Shown: positions 1 through 37,913 of the stretch, piece by piece
Numbering within the stretch: the stretch's first letter is position 1
Layout: the number at the start of each line of letters is the position of its first letter
IMG/VR virus record: IMGVR_UViG_3300009093_000042
Location: 64,001-101,913 of that record
Length of the DNA: 37,913 bases
Strand: one strand, 5' to 3'
DNA from: a virus
Lineage: Duplodnaviria; Heunggongvirae; Uroviricota; Caudoviricetes
Notes under the pieces: generated by a model
What the model was told of the DNA's origin: nothing
Seen by the model: only the letters and a program-made list of their open reading frames with translations
Database searches by the model: none
Program-made: the position numbers and the translations under genes

Positions 1-1
1 G

Positions 2-316
2 TTGAGACGTAACGATGGCGTTCAGGATGCGCGCTTCAAAGCCAGCCGGGATGCGGTAGTTGAGCACCACTTCTTCAGAGTTCGGCGGCAGGGTTGTGCG
101 CAGCGGGAGCAGCGGGACAAATTGTTCCTTGTTGTTTACGACCGCGATGGTCTCGTTCAGCTTCTTCGCGAGGGCGGCGTCGCGGGCGGCGAGATTGCGC
201 GTGGGCCGGGAAAGCCCCGGCACGTCCATGGCGTCGCCTTCCGAAAAGTGGCGAACGTCAAGCTCGCCATAATTCAGTCCTGCTGCATCGGGTAAACTGA
301 TCGGGTCAATCGGCAT
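2..316 (-). CDS. Partial gene running off the left edge, probable tail fibre/baseplate structural protein
   Basis: Not in the ORF track. My translation from ATG 316 is MPIDPISLPDAAGLNYGELDVRHFSEGDAMDVPGLSRPTRNLAARDAALAKKLNE..., open to the edge. The RPTRNLAARD segment resembles the N-terminal anchor motif of myophage tail fibres. Confidence 0.65.
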   Translation of the reverse strand, partial: MPIDPISLPDAAGLNYGELDVRHFSEGDAMDVPGLSRPTRNLAARDAALAKKLNETIAVVNNKEQFVPLLPLRTTLPPNSEEVVLNYRIPAGFEARILNAIVTSQ

Positions 317-325
317 ACGCTTTAA

Positions 326-673
326 TTACTTGTACCAGTTCAAGTGACTCCGGTTTATCCACTTTTTGTAAATCTTGAACTTATAGCGGATTCTCGGGTC
401 CAGGATGTATTCCTGCTTTTGTTTAACTACTCCACCCGGTATGCGACGGAATCCCATTACCGCCGTGCGGCTTTCCTGCCAGTGCGGCACCAGGGCACCG
501 AGTTCCCCGATGGTGACCTTTTGGCCGTTGGCGACACCGTCCTCGAACGTGGACACCATGGTCCGGTAAATCTGGCAGGCGGCATCGTAAGTGACACCGC
601 ATTCCTGCATCCACTTGCGGATGAACTCTTTTCTGCCGATTGTCTGCGACTCGCTTGGCTCAGAGTTGATCAT
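326..673 (-). CDS. HU/IHF-family DNA-binding protein
   Basis: RKEFIRKWMQECGVTYDAACQIY..F..GVANGQKVTIGELGAL..ESRT..RIRYKFK matches the HU helix-helix-strand pattern; ATGA-coupled to the gp25 gene. Confidence 0.8.
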   Translation of the reverse strand: MINSEPSESQTIGRKEFIRKWMQECGVTYDAACQIYRTMVSTFEDGVANGQKVTIGELGALVPHWQESRTAVMGFRRIPGGVVKQKQEYILDPRIRYKFKIYKKWINRSHLNWYK

Positions 674-1377
674 TGAGTGAACGGAAGGGACAGCGAGAAC
701 GTGGACTGGCTGATCTTCGACAGAAACGTGGCGTTGACGGTCACCGACCGGTTGGCCTGCTTCTGGATTTCAAAGGTCTGGAGGCTGACACGCGGCTCGA
801 ACTGGTTCAGGGCGTCGGTGATCTCTTGACGAATGACGGTCGTGATTGAGTCCGTGCTCGGCTGGAAAACGGCGCGCCGCAGGAGCGTGCCGTAGGTTGG
901 CTGCATGATCCGCTCACCTTTAGTCGTGATCAGCAGCATTTTCACCGAGGACTTCAACACGTCCAGGTTGGTGCCGAGGTTGAAGTTCCACTGCTGAGCA
1001 TTCGGGAATCCGCTATCGAGCGGAAGAATCGGACCAAACAGATAATCCTGCGGCACCGGGATGCGCGTCTCCGGCTGAACCTCCACAGAAAAGTAAACAG
1101 ATTTTTGTTCGCGCTTGGGTTGAGCGTAATTGAAAGCCGTGAGCGTGATGTAGTAGGTGCCGTAGAAAAGGTTCCGCGTGGTGTCGATGTTGATCGGCTT
1201 CGCGGGAGTGAACACAACAGGCGGAGTGCCGTCGTTCCAGTCGAGCGTGGCTCCGACCACACTCAACGCGGGATTGGTTTCCGTGACGACGGCCTGGATT
1301 CGCACGGGAGAGTAATTCTTTCCCGGCAGCACCATGGCGCTGATCGTACGCTCCGTTTGTGTTGTGATAGTGACCAT
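670..1377 (-). CDS. Baseplate wedge gp25-like protein with N-terminal PKD/Ig-like domain
   Basis: C-terminal LKSSVKMLLITTKGERIMQPTYGT..EITDALNQFEPRV is the gp25/W signature; N-terminal LDWNDGT..GTYYITLTAFN is PKD-like. Confidence 0.85.
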   Translation of the reverse strand: MVTITTQTERTISAMVLPGKNYSPVRIQAVVTETNPALSVVGATLDWNDGTPPVVFTPAKPINIDTTRNLFYGTYYITLTAFNYAQPKREQKSVYFSVEVQPETRIPVPQDYLFGPILPLDSGFPNAQQWNFNLGTNLDVLKSSVKMLLITTKGERIMQPTYGTLLRRAVFQPSTDSITTVIRQEITDALNQFEPRVSLQTFEIQKQANRSVTVNATFLSKISQSTFSLSLPFTQ

Positions 1378-3329
1378 TAGCTCATCCTTTCAGGATAAAA
1401 CTGGCGATAGGGTCCTAGCGGTTCAGCGGGTTTTTCAGACTCATTGAGCGGTTGCGCGCCGTTCATCGAGACCGTGGTGCCGGTGGCCTGGTTGTTCTCA
1501 CCGGTGTCAGCGCGCTTCATGTGCAGCGGGTGCTGGCCGTAAGATGAAACGACGAGGTCAAAGTCTTTGAGCTGCCGTTTGATGTGCAGGCTTTCCTGCT
1601 TGAACATGTTTTCGTACATCCGGCGTTGAGCGCGGGTGTGCGCCACATCTCCAGCGCCTTTGATGGACGACTTCAATTCCTCGACGAGCTTCACCAGCGA
1701 ACCGTCCTGGCGCACTTTGTCTTCCAGCTCGCGCAGAATCTTGTAGGTGTACGGAGCGGGACGACGATTTTGTAAACTTTCTGTGGCTGGTTCCTGGATG
1801 TCGGTCGGGAGCGCGGTGATGAACATCGTCACCACGTCATCCGGCAAGTGCATGTAGCGTTTGAAGATGGTCTCGATCCAGGCTTCACGCGGCAGGTTGT
1901 ACTTCTGCATCACGTCGGCCAGGATGTCGAGGACTTCGGCGTGCTGGCGCAGCATCTCCAGTTTCATCTGGTCTTCCAGTGAGCCGATGGGTGCCATGCA
2001 GGCGCGGATGTCCATCTCGCGGATGTCTTTGCCTTTGAGCACGGCGTGGAAATATCCGAGCCACGTGTACGTGTTGATGATGGGAGCGCGAATGCTTTTG
2101 ATCTTTCGCAGGAACCGCATGTCCTGGGCGAGAAGGGCTTTGCCGCTCATGGCCTGTTCGCCGCCAGCGCTGCCCGTCTTGGCTCCGAACCACGATCTCG
2201 GCATACCGATGATCGAGTAAAAGAGGTCCGTCAATAGTTCGATGTCGTAAACATCAGGAACGTTTTGCGTGCCCTGCATCTTCTCGATGGCGTGCTCGAA
2301 ACCCGTGGGTTTGGCGACCCAGAGAATGGTGTCGAGCGACCACGCGTTGTAAAACGACTGGAATCCGGCTGGATCGGTCAGCTCGTTCGTGAGGCCGGTG
2401 CTGCCCTGGTTGGCGAGGCCGAAGGAAAGCTTGCTGCGCAGGGTCTGCTTCCAGCGCTGGACTGTTTTCATTTGGTCCATGGGCGTCTGGTCCTTCGTGT
2501 CGATGTTGATCACGTAGCGGTCCGGCTGCACCTGGGCGCGATGAACGACCATCTGGTCAATGGCCAGGCGCAGCTTTTTGTAGATGCCCTGCGCTTCGTC
2601 AAAGATCGGTTCGCCGTGTTCGCTGATGCGCAAGCGATACATGCGGCGGAAGTGGAGCATGTCCCAGGGATACCAAAGTTCTTCCACGTTCTGGCCGTCG
2701 CTGATGGCGACGCGTTCGATGGGAGTTTTGTTGTCCGGGTGGACGAAGGCGGCTTCCTTGCTTGGTTTGTGGCCGCTCCAGCGGTAGCCGACGCACTTGC
2801 GGTTGCGCTCCAGCCAGTAGCGGCGCACGTCCATGGGATGCACGAAGGACATGCCCATGACGCCTTCGCCGGGCGCGTACTCCAGCTTTTCGAAATGGTT
2901 GCCGAGCGCGGCCAGGTAATAGACCTGGGAATAAATCAGTTCCTCGCTGTTGAGTTCGAGGAGCATTCCGTTGAGATCATCTTCGAAGTCGCGGTCGTTG
3001 CACTGGAACCAGATTTTGGCCGGGCTGTTCTGGTCGGTCTGCGTAGCTTCGTCAACAATTTCTACTAGCGCCGCCGCCATCAGGTCCCATCCGGCCATTT
3101 CGTCCCAGAGCTGGAGCATGGCGTCGAAAGTGACCGGTCGCCGCATGTAGGCGTTGAACCTTGACCACACATCCGGGTTCGCAACACGGCCAGCGTCCTG
3201 GAAGTCCTTGAAAAGCTCTTGGTCCGCCGTAGGGGTTCCGGCACGCGGGACGAGACTTCCGGTCGGCTGGCCGGATGTGCCGATGAGGCCCATGTACTTT
3301 AGCAGGGACGTGGCTGTAGTGTTTGCCAT
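1377..3329 (-). CDS. Portal protein (T4 gp20-like)
   Basis: 650 aa. LEIVDEAT, YGEP-like HGEPIFDEA, KKLRLAIDQMVVHRAQVQPDRYVINID and PDVYDIELL..LFYSIIGMP segments are typical of T4-type portals. Confidence 0.9.
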   Translation of the reverse strand: MANTTATSLLKYMGLIGTSGQPTGSLVPRAGTPTADQELFKDFQDAGRVANPDVWSRFNAYMRRPVTFDAMLQLWDEMAGWDLMAAALVEIVDEATQTDQNSPAKIWFQCNDRDFEDDLNGMLLELNSEELIYSQVYYLAALGNHFEKLEYAPGEGVMGMSFVHPMDVRRYWLERNRKCVGYRWSGHKPSKEAAFVHPDNKTPIERVAISDGQNVEELWYPWDMLHFRRMYRLRISEHGEPIFDEAQGIYKKLRLAIDQMVVHRAQVQPDRYVINIDTKDQTPMDQMKTVQRWKQTLRSKLSFGLANQGSTGLTNELTDPAGFQSFYNAWSLDTILWVAKPTGFEHAIEKMQGTQNVPDVYDIELLTDLFYSIIGMPRSWFGAKTGSAGGEQAMSGKALLAQDMRFLRKIKSIRAPIINTYTWLGYFHAVLKGKDIREMDIRACMAPIGSLEDQMKLEMLRQHAEVLDILADVMQKYNLPREAWIETIFKRYMHLPDDVVTMFITALPTDIQEPATESLQNRRPAPYTYKILRELEDKVRQDGSLVKLVEELKSSIKGAGDVAHTRAQRRMYENMFKQESLHIKRQLKDFDLVVSSYGQHPLHMKRADTGENNQATGTTVSMNGAQPLNESEKPAEPLGPYRQFYPERMS

Positions 3330-3389
3330 ATTCGTTTTTAACTACCAAAAAGAACTGAAAGCTTCGTGGACAAATCCGTTCTATCTTCC

Positions 3390-3602
3390 ATGGCTGACAA
3401 GACGCTTAAAGAACATATCGTTTCCTTCCGAATCCCGAAGGACCAGGCCGCCGTGGTCGTGAAGATGCTGAAGGAGCAACCGATCATCGGCGTAAAATCT
3501 GTGAACCAGTTTTTCCGCAAGCTCGGAAGGGACTACCTCGCGGGCCGCATGTCCTATAAAAATCCCCAGGACATGCTCGTCGATACCGACATCAGTGGGT
3601 GA
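3390..3602 (+). CDS. Small ribbon-helix-helix-like DNA-binding protein
   Basis: HIVSFRIPKDQAAVVVKML..SVNQFFRKLGRDYL fits strand-helix-helix. Start moved to ATG 3390, preceded by GTTCT-N7. Confidence 0.55.
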   Translation: MADKTLKEHIVSFRIPKDQAAVVVKMLKEQPIIGVKSVNQFFRKLGRDYLAGRMSYKNPQDMLVDTDISG

Positions 3603-3921
3603 TGGGTTCGACCCGTTTGATGCAATGCGTCACCGGGTTTAGGTGGAATTCCACCATCATCGCGAAAGTGGACGGGCTTTCGTGATCAGCCACACGACAG
3701 GGGATTTTCAGTTTAATCGTTTCGGGATCGGCACTCTCAACAAGCACCAGGTCAGGACGTAATGGTTCTGGATGGTGCTTGACTGCTTCCTCCACGGTGC
3801 GCCGAAAGCAACCATGACGGCATTCCGATTGAATCCAGTCCAGCAGAGGAGGTTTGGGCACCTTTTCGTCTTCAATGAAGGTCCCGGCTATTTTCCGCAC
3901 GGTATCAGAAGGAGTACTCAT
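3592..3921 (-). CDS. Hypothetical protein, possible internal head protein
   Basis: ORF track, start moved to ATG 3921; DTVRKIAGTFIEDE resembles the motif shared by other small acidic proteins in the window. Confidence 0.6.
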   Translation of the reverse strand: MSTPSDTVRKIAGTFIEDEKVPKPPLLDWIQSECRHGCFRRTVEEAVKHHPEPLRPDLVLVESADPETIKLKIPCRVADHESPSTFAMMVEFHLNPVTHCIKRVEPITH

Positions 3922-4357
3922 ACTCGTCGCCGGGGAAGTCACTCGGCTTCAGCACGACCTCGACACCCAGGCGGGCCGAGCCATCTTTGGTGTAACGGGT
4001 CAGTTTTGGTTCCCGAGGAGCTGCAATCAGACGAATCAAAGGAGAAATCACTTCTTGGGGCAGACGCCGGAAGCAGAGCTGGAGATGGACCACGGAGTCG
4101 GGGTCTTGCTCGACCTCAACGTCAGGACGGTTTTCCTTTTCCTCCGGTTCCTCGTGGAATTCGCCGTCTTCGACCTGGTCGGTCGTCTCCGTGTCGATGC
4201 CAGGCTTGAACAGGCTTACGTCTTCGAGATTCGCCATCAACGCGGGCTGTGAATGAAGGCGCAGCATCAGCCGGTTGGCGTAAACGGCTATCTTCTTGTC
4301 GATGTTTGCGTCAGACACCTTTTCGATCAGGAGCCTGGCGAATTCTCGGTTAGTCAC
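3905..4357 (-). CDS. Hypothetical acidic protein
   Basis: 150 aa; GTG start preceded by TAGTTA-N4 and overlapping the upstream stop. Confidence 0.65.
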   Translation of the reverse strand: MTNREFARLLIEKVSDANIDKKIAVYANRLMLRLHSQPALMANLEDVSLFKPGIDTETTDQVEDGEFHEEPEEKENRPDVEVEQDPDSVVHLQLCFRRLPQEVISPLIRLIAAPREPKLTRYTKDGSARLGVEVVLKPSDFPGDEYEYSF

Positions 4358-4593
4358 GCTCTAACTACTTCACGCTTTTCAGCGTTTCGCTTGCGCAGAA
4401 AATAGCTGTTGAGCGCCGTCGCGAGGACACCCCTAAGCCAACTGTTGTTGATCTTGGGAGGGATACCGAAAAGCAACGGGTAATCGGCTGTGACTTCACA
4501 GACGACTTCGTTTCCCATTTGGATACTGCACAGCTTCACGTTATTAACTCTGCGTGTCTCACAGAACGAATTTGATCTGCCGTCTTTTCGCAT
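4354..4593 (-). CDS. Hypothetical protein
   Basis: 79 aa; fills the gap and is GTGA-coupled to the next gene; start uncertain. Confidence 0.45.
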   Translation of the reverse strand: MRKDGRSNSFCETRRVNNVKLCSIQMGNEVVCEVTADYPLLFGIPPKINNSWLRGVLATALNSYFLRKRNAEKREVVRA

Positions 4594-4645
4594 CCAAGGA
4601 TATTGAATCTTAATTCGCCACTACCGAAAATCGGTTCTACACCCT

Positions 4646-5692
4646 ATGCGTGTTTTGATTTATTCCGATGGTCAGGCCACAGACGGGCACGAGCGTTGCT
4701 TCACGCAGCCCGATAAGCCGCTCCAGTTGTGGAGGATCGAGCACCTTTACGCGGAGATTCAGCGCATCTATAACGAGCAGAAATGCGACGCTCTCTGGGA
4801 TTTGGGGGACACGACCGACGATCGTACGTCCATTCCTGTCTCCGTGATCGACCTGATGTGCGACGCCCTGGAGGCTTTTGACGGCAAATGGAACCTGAAG
4901 CTGGTCGGTAATCACGAACAATTTTTGCGGGACACCCGCATTCACGCAGGCAAGATGTTCCGTCATTTTTTCCATGTCGTGGATTCCTGCGAGACGATCA
5001 AGTGTGGAAAAGTAAACATTTTGTGCATCAGTTACCACGATGACGTGAACACGATCATCGACTTTCTGCGGCGCGCACCCAAGACCAAGCCGTGCGTGAT
5101 TATCGGCCATTTCCAGGTGGCAGGCTGCCAGATGAATTCCGGCGTGGCCGCTACCGGCGTCCCTCGCGAAATGCTGGAATTTGCCAACGTCGTTCTCCTC
5201 GGTCATATCCATAAACCGCAGTCGTTGGGGACCGGCTTCATCCATTACGTGGGATCACCGTTTCAGCAGAACTGGGGAGAATCTGGTGAGAATAAGCGCG
5301 TGGGAATCCTGGACATCACCGACGAGGCGATCCGGCTGGAGTGGGTGCCGCTGGAGGGTTTCCCGCGCTATCGCCAGGTCGGCTTTCAGGAGTTTTGCCA
5401 GCTCGTGAATGAGAAGTCGGAAGATCGCTATAAGGTCGTGCTGAACAGCCTGGATGAGACGGAGCAGTTCTACGCTCACCCGTTGTTTAACCGCGCTGAT
5501 GAGGCGATCTACGCTTACGACATTCCACCAGCAGACGCGCCCAAGGCGGATGAGCCGGTGACCACCATTCCGCGCAGCAAGCGGGACGTGCTCGTTAAGT
5601 ACATGGAAAAGTTTCCACCGGCTGTTTCAGGCATCCAGTTGGATAATGACGCCATGCTGGAGTTTGGAGAGTCGATCACAAATCATTTATGA
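4646..5692 (+). CDS. Recombination nuclease, T4 gp47/Mre11/SbcD-like metallophosphoesterase
   Basis: Motifs SDGQ (variant of DxH), LGDTTDD, GNHE, GHF, GHIH and YVGSPFQQNWGE. Confidence 0.9.
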   Translation: MRVLIYSDGQATDGHERCFTQPDKPLQLWRIEHLYAEIQRIYNEQKCDALWDLGDTTDDRTSIPVSVIDLMCDALEAFDGKWNLKLVGNHEQFLRDTRIHAGKMFRHFFHVVDSCETIKCGKVNILCISYHDDVNTIIDFLRRAPKTKPCVIIGHFQVAGCQMNSGVAATGVPREMLEFANVVLLGHIHKPQSLGTGFIHYVGSPFQQNWGESGENKRVGILDITDEAIRLEWVPLEGFPRYRQVGFQEFCQLVNEKSEDRYKVVLNSLDETEQFYAHPLFNRADEAIYAYDIPPADAPKADEPVTTIPRSKRDVLVKYMEKFPPAVSGIQLDNDAMLEFGESITNHL

Positions 5693-5940
5693 AACCGTGG
5701 TTATTAGCGTTGCCGTTGCTGCTCGCAGGCTGTGTGCCGTTCCAGTATCACGGCCAGAGCTATCATCTGATTCTTGGGGCGGGTCTCGTTCGAGTCACTG
5801 AGACCAACCAGGTGACAGTAGTGAAATCTCAGTCGCTCGGTCTGTACGTCGGGGACGGGCGCGCCAACCTGGGCCTGTCTCAGGTGTACGAGGCGAAAGT
5901 GCCGACCAACGCAAATGTCGTTCTTGAAGTTACGAAGTAG
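5689..5940 (+). CDS. Lipoprotein, beta-rich
   Basis: MKPWLLALPLLLAGC signal peptide with LAGC lipobox; ATGA-coupled to the gp47-like gene. Confidence 0.75.
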   Translation: MKPWLLALPLLLAGCVPFQYHGQSYHLILGAGLVRVTETNQVTVVKSQSLGLYVGDGRANLGLSQVYEAKVPTNANVVLEVTK

Positions 5941-5947
5941 CTAATTT

Positions 5948-6352
5948 ATGAAATCGCGCCATATTCTTCTCCTTTCAATCGTCGCCCTGCTCACGGGCTG
6001 CAAGGTACCGACCGCCGTGATCAGCAGCACTCAAACTTGTCTCGGGGTCAGCGTTCAGGAAAATCCAGCGACTCAGCTTTACGAAGCTCGCCTCGGGTAC
6101 GCTCGAAATGAGTTCGCTTACGTGCCAGGCAACACGAACTGTCCAACGTCTGTCCCCGACGTGATTCTGGAGCTGAAGGTGAATAACATTTTTGGCGGCG
6201 GCATGATCTATCAGCGCTTGGCCGTTGGCGCGGTCGCCTGTGCGCAACCGGGAGCGTCGCTGATGTTTTCCAAGGATTCCACCGGCAGTTTTGGAACCAA
6301 TTTGGTTCAGCAGCTCCCGCTTTTGTTTCCGAAAGCTCCGACCACGAAATAG
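5948..6352 (+). CDS. Lipoprotein, paralog of the upstream lipoprotein
   Basis: MKSRHILLLSIVALLTGC with LTGC lipobox; shares LG.SV..LG..VP.N.N..V.LE pattern with 5689..5940. Confidence 0.75.
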   Translation: MKSRHILLLSIVALLTGCKVPTAVISSTQTCLGVSVQENPATQLYEARLGYARNEFAYVPGNTNCPTSVPDVILELKVNNIFGGGMIYQRLAVGAVACAQPGASLMFSKDSTGSFGTNLVQQLPLLFPKAPTTK

Positions 6353-6492
6353 TAAACAATTTATTTCGCGGCCAATACGATTAAGTCTTAATTGTATTGG
6401 AAAACGAAGTGGAAATAAAAGTGCTTACGTGTGAATAAACACGCGCCCCAGGTCAGACCGAAGGGTGCTGAAAACAAAAACACAAGCACACT

Positions 6493-7110
6493 ATGAGCAA
6501 TCAAGCATCCGCAGTTCCGTTTGGAACAGACGCGACACGATTGGCCGGTTATGCAATGACCGCGAATGAGCGGTTGGGCGCAATCGACTTTTCGTTCTCG
6601 AATGAAGGTTCCATTCCGGCCTACATCAAGGTCATGGCCTACATCGGGCCGACGACGACTCCGTCCGGTTACGCCGACGTTCTCCCGCTCGACAGCGAAG
6701 CGATGAACAACGTCACGGCTAACCCGCCGTCGAGCGCGATCACCGGCTTTACCACGGTTGGACCGCCCTTCGTGGTTCAACCCAGGGGCACGATCACGCG
6801 CAGCTACAACCTGTTGACCAGCCGCATCGGCTTCTTCGGTTCGGGCATCGCGGGCAACGTGGTTCAGCAGCAGGCTCCGTACAACACGGTGCGTGTCAGC
6901 TCGACCATCGTCAACATCACCGCGATTCTCCGCAATCCTGGCAATTTGCGCGGCGCGCAGATCGACATCTCCCAGGTGGGTCGTCAGGGTTGGGGCTTCG
7001 ATCAGGCGTTCAATACGCCGAACCTCACGAAGAAATGGGGTTCCGTCAACACCACGACCGGTATCATCAATCCGGCAGGCAACAACTACAACGAGCCTGC
7101 GGCGTCTTAA
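6493..7110 (+). CDS. Probable virion structural protein (beta-sandwich, possible decoration protein)
   Basis: 205 aa rich in T/G/N/P; own A/C-rich leader and own terminator; aligns by eye with 13584..13937 and 22234..22755. Confidence 0.55.
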   Translation: MSNQASAVPFGTDATRLAGYAMTANERLGAIDFSFSNEGSIPAYIKVMAYIGPTTTPSGYADVLPLDSEAMNNVTANPPSSAITGFTTVGPPFVVQPRGTITRSYNLLTSRIGFFGSGIAGNVVQQQAPYNTVRVSSTIVNITAILRNPGNLRGAQIDISQVGRQGWGFDQAFNTPNLTKKWGSVNTTTGIINPAGNNYNEPAAS

Positions 7111-7131
7111 GTTTAGTCGCGGTATTCATCG

Positions 7132-7158
7132 AAGGCCGGGCGAGTGCCCGGCCTTTTT
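7132..7158 (+). terminator. Intrinsic terminator
   Basis: AAGGCCGGGC-GAGT-GCCCGGCCTT stem-loop followed by T tract, 21 nt after the stop at 7110. Confidence 0.85.
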
Positions 7159-7193
7159 CATTGCAATCTGGTCGTTTTACCGTTCTTTATGTC

Positions 7194-7811
7194 ATGCGCC
7201 AGATCGGTTTTATTGCCGCACAGGACGGCCAGGTCGTTAAGTACGATGCCAGCCTTCATTCACCCAAGCCGCGCCAGCCGTTGACGCGGCATCAGCGGGC
7301 CACTCTTTACTTCAAGGCGGTCCGGTTTATTCACAGGTTATTCCAGGAGGTTGGGTTCAGGGACATCACATTGGAAAATCACAGCTCATTCACCGCTGAG
7401 CTTGGCCGTTTTATTTTGGACATCACGGTGAAGGAGTCCAACTCGATGCCCATCGCGCACGTAACCAGCTATCCAGGTTACACCTATGACCCGGAGACTA
7501 TTCGCGCAAAGGTCACGGGATATTCTCTTGGTGAGCACGGCGAATACGTCATCCAGGTGGGAGCGGTGCTTCCGAACATGCGCAGCAGCCTGCCGACCTT
7601 CGTGGTTATTGACAAGGATTCGCCGAATCCGCTGAAGGACGCTTTCATGAACACGCTCGCGGCGGCAAAACAACTCATTCAGCAGGACCCAGAGACGCTG
7701 CGAAAAATTCAGGCAGCACTGGCGTCGCGCAACCTGGAAAAGGATTTCGAGAAGTTTAGCTCAGAGGACGATACTAGGCAGCTTCCCCGGACTTCTCAGG
7801 GAGCGGCGTGA
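7194..7811 (+). CDS. Hypothetical protein (205 aa)
   Basis: Track ORF 6990..7811 trimmed to ATG 7194, downstream of the terminator and preceded by GTTCT-N7. Confidence 0.7.
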   Translation: MRQIGFIAAQDGQVVKYDASLHSPKPRQPLTRHQRATLYFKAVRFIHRLFQEVGFRDITLENHSSFTAELGRFILDITVKESNSMPIAHVTSYPGYTYDPETIRAKVTGYSLGEHGEYVIQVGAVLPNMRSSLPTFVVIDKDSPNPLKDAFMNTLAAAKQLIQQDPETLRKIQAALASRNLEKDFEKFSSEDDTRQLPRTSQGAA

Positions 7812-7986
7812 AGACGGCGTCGAGGACTTTGCGCTGCCATTCCAGACAGCGCGGACAAGTGACGTGGGCGCAGATGGAGGAACTTTTCACGAAATTGATG
7901 TCCTCACCACAGGCAATTTTATGCCCTGGGCCGTCAGCATCTGCGCCCCGGTCGCGAACTTTTTGATGGATGATCTCGGTGCTCAC
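7774..7986 (-). CDS. Small His/Cys (possible zinc-binding) protein
   Basis: HKIACG..VTCPRC; GTGA-coupled to the co-chaperonin gene. Confidence 0.55.
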   Translation of the reverse strand: MSTEIIHQKVRDRGADADGPGHKIACGEDINFVKSSSICAHVTCPRCLEWQRKVLDAVFTPLPEKSGEAA

Positions 7987-8579
7987 TTCAGGGTCAGCGC
8001 GCCGTCGATGAATAATTGGTCCACGAAACAGAGTTCATCGTTGTCGATGACGATGGGGTTGACGCGACCACGGTGAGGAAAGACTTCCTGGCCAGCGTAC
8101 AGGTCGAGCTGAACGTCTTTGCCCATCTGCACCACACTGAAATGGGTGCTCTCCTTTTTGGCTTCTTCAGCAGTGTCAGGCACGATGATGATTTGATCCT
8201 TGGCTTTGCGCACCGTGGGGCGCAGCAGCGCGAAACGACCAGCAATGTGGAAATTTTCCAGCGCGATCACGTTTTTGTCGAGTTTGGCGATCACGTCGGC
8301 CACGTTCAAAAAGATGTGGATGACACCGCCGATTTCATGTGCAATCAATCCGGCTTGGTGCTGCGGGAGCTGGAACAGGACAATCTGTCCAGGCTGAAAT
8401 TCTTCCAGGGTGGATTCCCGGCCCTCGTAGCCGAATTTATCCAGACTTCCAGTGCATACGACTTCGGCGAGATCGTAGAGCTTGGACCGGCTGGCGGGCA
8501 GTTCGAGGCCGCCGCGCAGCTTGGCTTTTTCTTCGAGGCGTTTGACGGCTATTTTACCAGGAGCAAGTTTCAATTTCAT
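7983..8579 (-). CDS. groES: Tandem two-domain GroES/Cpn10 co-chaperonin (Cpn20-like)
   Basis: Domain 1: KIAVKRLEEKAKLRGGLELP..EVVCTG..FQPGQIVLF..IGGVIHIFLNVADVIAKL. Domain 2: IIIVPDTAEEAK..VVQMG..LYAGQEVF..IVIDNDELCFV. Each aligns by eye with GroES. Confidence 0.85.
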   Translation of the reverse strand: MKLKLAPGKIAVKRLEEKAKLRGGLELPASRSKLYDLAEVVCTGSLDKFGYEGRESTLEEFQPGQIVLFQLPQHQAGLIAHEIGGVIHIFLNVADVIAKLDKNVIALENFHIAGRFALLRPTVRKAKDQIIIVPDTAEEAKKESTHFSVVQMGKDVQLDLYAGQEVFPHRGRVNPIVIDNDELCFVDQLFIDGALTLK

Positions 8580-8597
8580 ATTTCTAAGAACAGGTCT

Positions 8598-8615
8598 TAA
8601 ATTGTTTACAATTTA
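8598..8615. promoter_or_regulatory. Operator-like inverted repeat TAAATTGT-TT-ACAATTTA, best copy of the dispersed WGTWWACW box
   Basis: Perfect 8-bp arms with 2-nt spacer, at the primase stop and upstream of the GroES gene. Confidence 0.6.
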
Positions 8616-9673
8616 TTTCCAGAGTGGGCTGCCACTCTCCGGCCATGGTCAGTTTCCGCGAGGTTGATTTTTACTTTTCTGGCTGTGGGTTTTGACCGGT
8701 TGTGGACCGCCGTGAGTCCGGCGATAACGTCGTCGTTTGCGTCGTTTGTTGTCCGAGCAGTACCATCAGGATTGATTCCCGGTGGCATGGCGGCCACGGT
8801 CATCGGCATGATCGAGTTGAGATTCAGAGCGGTTTCTTCGGCCAGGTGGGTCGAGTCGCTGTCGAACAACAGGCACCACTCTTTGACGTGCTTGTAGCGC
8901 AACATTTTGAACACCTGTGAGCGGGTGATGAAGTGGGTAAAGACGCATATCGGCATTGCGTATTCCAGGAGGTTTCCTTCACGCAGTTTCCGTTTCAGCG
9001 ACAGGTAGTTGAGGATGGATTCGACGATGATCACCAGTTCGATGGATGGGGTGCGCAGAGCGTCGAGGCCATAAATCCAGTAGCTGGCTCCGTACGGCAC
9101 GATTTTCTTGCTTGGGAATTTTTTGGTCTTGTCGAACCCTTCATCTGAGTACGTGCGTCCCTGGTAGTAAACCGTTCGCGGGCCTTCGCGCACCGGGAAG
9201 ATGCAGAATGGTTCCCACTCTCCTTCGCGGGTGAAACCGGCTCCGGCCTCCTCCAGGTCTTCGATGCCCAGGTGCTTGCGCTCAGCCATGTTTTTGCAGA
9301 ACTTCCAGTAACAGCTCTTTCGGTTTTCGATTAGCGGTAGGAACCCTGAAGGCAGTGGGACCTCTTGGATCGGAGTTAGAGCTTTTTCCGGCTTTTCCGC
9401 GAGGATTGTCCGCAGCTCGTCTGGCTCCAGGATGGCATTGTCTTCGAGGTCAATACCTAACAGGCGGAACAGGCTTTTTACGTGCCTCGGTTGAGTAGTT
9501 CTGCTGCAACGCCAGCAGTTTGTCCGCTGTGTCTTGAGGTTGATGGAGCGGTTACCGGTCAGGTCGCCACAGCCCGGCACCGGGCAGATGATCATCAATT
9601 CTTCACTGGTGGACCTCTCTTTGACCACTTGGAAGTTTGACGAAATTTCGATTTTAAGCCGGTCGGGACTCAT
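8606..9673 (-). CDS. DNA primase (zinc-binding domain plus TOPRIM; T4 gp61/DnaG-like)
   Basis: CPVPGC..NCWRC zinc ribbon, YYQGR, TOPRIM IIVES and LLFDSD motifs. Confidence 0.85.
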   Translation of the reverse strand: MSPDRLKIEISSNFQVVKERSTSEELMIICPVPGCGDLTGNRSINLKTQRTNCWRCSRTTQPRHVKSLFRLLGIDLEDNAILEPDELRTILAEKPEKALTPIQEVPLPSGFLPLIENRKSCYWKFCKNMAERKHLGIEDLEEAGAGFTREGEWEPFCIFPVREGPRTVYYQGRTYSDEGFDKTKKFPSKKIVPYGASYWIYGLDALRTPSIELVIIVESILNYLSLKRKLREGNLLEYAMPICVFTHFITRSQVFKMLRYKHVKEWCLLFDSDSTHLAEETALNLNSIMPMTVAAMPPGINPDGTARTTNDANDDVIAGLTAVHNRSKPTARKVKINLAETDHGRRVAAHSGNKL

Positions 9674-9689
9674 CAGTAGTTAGAACGTT

Positions 9690-9878
9690 ATGGATTTGAA
9701 TCAACACATTGATACGGCTCAGCAGTTCGCCGGAAATCAGCAGAAGCTCAGCATGGAACAGGACAACGCCAATAAGACTGCCTTCGCGCTGAGAATGATC
9801 GAACGCCTGCCGCAGGAGCCTACGGCTTCGGAGCCGCCGAAAATCCCTTCACTGGGCGCGCTGGCGATTCCGAACTAG
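9690..9878 (+). CDS. Hypothetical protein (62 aa)
   Basis: ORF divergent from primase across a 16-bp gap containing TAGTTA. Confidence 0.5.
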   Translation: MDLNQHIDTAQQFAGNQQKLSMEQDNANKTAFALRMIERLPQEPTASEPPKIPSLGALAIPN

Positions 9879-9934
9879 GGAAGTAGGTCCAGTCGTCGAG
9901 GGTCACGACAAGCTTTGGTCGCCCAAGCAGGCGA

Positions 9935-10657
9935 TTAGTTCCCTGATTTAACTTGGAGGATGTCTTCAGCGTAGAAGATGGACTCAATCTGCAAGAGTTT
10001 GGCTGATTCATAGGTCAGTTCAGTTGTCTTGAAAGAACTGAGCCAGCAGTTTACCAGTCGGAACCTCAAAGAGTATTCCAGATCGTTTGACACGGCTTCC
10101 GAGGCGGTACGGAAAGAAGTGGCCGTGGACGCCGGTGTCACCTGTGGGTTGGAGGACCCGCGCAGGAAATTCACTCGGACATCGAAGGCATAATTCATCG
10201 AGTAATTTTCGTTCAGGGTGATGGCGTACTCGCTAGACATCTGTCCGCGCCCGGCGCGCACCACGGCGCGCCAAGCTTCCAGCATCTGGTAAAGGTCAGA
10301 CTGAAATGGGTTTACCGCGCTGCCACCGGTTTTGTAGCAGTCCAGCCAGAAGACCACGCGGATCGCGTCGAGCGGATCGTCCCAGGACGGCATCTGGTAG
10401 GGCCGGGAATCTCTCCTGACCGGCTCTGCGCGCACTTTGAGTTCTGGCATGGAGACCGAGGCCGCGTAGTAGGTGGACAGCTTCATCGGCACGTACGGCG
10501 CTGTTACGCCGGTGCTCATGGCCCCGGTGTCAGTCAGAGTGGAATCCAAATTGGCGAGCACGTGGTTGAAGTCAATCACCCAGAGGTCTGAGCGTTGAGC
10601 GTCAACGCCTTTTTCCCGGCCCCAGGTGTTGATCTGGTCATTGATAATTCTCGCCAT
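9935..10657 (-). CDS. Tail-tube-like baseplate protein (gp19/gp54-type paralog)
   Basis: N-terminus MAR..NTWG..DAQRSDLW matches the tube gene MAR..NTFG..DLQRQDLF; SVSMPEL and LVNCWLSSF..LTY are tube-fold motifs. Confidence 0.75.
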   Translation of the reverse strand: MARIINDQINTWGREKGVDAQRSDLWVIDFNHVLANLDSTLTDTGAMSTGVTAPYVPMKLSTYYAASVSMPELKVRAEPVRRDSRPYQMPSWDDPLDAIRVVFWLDCYKTGGSAVNPFQSDLYQMLEAWRAVVRAGRGQMSSEYAITLNENYSMNYAFDVRVNFLRGSSNPQVTPASTATSFRTASEAVSNDLEYSLRFRLVNCWLSSFKTTELTYESAKLLQIESIFYAEDILQVKSGN

Positions 10658-10661
10658 GCAG

Positions 10662-10667
10662 TAACTA
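10662..10667. promoter_or_regulatory. Strand-symmetric TANNTA element, putative late promoter serving two divergent genes
   Basis: CAT-gcag-TAACTA-cgtt-ATG: exactly 4 nt from each start codon. Confidence 0.6.
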
Positions 10668-10671
10668 CGTT

Positions 10672-11787
10672 ATGGACTTAAACGCGACATTTTGCGGAAC
10701 AGTCGAGGATAATAAAGACCCTGAAAAACTGGGCCGTTTGAAAGTCCGTGTCCCGTTGGTCTATGGCTGCGTGGGTGGATTTTTCGGTGCGATCACGACA
10801 AATGACCTTCCATGGGCGCTTCCAGCCGGTCTTCCGAATGGTCTCAGCCAGCAAAGCGGCGGCGCTGACTGGACACCTGAGATCGGGGACCAGGTGCTTG
10901 TCCGTTTTCTTGACGGCGAGCCGGAGAAACCGATCTGGGAGTGGTTCATGCAGACGCAGGCCGCCGCTGAGGACTTCCAGCTTCATGCCTATAACACCAA
11001 CGCCAATGGCAGCGTAGGCGGTCCCAAGCGTGGGGCCTGGGTGCGCTACGGCCACACGCTGGAGTGGAACAAGGACGGCGTGATCATGACCACCAGCAAG
11101 GGTTATCGCGTGCTCTTGACGGATGCGAGCAGCGCTGGAAACGATGGCGACATCACCATTGAGACCCAGGCAGGCCAGTTCCTGGAGTTTGACGATTCGG
11201 TCAATGGCGGCACGATGAACGTCAACGAGGACTTCCAGATGAACATCGGGAAGCAGCTCCTGGCTCTGTGTGACAGCATCAGCCTTCAGTCCCAGGGAAA
11301 TGAGATCGAGTTCATCAGTGGAAAATACCTCTCCATCGAGACTCAGACTGATCTCAAGGGCACCGTCCACCAGGACTGGACCATGGGCGTGGACGGGAAA
11401 ACGAATTTTACGCTGACTGGTGATTATGCCTTGACCGGTTCAGGCAAGGTCTCGATGTCGGCGGCGGCAGACCTGGTGCTCAGCTCCACCCAGAATACCA
11501 CCATTAAAGCTACAGGCACGCTCGGGATCAGCAGCGCGGCCCAGATGAATATCCAGTCTCAGATCGACATGAATCTGGCGTTTACCCGGTTGGTGCTCGG
11601 CCAGGGAGCGTCTTCGCCGTTTGTTTTGGGAGACCAGTTGCTGGCGTATCTCGAACAAATGGTGACCATTCTGCTGACGCACACGCACACCGGCGTTACC
11701 TCGGGCGGCAGCAGCACCGGTCCCATGGTGCCTCCACTGACACTGCCGACGCCTGCCTTGCTCAGCCAGATTATCGTCGGAAAATAG
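10672..11787 (+). CDS. Baseplate central spike (gp5/gpV/VgrG-like OB fold plus beta-helix)
   Basis: GTVEDNKDPEKLGRLKVRVP and PEIGDQVLVRFLDGEPEKPIW OB-fold motifs; C-terminal HTHTGVTSG apex motif. Confidence 0.9.
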   Translation: MDLNATFCGTVEDNKDPEKLGRLKVRVPLVYGCVGGFFGAITTNDLPWALPAGLPNGLSQQSGGADWTPEIGDQVLVRFLDGEPEKPIWEWFMQTQAAAEDFQLHAYNTNANGSVGGPKRGAWVRYGHTLEWNKDGVIMTTSKGYRVLLTDASSAGNDGDITIETQAGQFLEFDDSVNGGTMNVNEDFQMNIGKQLLALCDSISLQSQGNEIEFISGKYLSIETQTDLKGTVHQDWTMGVDGKTNFTLTGDYALTGSGKVSMSAAADLVLSSTQNTTIKATGTLGISSAAQMNIQSQIDMNLAFTRLVLGQGASSPFVLGDQLLAYLEQMVTILLTHTHTGVTSGGSSTGPMVPPLTLPTPALLSQIIVGK

Positions 11788-11815
11788 TTTACAAAGTTTT
11801 TCCGTTCTACTCGCT

Positions 11816-12670
11816 ATGCCGTTTCAATCGAAATTAAAAGATTTGAGGCCGCGCAGGTTGCAGTTCCAAAAGCGCATCACACTGCTCTCGCACGGATTCA
11901 CCAAGCCCGATTCGTTTCCGAACGGGGAAATCACGGTCTTTCCGTGGGATACTGACGTTGACGACTGGTTGTTCGAGCGCATGAAGAAAGGCGACCAGCA
12001 CATGGTCATGTACGACATGGCCGCCAAAGTGTGCGATCTAAACGGCTGCCCGCTGGACAACTTCATCGTCGGCGACATAAGCACGGTGCTCCTGGTCTCG
12101 CGGTCGTTGCGCTACAACAGCGTGATCGAATACGATGCCGAGTGCCCGCATTGTAGCTTCAAGTCGTTCGAATCCATCCGGGTTCCTGACGAGCTTGGGC
12201 GCATTGGCGAAAAGTCTGCGGACTATCCCGGCTTTGATGAGATCACTTTGCCGGATTGTCAGGACGTGGTGCGAATCCGCCCGCTGCGCGTGCGCGATGA
12301 ACGCAATATCTCCGACCGCGATGAGGCTTCCCGCGCCATGATGACGGACCATGTGGCGCGCATCTTGACTGGTATCGTCACGATCAACGAAGGCACACCT
12401 TCAGCCCTGGAGGAAGTGCTGCGCTGGTGGCAGGCAATTTCACCGCGTGATTGCGCCTTCCTGGAATCAGAGCAAAAACGGTTGTCGCCGGTACTCGACT
12501 CGGACATCCCGCATGTCTGTGATCGGTGTTCGAAGAAATTCGTACACACGATAGAATTCAGCAAAGACTTTTTTCGTCCGAGCCTCAAGCCAGTCCAAGG
12601 AAATAAGGTTGAAGCAGATGTTCGACCTGGCCTGGAACAGCGAGGGGCGACTGACATTCAATCTAAGTGA
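11816..12670 (+). CDS. Baseplate hub/tail assembly chaperone (T4 gp26-like)
   Basis: GDISTVLLVSRSLRY..AECPHC..RIRPLRVRDE..HVCDRC..EFSKDFF fits gp26-type chaperones, which end near FF. Confidence 0.7.
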   Translation: MPFQSKLKDLRPRRLQFQKRITLLSHGFTKPDSFPNGEITVFPWDTDVDDWLFERMKKGDQHMVMYDMAAKVCDLNGCPLDNFIVGDISTVLLVSRSLRYNSVIEYDAECPHCSFKSFESIRVPDELGRIGEKSADYPGFDEITLPDCQDVVRIRPLRVRDERNISDRDEASRAMMTDHVARILTGIVTINEGTPSALEEVLRWWQAISPRDCAFLESEQKRLSPVLDSDIPHVCDRCSKKFVHTIEFSKDFFRPSLKPVQGNKVEADVRPGLEQRGATDIQSK

Positions 12671-12752
12671 CGTGCCCGACCGCTATCTGGACTTGGTCGT
12701 CGAATGGGCGAACGAGCGGATAGAGGCGGAAAACGAGCAGGCAAAGGCATGA
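12618..12752 (+). CDS. gp51-like chaperone segment (separate small gene or frameshift extension of the gp26-like gene)
   Basis: Not in the ORF track. MFDLAWNSEGRLTFNLSDVPDRYLDLVVEWANERIEAENEQAKA; its TGA overlaps the next ATG (ATGA 12749-12752). Confidence 0.65.
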   Translation: MFDLAWNSEGRLTFNLSDVPDRYLDLVVEWANERIEAENEQAKA

Positions 12753-13639
12753 CAGACTTATTAGTCGATGGGAATTCCTTGTTTGCGCAGTGCTGGTACG
12801 CCGTAAAGGAGGACCCAGACGAAGCGCTCCGTCTGTGCGTGACCGCGACGCTTCGTCTGCTGGATCAGGGGCACGATGGCCGCATCAAAGTGCCGATTCA
12901 CCGCACGCTCTTTGGGTGGGACGGCAAGGCCAAGACGAACAAGAACCGTGCTCCCAAGCCAAAGGCTTATATCGACACGCGCTTCCGGTTTCAGGAGGTC
13001 CTGTTGTCGTTGTTCAATACTGTCCACGGTTATCACGCCGAGTACGAGGCGGATGATGTCGTGGCCACGGCAGCGTACGCGAGCAAGGCTGAGCGTGTTT
13101 TCATCGCCAGTGGGGACAAAGACCTCATGCAGCTCCAGGGTGGAAACGTTTTCTACTACGATCTCAATGAGAAAGTGGTGACTCCGGCCCGCAAGATTTG
13201 CGCTAAGTTTTCGATCAAGAAGCCCTGTCAGATTCCTCTCGCGCTGGCCATTATCGGTGACACGAGTGACGGCATCTCAGGAATTCCACGGTGGGGTCCA
13301 AAGAAGTCCGCGAAGCTGTTTGAGGCCGTCACGGAAGACATGGATTTCGCCCAGGCGTTGGAAGCCATCCAGAGCCAGATACCTGAAGGTCCATTGTTGG
13401 ACGCCTTCCTGGACTCGCTGGATAAGACTCTCCTGCATACGGATGTGCCGGATACTGCCGAGCCGTCGCCGTTGCGTTTCTACCTGGAGCCAGGCGTATT
13501 GGATGAACTGGACGGTGTGGCAGTCGCGTACGATCGCGTGGCGAGCCAATACGAAGACCGAGCTGCGGCCAACGATGAGATGCTTAGAGGTTCAAGATCG
13601 GGATCGCGCCGCCCGAGGCCCGATCAAAGTAACGAGTGA
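12749..13639 (+). CDS. 5'-3' exonuclease/flap endonuclease (T4 RNase H, PolA N-terminal domain-like)
   Basis: LLVDGNS, YEADDVVAT, IASGDKDLMQL and ALAIIGDTSDGISGIPRWGPK (H3TH) motifs; start set at ATG 12749. Confidence 0.92.
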   Translation: MTDLLVDGNSLFAQCWYAVKEDPDEALRLCVTATLRLLDQGHDGRIKVPIHRTLFGWDGKAKTNKNRAPKPKAYIDTRFRFQEVLLSLFNTVHGYHAEYEADDVVATAAYASKAERVFIASGDKDLMQLQGGNVFYYDLNEKVVTPARKICAKFSIKKPCQIPLALAIIGDTSDGISGIPRWGPKKSAKLFEAVTEDMDFAQALEAIQSQIPEGPLLDAFLDSLDKTLLHTDVPDTAEPSPLRFYLEPGVLDELDGVAVAYDRVASQYEDRAAANDEMLRGSRSGSRRPRPDQSNE

Positions 13640-13937
13640 TCGAGAATTCCAGGAACGCGCCGCCCGAGGCGTTGCCAATCATCTGCACTTTGGAGTTGCT
13701 GGAAGCCAGCTCAATCAGTTTCGTCTCATTGGCCTGGAGAGTGTTGTTGAAGTCACTTCCCGCCGAACCCATGTCCACCCAGGCGCTGCCATTCCATTCC
13801 TGGAACAGGTAGTTCATCGTGTTGACGCCGGAGTTTTTGATGATCGTGGCGGCGTCAATGGGCGCGGGCTGGATGATGGTGAACAACGTGGCCAGTGTTT
13901 CGCCGACGACTTGAGAATCAGTGACTTGGACGATCAT
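13584..13937 (-). CDS. Small beta-rich probable structural protein
   Basis: Last gene of the sheath-tube operon; aligns by eye with 6493..7110 and 22234..22755. Confidence 0.6.
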   Translation of the reverse strand: MIVQVTDSQVVGETLATLFTIIQPAPIDAATIIKNSGVNTMNYLFQEWNGSAWVDMGSAGSDFNNTLQANETKLIELASSNSKVQMIGNASGGAFLEFSITRYFDRASGGAIPILNL

Positions 13938-13940
13938 AAA

Positions 13941-14477
13941 TTAAAAGCGAATGCGCCAGGTTAAGGTTGGTGAAAAATCCGAGGTCTTGTTGATTCCCAC
14001 GCTGCGGATCATGCGCGCCATGAGCGTGCCGTTGCCAGAAAAGAGACCCATCTCGGTGAGTAGGTTGCCATTGGCGTCGCCCACAGCGATGGTGAAGCTG
14101 ACGCGCACGACAAAGGACGTGAGAAAATCAATGTTGGTGACGGGTGCTGTAGTGGCTCCGCCCTGAGATGCCAAGGTGACGGGTGAAAGCAGAGCCACGT
14201 CGGTCACTTGGGCTGGCACCAGGCTCGTGCCAACGCCGAACTGCTGGCAGGTATAGTTCTGGATCGGAGCGCGGAAACCGAAGGCGTAGCACATGAGCTG
14301 ACGGCCCTGGTCCACAAACAGGTTTTTACCAAGGCAGACTTCGTCCGCGCCGACACCCCAACCAGCGGGAGAACGTTGCGGGGCAATGAACCCGTAATCA
14401 CAAGCTTTGCGGAGCGACATTTTACTGCCGTCCGCAAGTGTGATCCCTGAAACGGTGACTAAACCTTTGGGTCGCAT
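13941..14477 (-). CDS. Baseplate/tail-collar fibre attachment protein
   Basis: True start MRPKGLV at 14477 (TAATG overlap). NLFVDQGR..FGVGT..GDANGNLLTEMGLF..INKTSDFSPTLTWRIRF matches the tail-collar fibre (DUF3751-like) pattern. Confidence 0.7.
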   Translation of the reverse strand: MRPKGLVTVSGITLADGSKMSLRKACDYGFIAPQRSPAGWGVGADEVCLGKNLFVDQGRQLMCYAFGFRAPIQNYTCQQFGVGTSLVPAQVTDVALLSPVTLASQGGATTAPVTNIDFLTSFVVRVSFTIAVGDANGNLLTEMGLFSGNGTLMARMIRSVGINKTSDFSPTLTWRIRF

Positions 14478-15289
14478 TAACGTTGACCAGGAGCGGGCAG
14501 GAGCTTGTCGGCCATTTCCTGGATGGCTTTGGACGGGTCTTTGGCGCTGTCCAATTTTTCCATGGAAGGCTGATTGCTCGCGTACGGGCCGCCTGAAAGA
14601 TATTTCGCCGGAGTGCCCAGGGCTTTGGTGCGCGGAGCAGCCGGATGACGGAAGCCCATGCGGCCAGCCGGAGCGGCACCAGGACGAGCCATCGGGGGTT
14701 TTCCACCCATGGCTCGCATCGGAGGCTTGCCGCCCATCGGGCGCATCGGAGGCATGGCATGTTCCTGCATGTCCTCTTTGCCTTCTTCCTTCTCGCCACC
14801 TTCGCCACCCTCGTCCTTTTTCTTGCCGAACTTGCCCTTGTTCTTGCAGAAGCCGCATTGGCAGCCCGCTTTGTGGCCACCTTCGCTGATGTCGGCCTGG
14901 GCGATCAGAGCAGCCACATCGACATCACCGTCACTGTCCAGGATGTCGCGGATGAGGTTTTCCTTCATCGCTTCCTTGCTGATCTTTTCGCCTTCGTCCT
15001 TGCTCTTGCCTTCGCCGCTGGTCTTGTAACCCGCCGAGCTGGTCGGATTATGGGACGGCGCTTTGGCGATGGGCGCGGGGATCGAAGTTTCGGACTTTTT
15101 GATGGCGTCCTTTTCGCCGCCATTTTTTTCGCCTTCGTCCTTGCTCTTGCCACTGCTCGGGGTCTTGTAACCTGCCGAGCTGGTGGGAGCATGGGAAGGA
15201 GACTTGGCCACGTCAGCGGTATCTTCAGCGACGCGGCGACGGCCATATTTGGCTTCGTCCAGAGAGGAGATGAATTCGTGTACTTTCAT
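14477..15289 (-). CDS. Low-complexity probable internal head protein with internal repeat and CxCxxC motif
   Basis: K/E/G/S/P-rich; duplicated PSH.PTSSAGYKT..GKSKDEGEK; HKAGCQCGFC; LDE and ISE protease-type sites. Confidence 0.6.
   Translation of the reverse strand: MKVHEFISSLDEAKYGRRRVAEDTADVAKSPSHAPTSSAGYKTPSSGKSKDEGEKNGGEKDAIKKSETSIPAPIAKAPSHNPTSSAGYKTSGEGKSKDEGEKISKEAMKENLIRDILDSDGDVDVAALIAQADISEGGHKAGCQCGFCKNKGKFGKKKDEGGEGGEKEEGKEDMQEHAMPPMRPMGGKPPMRAMGGKPPMARPGAAPAGRMGFRHPAAPRTKALGTPAKYLSGGPYASNQPSMEKLDSAKDPSKAIQEMADKLLPAPGQR
14985..15208. repeat. 83-bp imperfect direct repeat, two copies (14985-15067 and 15126-15208)
   Basis: Both copies read ttttcgccttcgtccttgctcttgcc..ggtcttgtaacc.gccgagctggt..atggga.gg...ttggc. 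Confidence 0.9.
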
Positions 15290-15293
15290 GTGA

Positions 15294-15902
15294 TTACGGG
15301 ATCGGAACGATCATGTTGTCGATGTTTTGTGGGTAATACCGGTCGATCTGGAGAGACAACTGGCAATCCACTTTTCCGCTCGTGGTCATGTCCGCGTCGG
15401 AGAACTTCAGTCCCTTCGGGAGACAGCCTTCCAAAGAGAAGATCAGGCCAGACTGCATGGTGTTCTGGCTGGTTTGCGCGTTGCCACGGATGTCAGCTTC
15501 CTGAGCAACCTGGTTGGGCACAATCCAGGTGAAATAACCGTTGGTCTTCACGACGCTGGTGAGACCTACACCGCCAGTGCGCGGGTTGCGGACGAGCCAC
15601 ATCCACTTTTCGAGAGCCTGGGCGGTGTTCTGACCGAACGCATACCGGATCGGCACTTCGACAGCCGGAGTGGGCGTGTCGCCACCGATCAGGTAGTTGG
15701 TCTGCTGCATGTACTTCACCCCGATGACTTCGATGCTGCGCTCGGGGAAAGGAAACTTCTCGACGGCGAACTCGACGTTCTCCGTCCAGTCCAATCCAAT
15801 CGCCTGCGGGAGGTTGATGGTGAACTTGAACAAGTCCTGGCGTTGCAGGTCCAGGCGGGAGTTCTGCGAGCCAAACGTGTTTTTGAATAGCATTCGTGCC
15901 AT
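15294..15902 (-). CDS. Tail tube protein (gp19-like)
   Basis: Directly after the sheath gene; FPFPERSIEVI, LEKWMWLV, LEGCLPKGLKFSDADM and LSLQIDR fit the tube fold. Confidence 0.88.
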   Translation of the reverse strand: MARMLFKNTFGSQNSRLDLQRQDLFKFTINLPQAIGLDWTENVEFAVEKFPFPERSIEVIGVKYMQQTNYLIGGDTPTPAVEVPIRYAFGQNTAQALEKWMWLVRNPRTGGVGLTSVVKTNGYFTWIVPNQVAQEADIRGNAQTSQNTMQSGLIFSLEGCLPKGLKFSDADMTTSGKVDCQLSLQIDRYYPQNIDNMIVPIP

Positions 15903-15907
15903 AAATC

Positions 15908-18127
15908 TTAGCCGGTTATATTGTTCACAATCGCACCCGATTCGAGCACCGTGGCGTTGATGTAAATCTTCTCCACCGAGTCCGTGGGCACGATATTGAG
16001 ATCAACGATGACCTCACGCAGATTGCGCGTCTGCGCGTTGTTGTTCGAGGAATCGCAGACCAGCTCGTAAGCTTCGATGCCGCGCAGGTTGACCACGCTG
16101 TCGAGGAACTGAGTCATCGCCAGGTTGAGCTGCTGGAGCAAAGTGAGGTCGTTTGGATCGAAGACCTTCGTGCGACCGATGGCCGCGAGACCCTGCACGA
16201 CATACTCGACCAGCACCAGGTTGTGGATGGCCGTGAGCTTGTCCGTGGTGCCGGGCGGGATGCGCAGGAGCGTAAGCTCGCCGTACACTTTGACCTGGCC
16301 TTGGCTTTTCAGCACGATGTTGATCGGCGTCTGGCCTGCCACGTAGGAGGCTTCTTTCGCGTTGTTCGAAATCTTTGGGAACGCCACTGTGGTTGCTTCC
16401 GGGATGACGCCGCGCACGTCGCCTGCTGCCGCATACCACGGCTGGTCGTTGAGCCAAGTGAACGCCATGGCGCGCAGAGCACCGATGGTCGGAGGAGCCG
16501 AGATCGTTTGCTGAGTGATCGGGTCCTGCATCGTGATCCAGTTGAAGAACGCCGCCATGTAAGGCGTGTTGAAGAATCCACGGGACACAAACTGGCCTGC
16601 GCCATTGACCCAGTCGATAGCGTTCCAAATGGTGAGCGGCACGCTGGCGGCATTGTTCGGCGGAAATGTTTCAGGGTTGTTCGCCGGAATGTCGATCAAG
16701 GCAACGGACTTAGTGACCGTTGCGGTGTCACGAAGCTGAGCGTGAACGCTGACAGTGCTGGTGTCGGTGCTGGTCACGCCCGGCGCACACAGGACGTTGA
16801 TGGTCACGTTGTCCGTGTCCTCAAAGGACTTGATGCCGGTCATCACGTCGTTCACCGGGTCGAAAGCCCCGACGAAGTCCGCTGCTTGCGCATTCTCACC
16901 GTTGAATCCGTTGCTGAAGGAGCCGGAGTCGCCGACCGCCGCATCGTTCGTGGGCGCGCCGACAACCGGATGAGTTGCAGACAGGTTCCACGGGTTGGTC
17001 GTATTGGCAGGAACCACTGTGCCGAGCGTCTTGATCGTGATGTAGTTGGACGGCACTGTCTGGTTGATCATCGTGGCGAAGTCGCTGGCTACCGTGGGCA
17101 CCGTGAAGAAGCCAAGGTTGTCATAGACTTCGACCAGAGCCGAGTTCCAGGAGATGCTGATTTTCTTGGTGCCCGCGTTTGTGCCGGGTCCCACCAAAAC
17201 TTTCAAACCGTTGGCGCTCGCGTCGCTGGTCGTGTTCGCCCAGGTACCAGCGCTGGAGGCGTAGATCAAGGCGGCAGGAGTTTTTCCAACAACCCGAGTG
17301 ACGGTGGCCGCTGTGTAATTGTCCTGGAGGCTGAGCGCCTGGTAGCCGCGTTCCGAGTCATTGGTCGGCTGAATCTGGATGATTGCTGTGCCGTTGACAA
17401 TCGGGTTCACCACGGTCACATAAACTTCCTGGGTCGGGGCTTTGTTCGACTGCGAGAGGATCAGCAGGTCGCCCACGTTCAGGTTGGTCGGAGTCGCGGT
17501 GACGGTGAAATAATAATTGCCCTTGGTGCCTGCCACCGTTCCCACCGAGACGTTCTGGTAGGTGTAGCCGTCGAGCTGGCCTTCAGCCTTGCTGGCCGCA
17601 TTCTGGTAGTAGCTGAATTGCAGGTCGCCGTTGGTGTAGGTGTCGTTGAGCGAAGCACCTTGCAGCGTGCCGAAGGAGCCGTTGATGCTGACCACCTGAG
17701 CGTTGGTGGTGCTGCGCTTTCCGTCCTGCGTGATTTGCACGAAGACGTTGCCGGTTGGAGAGAGCGCTGGATCAACCAGCGGAGCGCCCGCTGAAATGAA
17801 ATAGCCTTTTCCGACCGCGCCGGTGGCCGGATAGTTCACGCCGCCAGGCAAGTCCTGATAACGCGCACCCACGCGCACAATCGTTGAGCCGTTGGTGAAG
17901 GGAGCAATGATTCCCAAGGCCGTGCCCAGGAAGTAGCCGGAAATCGGCTGACCGAAAGTGTTGATGAAATCCTGGACCGTTGCGATTGGAGTTGGCGTAT
18001 CGAAGGGTCCTTTGCTGGCGACGCCGATCAGGCCGGGCTGAAATCGGCTGGTGGACGTGGCAGAAAGAGACTGGTCGATGATCTGGGTGTAAACTCCAGG
18101 AAAATTTTTTACATTGATGTTTGCCAT
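15908..18127 (-). CDS. Tail sheath protein (gp18-like)
   Basis: FPGVYTQIID, IGVASKGPFDTPT, APPTIGAL, PWYAAAG..RG and RGIEAYELVCDSSNNN motifs. Confidence 0.95.
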   Translation of the reverse strand: MANINVKNFPGVYTQIIDQSLSATSTSRFQPGLIGVASKGPFDTPTPIATVQDFINTFGQPISGYFLGTALGIIAPFTNGSTIVRVGARYQDLPGGVNYPATGAVGKGYFISAGAPLVDPALSPTGNVFVQITQDGKRSTTNAQVVSINGSFGTLQGASLNDTYTNGDLQFSYYQNAASKAEGQLDGYTYQNVSVGTVAGTKGNYYFTVTATPTNLNVGDLLILSQSNKAPTQEVYVTVVNPIVNGTAIIQIQPTNDSERGYQALSLQDNYTAATVTRVVGKTPAALIYASSAGTWANTTSDASANGLKVLVGPGTNAGTKKISISWNSALVEVYDNLGFFTVPTVASDFATMINQTVPSNYITIKTLGTVVPANTTNPWNLSATHPVVGAPTNDAAVGDSGSFSNGFNGENAQAADFVGAFDPVNDVMTGIKSFEDTDNVTINVLCAPGVTSTDTSTVSVHAQLRDTATVTKSVALIDIPANNPETFPPNNAASVPLTIWNAIDWVNGAGQFVSRGFFNTPYMAAFFNWITMQDPITQQTISAPPTIGALRAMAFTWLNDQPWYAAAGDVRGVIPEATTVAFPKISNNAKEASYVAGQTPINIVLKSQGQVKVYGELTLLRIPPGTTDKLTAIHNLVLVEYVVQGLAAIGRTKVFDPNDLTLLQQLNLAMTQFLDSVVNLRGIEAYELVCDSSNNNAQTRNLREVIVDLNIVPTDSVEKIYINATVLESGAIVNNITG

Positions 18128-18216
18128 AACAAGTCGTCTTCTCTTTTATTTACTCCCCGTGACTGCCAAATCTTCGGCCCGTTTTTGTAAACATTATTCG
18201 TTGTCTGCTTCTCATC

Positions 18217-19257
18217 TTACAGACTACCTACAGTGATAATGCCGTAGCCTGACGATTGCGGTATCCCGCCCATGAATAGAGGATCAGTTGGGTTGGTGCT
18301 CGAAAAGCTGAAGCGGTCGTAAAACAGCGGTTGATCGCTGCCAGAAAGCGTGATGTCGTGCGGAGGATAGGTGCCGTTGGACAGCAAGCTGCTCTGCGCG
18401 TCAGGCGGGACATTGGCGCGCATATTCAACGTGGGATTGTTGTCGTCGATCCGCAAGTCCACGCGCACCTGGCTGTTGAAAGCGTTGTCCAGCTCGCTCG
18501 GGTTGCTGGAAAACTGAGAGGGGCGCACGAGCAATTCCCACAGCGCGGGGATGAACTGGATGTTTTGGTCGATGCTGTAGCCTTCGACCACCAGGTTGAT
18601 GGTGGTGCGGAATTCCACGTTGGCGCGGTCCTCTGGTTCTTCCAGGGTGCTGTTCTCGATGTTGCCGTCGATGTACATTCGAATCCGCTGAAATCCGAGC
18701 GCCGGGTAGTGGACCGTCATCCAGGTCTGAGCAGTGCCGCCGCCCACGGCAAAGGCGCGCATGAACTGTTCGATGAAGCTCGCTTGCGTGTCAGGCCGCA
18801 TCGCGTAGTGATCAATTTGAAAATGGTAGTCCCAGGCGTTGGGGCGGAAGCTTACGGCCACGTGCCCGAGTTCGGACTTGGTGATGTCCGAATCGACCGT
18901 GGGCCAGTTCATGTGCCGGAATTGATGGACGCCGTAGCTCTGCTCAGCGCGGTAGCGCCAGTTGCGACGAAACACCGAGATCAGCGGATACCGGAGATTG
19001 TGCGGGTAGGGTTCGTACAGCGGAGTTCCCTGTTCGGTTTTGAGGTCGAACAGGTATTTGAAAGGATTGTTGTCACTTTTCCAGAGCTGGTCGAAGTTGC
19101 CGAAGGCGTCCATCGGCGTCGCAAAGACCACTGGAATGGGATAACCAGCGCGAACGAAGAAAGTGGAATAAAGCCACCGTTGCAGAGCCAGCTCATGGTA
19201 GCGCATTCCGGTAGCGCCCATGGTGCCCATTCTCACGCTGAGTGTATCGTCTGCCAT
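18217..19257 (-). CDS. Tail completion/terminator protein (gp15-like)
   Basis: Position between neck genes and sheath; IPVVFATP, YPLISVFR and VEFRTTINLVVEGY patterns. Confidence 0.65.
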   Translation of the reverse strand: MADDTLSVRMGTMGATGMRYHELALQRWLYSTFFVRAGYPIPVVFATPMDAFGNFDQLWKSDNNPFKYLFDLKTEQGTPLYEPYPHNLRYPLISVFRRNWRYRAEQSYGVHQFRHMNWPTVDSDITKSELGHVAVSFRPNAWDYHFQIDHYAMRPDTQASFIEQFMRAFAVGGGTAQTWMTVHYPALGFQRIRMYIDGNIENSTLEEPEDRANVEFRTTINLVVEGYSIDQNIQFIPALWELLVRPSQFSSNPSELDNAFNSQVRVDLRIDDNNPTLNMRANVPPDAQSSLLSNGTYPPHDITLSGSDQPLFYDRFSFSSTNPTDPLFMGGIPQSSGYGIITVGSL

Positions 19258-19294
19258 ATCCTAAATAGGGCGACGACCGCGAATAACCGCGAGA

Positions 19295-19573
19295 TTACTT
19301 CAGCTTGAGAAGGAGGCTCGACTGGACAGGGACTTTGGTTCCGCCTTCCGTCTCAACGTCCACCCAACCGCCACCTTTGTCAGAAGGCCCGATGACACGG
19401 ACTTTCTGGCCAGGATAGGGATACGTCGGGTCGTCGATGATACCCACGGTCTCACCGGCGCTCACGTAGCCATCTTCGGTCAGGATGGTGTTGACGGCTT
19501 CCTTGAGGGTTTCCGGTTTCCTCAAGTCCACTTGGCCGACTGCTTCCTGAATTTTTTGGTCGATGTTCTTCAT
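19295..19573 (-). CDS. Small probable internal head protein with SH3/KOW-like C-terminus
   Basis: Start ATG 19573 after TAAATA-N5; LKEAVNTILTEDG motif, then GQKVRVIG..WVDVETEGG beta strands. Confidence 0.55.
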   Translation of the reverse strand: MKNIDQKIQEAVGQVDLRKPETLKEAVNTILTEDGYVSAGETVGIIDDPTYPYPGQKVRVIGPSDKGGGWVDVETEGGTKVPVQSSLLLKLK

Positions 19574-19586
19574 GCTATTATTTAAC

Positions 19587-19940
19587 CTACGATCCACTGG
19601 CCAACGCCAACAGGATCGCTCCGTTCACGTCGGGATGCGGGCTAAACCAGGAAGACCCTCGCCGAAACAAGTTCAGCAGAGACTCCGATTCCGCGTCCGT
19701 CTTAATTACGACCTTTCCCTCCATAATGCTCACGTCCAGGTTTTTGGCCATTTTACTGAGCTTTGGACCCATTTCCATCAGCTTCTGCTGAAGGTCAGGA
19801 ACAGGCTTCAAATGCGCTTTTTTGTTGAGCCAATCCAGGAACATAGCGACGACGGCGTCCTCTTTTGACTTCGTAATTGTAAACAAACTTTTTTTGAATC
19901 CGTCCGTCAGGGCGTCCATTATGAAGCCGCTGTCTTTCAT
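19587..19940 (-). CDS. Possible neck protein (HK97 gp10/Ne1-like)
   Basis: Lies between head closure and tail completion genes; LLNLFRRGSSWFSPHP loosely resembles the LE.GT..P.P motif. Confidence 0.4.
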   Translation of the reverse strand: MKDSGFIMDALTDGFKKSLFTITKSKEDAVVAMFLDWLNKKAHLKPVPDLQQKLMEMGPKLSKMAKNLDVSIMEGKVVIKTDAESESLLNLFRRGSSWFSPHPDVNGAILLALASGS

Positions 19941-20575
19941 GGCCAGTTGTGTGGAATGTTGGTCGGGCCGGTGGGCGGAAACCCAGGCCAGTCCGCAGGC
20001 ACCGGCGCGGTGGGTTTCTCAGCCGGGGCGGTTTCTCCGAGATTCGTTAGCGGGCGCGCATCGCCGTCCGGCGCGATGGTGGCTTCACAGATCAGGCCCA
20101 TCCACACGTTGGTCTGGCCCCAGTAGGCTTCAGGAGCCAGGACGACGTTCGTGATCATCAGCCGATAGCCGAGATAATAGATCATGTCGCCACGCAGCGG
20201 AAAGTAATCCAGGCGAACGACTTCTTTCTCAGCAATGGACGGCAGGCCGGAAGGTTGCAGGTGCAGGTTGGCGATGATGAAATTGAACTGCTGGACCGGT
20301 TTGATGCCGAGCTTGGTCATTTTCCAGTTCGGCTTTTCAAACTTGGCAATGACAGGCACATCCAGCTCTCGCGTGAAAGTAGTTCTGTCCGTCAATGGCA
20401 TGTGCCAGAGCGTGTCGATTTTCGTGATGTCGCGGTTGACCTCAAAGAATTTCGGCCTGGGTTTCGGGGAGCTGATTCGAACCCACTCGGCGTACATGGT
20501 GAGAGCGATTTGAGTGTCCCGCAGCTTGAAGACCTCGGTGTCGTAAAGGAACTCTTTTCGCTCTGTATAACGCAT
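19937..20575 (-). CDS. Neck/head-closure protein (gp14-like)
   Basis: IDTLWH..PLRGDMIYYLGYRLMITNV beta-barrel motif and neck-module position. Confidence 0.7.
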   Translation of the reverse strand: MRYTERKEFLYDTEVFKLRDTQIALTMYAEWVRISSPKPRPKFFEVNRDITKIDTLWHMPLTDRTTFTRELDVPVIAKFEKPNWKMTKLGIKPVQQFNFIIANLHLQPSGLPSIAEKEVVRLDYFPLRGDMIYYLGYRLMITNVVLAPEAYWGQTNVWMGLICEATIAPDGDARPLTNLGETAPAEKPTAPVPADWPGFPPTGPTNIPHNWP

Positions 20576-20594
20576 ATTGTAACTAGCTTAGAAC

Positions 20595-20891
20595 ATGAGA
20601 TCGCCCGAACTGGAACAACTCATAACGGAACTACGAGCGGAAAACCCTGTCAGCCACGTTGTCACCAATGCTGACAGCAAGGTGGTGGTCATCATCGAGG
20701 AGACAAATGAGCGCCTGGAGTTCAAAGCGGACGAGTGCCGGTTGATCCTGAGCAGCGCCGACACGGTACGTCGTTTGTTCGACGCCCTGGATTACCCGGA
20801 GGAGACGTTTGTGGAATTTTACGGTATCGAGGTCGATCCTGATGTCATGTCCGAGCTGGAGGATTTCGCGTCCAGCGTGGATGAAATGTAA
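20595..20891 (+). CDS. Hypothetical acidic protein
   Basis: 98 aa ORF divergent from the neck gene across a 19-bp gap. Confidence 0.6.
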   Translation: MRSPELEQLITELRAENPVSHVVTNADSKVVVIIEETNERLEFKADECRLILSSADTVRRLFDALDYPEETFVEFYGIEVDPDVMSELEDFASSVDEM

Positions 20892-20893
20892 TT

Positions 20894-22237
20894 GTGGCTG
20901 TTACCTCTGCCAATCAAAACGTCGAAGGACGCGTTGTCGTCGATGTGGAGCTGTGGCTGCCCAATAACAAGTTTGTGCCGTTCAGCAGCCTGAGCGTCAT
21001 CCACGTGAAGTCGGTCATCGAGGAGTCGGTGAAAGGAACCAGCACCCACGAACTTTTTGTGCGCGCCCCGACGACGGATTACGTGGACAGCGTTATCCGG
21101 GCTGCCCAGTCTCAGGGATCGCCTTTTGTCCGCTATCGTATCGGCATCGGTCTTCCCGGCCAGATGTCCTACCTGCCGTGGCAGGATATGATCCTGCCTG
21201 ATTTTAGCGCGCCGATTGAGGGTGTTGGAAAAACAGCGGGTCACTTCGTCAGGATGATGCTGAAAGATAATTTGTTTACTTTTTCTCGCGCCACCAAAAC
21301 TGCCGCCCGGCGCGGACTGGTGAGCGACGTGGTGAAGCAGATCGCAAGTGAGAATCAGATCGCGAACACGGTCATCGAGCCTACGGTCGGCCAGGGCCTG
21401 TGGATTCAGAGCTTTGTGGACGACGTGGACTTTATCCGTACGCGCATGGTGCCACGCGCCATCAACGCCAAAGGCCGAGGGGCCTACAATTTTTATTTTC
21501 AGGATGGCGCGCTACACTTTCACACTCCCGACTACCAGGCGCAGCTCAAAGACCTGGTTTATTACCAGGTGGATAATTTCGGTCTCACGCAGCTTGACGA
21601 AACCCAGAACATGCTGGAGTTCGGCGCTTCAAATGTGCGCGTGGTGACCTATGATCCGTACACTGCCACTTTTGGAGAAATCGTTTCTGACCCTACGAAG
21701 TCACTTCGCCTGGGGAACGTGCTGACACCGGTAGCCAGCGTTCAAGGGGCGGAGTTGAACTATCCCTTTCACCTGAGCACGAACACCGCCCAGGAAGCAT
21801 CGAACCTTGCTCAGGCGATTTATGACAATGCGAGGATGCAGACGCTCGGTTTGAAGATCGACATTGCGCGTTCCATTTTCCTTCGGGTTGGTGACCTTGT
21901 GCAGGTGACGATCAGTCCGTCGCAGTCGAAAAACAGCGTCTGGTCCGGGGTCTATTTTGTGACCAATGCGTGTTACACCATTGAGAGTGGCACGCTGATT
22001 TCCAACTTCGTGGTGAAGCGTGGAGAGTTCCAGACTGATTCCATGAGTCCCGCGCAGGTCAACATTCTGGGGGACAATCTGGTGCTGAACAATCAGCAGG
22101 CTCCGGGGCAGCCGCTGAATGTGAAAGGGGTCGAAAGCTCGGTGCTGACGCACGGTGCCGGACAAGCAGGATACACTTCGATCTTCGTACAGACTCAGGA
22201 CCCGAACGCAGCGCCGAACCCAAATCCGGCGCTTTAA
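20894..22237 (+). CDS. Baseplate hub protein (gp27/late control D-like)
   Basis: VSDVVKQIASEN, QSFVDDVDFI, YNFYFQDGALHFH, LRVGDLVQV and WSGVYFVTNACYTI are typical of the hub fold. Confidence 0.8.
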   Translation: MAVTSANQNVEGRVVVDVELWLPNNKFVPFSSLSVIHVKSVIEESVKGTSTHELFVRAPTTDYVDSVIRAAQSQGSPFVRYRIGIGLPGQMSYLPWQDMILPDFSAPIEGVGKTAGHFVRMMLKDNLFTFSRATKTAARRGLVSDVVKQIASENQIANTVIEPTVGQGLWIQSFVDDVDFIRTRMVPRAINAKGRGAYNFYFQDGALHFHTPDYQAQLKDLVYYQVDNFGLTQLDETQNMLEFGASNVRVVTYDPYTATFGEIVSDPTKSLRLGNVLTPVASVQGAELNYPFHLSTNTAQEASNLAQAIYDNARMQTLGLKIDIARSIFLRVGDLVQVTISPSQSKNSVWSGVYFVTNACYTIESGTLISNFVVKRGEFQTDSMSPAQVNILGDNLVLNNQQAPGQPLNVKGVESSVLTHGAGQAGYTSIFVQTQDPNAAPNPNPAL

Positions 22238-22755
22238 GAAGTCGGGAACGGAGGAGGAGCCACCACGCCGCCAGAGATGAACTTCTGGTTCCAAAGCTGA
22301 GGCGCAAAGAATGGATCGCTCTTGTCGTAGGCCATTTCTTCGAACTTCAAACGAGCAGCCAGTTGAGCGCGGATGTTGCCACCACCACCGGTGCATTTGA
22401 TTTCGACGAAAGGCGCATTGACGAAGAAGTCGATCGTACGCCGACCGCCAGGAACGATGCTGTATTCAGCCGAGATAGGAGTGCGTGTACCGGAGGAACC
22501 GTCATCCAGCGATTGCTGAATTTTGAAAAAGATCGTGGTTCCGTTGAACGTCAAGCCGGTTGCCGGAGGGAAGGCGACGTTCTCGATCATCAGGTGAACC
22601 TGGTTGTCGGGATTCGTCGTGGCTGCGGCGACCGTGAGGTTCGTGCCAAAGGCATAGTCGGCGATGCGCAGACGGCTGCCAACATAGCCGGACACCATCG
22701 GGGCCTGGACAAACGTTGTCCTTAGCAGTGGCTCTGGATATGCGCCTGGGTCCAT
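22234..22755 (-). CDS. Probable beta-sandwich structural protein
   Basis: LMIEN..IFFKIQQS..SIVPGGRRTIDF..FVEIKCTGGGG aligns with 13584..13937 and 6493..7110. Confidence 0.6.
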   Translation of the reverse strand: MDPGAYPEPLLRTTFVQAPMVSGYVGSRLRIADYAFGTNLTVAAATTNPDNQVHLMIENVAFPPATGLTFNGTTIFFKIQQSLDDGSSGTRTPISAEYSIVPGGRRTIDFFVNAPFVEIKCTGGGGNIRAQLAARLKFEEMAYDKSDPFFAPQLWNQKFISGGVVAPPPFPTS

Positions 22756-22759
22756 AGTA

Positions 22760-24082
22760 TTACTCCACGCCGGAGGTTACGGGCATCGGGCGTTTGCCCG
22801 GTTGAAATTCTTCGTCGGCATCCTCGCTGGTCCCTTCGTTGCCGTCGTGCGGACCTTCGTCGCCTTCGTCTTCTTTGGGCAAGTCAGGAACCTCACCGCC
22901 TTCCGCACCTTCTTCAGAAACCAGCTCGGCGAGCAGGTCGCGGATTTCGCGCAGGAGGCTGAGCGCGGCGTTGTCTTCGGTCGAAGCGCCGATGGCACTA
23001 TCCGACACCGGTGGCTCGATTGGCATGTCCTCGCCATTCGGTGGCGGCATTTCGCCCATGCCGTCCATGGGACTTTCACCGCTCACGATTTCTTCCTCCA
23101 TCTCCTCCACGATTTTGATCGCGCCGGTAACGACTTTGGATTCCTGCAAGTTCAAAGTTTTCATGTTCGTCGTATTATCTACACTCTCAATGTTCAAGAT
23201 TCGTTTAGGTGTTTTACTGTCCATCATCGCATAGGCACCGTGCGGGAGAGGTCCGGGCGGTTTAACCGTAGGCTTTGATGGTTTCATTACCGTGGACTTA
23301 GTTTTCGGGGCGGGTTTCTTTACCGGCTTGACCACTGGCGGGCGCTTCGCAGGCTTCTCTCCAGGCAACGGTGGAGGCTCGTCTGCATCAATCGCATTGA
23401 TGGGTTGATTCTGTCGTTCAGGCGGTAATCCAATGTTTCTGCGGGCTTTAGCAGCCGCGATTTTCGCGTCTCTTTCACGCGCTTTTTCCATCTCCTGATC
23501 GAAGTTGAGCCAGCGGCGGGTGGCGCGCTTGGTGAGCCGGTCGAGCTTCTGCGTGTCGCCTACCCAGGGCGGAAAACCAGAGAGCAGGCCGTAAATGTAG
23601 TCCCGCGTAGCTAAAATATGTTTACAAAGTCCAGGTGCGCCTTTTGGATTTGTCTGGCGCGGGGCGCGGTTGATGCACTGATTTAAGGAATTGGCTCCAA
23701 TGGGACCGGCTGAACGCTGGTGGTTCGCCCAGGCCCACCGGTAGCGATAGTCCGGGCACATGCAATCAACTTCGACCGGCAGCTTGGAGAGCGGCGTGTT
23801 CTTGTGCGCGTGGCTGCGCTTGGGTTTTTTGAAGCGGACGTAGCCCTTATGGCGCAGGCCAGTTGTGGACGGATTCCCTTTGGCGTTGAAATAGTATTCG
23901 AAGGCCCAGTGCTGGCCGGTCTGGTACTGCTGCATGTCCAGCGGCGGCATCTTGACCGTCAGTGAGCGGTGGTAGCGCTTTGGCTCAGACATGCGGAAAA
24001 GCTGATCGTACGTCAGAACCTCCAGAATCACTTCCGGCAATTCTTCCGCAGCCATCAGCTCCTCAAAAGTCATCGAGCGCAT
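22760..24082 (-). CDS. SWIM zinc-finger protein with long disordered P/K-rich and acidic tail
   Basis: VEVDCMCPDYRYR..LCKHILA is a SWIM CxC..CxH motif. Confidence 0.75.
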   Translation of the reverse strand: MRSMTFEELMAAEELPEVILEVLTYDQLFRMSEPKRYHRSLTVKMPPLDMQQYQTGQHWAFEYYFNAKGNPSTTGLRHKGYVRFKKPKRSHAHKNTPLSKLPVEVDCMCPDYRYRWAWANHQRSAGPIGANSLNQCINRAPRQTNPKGAPGLCKHILATRDYIYGLLSGFPPWVGDTQKLDRLTKRATRRWLNFDQEMEKARERDAKIAAAKARRNIGLPPERQNQPINAIDADEPPPLPGEKPAKRPPVVKPVKKPAPKTKSTVMKPSKPTVKPPGPLPHGAYAMMDSKTPKRILNIESVDNTTNMKTLNLQESKVVTGAIKIVEEMEEEIVSGESPMDGMGEMPPPNGEDMPIEPPVSDSAIGASTEDNAALSLLREIRDLLAELVSEEGAEGGEVPDLPKEDEGDEGPHDGNEGTSEDADEEFQPGKRPMPVTSGVE

Positions 24083-24612
24083 TATTCAGGAGAATCAGAT
24101 TTTCCGCTCAGGTAGTCCCACTCATCTTTTTTCAGTGGGCCGGGGCTATACCACTTTTTCTTCTTTTCCCGTTTGGTTTCTTTGCGCGGTTCCAGTGTCC
24201 GCTCTCCGAAAATAACCTCGCGGGCGGGGAGTTCCTTGGGTTCTTTGAAAACGTCATCACTCCACAGAACGGCGCTGTCAGGCATGATGCCAAAGCTGCG
24301 GCGCAATCGGTCAGTAAATGGCAGCGGCAGGCGGTTGATGTAGTTCACGCTCCAGCAGAGAGTGGACCCTTCGTGATCGCGCACGACCGCCACCAGGCCG
24401 TAGTTGCGCAGGTACTCGTTCAGGGCGTTGTCAGGGAATTTGAGCACCAGGCGCGGCAGCTCGATTCCTTTCTCCTCGGACAGAAGTTTGAAAAACTGGG
24501 AGAAGATGTAACCCCCGCTGTCGTCAGTGAAAATGCCACCATCCCGCGTCATGCGCGGGACGTAGAACAGTCCTATTGACCCGGTTGATTTTGATTTTCC
24601 GCGACCAAGCAT
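24082..24612 (-). CDS. Hypothetical protein
   Basis: 176 aa; TAATG-coupled to the SWIM gene and preceded by TATTTA-N5. Confidence 0.65.
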   Translation of the reverse strand: MLGRGKSKSTGSIGLFYVPRMTRDGGIFTDDSGGYIFSQFFKLLSEEKGIELPRLVLKFPDNALNEYLRNYGLVAVVRDHEGSTLCWSVNYINRLPLPFTDRLRRSFGIMPDSAVLWSDDVFKEPKELPAREVIFGERTLEPRKETKREKKKKWYSPGPLKKDEWDYLSGKSDSPE

Positions 24613-24636
24613 CGCCTTAAATACGTTCTCTTGGTC

Positions 24637-26586
24637 ATGGCTGACCTCAAGATCAAGAGCATCAAGATCAGGAACTGGATGACCATCCGGGAAGCGGACA
24701 TCGCATTCCCCGAGAAAGGGTTAATCCTGGTCCTCGGATCGAACCTGGCTTCTGACGGAAAAATGCAGAGTGTCGGCTCAGGAAAAACCGGTCTCGGGGA
24801 GGCACTGTCCATCGCACTGGCCGGAGTAAAAGGACGTTACGGAGAGTTTGGTCACTACGCGGAAGATCGCGGCGGGAAGGACATGTACGTGAAGGTGGAG
24901 TCCAGCCTGCTGGCCAAGCCGCTGACGGTGGAGATGGGTTTCAAATGCGCGGAACTTTCGAAGACCGGTGAGGGTCTGAAGTTCACGTACGCGGACAAAC
25001 CTTCGGTTCAGCGCGGCGACCCAGACCAGACGCGGCGCGAGCTTCAACGCATGATTCGTGTGACGCCGGAATTGGCCAACTGGACAGTGTTTCTCAGTGG
25101 CGTCCGGTTGAACTTCGACAAAATGTCTCAGGATAATTCCGTGAATTTGCTGATGTCAGCTCTGGCGCAGCCGCCTTGGACAGAATACTTCGAACTAGCG
25201 AAGGCTAAGCTTCAGGCAGCTAACCGTCAGTTGGCGGTTTCAGCCCAGGCTCTGGAATCAGCCCGGATGCGCGAAAAGAATGCTGCGGATGATCTCAGCG
25301 ACGCGGTCGAGGAGCACAAACAGGCTCAGGAAGATTATCAGCGCCAGTTGGAACAGCAGTCGGACCGTCTCGCGGAACTGAAGCGCCAGAACGGTGCGGA
25401 CCTTTCGGCGATCTCAGGGGCCGAAAAGGAAATGACGAAAATAAAGAAGCAGCTCGCGCTCCTGGAGGAGCAGAAGGCGACGCAGAATCATCAGTGGGAA
25501 ATCCAAAAACAGAACCTGCGGGATGACCTGGCAGAGCTGGATGAGAAGCGATTGACGGCGGCGGAAAAGCGCACGGAGGCGAACAGCAAGTATAACGATC
25601 TGGATGATCAGCTCGCCAAGATGAAGAAGGTGCCAAAGAATTGTCCCACCTGTAAAAAACCATGGGATAAGGCGCACAGCGAGGAGGAGTTAGCGAAGAT
25701 GGAGGAAGCTTTGGAAAAGGCCGGTAAGGTCTGTGACCAGGCCGACAAAGTCTATTCTGACATCGACAAAAAGCGCCGGGAGATCAACGACAAGATCGGT
25801 CAAATCGAGCAAAAGATGCGGACCCAGGGACACGTTGCCGATGTGCGCCATCTGGGTGATCTTTATACGGCCCAGGAACGACTGATCCGAAATCTGAACA
25901 CTTCGATCCATGAGCGCGAGTTGAAAATTGTGAAGCTGGCGGACGGGGTTGACAAAAGTTTTGTAAACAAAAAATCGGCTGTCGTTGAGGAGAGGACGCG
26001 GGCGCTGGCGAAAGCCAAGGAGGCGATTGAAACATCGGCTTCTGATTTGGCGATGGACGAGGAGGTCGTCAAAGCGGTGCAATACTGGTACCGGGCCTAC
26101 GGACCGACCGGCATCCCGAATATGATTTTGAGTGAGGCTATTCCGCTGATGAATCGCGTGGCGCGCCGCATTTCAGCCATGATGACCGGAGGCACGCTGG
26201 AGATCAACTACTCGACGACAAAGGTCCTGGCGTCCGGGGAATCGCGCCAGAAGCTCATTACGAAGGTGAACAACCGCATCGGTAGCAAGCGGTCAGAAGG
26301 AAGCTCAAACGGCGAGGGCGGTCTTACGAATTTGATCATTGCTGAAAACCTCAATGAGATCGGACAGGTTTCGAACCGCGTCGGGTTCCGCTGGTACGAC
26401 GAGATCACCAACGGCCAGGACTCCGTGGTGCGCCGCAGCATTTTTGCCTACCTGAAGGAAGTGGCCGAACGTTTGGGCATCCTGGTGTTCGTTGTGGACC
26501 ACCATCCTGAAGTGGCCAGCTTTGCGGATTACGTGCTCGTGGCCGAGAAGTCCAGGGAGCACGGTACCCGCTATTTCTGGCGCTAG
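24637..26586 (+). CDS. Recombination ATPase, T4 gp46/Rad50/SbcC-like
   Basis: Walker A G.N..GSGKT, coiled coil with CPTC zinc hook, SSNGE signature, WYDE Walker B and VVDH switch; start at ATG 24637. Confidence 0.92.
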   Translation: MADLKIKSIKIRNWMTIREADIAFPEKGLILVLGSNLASDGKMQSVGSGKTGLGEALSIALAGVKGRYGEFGHYAEDRGGKDMYVKVESSLLAKPLTVEMGFKCAELSKTGEGLKFTYADKPSVQRGDPDQTRRELQRMIRVTPELANWTVFLSGVRLNFDKMSQDNSVNLLMSALAQPPWTEYFELAKAKLQAANRQLAVSAQALESARMREKNAADDLSDAVEEHKQAQEDYQRQLEQQSDRLAELKRQNGADLSAISGAEKEMTKIKKQLALLEEQKATQNHQWEIQKQNLRDDLAELDEKRLTAAEKRTEANSKYNDLDDQLAKMKKVPKNCPTCKKPWDKAHSEEELAKMEEALEKAGKVCDQADKVYSDIDKKRREINDKIGQIEQKMRTQGHVADVRHLGDLYTAQERLIRNLNTSIHERELKIVKLADGVDKSFVNKKSAVVEERTRALAKAKEAIETSASDLAMDEEVVKAVQYWYRAYGPTGIPNMILSEAIPLMNRVARRISAMMTGGTLEINYSTTKVLASGESRQKLITKVNNRIGSKRSEGSSNGEGGLTNLIIAENLNEIGQVSNRVGFRWYDEITNGQDSVVRRSIFAYLKEVAERLGILVFVVDHHPEVASFADYVLVAEKSREHGTRYFWR

Positions 26587-27428
26587 GGATTGAACCCTTT
26601 GTAGCTGCGGTCGGAGACGAGGCTGAGATCGGCAGTGTTGAACAGCTTGGTCCGCACGTCGTCAGCAAAAGCCTGCGCCATTGAAGCGTCAGTTCCTGCG
26701 GTGTTGGACGTGATCGAGAAGTTGTTGCCGTAACCGGGCACGTGAACAAAGGTGAATTCAAATTCTCCCGATGACGGCAGATTGCAGGATCGACGCGGGC
26801 CGCGCAGCCAGGGACCTTTGAGCCGTGCTTTAACATCTTTCACGTATCCAGTGCAGACGATGCCGGGCTTGTCCTCGTCAATGAAGATCAGTTCCAGGCG
26901 CAGAGTCACGGGCGGATAGAAATCGCTGCCAGATTCCGGCGTCACGTTGTAAGGATTGTCGGCTGACTGTGCCCGGCTCACCTGCGAGTCGGTCGATCCG
27001 CCCGGCGTTGTTTGCGGCTGACTTTGGGCCACTGTGACGCGCAGCGGAGTTCTGCCGTTGTTGCTGGAAATCGGCACGTTCAGGGATTCCAGGAGCGCCG
27101 CTGTTTGCATCAGGGAGAGAGCACCCTGCGGGCAGTATTCGTGGTCGAAGGCGTGCAGGGAAAACGAAAACGGGATGTTCAGCGGGTTGGTGGCTTTGTA
27201 CTGATGGATGCCATCCGGCATGACCTGGCTGTTCACCACCAGGTATTCCGCGCTGCGCGCCAGTTCGATAGTCTCCGGCATGGCGGGGAAGTTGATGGCA
27301 ACAAACGAGGACAGACCGGCGAACGGATCAAAGCCACTGGTGCGTCCAGAATCGAGCACGATGAGCCGACCTCCAAACGGGAAGTTCTTCCGCTGAAGTT
27401 GGGCTGTGGTGCTGCTCGGTGTCGGCAT
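26583..27428 (-). CDS. Tail tube initiator/baseplate tube-like protein (gp48-type)
   Basis: Follows the tape measure gene; INFPAMPETI..YKATNPLNIPFSF..PPVTLRL..CTGYVKDV fits tube-initiator proteins. Confidence 0.7.
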   Translation of the reverse strand: MPTPSSTTAQLQRKNFPFGGRLIVLDSGRTSGFDPFAGLSSFVAINFPAMPETIELARSAEYLVVNSQVMPDGIHQYKATNPLNIPFSFSLHAFDHEYCPQGALSLMQTAALLESLNVPISSNNGRTPLRVTVAQSQPQTTPGGSTDSQVSRAQSADNPYNVTPESGSDFYPPVTLRLELIFIDEDKPGIVCTGYVKDVKARLKGPWLRGPRRSCNLPSSGEFEFTFVHVPGYGNNFSITSNTAGTDASMAQAFADDVRTKLFNTADLSLVSDRSYKGFNP

Positions 27429-27435
27429 ATTAAAA

Positions 27436-29745
27436 CTACGGGGCCAGTGCGCCCTTTTGGATCATGCTCTTGTCTTGGAGCATACGGAACTGCGCGGATT
27501 TTGCCAGTTTGTCTTTGTGGGTCTCCGCCATCTGCACGGCTTGGAAGGTGTCGCGCTGAGTGTTGGCGTCTTTCAGCAGCTTCTTCGCGCCGCCTGTGTT
27601 TTCGAGTTGCTGCTTGGTCAGCTCGATCATCTGACGGTCATGCTCCAGCGTGGCTTTCTCGTTGGAGGTCACTGTGGTTAGCGCGATGCGCTCGCGCACT
27701 TCGGCTGCCGTCTTCTTGTACAGCTTCATGTACCCTTCGGCGGCTTTCTCGCTATTCATTCCCTGGACCTTGAAAGCCTGGAGCCGGAAGATGCGCTCAG
27801 CTTCAGTGAAGTTTCCCTGGAGCATTTTCTTGCGGACTTCGGCCATCACGTCGAACGCGGTCTTTTGACCTGGCAGCGACTGAACCACGTTGGCGGTGTA
27901 GAACTTGTCAGATTGGACGGCCAGCGCCCGTGACCATTTTGCGATGATATTGTCGGGAAACTTTTTGTCGATCACCCGGCCAATGGCAAAGCCAGCGGCA
28001 CCAGCGGCAACGACCAGGAAGGCCGGGCTGCTGAGGAAGCCGAGCAAGCGTGAGAACAACGGCACCAGTTTGGAGACCGAGCTGGCCAGGCCACCACCGC
28101 TAAAGAGGCTTCCCAATCCGCCACCGCCCAGGATGCCACCGCCTGACTTAAGTCCCTGCATTCTTGTGGCGACGGCAGAGGCAGCGGCCACTTCGTAGAG
28201 AGCCACCGCAAGGCGCATCAGCGAGAAAGTGGTGCGCGCTGCGGCTGCCACGACGATGCCGGTGAAAATGTAAACGGTTGTTTTGTGCGAGGCCAGGAAG
28301 GAAACGAATTGTGCGGTGTAACCGAACAGCCCACGGATGGCCGGGAGCAGCGGCATGAACGCCTGCTGAATCAAAGAGACGAACGATTCTTCCAGTCGCC
28401 CGAGCGCCTTGTTTGCATTGGTGACTTGCTCACGCCAGCGCTGCTGGAGCTTCGCGTGTTCGTCCAGCGGTTTGTTGGACTCCGCAATCATGTCCTTGTA
28501 CAGCCGGACCGTTTCGGTGCTGGTGCCGATGACCTGGGCGGCAGCTTCGAGTTGAGCCGTGTAGGCCATTGTGCCAGGGCGCGCCGTGACGATCTTGTCG
28601 ATGAACCGACCCAGGCCCTGGAGCGCCTGCTGCGCGCCCTGTCCGCTGCCGAGCGCGCCGGGCGTGTTGACGCCAGAAAGACCCCGCAGCATGAATGCCT
28701 GCTGTGAGCCTTTCGTCATCTCGTTGAACAGCTTGACGACCTCGCCCGCGTCGCCGCCCACATCCTTCATGCGCGCCGCCATCATCGTGACGTAGCCAGC
28801 AGCTTCCCTTGCGCCCGGCGCGGCACCTGGTCCCAGGAGCCGTAAAGCTTTGCCGATCTCGGTCGCGAACCGCGTGGCTTCGTCGGCGGCCAGTGACGTG
28901 TTGTTCGCGATCACGGCGATCTGATCGGCGACTTCGCGCACGTTCACCTTCAGATTCACCTGGAAAATTCGGGCAAGTTGAGCCGAGTGCTCGAAGCTGA
29001 CGCCCAGGCCCTCCTCCATTTCCACCATCACTTCCAGGCTCTCTTTGAATCCGCGATGCGCCTTGGGCCAGATGTCCGTCAGCGAGCGCGCCGCCGCGTT
29101 CATGGTCTCAAAGGATGCGCCGGTTTTAGCCTGCACTTCGAAAATCTGTTTCGTGAGCCGGTCGCGTACGCTGGTCATCGAGTTCGCCTGGATGAGCGAT
29201 TGATTCAGCTCTCCGCTTTTCTTGATGGCTTCCGCGAAGCCTTTGATCAGCATGTACTCGATGGCCAGGTGCTTGCCGGTGACAGCCGAGATGGATTCCC
29301 GCAGAACGAGACGCTTTTGCTCCAGGTCGAGCAGGTTTTTGGCGTTGGTCAGATTCTCCTGCGCGAGTTTTTTGTAAACTTTAGCCTGGTCGATGCTGTC
29401 TTTGTCCGCCGTGGTGGACTTGCGTTTCTCGTCGTAAAGCCGCTTGTGCATCTTGAAGATGGACTCGGCTTCACGGAGTTCATCTTTTCGGGCTTTGATT
29501 GTTTCATTGATCACGTCTTTCGACGTGATCAGCGCCCGCGAAGCCTCTTTCAGTACCGGAGGCAGCTTCATGTTCTGAGCCAGGTACTCCGTGAAGCTGC
29601 GGTGGGTGTTCTGGGTCTGATGGTGCAACTCAGAAAAGTTTTCTGCAATCGAACGGCTCATCTTTTCGATGCGCTGAACGTCGTCAGCGAAAAGGTGCAG
29701 CCCCTTTCGCATTGCTTCCAACTGTTCTGCTCCGCTCAATGCCAT
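27436..29745 (-). CDS. Tape measure protein
   Basis: 769 aa; helical, A/L/K-rich, with a G-rich hydrophobic middle region; upstream of the tube initiator. Confidence 0.85.
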   Translation of the reverse strand: MALSGAEQLEAMRKGLHLFADDVQRIEKMSRSIAENFSELHHQTQNTHRSFTEYLAQNMKLPPVLKEASRALITSKDVINETIKARKDELREAESIFKMHKRLYDEKRKSTTADKDSIDQAKVYKKLAQENLTNAKNLLDLEQKRLVLRESISAVTGKHLAIEYMLIKGFAEAIKKSGELNQSLIQANSMTSVRDRLTKQIFEVQAKTGASFETMNAAARSLTDIWPKAHRGFKESLEVMVEMEEGLGVSFEHSAQLARIFQVNLKVNVREVADQIAVIANNTSLAADEATRFATEIGKALRLLGPGAAPGAREAAGYVTMMAARMKDVGGDAGEVVKLFNEMTKGSQQAFMLRGLSGVNTPGALGSGQGAQQALQGLGRFIDKIVTARPGTMAYTAQLEAAAQVIGTSTETVRLYKDMIAESNKPLDEHAKLQQRWREQVTNANKALGRLEESFVSLIQQAFMPLLPAIRGLFGYTAQFVSFLASHKTTVYIFTGIVVAAAARTTFSLMRLAVALYEVAAASAVATRMQGLKSGGGILGGGGLGSLFSGGGLASSVSKLVPLFSRLLGFLSSPAFLVVAAGAAGFAIGRVIDKKFPDNIIAKWSRALAVQSDKFYTANVVQSLPGQKTAFDVMAEVRKKMLQGNFTEAERIFRLQAFKVQGMNSEKAAEGYMKLYKKTAAEVRERIALTTVTSNEKATLEHDRQMIELTKQQLENTGGAKKLLKDANTQRDTFQAVQMAETHKDKLAKSAQFRMLQDKSMIQKGALAP

Positions 29746-29746
29746 A

Positions 29747-30262
29747 TCAGATTGCCTTTATAGTTTTGCCGTGGATGAAATAGGTTCCCCACGGCGCATT
29801 GAAAAATGAACCGTCCGGGTAGTCCCGCGTGCGCGCCAATTCAGCCATTCGGTCCTCGATCTGTTTGCGCGTGGTCTCGTCGAACGGGACTTTGAGGTCT
29901 ATCTTGTTTACAAAAATCTGATTACCGACCGGTACCTGGATGTTGTACGTCATTGAGCCGGGATCGGTGCCCATGCGGAGAAAGCTCTCGTCAGGATAAA
30001 CCTGGTATTCGAAGTATCCCTCCGTCTGTTCGTCTTCCAGGATGGCAGCTACGATCTGGCGCGCCGCCTCCTTGATCGCGTGCGGGACTTTTCCAGCCGC
30101 ATCGACATTGCTGAAGCCGTGCTTTTTGGCGCGCTGGCCGCTGACGGCTGCCGCCATGTCGATAAAGGATTGAGGCTGTTTTTTCATCGCGCTCAGGCCG
30201 TGCCTGCGGGCGTAAGTCTTTGCTTCCTTCGGGAGTGGAAGATTTTTTAGATCGTCTCTCAC
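29747..30262 (-). CDS. Hypothetical protein, probable internal head protein
   Basis: Contains IKEAARQIVAAILEDE; GTGA-coupled to the upstream gene. Confidence 0.6.
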   Translation of the reverse strand: MRDDLKNLPLPKEAKTYARRHGLSAMKKQPQSFIDMAAAVSGQRAKKHGFSNVDAAGKVPHAIKEAARQIVAAILEDEQTEGYFEYQVYPDESFLRMGTDPGSMTYNIQVPVGNQIFVNKIDLKVPFDETTRKQIEDRMAELARTRDYPDGSFFNAPWGTYFIHGKTIKAI

Positions 30263-30507
30263 ACGCCGTGCATCCGAAGAAGTGAGTTGGCCGAAGCGCG
30301 GATGGTCGTCATGTCATGCTGCTGATCCGGTGTCGCGTTGGGCAGGCTGGCCTGGAGCGTGTCCAGGGCGCTGAGGATGGACCGAGCCGAGTTCACTTCG
30401 GCTTGTTCATCGTCTTCCATAACCCGCTCGCTATCATCGTCGAGCACTTGCGACACGATCTTTTTCGCGGCCTCGGTCATCTGCTGCTTTTTGCTGGCGC
30501 TTGGCAT
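30259..30507 (-). CDS. Small acidic protein, probable internal head protein
   Basis: Contains MTEAAKKIVSQVLDDDSERVMEDDE; TAGATA upstream. Confidence 0.6.
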   Translation of the reverse strand: MPSASKKQQMTEAAKKIVSQVLDDDSERVMEDDEQAEVNSARSILSALDTLQASLPNATPDQQHDMTTIRASANSLLRMHGV

Positions 30508-30595
30508 AGTCTGTAATATCTACCCCGTCAGATCAGCTTCTCAGGCGTTGGTTTGCAGTCGTTCACAAGATTGTAAACAATTTCTATTATGGGTA

Positions 30596-30624
30596 TTGAC
30601 CGTTAAGAAAATTTTGTTTACATT
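30596..30624 (+). promoter_or_regulatory. Sigma70-like early promoter TTGACC-N17-TACATT
   Basis: -35 at 30596-30601 and -10 at 30619-30624; ATG only 8 nt downstream. Confidence 0.7.
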
Positions 30625-30632
30625 TTCTTCGC

Positions 30633-31784
30633 ATGATTGGAAAGAAATTCAAAGACATGGTGGATGACCTGGCCGCTCAGCATCCTCTCGCCTGGAAAGC
30701 AACCTACCCGCGCAACATCACCACTCCAGAAGGCTACGCTGATCCCAAGTATTATGCGGCCACCATGCTCGGGTGCCTCTTTTCCATCCAGGACCCGCGC
30801 ATGAGGGAGTTTGCCCACACCTGCGAATACCTGATGACGCTGGCTTTGATGCAGCACCGGGTTCCTACTTATTTCATTGCGCCGGAGTTCGCGTATTCCG
30901 TGGCTAATACCGATCTGCCGGGTGACTTCAAATTCATCGAACTGCTGTGGCCGCTTCCGGCGATGCTCTTTGTTTTGCCTGATGAATTCGTCAAAGATTA
31001 TTACGGATTTTACGCGCCGTTTCTGGCGGTTTCTAACACTCCCTCAGCGATTTATCCGAATTACTATAATCGGTTGCCGAAGATCAATATGCCGTATTTT
31101 GAGATGCAGGTAAACAAGGACCGGATCAACGTTGATTATCCCGTTTATCGGGTGAATGAGGTCCCCTGCGATTACAACGGCTCCTACCGATTGACGGATG
31201 GGGTGGAAGTTTTTCGATCTGCGCCGATGCACGATACGACGGAATGGGAGCAGCGTGTGCGCGGGATCACTGTAGCGCACGACGGCGAACCTCGTAAAGG
31301 GGAGGAGGAAATAGAGTTCATGGATAAAGCCGCGCAGCTCGCGGTGAAGATGCTGCTCACGATTGCCGCACTTCCGGCCATGATCGAAAATGGCAGAGTG
31401 ACCCGTCCGGCCAGGACCAACCAGCAGGGAAAACTGGTGCTGCCCGAGATGGTGTCACCAAACATGATCGGGCGCGCCTACCGCATTCCCAGGAAGTATT
31501 CGGAGCGGGCTGAGAGCGCTGGCAGCCGGGCCAAGCCGAGATTCGTTTATCGCCGAGGCCATTACACCTGGCAGGCGAAGCGTTTCAAAAACATCGAGTT
31601 TGTTTCAGTGAACCAGATGCCGCGCAAACTGGACGGTACGATCGACTTCGATACCGCAGGCGACGTGATGAGCAATAAGTTCCGGGCTTGCCACGAGCGC
31701 ATTCGAATTGAGGGCTTCCTTTTCGGGGATGTTGATCCTAATGAAGGTAAGGCTACCAGCAATGCCGGTGCCACTTCACAGTAA
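30633..31784 (+). CDS. Probable early protein with C-terminal RRGH motif
   Basis: 383 aa; KPRFVYRRGHYTWQ..RIRIEGFLFG resembles a common uncharacterised phage/plasmid C-terminal motif. Confidence 0.7.
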   Translation: MIGKKFKDMVDDLAAQHPLAWKATYPRNITTPEGYADPKYYAATMLGCLFSIQDPRMREFAHTCEYLMTLALMQHRVPTYFIAPEFAYSVANTDLPGDFKFIELLWPLPAMLFVLPDEFVKDYYGFYAPFLAVSNTPSAIYPNYYNRLPKINMPYFEMQVNKDRINVDYPVYRVNEVPCDYNGSYRLTDGVEVFRSAPMHDTTEWEQRVRGITVAHDGEPRKGEEEIEFMDKAAQLAVKMLLTIAALPAMIENGRVTRPARTNQQGKLVLPEMVSPNMIGRAYRIPRKYSERAESAGSRAKPRFVYRRGHYTWQAKRFKNIEFVSVNQMPRKLDGTIDFDTAGDVMSNKFRACHERIRIEGFLFGDVDPNEGKATSNAGATSQ

Positions 31785-31824
31785 TCGTGGTAAATTTATT
31801 GTGATTAGAATGACACTTTAACTA

Positions 31825-31852
31825 TTGACACTGGGTGGAATTTGTTTACATT
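31825..31852 (+). promoter_or_regulatory. Sigma70-like early promoter TTGACA-N16-TACATT
   Basis: Shares TATTGAC and AATTT(T)GTTTACATT with the promoter at 30596. Confidence 0.7.
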
Positions 31853-31910
31853 GTTCGCGTAACGATGATTGAGCCGTGCTCAGTCGAGAAACAAAAACAA
31901 TAAAAAGCTT

Positions 31911-32693
31911 ATGCAAGAATCCAAACTAATGCTCCATTGCGGCGGTCAACTCGCCACCCGTGAACAAGTCGCCTCCGTCTTCACTCCCGCCGCCACCGAA
32001 ACGTGGCAACCAGTTCCCCACATCGAAGTCATCAACAGTACCGAACGCGCCCTAGCCAATTTCAATATGCGCGTGGTCAGCTCGGCATTTGCGCTCGCCA
32101 AGGAAGGCACTCGCTTCTTCGGTCTCATGCAGGTCGCGCTCAACAACGAGGAACAAAACAAGGATTACGGGTACGTCGTCAGCCTCCGCAACGCGCACGA
32201 CAAAGCCTGGAAAATCATGATGGGCGTCGGTTCCTCCGCTTTTGTCTGCGACAACCTCGCCTTCTCGACCGAAATCCAGGTCACCCGCAAGCACACCAAC
32301 CGCGCTTTGATTCAACTCCCTAACCTCATCAGCACCGCTGCCGGTCAACTCGCGCAGAGCTGGAACAACCAGGGCAAACGCATCGAAGCGTACAAGAATT
32401 TCGAACTCACCGACACGCAGGCCAACGATTTGATTGTGCGCGCCTACGAAGGCGGTGCGGCTCCGATTACGCTCCTTCCGGCAGTCATCAAGGAATGGCG
32501 CACCCCGCGCCACCCGGAGTTTCAGCCGCGCACGGCCTGGAGCCTCTTTAACGCCTTCACGGAATGCCTCAAGCCGACTGATACTCGCGGCAGCGTCTGG
32601 GAGCTTCCGCGCCGGACGACCGTCCTGCACGGCCTGATGGACACCACGGTCGGCATCCTGGGCAAAGAAACGTCTCTCGCCCAGAACAATTAA
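31911..32693 (+). CDS. DUF932-family protein
   Basis: MLHCGG..TPAATETWQPVPH..LRNAHDK..FVCDNLAF..WSLFNAFTE; start moved to ATG 31911. Confidence 0.85.
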   Translation: MQESKLMLHCGGQLATREQVASVFTPAATETWQPVPHIEVINSTERALANFNMRVVSSAFALAKEGTRFFGLMQVALNNEEQNKDYGYVVSLRNAHDKAWKIMMGVGSSAFVCDNLAFSTEIQVTRKHTNRALIQLPNLISTAAGQLAQSWNNQGKRIEAYKNFELTDTQANDLIVRAYEGGAAPITLLPAVIKEWRTPRHPEFQPRTAWSLFNAFTECLKPTDTRGSVWELPRRTTVLHGLMDTTVGILGKETSLAQNN

Positions 32694-32715
32694 CCACCAA
32701 CCCGCCCCACCCCCA

Positions 32716-32741
32716 GGGCTGGCCGGGAAACCGGCCAGCCC
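32716..32741. other. Perfect 11-bp GC-rich hairpin with GAAA loop and no U tract
   Basis: GGGCTGGCCGG-GAAA-CCGGCCAGCCC between two co-oriented genes. Confidence 0.75.
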
Positions 32742-32757
32742 ACCCTAAAAGACCAGC

Positions 32758-33516
32758 ATGAGCGACGCATCAGATAAAAAACGGGAAGACCTCCTGGCCG
32801 AGATCACCAAGTGGGCCATGATCTCCAAAGCTCCAGACCCGATGCTGGAGTTGGAAATCGTGAAGTCCATCGACTTCCTTCGGAACAACGCCAAGGTCGC
32901 GCCCGATCAGATCGCCGCCCTGGAGAAGATGGTGCGCAATCCGGCTGAGCTGGTGTGGAGGCTCATGCCGCCGTTACCGGATGCTCCGTTGAAGTGGACG
33001 CCGTCGAATTATCAGGTGGATTGGTTCCGCGACATGATCGTCAAAGCCAAGGACGGCATGATGTGGAAGGTGCCAAGCACGGGCCAGGTCTATAAGATCG
33101 ACAAAGTAAACAAAACTTTCACGTTGGTCATCGACACGGACGACGACCACGACCGCTGGCATGACCGCAACAAGATGATCCTGGGGCTGCTCGGCTGGAA
33201 GATGATCGACAACAAGTCCAGTTCTAAGAGCTATACCGCGACCGATGGCAACTGGGTCATCGGTGTTTTTGATTTTTCAATCGCGGAGCAGACGAATCCG
33301 AAGACCGGTGAGAATTTTCCACCAGGGTCTCGTGGTCAGGACGCTGTGGCCACGTTGGGCAAGATGGCGGTCTTTGCGCGCCTGGGTCACGTGATCGGCG
33401 CGCATCTGTGGAAGTTCACTCAGAAGCAGGCTGACCCGGAAGCATTCGGGTCTGGCAAAACAAACGCAGCGTGGTTGAATATCAAGGAAAAGCATGGAAA
33501 CAACGAGTCAAACTGA
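32758..33516 (+). CDS. Hypothetical protein
   Basis: 252 aa ORF with genome-typical codon use. Confidence 0.75.
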   Translation: MSDASDKKREDLLAEITKWAMISKAPDPMLELEIVKSIDFLRNNAKVAPDQIAALEKMVRNPAELVWRLMPPLPDAPLKWTPSNYQVDWFRDMIVKAKDGMMWKVPSTGQVYKIDKVNKTFTLVIDTDDDHDRWHDRNKMILGLLGWKMIDNKSSSKSYTATDGNWVIGVFDFSIAEQTNPKTGENFPPGSRGQDAVATLGKMAVFARLGHVIGAHLWKFTQKQADPEAFGSGKTNAAWLNIKEKHGNNESN

Positions 33517-33790
33517 AAAGACAGAAGCGCAACCGGCCAATTTTAAGGCCATCCTGGATTGGTGCGAGGTCAACCGACCCGACCTTTACCCGGTGGTCAT
33601 GGCGGAGCGCAATAACGACGGTTTTATTCTCCTGATGACGGTCGGCTTCGAAGCCGGGCGCACCTTTCAGAAGAACAATCCCGAGTATCCGTTCAACCAG
33701 GGTTACGCTCCGGTTGAAGTAACCGCGCCGGTGGAACCTCCCCCGATCTCAAATGAAATCGCACAAAAGCCTGTTGAGCCGAGCTGTTAA
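33494..33790 (+). CDS. Hypothetical protein
   Basis: 98 aa ORF overlapping its neighbours. Confidence 0.6.
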   Translation: METTSQTEKTEAQPANFKAILDWCEVNRPDLYPVVMAERNNDGFILLMTVGFEAGRTFQKNNPEYPFNQGYAPVEVTAPVEPPPISNEIAQKPVEPSC

Positions 33791-34055
33791 TGGTATCGGT
33801 TGGTCGATCGTACTGCTGTGGCTCTTTGAGTTCCTGTTCAGCACTGCCTTCGGCATGTTCGTGGTCTTCTCGCTCCTGTGGTGGATGTTCATTGGTCTCC
33901 TGGGTGGGGCTGTGATCAACACGCTCTGCGAGCTGCCAGTGAGCGGGGAACCCTGGTTTCTCTGTCTCAGTGCCGTGATCGCGTTGGTCTGTGGGTTTGT
34001 CTCGATGAGGAAGACCTGTGGTCCGTCAACGACCGTTCCGCCCGATGATGACTAA
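33753..34055 (+). CDS. Small integral membrane protein
   Basis: Two to three long hydrophobic segments (IGWSIVLLWLFEFLF.., FVVFSLLWWMFIGLLGG, WFLCLSAVIALVCGF). Confidence 0.55.
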   Translation: MKSHKSLLSRAVNGIGWSIVLLWLFEFLFSTAFGMFVVFSLLWWMFIGLLGGAVINTLCELPVSGEPWFLCLSAVIALVCGFVSMRKTCGPSTTVPPDDD

Positions 34056-34086
34056 TTTAGGACCGTGGCCGGTCCTTGTATAAGCG

Positions 34087-34118
34087 CAGCCTGCTGAGTG
34101 ATCTCGGCAGGCTGTTTT
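34087..34118 (+). terminator. Intrinsic terminator closing the early block
   Basis: CAGCCTGCTGAG-TGAT-CTCGGCAGGCTG-TTTT; a second hairpin AGGACCG-TGGC-CGGTCCT lies at 34059-34076. Confidence 0.8.
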
Positions 34119-34299
34119 AGTTTCGATCCTTGCCGCCGAGCGCTGCCACCAGTTCCTGGACAATGCCGCGTAGATCAAGCGCCGGTACGATCTCGGCCCG
34201 GTAACCCGTGGCTGTCACCTGGTAGGCTCCGCCGTGAACCGGCTGGTAGCAAACCCATCCTTCTTTGCAGCGCACGAATGTTTTTGATTGCTCAGCCAT
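34117..34299 (-). CDS. Hypothetical protein (60 aa)
   Basis: Preceded by TAATTA-N4. Confidence 0.6.
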   Translation of the reverse strand: MAEQSKTFVRCKEGWVCYQPVHGGAYQVTATGYRAEIVPALDLRGIVQELVAALGGKDRN

Positions 34300-34335
34300 G
34301 CTCTAATTATCCAGGAGAGGAAAAAGTTTACAAAT

Positions 34336-34366
34336 AAAAAACCCGCTCGAATTTCTCCGAGCGGGT
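34336..34366 (-). terminator. Intrinsic terminator of the major capsid gene
   Basis: Minus strand ACCCGCTCG-GAGAAATT-CGAGCGGGT followed by TTTTT. Confidence 0.85.
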
Positions 34367-34387
34367 CTTGTTAATCCTTCAGATCGC

Positions 34388-35842
34388 TTAGCCGATCACC
34401 GAGCCGAAGCTCGTCGGGCTGTTCAGAATCAGACCACGGCAGTACATCTTGCTGTTGATCATCTTCCGGGCGAACGAGGTCGCGAAACCGCGTTGGTGGA
34501 TGAAGTCAGGCAGCACCACGTCCGGCGTAGTGTAGAGCTTCTGGTATTCCGCGAGCACGTAGCCGGTCGTGAGGAATTGGTCGCCCTTGTGACCAATCAG
34601 CCACTCATTCACCGGATAGTGCGGATCGGCAAACACCTTCTTGTTGCCGAGGTCGCCGATGTAGGTGATGCCCTGCATCTGCGTGCGGTTGTTGCGCGAA
34701 ACGAACTGCGGCAGCGTGGCAACCACGGTTGCGGCCTGGAGACCCAAGAGCATCCAGTTACCGGCCACCATGTTGGTCGCGCCGAAGATGAAGTTCGAGG
34801 CCGTTTCAAAGGCGTCGATGATGGAGAACTTGTGGGTCTGGTAGTTCACCGAGGGCGGAGCCACGGCATCCCACACGACGAAGCCAGCGTCCGCACGGGC
34901 GCGCAAGTCGAAGATCACCTGGCGGTGCTTCTGATACGTGAGCGCATTCGTGAGGGCGTTGAGCAGAACGCTCTCGGCCTTGATGTTGTACATCGCCTGG
35001 AGGTTCTGATCCGCTTCTTCGGACCACAGAGTCTTCAGCTTCATCACCTTCGCCGTTACCGGCGTGGAGCTGAGCTTCATCTCGTAGTCCATGATGTTCA
35101 GGTTGCCTTCCGCGTTGAACGCGTAGGTGACGCTGTATGTCGCCGTCGCGCTGACACCAGTGACGGTGAATGCGCCGGTAACATAGTTCACCGTGCCGCC
35201 TGCGATGGCACCGGAGGGAATCAGGTTGCCGTTGCTGTCGTCCGTGGTCACGTCCGAGCCGACCGTCACGGTGACGGTACCAGCGCGAATCGGGAACCAT
35301 TCCAGGTTGCCAGCGTTGCCGGACAAGGCACCGGTCTCGTCCTGGACGAGTTCGTCGGCGTCATCATCGCGGTCCACGGCACCCTGGAGGGCGCGCCACA
35401 TCTGCGCACCAGCGGGCGTGCGGCCTTTGCGGCGACCAGTCACGATGTCCATGTAAACGATCTGGCTCACCGGGCCAGCCATGGGCTGGAGGGCGACGAG
35501 CTGGTCGATCACATCGTTTTCGCTCATGTTCGCGATAATAGGAAAAATCCATTTATCGAAAGTTCCGAGCGAGGACGTGCGGGTCACTTCGTCCAGTTGG
35601 CCAAACCGCGCACGGCAGTTTTCGAGCATGATCGCGGCGTAAGCGCGTTTGTGCTCCGGCATGTGTTGGACGAATTCCTTCCAGCCTCTTGCTTCCCAGA
35701 GGCCCTTGGGGTTCTTTTCGGTAATTCCGACAGGCGTTTCTGCGAGCTTATAGCCCCATTCCAGCGTCTCCGTGAAACGAGCAATATGTCCGCCGTTGGT
35801 CGCCAGCATCGGCCTACCGGTCTGTGAGTCTTGAATAACCAT
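34388..35842 (-). CDS. Major capsid protein (T4 gp23-like)
   Basis: VALQPMAGPVSQIVY, VTAKVMKLKTLWSEEADQNLQAMYNIKAE, GYVLAEY and RGFATSFAR motifs; likely processing site LDE/VT. Confidence 0.95.
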   Translation of the reverse strand: MVIQDSQTGRPMLATNGGHIARFTETLEWGYKLAETPVGITEKNPKGLWEARGWKEFVQHMPEHKRAYAAIMLENCRARFGQLDEVTRTSSLGTFDKWIFPIIANMSENDVIDQLVALQPMAGPVSQIVYMDIVTGRRKGRTPAGAQMWRALQGAVDRDDDADELVQDETGALSGNAGNLEWFPIRAGTVTVTVGSDVTTDDSNGNLIPSGAIAGGTVNYVTGAFTVTGVSATATYSVTYAFNAEGNLNIMDYEMKLSSTPVTAKVMKLKTLWSEEADQNLQAMYNIKAESVLLNALTNALTYQKHRQVIFDLRARADAGFVVWDAVAPPSVNYQTHKFSIIDAFETASNFIFGATNMVAGNWMLLGLQAATVVATLPQFVSRNNRTQMQGITYIGDLGNKKVFADPHYPVNEWLIGHKGDQFLTTGYVLAEYQKLYTTPDVVLPDFIHQRGFATSFARKMINSKMYCRGLILNSPTSFGSVIG

Positions 35843-35894
35843 AGGTCAGTGTTGTTGTTGTTGGAGTTTCGGTTATTGGTTTGGCTTTCCAGAT

Positions 35895-37568
35895 TTAACC
35901 GGCAATCGCTTTGGACAACCGGCCCACCATGCTGATGGCTTCGGTTACCCCACGCGGATCGGTCGGCGCAGTGCTGAGAATTGCCACCCCTTCGCTAACC
36001 GGAGCTGTGGGGCTTCCTGCTGCTGCCGCAGGCTTGTTACCCTGCGCTACGGGCGCAGCCGCCGTCTTCGACTCCGTCACCGGAGCCGCAGATTTGCCGT
36101 CCGCGCCTTTCGAGGCGTCCGGCGAAACTTTTCCTTCGAGCACGTTGCGGATCGCGACGAGCGCCTTCGGCACCTTCGCTTCGTTCAGCATCTTCTGAAC
36201 TTCCGGCGTGATCTTTTCTTTGAATTCCAAAGCCAGGTGCGCTTTGCCCATCTCGGTGATGTCGGTTTTGTACTTGCCGCCGAGTTGGTAAACTGCCTCC
36301 GAGGCCATCATGAAACGGCTGCGATACTTGATCGCTTCCTGTTCCATCGCCAGGGCGTGCTGACGCCAGGCTTGGCCGCGCTCTGTGACTTCATGGAGGA
36401 GGGCGTTCTGACGGTTTTCGCGCTTGGCGGATTCCGCCAGCTTGCGTTTGAACGTCTGAGCCGTCTCCGCCACCGCTTTCACGACGCGCAGGAGTTTGCT
36501 GTTGTTTTCGTTGAGCTTCGACACCGCTTTTTGCGGAGCGAGCTGGCATTCCGACCAGGAAGTCTCAATGTTCGCGATCTCATTGTGGAGCTGCGTACCC
36601 TGCCAGGAACGTTTGGCGTCCTCGGCAACGTAATTCGCGACTTCCTGATGGAGCGCACTCAGTTGAGACATCCCTTCGGCGAACTGCGTCGGATTGAGCT
36701 TGGCCGGAGCCGTGCCCTTCAACGCGATAATCTGCGACTTGATTTCACTCAGTTGCATAGTTTTCGTTTGGGATGATTCAGTTACGGGTTTCTGCGGAGC
36801 GGCTGCTCCTGGAGCCTGAGAACCCTCCTCAGATTCCAAAGTGACTTTCACGCCAGGCGTGAGGTTTTGAACTGTCGGTTTGCCGTCGCTGCCGGTGACA
36901 ATGGCCGTGACGGTTACTCCAGGAGTATCGGAAGTGGTGACGACAGTTTCAGAAATTGGTGCGGTGGGAGCGGGCTTGGATTCGGGAACGGATTCTTCGC
37001 GAGGCGGCGTGAGGATGGCAGACTCAAAGGAGGGCTTGGCCACTACGTCCCATCCTTCACAAACGTAGTCTTCCTGGACATCGTCCACGCCATCCGCAGC
37101 GCGCACCAGGGAGCCGAAACCACGGCTGGAAACCCGAGGGTTATATCCAGCTTCGATCAGGGCCGTCAGCTTCTTGCCTTCCTCCGTGCCCACAATCGCG
37201 ATCTCGCCGACGACTTCGTGGACAATTTTGCCACCCTGATCACGGCCTTCGCGCAGTTGCGCTGCCGTAGTGAGAATTGCGATGGGAGACTGAAGCGTTA
37301 CCTGACCGTCCTTGGGATGTTCGAGAAGACCAAAAGCTGCGTTTTCGGAAATGGACTGCATCAGCAGCGAGCCATTCTGGAGATTCTTCTCCCAGACCCG
37401 CTTACCGTAGCGACGGCCATTGCCGTTCACCGAATCGCAGACGCTAAAGCGCCCAGGAATGCGGGTGCGGGTTTTGCCGTTTGGAAGACTCTCAACGACG
37501 ATTTTAGTCGTGTCTGCTATGAAGGGAAAGGACCCCTTCAAACCTTCAGCAAGTAATTGGCGCGCCAT
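35895..37568 (-). CDS. Prohead protease (gp21-like) fused to a coiled-coil scaffold/core domain (gp22-like)
   Basis: NGNGRRY, GLLEHP, VSSRGFGS and WDVVAKPS protease motifs followed by about 290 aa of coiled coil; start at ATG 37568. Confidence 0.9.
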   Translation of the reverse strand: MARQLLAEGLKGSFPFIADTTKIVVESLPNGKTRTRIPGRFSVCDSVNGNGRRYGKRVWEKNLQNGSLLMQSISENAAFGLLEHPKDGQVTLQSPIAILTTAAQLREGRDQGGKIVHEVVGEIAIVGTEEGKKLTALIEAGYNPRVSSRGFGSLVRAADGVDDVQEDYVCEGWDVVAKPSFESAILTPPREESVPESKPAPTAPISETVVTTSDTPGVTVTAIVTGSDGKPTVQNLTPGVKVTLESEEGSQAPGAAAPQKPVTESSQTKTMQLSEIKSQIIALKGTAPAKLNPTQFAEGMSQLSALHQEVANYVAEDAKRSWQGTQLHNEIANIETSWSECQLAPQKAVSKLNENNSKLLRVVKAVAETAQTFKRKLAESAKRENRQNALLHEVTERGQAWRQHALAMEQEAIKYRSRFMMASEAVYQLGGKYKTDITEMGKAHLALEFKEKITPEVQKMLNEAKVPKALVAIRNVLEGKVSPDASKGADGKSAAPVTESKTAAAPVAQGNKPAAAAGSPTAPVSEGVAILSTAPTDPRGVTEAISMVGRLSKAIAG

Positions 37569-37699
37569 AGTAGTTTCCGAACTACTTGTAAGCACGGCTA
37601 GGGTGTTTACCTAACTTGCACAACTATGCTTTCACACCCAAAACGATTGAAAATCAATTCGACACTAACTAATAACTGTGGACAAAAAAGGTCCACTTT

Positions 37700-37912
37700 T
37701 TAGTCGATGTTCGGTCGGAGAGCAGCGTTTTTGACGGGAGGTTCCTTGTAGGAAGCGGCGTCGATCTCGACGGCACCTTTGGCGAAATTCCAGATGTGAT
37801 CCAGTGCCTTTTCCAGAAGGTCAGCGTTGGCACCACGGGACTTAAACCATTCGACGGTTTCATCCACATCCAATTCTTCGCTTTGACCGTTGGGCTTGCC
37901 GGTCTTCAGGTC
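37700..37912 (-). CDS. 3' end of an unidentified gene running off the right edge
   Basis: Not in the ORF track. My translation is ...DLKTGKPNGQSEELDVDETVEWFKSRGANADLLEKALDHIWNFAKGAVEIDAASYKEPPVKNAALRPNID*. Confidence 0.7.
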   Translation of the reverse strand, partial: DLKTGKPNGQSEELDVDETVEWFKSRGANADLLEKALDHIWNFAKGAVEIDAASYKEPPVKNAALRPNID

Positions 37913-37913
37913 G

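Follow-up and report, generated by a model that had tools for sequence, protein, structure and literature searches.

A dispersed A/T-flanked GTAAAC word in an uncultivated T4-like jumbo phage, a conserved candidate protein-binding site overlapping early promoters

Enrichment and architecture of the word

A/T-flanked copies of GTAAAC recur about once per 2-3 kb in the 102-kb contig of an uncultivated T4-like giant (jumbo) phage, in genes and at early promoters, which raises the question of whether this word is a signal and what would read it. The window analyzed here is the whole 37,913-nt stretch, in which the spacing is about one per 2 kb. Dinucleotide shuffles of the window gave 1.4 ± 1.2 W-GTAAAC-W / W-GTTTAC-W sites (max 5), while 19 were found, and WWWGTAAACWWW was seen in 16 copies with 0.07 expected. 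The preliminary description had proposed codon-preserving shuffles as a control, and under 1000 amino-acid- and codon-usage-preserving shuffles per gene the excess stood, with 10 intragenic strong (A/T-flanked) sites versus 0.55 ± 0.73 (max 4) and 11 W-flanked intragenic sites versus 1.7. There were 18 strong sites in the window and 37 in the contig (15 intragenic and 22 intergenic), and the most over-represented 8-mers of the contig were TGTAAACA (24 vs 2.3) and GTAAACAA (28 vs 3.0). The inventory in that description was accurate: we found all 19 W-flanked sites at their exact coordinates, 13 GTAAAC cores with a G/C flank (about 13 claimed), 11 genic sites by our gene calls (10 A/T-flanked plus 18089) and the three codon strings that it quoted, and the sites do lie in genes and between genes in both orientations.

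The conserved element is longer than the 8-bp motif first described, a 16-17 bp near-palindrome A-A-W-W-T-GTAAAC-A-W-W-T-T (16-base form AAWWT-GTAAAC-AWWTT) with mirror-symmetric flanks (-5 A, -4 A, -3 W, -2 W, -1 T versus +6 A, +7 W, +8 W, +9 T, +10 T). When hexamers were counted that have A/T at nine or more of their ten flanking bases, GTAAAC occurred 32 times and the best unrelated hexamer 3 times; only overlapping words came close, and single-mismatch variants were about zero. The form WGTWWACW is too degenerate because the center is always AA/TT, with zero occurrences of GTATAC and GTTAAC in the 102-kb contig. The asymmetric AA center dominated even in relatives that tolerate GTTAAC (65 versus 2 A/T-flanked sites), so strict two-fold symmetry is unproven.

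Conservation of the sites in related phages

The window sites away from recognizable early promoters were as follows.

1088..1103, plus strand: GAAAA-GTAAAC-AGATT within the gp25-like baseplate wedge gene (670-1377, minus)
1767..1782, plus strand: ATTTT-GTAAAC-TTTCT within the portal gene (1377-3329, minus)
5007..5022, plus strand: GAAAA-GTAAAC-ATTTT within the SbcD/gp47-like gene (4646-5692, plus)
6347..6362, plus strand: AAATA-GTAAAC-AATTT overlapping the stop codon of 5948-6352
8599..8614, minus strand: AAATT-GTAAAC-AATTT, the copy that fits the consensus best, lying between two minus-strand genes, 8606-9673 and the GroES-like 7983-8579
11782..11797, minus strand: site upstream of 11816-12670 that overlaps the stop codon of the gp5-like hub gene (10672-11787)
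18084..18099, plus strand: TGTAAACT without A/T-rich flanks, within the sheath gene
18182..18197, plus strand: TTTTT-GTAAAC-ATTAT, upstream of the tail-sheath gene (minus) and 60 nt from its start codon at 18127
19874..19889, plus strand: TAATT-GTAAAC-AAACT within a 117-aa gene (19587-19940, minus)
21269..21284, minus strand: site within a 447-aa gene (20894-22237, plus)
23615..23630, minus strand: ACTTT-GTAAAC-ATATT within a 440-aa gene (22760-24082, minus), codons CTT TGT AAA CAT ATT
25958..25973, plus strand: GTTTT-GTAAAC-AAAAA within the SbcC/gp46-like gene (24631-26586, plus)
29369..29384, plus strand: site within a 769-aa gene (27436-29745, minus)
29901..29916, minus strand: site within a 171-aa gene (29747-30262, minus)
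33101..33116, plus strand: site within a 252-aa gene (32758-33516, plus)
34321..34336, minus strand: TATTT-GTAAAC-TTTTT immediately behind the terminator of the major capsid gene (stem 34338-34369, minus)

Orthologs were compared in related phages whose sheath is 62-85% identical. The core was kept at 26 of 30 orthologous strong sites versus 11 of 27 weak GTAAAC cores without A/T flanks (Fisher p=6e-4). Conservation at synonymous positions in relatives, the other check proposed earlier, gave a clear result, as 95 of 113 silent third positions (84%) were identical in the motif versus 3632 of 6871 (53%) elsewhere in the same genes (p=6e-12). The sites are non-random and maintained by selection at silent positions. 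Because relatives preserve copies even at silent codon positions, the word is a working DNA signal and most likely the landing site of a DNA-binding protein.

Several genic sites illustrate this. Site 1767..1782 was kept in relatives A and B and in seven IMG/VR relatives (portal 81-82% identical) with all silent positions identical, and 19874..19889 was kept in A, B, C, D and E (TTG TTT ACA ATT) with 20 of 22 silent positions identical. At 23615..23630, B, C and D were identical at 6 of 6 silent positions, whereas E retained the peptide GMCKHI but not the DNA word (ATG TGT AAG CAT ATC). Site 5007..5022 was kept in A, B (core only), L090, L092, L093, L097 and L098, and 25958..25973 in B, C and F; at 21269..21284 the TTGTTTAC core was retained in B, C and D with changed flanks and was lost in E. 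Around gene ends, 6347..6362 was conserved in A, with a site at the equivalent place in B; 8599..8614, whose core contains the stop codon TAA, had a counterpart in the same place in each of A, B, C and D; and 11782..11797 was conserved in A and C, while B shows TTGTTAACAA, the palindromic center. Site 18182..18197 was conserved in A, B, C and D, and it is a separate element because a late-type box belonging to the sheath gene, GTAAATA, lies at 18147-18153 (GTAGTTA in E).

Other sites are younger or doubtful. Site 1088..1103 was conserved in A but not B and is therefore a younger, lineage-specific site; 29369..29384 (not conserved in B, C, F) and 33101..33116 (not conserved in B or C) are lineage-specific on the same ground. 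The core of 29901..29916 lacked A/T flanks in B and was not kept in C and F. One of the 19 sites in the original network, 18089, is probably a chance match because its flanks are not A/T-rich (A/T fraction 0.33-0.5) and only one of five relatives keeps the core, which B, C, D and E have lost.

Beyond these relatives, enrichment of the 8-bp heart TGTnTACA extends across a large family of T4-like jumbo phages, all uncultivated. In 703 kb from distant members it occurred 181 times versus 40 ± 6, mostly without A/T flanks or promoter context, and inverted pairs GTTTAC-N7-GTAAAC were also present in distant relatives.

Sites at early promoters

Three window sites lie in or near early promoters.

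30568..30583, plus strand: AGATT-GTAAAC-AATTT, located 66 nt from where 30259-30507 (minus) starts, within the divergent intergenic region 30508-30632
30611..30626, minus strand: site forming a sigma-70-type -10 region (TACATT, 30619-30624), with -35 TTGACC at 30596-30601, spacer 17 and ATG at 30633
31839..31854, minus strand: site forming the -10 region (TACATT, 31847-31852) of CACTTTAACTATTGACA-N16-TACATT, with -35 at 31825-31830 and start TTG at 31869

The proposed link to early promoters was borne out, since 30616 and 31844 are the -10 of TTGAC(C/A)-N16/17-TACATT and 30573 lies 43 bp from 30616, the two forming an inverted pair (30568..30583 and 30611..30626). The promoter architecture of 30611..30626 recurs in relatives B and F, and a cassette CACTTT-N5-TTGAC(A/G)-N13-GTTTAC recurs in the contig and in B. 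Altogether, the word was the -10 of a sigma-70-type promoter (TTGACA-N16-TACAWT) at 2 of the 18 strong window sites and 6 of the 37 contig sites, and all six sites with a -35 serve as the -10 region in one orientation with ATG/TTG 6-16 nt downstream. Four further intergenic sites in the early region of the contig face their genes with TACAWT. In all clades examined, the recognizable sigma-70-type early promoters build their -10 from the word in fixed orientation (GTnTACAWT).

Possible readings of the word

The reading that we tentatively favor, giving it a little less than an even chance, is that a phage-family protein, sequence-specific and probably dimeric, recognizes the copies, and that these sites overlap early promoters. 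One probably two-fold symmetric DNA-binding protein encoded by the phage family would recognize the word; mirror-symmetric flanks are expected from such a symmetric binder and not from a sigma-read -10 hexamer. At early promoters the site lies on the -10 hexamer (GTT-TACAWT), and therefore a protein bound there would block host sigma-70 RNA polymerase or modulate its action, e.g., in early-gene shut-off. The approximately 30 orphan copies may be extra binding sites that form roadblocks, titrate the protein or help to organize the DNA. Protein binding, the dimeric state and the effect of binding on the phage are what we infer from the sequence. The preliminary description likewise had a phage protein binding the network, and we arrived at the same best reading, but its proposal that binding organizes, segregates or protects the genome was unsupported.

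A purely RNA-polymerase signal, i.e., an extended -10 element (G-15 T-14 n T-12 A-11 C A W T-7), is unlikely but a serious contender. With a -35 the word would give strong early promoters, and without one it would give weak internal, antisense or bidirectional promoters or sigma-dependent pause sites, with the A/T flanks aiding melting in G+C-rich DNA. The single orientation of the six -35-bearing sites, the four further sites with TACAWT and the fixed-orientation GTnTACAWT in promoters of distant relatives all speak for it, and T4 early promoters are likewise GT-rich 5' of -12 (PMC1524935). However, the other 31 of the 37 contig sites had -35 scores at background, none had TAnnnT 16-18 nt downstream, and their orientation relative to genes was random (16:15). 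In the GTTTAC orientation, 13 of these 31 orphans had no T at -7, a lack that did not track orientation to genes, and several, including the conserved 25963, had none in either orientation; 23620 and 25963 are among the best-conserved sites. Sigma-70 recognition of a -10 involves neither mirror-symmetric flanks nor an invariant G at -15, C at -10 and A at -9, the TG is shifted by one base from its place in the classical TGn extended -10, and distant relatives keep the word in G+C-rich coding context, which is ill-suited to promoter melting.

An enzyme that processes DNA, and not a regulator, is in our view an improbable reader of the word; examples would be a site-specific nicking or cleaving enzyme (nicks occur in T5-like genomes), a phage type II topoisomerase with a strong site here, or replication, recombination or translocase machinery (HerA/FtsK-type ATPase) that loads at the word. 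Single mismatches in the core are essentially not tolerated, a strictness more usual for enzymes than for operators, and the spread of sites at about one per 2-3 kb in both orientations, genic and intergenic, would fit, but there was no strand or polarity bias as in FtsK/KOPS-type loading sites, and the position on the -10 hexamer of all recognizable early promoters would be left unexplained. It is very improbable that a phage sigma factor reads the word as a late or middle promoter, which would then be a counterpart of the T4 late promoter with a shift toward G+C. TGT-AA-ACA and TAT-AA-ATA share the same 8-bp pseudo-palindromic layout, the rigid core without a -35 resembles T4 late promoters (PMC1524935), and the word is one base from the late-type box GTAAATA before the sheath gene. 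However, the direction of GTAAAC was random relative to genes (7 of 22 intergenic, 8 of 15 intragenic), there was no such site upstream of the capsid gene, and genes carry their own start-adjacent boxes (GTAGTTA/GTAAATA, GTTCT-N7-ATG), of which GTAGTTA/GTAAATA lie at a fixed short distance from the starts of virion genes.

Candidate binding proteins

Two proteins of the window had been named as candidate binders.

326..673, minus strand: 115-aa HU/IHF-like protein (PHROG 379, E=6e-8)
3390..3602, plus strand: 70-aa RHH-like protein (weak RHH/DUF3950 leads)

The 326..673 protein scored 19.9 bits against Pfam Bac_DNA_binding, under the 22.4 cut-off, and its low-confidence fold model is helix-helix-beta-arm. 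For 3390..3602, an RHH-type homodimer model scored 0.68 versus 0.00 for the best control, with contacts predicted along an antiparallel ribbon (residues 17-24 of both copies). The HU-like and RHH-type characters held up, but no result linked either protein to the sites, and homologues of both also occur in L095/L096, relatives without the A/T-flanked motif.

Comparison with known systems

SlmA-SBS, Noc-NBS, MatP-matS and ParB-parS sites mark chromosome regions and their binders come from known families. The present sites resemble them in being palindromic, 12-16 bp long and scattered through the genome with many intragenic copies, but neither a regional site pattern nor such a protein family was found here, and no result supported the suggested SlmA/Noc/MatP-type organization, segregation or protection of the genome. 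Phage P1 C1 operators resemble the sites in being one ~17-bp word in many copies scattered over a large genome, where they control separate units; they differ in being asymmetric, located at promoters and serving lysogeny.

The T4 late promoter TATAAATA (gp55, gp33, gp45) is likewise a rigid 8-bp pseudo-palindrome with an AA center and no -35, two transitions apart, but it faces genes at a fixed distance; our sites do neither, and the GTAGTTA/GTAAATA box fills that role. T4-type early promoters are similar in being strong, sigma-70-type and GT-rich just upstream of -12, and GTTTAC is their -35 element (PMC1524935), as in the distant relative L073 (GTTTACA-N16-TATATT). In contrast, GTTTAC here lies at -15 to -10 and not at -36 to -31, 0 of 37 sites had a downstream -10, and most copies are away from promoters.

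Cluster A mycobacteriophage stoperators (L5 gp71 type immunity repressor) are asymmetric, monomer-bound 13-mers that lie in short intergenic gaps, strictly oriented with transcription (PMC9283540). Unlike these, the present sites have symmetric flanks, 15 of 37 are intragenic and their orientation is random, and the genome belongs to a T4-like, presumably lytic jumbo phage. The network is nevertheless like the Cluster A operator/stoperator network in having a rigid, clade-specific short word more than 20 times per genome, with some copies in early promoters and the rest dispersed.

Enrichment of the GTAAAC word

The preliminary description had reported 19 A/T-flanked copies of GTAAAC or its reverse GTTTAC in the window, and all 19 were found at their positions, against 1.4 ± 1.2 in dinucleotide shuffles. 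The stricter form WWWGTAAACWWW occurred 16 times in the window, where 0.07 copies were expected, and TGTAAACA and GTAAACAA were the top over-represented 8-mers of the whole contig under an order-3 Markov model. The contig carried 88 GTAAAC cores, and a core was termed a strong site when 9 or more of its 12 flanking bases were A or T. There were 37 strong sites, 18 of them in the window, and 15 of the 37 lay inside genes. Their density was uneven along the contig, with gaps at about 25–37 and 42–57 kb, and the contig covers 102 of about 245 kb.

The enrichment also survived the codon-preserving control that the preliminary description had called for, in which each gene was shuffled 1000 times with its protein sequence and codon usage kept: the genes of the window had 10 strong sites, but the shuffled genes had 0.55 ± 0.73 and never more than 4. 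These shuffles, together with relative E, where the peptides are kept and the word is not, ruled out an artefact of amino-acid or codon usage. An element acting at the RNA level was also ruled out, since sense strands bear both orientations, and no Rfam families or tRNAs were found in the window.

Genome setting and conservation in relatives

The window is the final 37.9 kb of the 101.9-kb contig, whose G+C content is 55.6%. Its gene content is that of a T4-like myovirus, and the sheath and capsid proteins of this phage are also present on a separate 245-kb contig.

Genes of the T4-like myovirus set in the window
34388-35842, minus strand: gp23-family capsid protein
Structural and assembly genes: prohead protease, T4-type portal, gp25-like wedge protein, gp5-like hub, sheath, tube
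Other genes: SbcC-like and SbcD-like proteins

Searches with the sheath against viral contigs and with the portal against genome contigs found no relatives, and among isolated phages there was no near DNA match and only distant sheath matches (at most 27% identity). Metagenomic relatives were numerous. For six of them (A to F, sheath identity 62–85%), the DNA regions of the sheath, capsid and portal genes were taken, and nine IMG/VR loci were added to the comparison set.

The core was kept at 26 of 30 orthologous strong sites, compared with 11 of 27 for cores that lacked A/T flanks. Sites 1772, 5012, 19879, 21274, 23620 and 25963 are old, and 1093, 29374, 29906 and 33106 are lineage-specific. 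The preliminary description had proposed conservation at synonymous positions as a check on its claim, and this was borne out: at conserved amino acids, third positions within the motif were identical in 95 of 113 cases, against 53% elsewhere in the same genes (p = 6e-12). At site 23620, relative E keeps the peptide GMCKHI but spells it with codons that lack the word, so the protein does not depend on the word. In seven IMG/VR relatives (portal identity 81–82%), site density was 2.7–4.9 per 10 kb, the portal and SbcD sites included.

Outside the A/T-flanked clade, the family-level heart of the word, TGTnTACA, was present in 181 copies over 703 kb, compared with 40 ± 6 after dinucleotide shuffling. 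These copies were mostly without A/T flanks, and many lay in coding DNA at positions common to clades. Two distant relatives also had inverted pairs GTTTAC-N7-GTAAAC (L070 11557-11575 and L074 4292-4310).

Anatomy of the element and restriction avoidance

Alignment of the sites on the core gave the element A-A-W-W-T-GTAAAC-A-W-W-T-T, with mirror-symmetric flanks and conservation ending at about 17 bp. Among hexamers for which 9 or more of the 10 flanking bases were A or T, GTAAAC was found 32 times; its near rivals were only overlapping words, and the best unrelated hexamer was found three times. Of the 18 single-mismatch variants of GTAAAC, 2 were each seen once in the same A/T-flank context and 16 never. 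The word is therefore an exact short one without tolerated mismatch, as are the sites of restriction-like or nicking enzymes.

The centre of the element was AA/TT in every copy. In the 102-kb contig, 37 of the 64 palindromic hexamers were wholly absent, including GCCGGC (expected 85), GGCGCC (75), CGCGCG (69), CAGCTG (65), GTTAAC, GTATAC, CAATTG, AATATT and TTTAAA. Absent non-palindromic words were CCCAGC (expected 86), AGATCC (51), CTCTTC (49), CACCTC (45) and GTAGAC/GTCTAC (18). This purge of palindromic hexamers means that a perfectly palindromic centre is forbidden in this genome. But restriction avoidance alone explains the AA centre only in part, because in the relatives that tolerate GTTAAC, GTAAAC still prevails over it by 65 to 2; in one such relative the orthologue of site 11787 is TTGTTAACAA. 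The T/A central base may be fixed in this clade since GTATAC and GTAGAC are among the purged restriction-type words.

Promoter context of the sites

Six of the 37 strong sites, two of them among the 18 of the window (30616 and 31844), had TTGAC(A/G/C) 16–17 nt upstream, and the -35 scores of the remaining 31 (orphans) were those of random-DNA background. All six promoter sites were in GTTTAC orientation with the -10 hexamer TACAWT, and a start codon followed after a further 6–16 nt, which implies leaderless or near-leaderless mRNAs. The cassette of these early promoters was kept in relatives, and distant family members had TGTATACATT, TGTCTACATT or CGTTTACAAT at its -10 position. The virion genes and a second gene class had separate boxes close to their starts, and no GGAGG-type ribosome-binding sites were seen.

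Promoter cassettes and start-adjacent boxes
Window 30596-30635 and 31825-31871; contig 12960-13000, 18300-18340 and 20620-20660: early promoter cassette CACTTT-N5-TTGAC(A/G)-N13-GTTTACAWT
4-19 nt ahead of virion gene starts (portal, sheath, 9690, 9935, 19937): GTAGTTA/GTAAATA box
SbcD, the GroES-like gene, 8606-9673 and others, 7-8 nt ahead of the start: GTTCT box (GTTCT-N7-ATG)
Window 3330-3365, 4358-4370, 9674-9689, 18147-18153 and 20576-20594: example positions of start-adjacent boxes

At the sheath gene, GTAAATA lies 19 nt before the ATG (GTAGTTA in relative E), with a conserved copy of the word about 30 nt further upstream. A fixed composite of the word with GTTCT-N7-ATG was ruled out by a spacing of 6–12 nt and mixed orientation. 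In a hand tally with too few sites for a verdict, late operons tended to have GTTTAC on the sense strand and GTTCT-class genes GTAAAC (5:1 vs 3:7).

The A at -11 was present in every site. The T at -7 in GTTTAC orientation was found in 24 of 37 sites, namely all 6 promoter sites and 18 of the 31 orphans; its loss in the other 13 orphans was independent of orientation to genes, and several orphans missed it in both orientations. Relative to genes, 16 orphans were co-oriented and 15 anti-oriented, so they did not consistently face a downstream gene. By these tests, a leaderless early-promoter -10 fits 6 to about 10 sites of the contig and does not fit the others.

GTTTAC is the -35 element of T4 early promoters, at -36 to -31 (PMC1524935). 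This role was rejected for the present sites, as TAnnnT stood 16–18 nt downstream in 0 of 37 in either orientation (background 1.4%). In the distant relative locus L073, a T4-style GTTTACA -35, followed by N16 and then TATATT or TATGTT, was seen at 11504 and 20370, directly after the capsid-gene terminator.

A predicted network of protein-binding sites

From the sequence comparisons, with what we consider close to an even chance of being right, the word is read as the recognition site of a predicted symmetric, sequence-specific protein, and its copies as a binding-site network. One competitor is that RNA polymerase itself reads the word as a promoter element and nothing more. Its main argument is that the word lies on the early-promoter -10 and is kept there across clades in one orientation, but 31 of 37 sites have no -35, the orphans divide 16:15 with respect to genes, and T at -7 is missing from 13 of these, so we regard it as rather unlikely. 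A double-stranded DNA site for a symmetric protein fits better than a sigma-70 -10 because the core is rigid and the flanks are mirror-symmetric, and also because the sites are indifferent to orientation, conserved at silent positions and lacking in promoter partners. The rigid core could also suit an enzyme target, which we hold to be improbable. A late-type promoter could likewise account for a rigid 8-mer, but orientation and distance to genes are random and the virion genes have their own GTAGTTA/GTAAATA boxes, which leaves this explanation very improbable.

The position of the word on the -10 of every recognisable early promoter suggests that the predicted protein controls early transcription. 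A wider proposal, possible but more doubtful than the binding-site network itself, is that a large, uncultivated family of T4-like jumbo phages has a genome-wide TGTnTACA system, read by a putative core phage protein that couples early-promoter control to dozens of intragenic sites. The intragenic sites would then act as roadblocks, a titration sink or an organiser, and the system would be the counterpart of stoperators in a lytic phage.

Regulatory networks built on one dispersed word are known in detail mainly from temperate mycobacteriophages and P1. As with stoperators, there are many copies of one rigid word (37 in 102 kb), with a subset of six on early-promoter -10 regions. But stoperators are asymmetric, oriented with transcription and placed in short intergenic gaps, whereas here the flanks are symmetric, the orientation is random and 15 of 37 sites are intragenic. 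Stoperators have a cognate, phage-encoded repressor that binds them; the candidates here are an RHH-like protein with a dimer model and an HU-like protein. In having palindromic sites dispersed in genes, the word resembles the nucleoid-organising SlmA, Noc, MatP and ParB systems, whose further marks are a regional bias along the replicon and a binder of the matching family. If the reading is true, silent codons in widespread environmental T4-like jumbo phages are shaped by a network that is symmetric and for the most part intragenic, which would point to a previously unrecognized level at which lytic giant phages control or handle their genomes. The 16-bp word (AAATTGTAAACAATTT) is a concrete bait for its protein, and it shows how a regulatory site can be constrained in sequence by restriction avoidance.

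Candidate binding proteins

Candidate binders in the window
3390-3602, plus strand: RHH-like protein, 70 aa
326-673, minus strand: HU-like protein, 115 aa, a candidate binder only

The homodimer model of the RHH-like protein scored 0.68, and the best control scored 0.00; 20 of 30 proteins with solved structures of same-chain pairs attained this mark, as did 1 of 23 with single-chain structures. Three runs shared at least 87% of contacts with a partner pLDDT of at least 69, and the closest contacts were between residues 17–24 of both copies in an antiparallel ribbon. RHH proteins form such a ribbon between two copies. The pass may reflect mere likeness to known structures, because RHH dimers have been solved. 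The monomer folds were of low confidence (pLDDT 61 for the RHH-like and 58 for the HU-like protein), and PDB sequence searches with both proteins gave no match. Homologues of both were present in two relative loci without the A/T-flanked word (L095 and L096), so co-occurrence does not discriminate, and among the relatives it gave no evidence tying either protein to the word. The window proteins scanned had no match to the TetR, ParB or MatP families, and the 82-aa gene adjoining the paired sites had none in Pfam.

Other features

A strong intrinsic terminator (14-bp stem, then a T-run; 34338-34369, minus strand) lies directly 3' of the major capsid gene, and a hairpin at 34086-34115 (plus strand) marks the end of the converging unit. 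The homologue of window gene 22760-24082 in relative D contains an intein with a LAGLIDADG domain (L004 1686-4073; 795 aa vs 440 aa), and the homologue in another relative (the record behind P0020) carries one too. In relative B, an HNH_3 endonuclease gene (L002 6710-7225) is inserted between the orthologues of 20595-20891 and 20894-22237. A second word was over-represented in the contig, with 23 copies of GATCGTAC against 3.4 expected and 16 of CGATCGTA against 1.6. About 8 kb ahead of the window start, a gene-free stretch of 527 bp (contig C1 55449-55975) has tandem copies of a unit of about 22 bp in which CCATCCGACTTTGC occurs.

Follow-up and report, generated by a model that had tools for sequence, protein, structure and literature searches.

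The late promoters of phage T4 consist of a short, strict -10 element (TATAAATA) without a -35 box, and are read with a phage-specified sigma-family factor, gp55, together with gp33 and the gp45 clamp. They serve virion and lysis genes. The T4 middle promoters combine a MotA box at -30 with a sigma-70 -10 element and involve MotA and AsiA. Promoters of ECF (group 4) sigma factors pair a GGAAC-type -35 box with a -10 box of the CGT, GTC or GTT type. The leaderless promoters of Actinobacteria, Deinococcus-Thermus and Thermus phages place a -10 element 6-7 nt before the start codon, and transcription and translation start at about the same base.

We analyzed the pentamer GTTCT, which an earlier note had proposed as a promoter class of its own, in a window of 37,913 nt (the whole stretch of DNA under study). 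The window is part of a 102-kb contig, 45% complete (G000), of an uncultured soil phage of ~240 kb. GTTCT resembles T4 late promoters in being a short, strict, presumably -10-only element without a -35 box that is scattered inside gene clusters, although the sigma-family factor, established in T4, is here a candidate only. In contrast to the A/T octamer of the TATAAATA type, to which it is unrelated, GTTCT contains G and C, and it lies mainly before replication and recombination genes. The better analogue of T4 late promoters in this genome is another class, TAKTTA-N4. No gp45-type clamp (phrog_223) was matched at E<=1 in G000 or in two related genomes, G001 (96% complete) and G002; the replicase is of family A.

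GTTCT fills the same slot as the T4 middle promoters, that of replication and recombination genes, often with an early promoter just upstream, but its sites have neither a -30 box nor a TAnnnT -10 element. Searches of three genomes, the 96%-complete relative among them, returned neither MotA nor AsiA (PF09158, PF09010) at E<=1, though very divergent analogues might escape them. The likeness to ECF promoters drawn in the earlier note holds for the GT at -12/-11 of the presumed -10 element. It fails for the GGAAC-like -35 box, which is found neither 16-17 nt upstream nor at any other spacing, and for the C that precedes GTTCT at five of the seven window sites (ATGs 3390, 7194, 9673, 11816 and 24637), which makes CGTTCT the usual form there, as had been noted, but is not conserved in relatives. 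The layout is of the leaderless type, with a -10-type element 7-8 nt before the start codon, no Shine-Dalgarno (SD) site and, as we infer, a shared start of transcription and translation; whereas leaderless promoters use the host TANNNT -10 element, GTTCT is specific to a class of phage genes.

Two other promoter-like classes of this genome, TGT(AA/TT)ACA / TTGACA-N16-17-TACATT and TANNTA-N4-ATG, likewise adjoin start codons in a layout conserved across the clade. GTTCT differs from both in sequence, in its gene set and in its distance of 7-8 nt to the ATG (4 nt for TAKTTA). A literature search found no description of GTTCT as a promoter, sigma or leaderless signal, and a broader search returned known phage systems only. 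Megablast of 10 kb against cultured phages gave no match, and the closest cultured capsid proteins, ~30% identical, are those of Bacillus phages HSE3 and SP-15, Listeria phage LIS04 and Maribacter phages. Most likely the GTTCT consensus is new, while the kind of signal is known and does not represent a new kind of system.

GTTCT is enriched at a fixed distance from start codons

In the window, GTTCT-N7-ATG occurs seven times against 1.12 expected, a number reached in none of 100 shuffles. The pentamer itself is not over-represented (68 copies against 74 expected), only its position. The box lies exactly where the earlier note had placed it at all seven gene starts (Table 1). The match at 29608 is probably the one expected by chance, and the copy at 9298..9302 is either chance or an internal start of the primase gene.

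Table 1 GTTCT boxes and neighboring features in the window, with the state of orthologous loci
Feature	Position	Strand	Context	Orthologous loci
GTTCT box	3378..3382	+	7 nt before ATG 3390; 70-aa small protein, no family match	GTTCT at 7-9 nt in L012, L015, L017, L021, L022, G001 and G002
GTTCT box	4634..4638	+	7 nt before ATG 4646; SbcD/gp47-like nuclease	Box kept in 8/11 related loci, flanks differing
Intrinsic terminator hairpin and T-run	7134..7158	+	Upstream of the 7182 box	T-run adjoins GTTCT directly in G001, G002 and L022
GTTCT box	7182..7186	+	7 nt before ATG 7194; 205-aa ORF, conserved, no family	
GTTCT box	8587..8591	-	7 nt before ATG 8579; 198-aa GroES/Cpn10-like protein	GTTCT at 8 nt in G001 and G002
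GTAAACA early-type box	8603..8609	-	GTAAAC core 12 nt upstream of the 8591 GTTCT	
GTTCT	9298..9302	-	8 nt before in-frame internal ATG 9289 of the primase gene	
GTTCT box	9682..9686	-	8 nt before ATG 9673; 355-aa DnaG/Toprim-type primase	GTTCT, then TAACTA directly, 10 nt from ATG in L012 and L015
GTTTACA early-type box	11787..11793	+	GTTTAC core 11 nt upstream of the 11804 GTTCT	
GTTCT box	11804..11808	+	7 nt before ATG 11816; 284-aa baseplate-hub-like protein	Box at 10 nt in G001; no box in G002, GGAGG in its place
GTTCT box	24625..24629	+	7 nt before ATG 24637; SbcC/gp46-like	GTTCT-N7-GTG in G002
GTTCT-N7-ATG	29608..29612 (match to 29622)	+	Antisense inside 769-aa gene	

Based on ATGs that open at least 60 codons, GTTCT at offset 7 ranks first among 31,744 (5-mer, offset) pairs on the G000 contig, with 11 sites against 0.9 expected (Poisson P = 3.5e-9 uncorrected, ~1e-4 corrected). 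Five additional sites lie at offset 8, and one more precedes a GTG start (contig position 56695, minus strand). The pair comes out on top in G000, G006, G009 and G010 and sixth in G007; of six related genomes analyzed in this way, four have it first. Across offsets 7-10 in ~780 kb of related DNA, GTTCT was observed 116 times against 24.9 expected, whereas none of its one-mismatch variants exceeded 1.6-fold and no A/T variant was enriched. Five further genomes contain 84 sites, against 20 for reversed-pattern controls. The expected background amounts to about one fifth of the counted sites.

The sites lie in intergenic gaps, and 66% of them are at or near the first ATG of a frame, against 31% for other ATGs. 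The base after the box is often A or T, and a short A/T-rich stretch precedes it. In relatives, the spacing between box and ATG spreads over 7-11 nt. Two boxes are further away, 30 nt from the ATG of the primase orthologue in G001 and 38 nt from the ATG at contig position 41948 in G000, and thus the box is not always tied to the start codon. The positional signal is confirmed as real, and is stronger than the earlier note could know. It is separate, position-fixed and strand-specific, and distinct from the TTGACA/TACATT and TAKTTA-N4 classes, as that note had proposed.

Conservation and genomic context of the box

The box is kept in 11 of 21 orthologues of box genes, compared with 2 of 61 for other genes, and the flanks of conserved boxes diverge between the orthologous loci. 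It adjoins terminator T-runs, follows tRNA genes and occurs back-to-back, 3-14 nt apart, in divergent gaps (16-24 bp), settings that call for re-initiation of transcription. In G002, tRNA-Met, which is not translated, has the box 7 nt ahead of its 5' end; this is a single example. Two window sites touch boxes of the TAKTTA type. The primase box overlaps TAACTA, and the box at 24625 adjoins TAAATA. On the opposite strand these hexamers read TAGTTA, a box that faces gene 9690(+), and TATTTA, which is the box of the divergent gene 24612(-). A fixed link between GTTCT and the TAKTTA box was looked for and not found.

Position matrices built from 17, 31 and 18 sites contain no conserved -35-like or other upstream box between positions -40 and -6 of the box, and no second half-site. 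A scan for sigma-70-type promoters returned nothing at GTTCT sites. An early-type GTWWAC box is near only 19% of the sites, and 8 sites of the clade share a spacing of 11-12 nt to it. SD-like 4-mers are not enriched before any genes of the clade; a ribosome-binding site would not fit between box and ATG, and GUUCU itself lacks complementarity to the anti-SD sequence.

The box precedes mainly DNA replication and recombination genes

On the G000 contig, the box genes encode SbcC, SbcD, primase, an SF2 helicase, an endonuclease VII-like protein, the FEN operon, GroES and GT9. Those of G001 and G002 encode PolA (both genomes), a UvrD-like helicase, two methyltransferases and a TSCPD protein. Most are involved in DNA replication, recombination, repair and modification, and all relatives of the phage have the box before replication and recombination genes. 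The earlier description of the box as a mark of mainly replication, recombination and chaperone genes is borne out, but its claim that none is a virion gene does not strictly hold: the box-bearing gp26-like gene at 11816, which is followed by a 5'-3' exonuclease/FEN gene at 12704, matches a baseplate-hub family, and one more box stands before an Ig/Hoc-like gene beyond the window. The TAKTTA genes that match a family encode a baseplate wedge, a tail fibre and a gp5-like hub. Most TAKTTA-class proteins have no PHROGs match, and the contrast between the gene classes therefore rests on few annotated genes.

A putative promoter class with near-leaderless messages

From the strictness of the box, its position, its conservation and its context, we infer that it acts on DNA, and we consider it probable that a phage-specific class of promoters lacks a -35 box, has GTTCT as its core -10-type element and produces near-leaderless messages. 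RNA polymerase would melt the DNA at the box and take the 8th or 9th base downstream as its start. In this phage, where the spacing is N7 or N8, the start base would be the A of the start codon and the message would thus be leaderless; relatives with N9-N10 would have a leader of 2-3 nt. Such messages should be workable because the clade, and presumably its host too, does not use SD sites. With the A of the ATG as +1, GTTCT falls at -12 to -8, in agreement with the -10 geometry of the earlier note. A strict pentamer without a tolerated mismatch is unusual for -10 elements, and this counts against a -10 reading.

The bases around the presumed start point carry a signature of their own. At N7 sites, C directly precedes the ATG in 28 of 46 cases, compared with 65 of 263 other called starts (Fisher test, P = 2.5e-6). 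Where the spacing is N9 or N10, C occupies the 7th position after the box in 21 of 44 cases and a purine the 8th in 31 of 44; the signature thus keeps its distance to the box rather than to the ATG. In a largely independent genome set the N7 and N9 patterns repeat, with the C shifted one base downstream at N8 and N10. A pyrimidine precedes the ATG in 77% of cases in this second set, compared with 76% at gene starts generally, and only the preference for C stands out. The earlier proposal that transcription starts at the A of the ATG is thus supported in part. The C/purine signature indirectly places the start at the 8th-9th base after the box, but the wider spacing in relatives, 7-10 nt, would give many of their messages a 2-3-nt leader instead of none. 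Given its genes, which act mainly in DNA replication, recombination, repair and modification, the class would behave like a 'middle' or delayed-early class. It would stand between the host-type TTGACA-N16/17-TACATT promoters and the TAKTTA-N4-ATG promoters of tail and baseplate genes.

The same element might instead act in RNA, with GUUCU as a translational operator or enhancer, or as a processing site, within a short 5' leader, the messages themselves beginning at a more upstream position. The T4 RegA sites are translational operators, and the target genes here form a functional regulon like that of RegA. The 7-10-nt range is the usual spacing of ribosome-binding signals, and in a clade without SD sites another start signal could exist. 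At the eight sites with an early-type box 11-12 nt away, moreover, transcription from that box would begin at GTTCT or immediately ahead of it, making GTTCT part of the transcript. However, most sites have no recognizable upstream promoter, the box adjoins terminators and sits in the short divergent gaps, and a tRNA gene is preceded by it at the same 7-nt distance. Since the C-purine signature also tracks the box at N9-N10 and GUUCU cannot pair as an SD site would, we regard an action in RNA as unlikely. Somewhat less credit still is due to the view that GTTCT is the start site or discriminator of host sigma-70-type promoters, with the true -10 element in the A/T-rich stretch upstream and a leader of 7-12 nt. 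Such a stretch does exist at -5 to -3 relative to the box, TAAATA, GAAAAT and GTTTTA occur 2 nt before GTTCT, and early-type boxes lie at 11-12 nt. Yet the information is almost wholly in GTTCT, the A/T stretch holding only 0.4-0.8 bit per position; the sigma-70 scan was empty, and we know of no discriminators as strict as GTTCT.

GTTC is also a half-site of several LexA boxes, and GTTCT could be the binding site of a phage or host regulator and not a promoter, for example half of a LexA/Cheo-type GAAC-N4-GTTC operator. A regulon of DNA repair and replication genes and the occurrence of AGAAC...GTTCT inverted pairs would suit an operator, but the pairs are explained by divergent genes that each have their own box at variable spacing (3-25 nt), single sites lack a second half-site, and strict orientation at a fixed distance from the ATG is not expected of an operator; we consider this improbable, slightly more so than a discriminator. 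Chance or a coding artefact has hardly any probability left. The same test does bring up one artefact, AGGAG directly before ATG in G006 and G010, which is an in-frame Lys/Glu-Glu-Met codon effect. For GTTCT, this origin was tested and rejected based on the enrichment, which remains after correction, the replication in six further genomes, the intergenic position and the share of first ATGs.

A candidate sigma factor encoded by relatives

Every near-complete relative encodes one conserved 335-aa protein of the sigma-70 family. Its gene, located at 57298-58305 in G002 and at 228406-229428 in G001, is single copy in four near-complete genomes, where no second copy was found, and is absent from the 45%-complete G000 contig. 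The N-terminal domain clearly has the fold of sigma region 2 (superposition on 4lup, Z 11.5, rmsd 2.2, 91 residues), the best 50 PDB matches are all sigma factors, and the closest structural match for a single domain is sigma-E region 2 in complex with its -10 strand. The gp55 family phrog_234 is matched weakly (E 1.2e-4 and 0.009). T4 gp55 has 185 aa, whereas the protein of the relatives extends into a C-terminal HTH-like part that matches the Mor-type activator family phrog_836, with PF08765 on one homologue. Pfam Sigma70_r2 and phrog_12791 had no match in three genomes, and weak Sigma70_r4_2 matches were rejected as non-conserved HTH or HNH proteins. Among MAGs, the gene is found only on two short, probably mis-binned contigs, in MAGs labeled Flavobacteriales and Verrucomicrobiota, which is too weak a basis for assigning a host.

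The most economical candidate reader of the box is the host core polymerase with this single sigma-70-family protein. A more specific proposal is that GTTCT(W) is the full recognition element of the clade's own sigma. Sigma and promoter would then be a new pair. The promoters would have no -35 box, a GT-initiated -10 element in the ECF style and a start at the start codon or within 2-3 nt of it, and would express the replication regulon of a ~240-kb phage as leaderless messages in an SD-less host. We put this forward tentatively, and think it rather doubtful in this complete form. A lone sigma gene cannot by itself account for two phage-specific -10-only classes.

If GTTCT is a promoter element, the expression programme of a large clade of uncultured soil jumbo phages would be readable from sequence, and genes could be sorted into classes by three short boxes, each at a fixed distance from the start codon. 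This would provide a timing-based annotation for the share of genes, roughly 60%, that belong to no family. It would also raise the questions of how a -10-only promoter is recognized and how SD-less bacteria translate messages with no leader or one of 2 nt. The strict pentamer and the conserved sigma-like protein would form a clean pair for in vitro work. Near-complete genomes of the clade number in the dozens; they measure 200-245 kb and carry up to ~40 tRNAs.

A position-fixed pentamer upstream of start codons

The pentamer GTTCT is a genuine signal, clade-wide, strictly conserved and fixed in position. When every 5-mer on the whole contig was scored at offsets of 0-30 nt (nucleotides between word and start codon) upstream of ATGs that open frames of 60 codons or more, GTTCT at offset 7 came first among 31,744 pairs (11 versus 0.9 expected, P = 3.5e-9), the genome-wide enrichment by which the earlier note had proposed to check its promoter class. 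The seven sites it had listed were all recovered, with correct coordinates. Within the window, GTTCT-N7-ATG occurs seven times against 1.12 expected, a count reached in none of 100 shuffles, and GTTCT itself is not over-represented. Five more sites in the contig have offset 8, and one further box gene starts with GTG. Other signals returned by the same test were TCCGT at 10, TAAAC at 24 and TAGTTA words at 4-5. Both strands together carry 186 copies of GTTCT, of which 38 are intergenic against 15 expected (intergenic sequence as called makes up 8% of the contig), and about 17 of these 38 stand 7-9 nt upstream of a start codon.

The IMG/VR virus contig (G000; 101,913 bp, GC 55.6%), whose final 37.9 kb form the window, is 45% complete according to CheckV, and a search for a close cultured relative found none. 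Through SbcD and capsid searches we gathered about 50 related loci, and six related genomes were read wholly or largely (G001, G002, G006, G007, G009 and G010), including G001, 238 kb and 96% complete, and G006, 230 kb with terminal repeats. GTTCT at offset 7 also ranks first in G006, G009 and G010, and sixth in G007; enrichment in G001 and G002 is distributed across offsets 7-10. Pooled over ~780 kb, counts at offsets 7, 8, 9 and 10 are 46, 26, 26 and 18 (116 in sum versus 24.9 expected), and the 15 single-mismatch variants all stay at or below 1.6-fold. Across five genomes, GTTCT-N7-ATG occurs 84 times versus 20 for the reversed control.

The box is present in 11 of 21 orthologues of G000 box genes, versus 2 of 61 for other genes, and the sequence flanking it is not conserved among related loci. 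Orthologues also switch class: in G001 the helicase has an early-type box, GT(AA/TT)ACA, in place of GTTCT, and in G002 the hub gene has GGAGG instead. The primase in G001 retains GTTCT, 30 nt from its ATG.

Anatomy of the box and the predicted start of the message

Position matrices show an invariant pentamer followed directly by A or T, rarely C, with A/T weakly favoured at -5 to -3 and C slightly favoured at -2/-1. They contain no -35-like box or second half-site, and a sigma-70 consensus scan found no promoter at GTTCT sites. A spacer of 7-8 nt cannot hold a ribosome-binding site. In G000, G001 and G002, Shine-Dalgarno-like 4-mers are no commoner before genes than inside them; thus, the clade translates without such pairing.

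A pyrimidine immediately precedes ATG at 43 of 46 N7 sites and is C at 28 of the 46, compared with C at 65 of 263 other called starts (Fisher test, P = 2.5e-6). At N9 and N10 sites, C occupies the seventh position past the box in 21 of 44 and a purine the eighth in 31 of 44, so the C-purine signature expected of a start site follows the box rather than the ATG. The N7 and N9 patterns recur in a largely independent set, with C at 33 of 57 N7 sites and, at N9, C at the seventh base in 8 of 19 and a purine at the eighth in 13 of 19; its N8 and N10 sites have the C shifted one base downstream. These base preferences fit, indirectly, transcription starting at the eighth or ninth base after GTTCT, in which case messages would be leaderless at N7 and N8 sites and carry a 2-nt leader at N9 and N10.

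Genes served by the box

Among the products of window genes are tail sheath, major head protein, prohead protease and gp5-like and gp26-like hub proteins, as well as SbcC and SbcD, a primase of DnaG type, a FEN-type exonuclease and a double GroES. On the contig, GTTCT precedes genes of DNA metabolism (SbcD, SbcC, primase, SF2 helicase, an endonuclease VII-like protein) and also a hub-like gene neighbouring FEN, GroES, a GT9 glycosyltransferase, an Ig-domain protein and small unknowns. Both G001 and G002 have it before the family-A DNA polymerase; other genes that it precedes in these genomes encode a UvrD-like helicase, two methyltransferases, a TSCPD protein and GT9. The family-A polymerase, of 1,100 aa, is the replicase of the 'T4-like' clade, rather than a T4-type family-B enzyme. 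A further class, TAKTTA-N4-ATG (consensus G-TA(G/T)TTA, 36 sites, no -35), precedes genes for the baseplate wedge, tail fibre and gp5-like hub. Given these gene lists, the claim that GTTCT marks non-structural genes holds as a real split between replication-type and tail or baseplate genes, but not as an absolute one, since hub-like and Ig-domain genes carry GTTCT.

The likeliest role of GTTCT is as the core of a -10-only promoter for a class of replication-type genes, whose messages would be leaderless or near-leaderless. Such signals are of known kinds, T4 late promoters and leaderless-gene promoters; what is new is the consensus, the strictness with which it is kept and its combination with a translation style lacking Shine-Dalgarno sites.

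Capsid and sheath genes have neither GTTCT nor TAKTTA and carry longer A/C-rich leaders. Those of the capsid gene and some others span 20-50 nt, with CAACAACAACAACA and ACCACCTAACC repeats, and lack both a Shine-Dalgarno site and any of the three boxes; they may represent a fourth, leadered mode of translation start.

A candidate reader

Searches of near-complete G001 for Pfam sigma region 2, MotA, AsiA and the gp45 clamp found none. A conserved 335-aa protein weakly matches the gp55 and Mor-type activator families, and one of its 291 metagenomic homologues bears the name sigma-24 family protein in its source. The best 50 PDB chains for its AlphaFold model (pLDDT 78.5) are sigma factors only; sigma region 2 can be superposed on its residues 18-119, and the match to 4lup (sigma-E region 2 with -10 strand) covers 91 residues at Z 11.5 and rmsd 2.2. 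As modelled, it is a sigma-70-family protein with a region 2 fold and a Mor-like C-terminal part. G001, G006, G007 and G009 each hold one copy, and G000, an incomplete contig, has none. In G001 the gene lies inside a cluster starting behind an early-type box, a position that fits a candidate factor made early. One sigma cannot read both GTTCT and TAKTTA; this one may read either of them or neither.

Sigma-gene fragments also occur on two short contigs (L125, L126) binned to a Flavobacteriales and a Verrucomicrobiota MAG from peat, a weak hint of the host.

Coordinates of features on the window, the contig and related genomes
Feature	Location	Strand
Box gene with GTG start	contig 56695	-
Early-type box near GTTCT	window 8603-8609	-
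Early-type box near GTTCT	window 11787-11793	+
Early-type box near GTTCT	six more sites in G000-G002	
GTTCT by TAGTTA box	window 3351-3355	-
GTTCT by TAGTTA box	window 20590-20594	-
GTTCT by TAGTTA box	contig 38015-38019	+
A/C-rich leaders	window 35843-35894; contig 24372-24405, 12661-12729	
Close divergent start codons	window 9674-9689, 10658-10671, 20576-20594, 24613-24636	
335-aa sigma-like protein	G002 57298-58305 (L037:17298-18305); G001 228406-229428	
Family-A DNA polymerase	G001 175087-178419; G002 7942-11232	
tRNA-Met with GTTCT upstream	G002 35107-35133 (L036:15107-15133)	
tRNA-His	G002 28343	
tmRNA	G002 35386-35811 (L036:15386-15811)	

Genomic context of the boxes

A strong terminator hairpin and T-run adjoin the box in orthologues of ORF 7194, and several boxes lie directly 3' of tRNA genes. 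The tRNA-Met gene of G002 is preceded by TTGACG-N17-TACAAA and then GTTCT exactly 7 nt from the mature 5' end, and its tRNA-His has GTTCT 6 nt upstream; these two cases hint that the signal is independent of translation. G002 also bears a phage-borne tmRNA, called by ARAGORN, with an unusual 33-residue tag ending in ELAVA, surrounded by ~39 tRNA genes (23 tRNAs in G001).

At eight sites the GTWWAC core of the early-type box stands 11-12 nt upstream of GTTCT. Its own start would fall on GTTCT or just before it, an arrangement suggestive of early and middle promoters in tandem. Several genes (3329-, 20575-, contig 38029+ and, in L012 and L015, primase orthologues) have GTTCT followed 0-6 nt downstream by a TAGTTA box, and at these a middle promoter may stand in tandem with a late one.

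In divergent gaps, two outward-facing boxes can be separated by only 3-14 nt. Some divergent start codons are only 14-24 bp apart and share a single TANNTA hexamer or abutting TAAATA and CGTTCT; their promoters must overlap almost completely.
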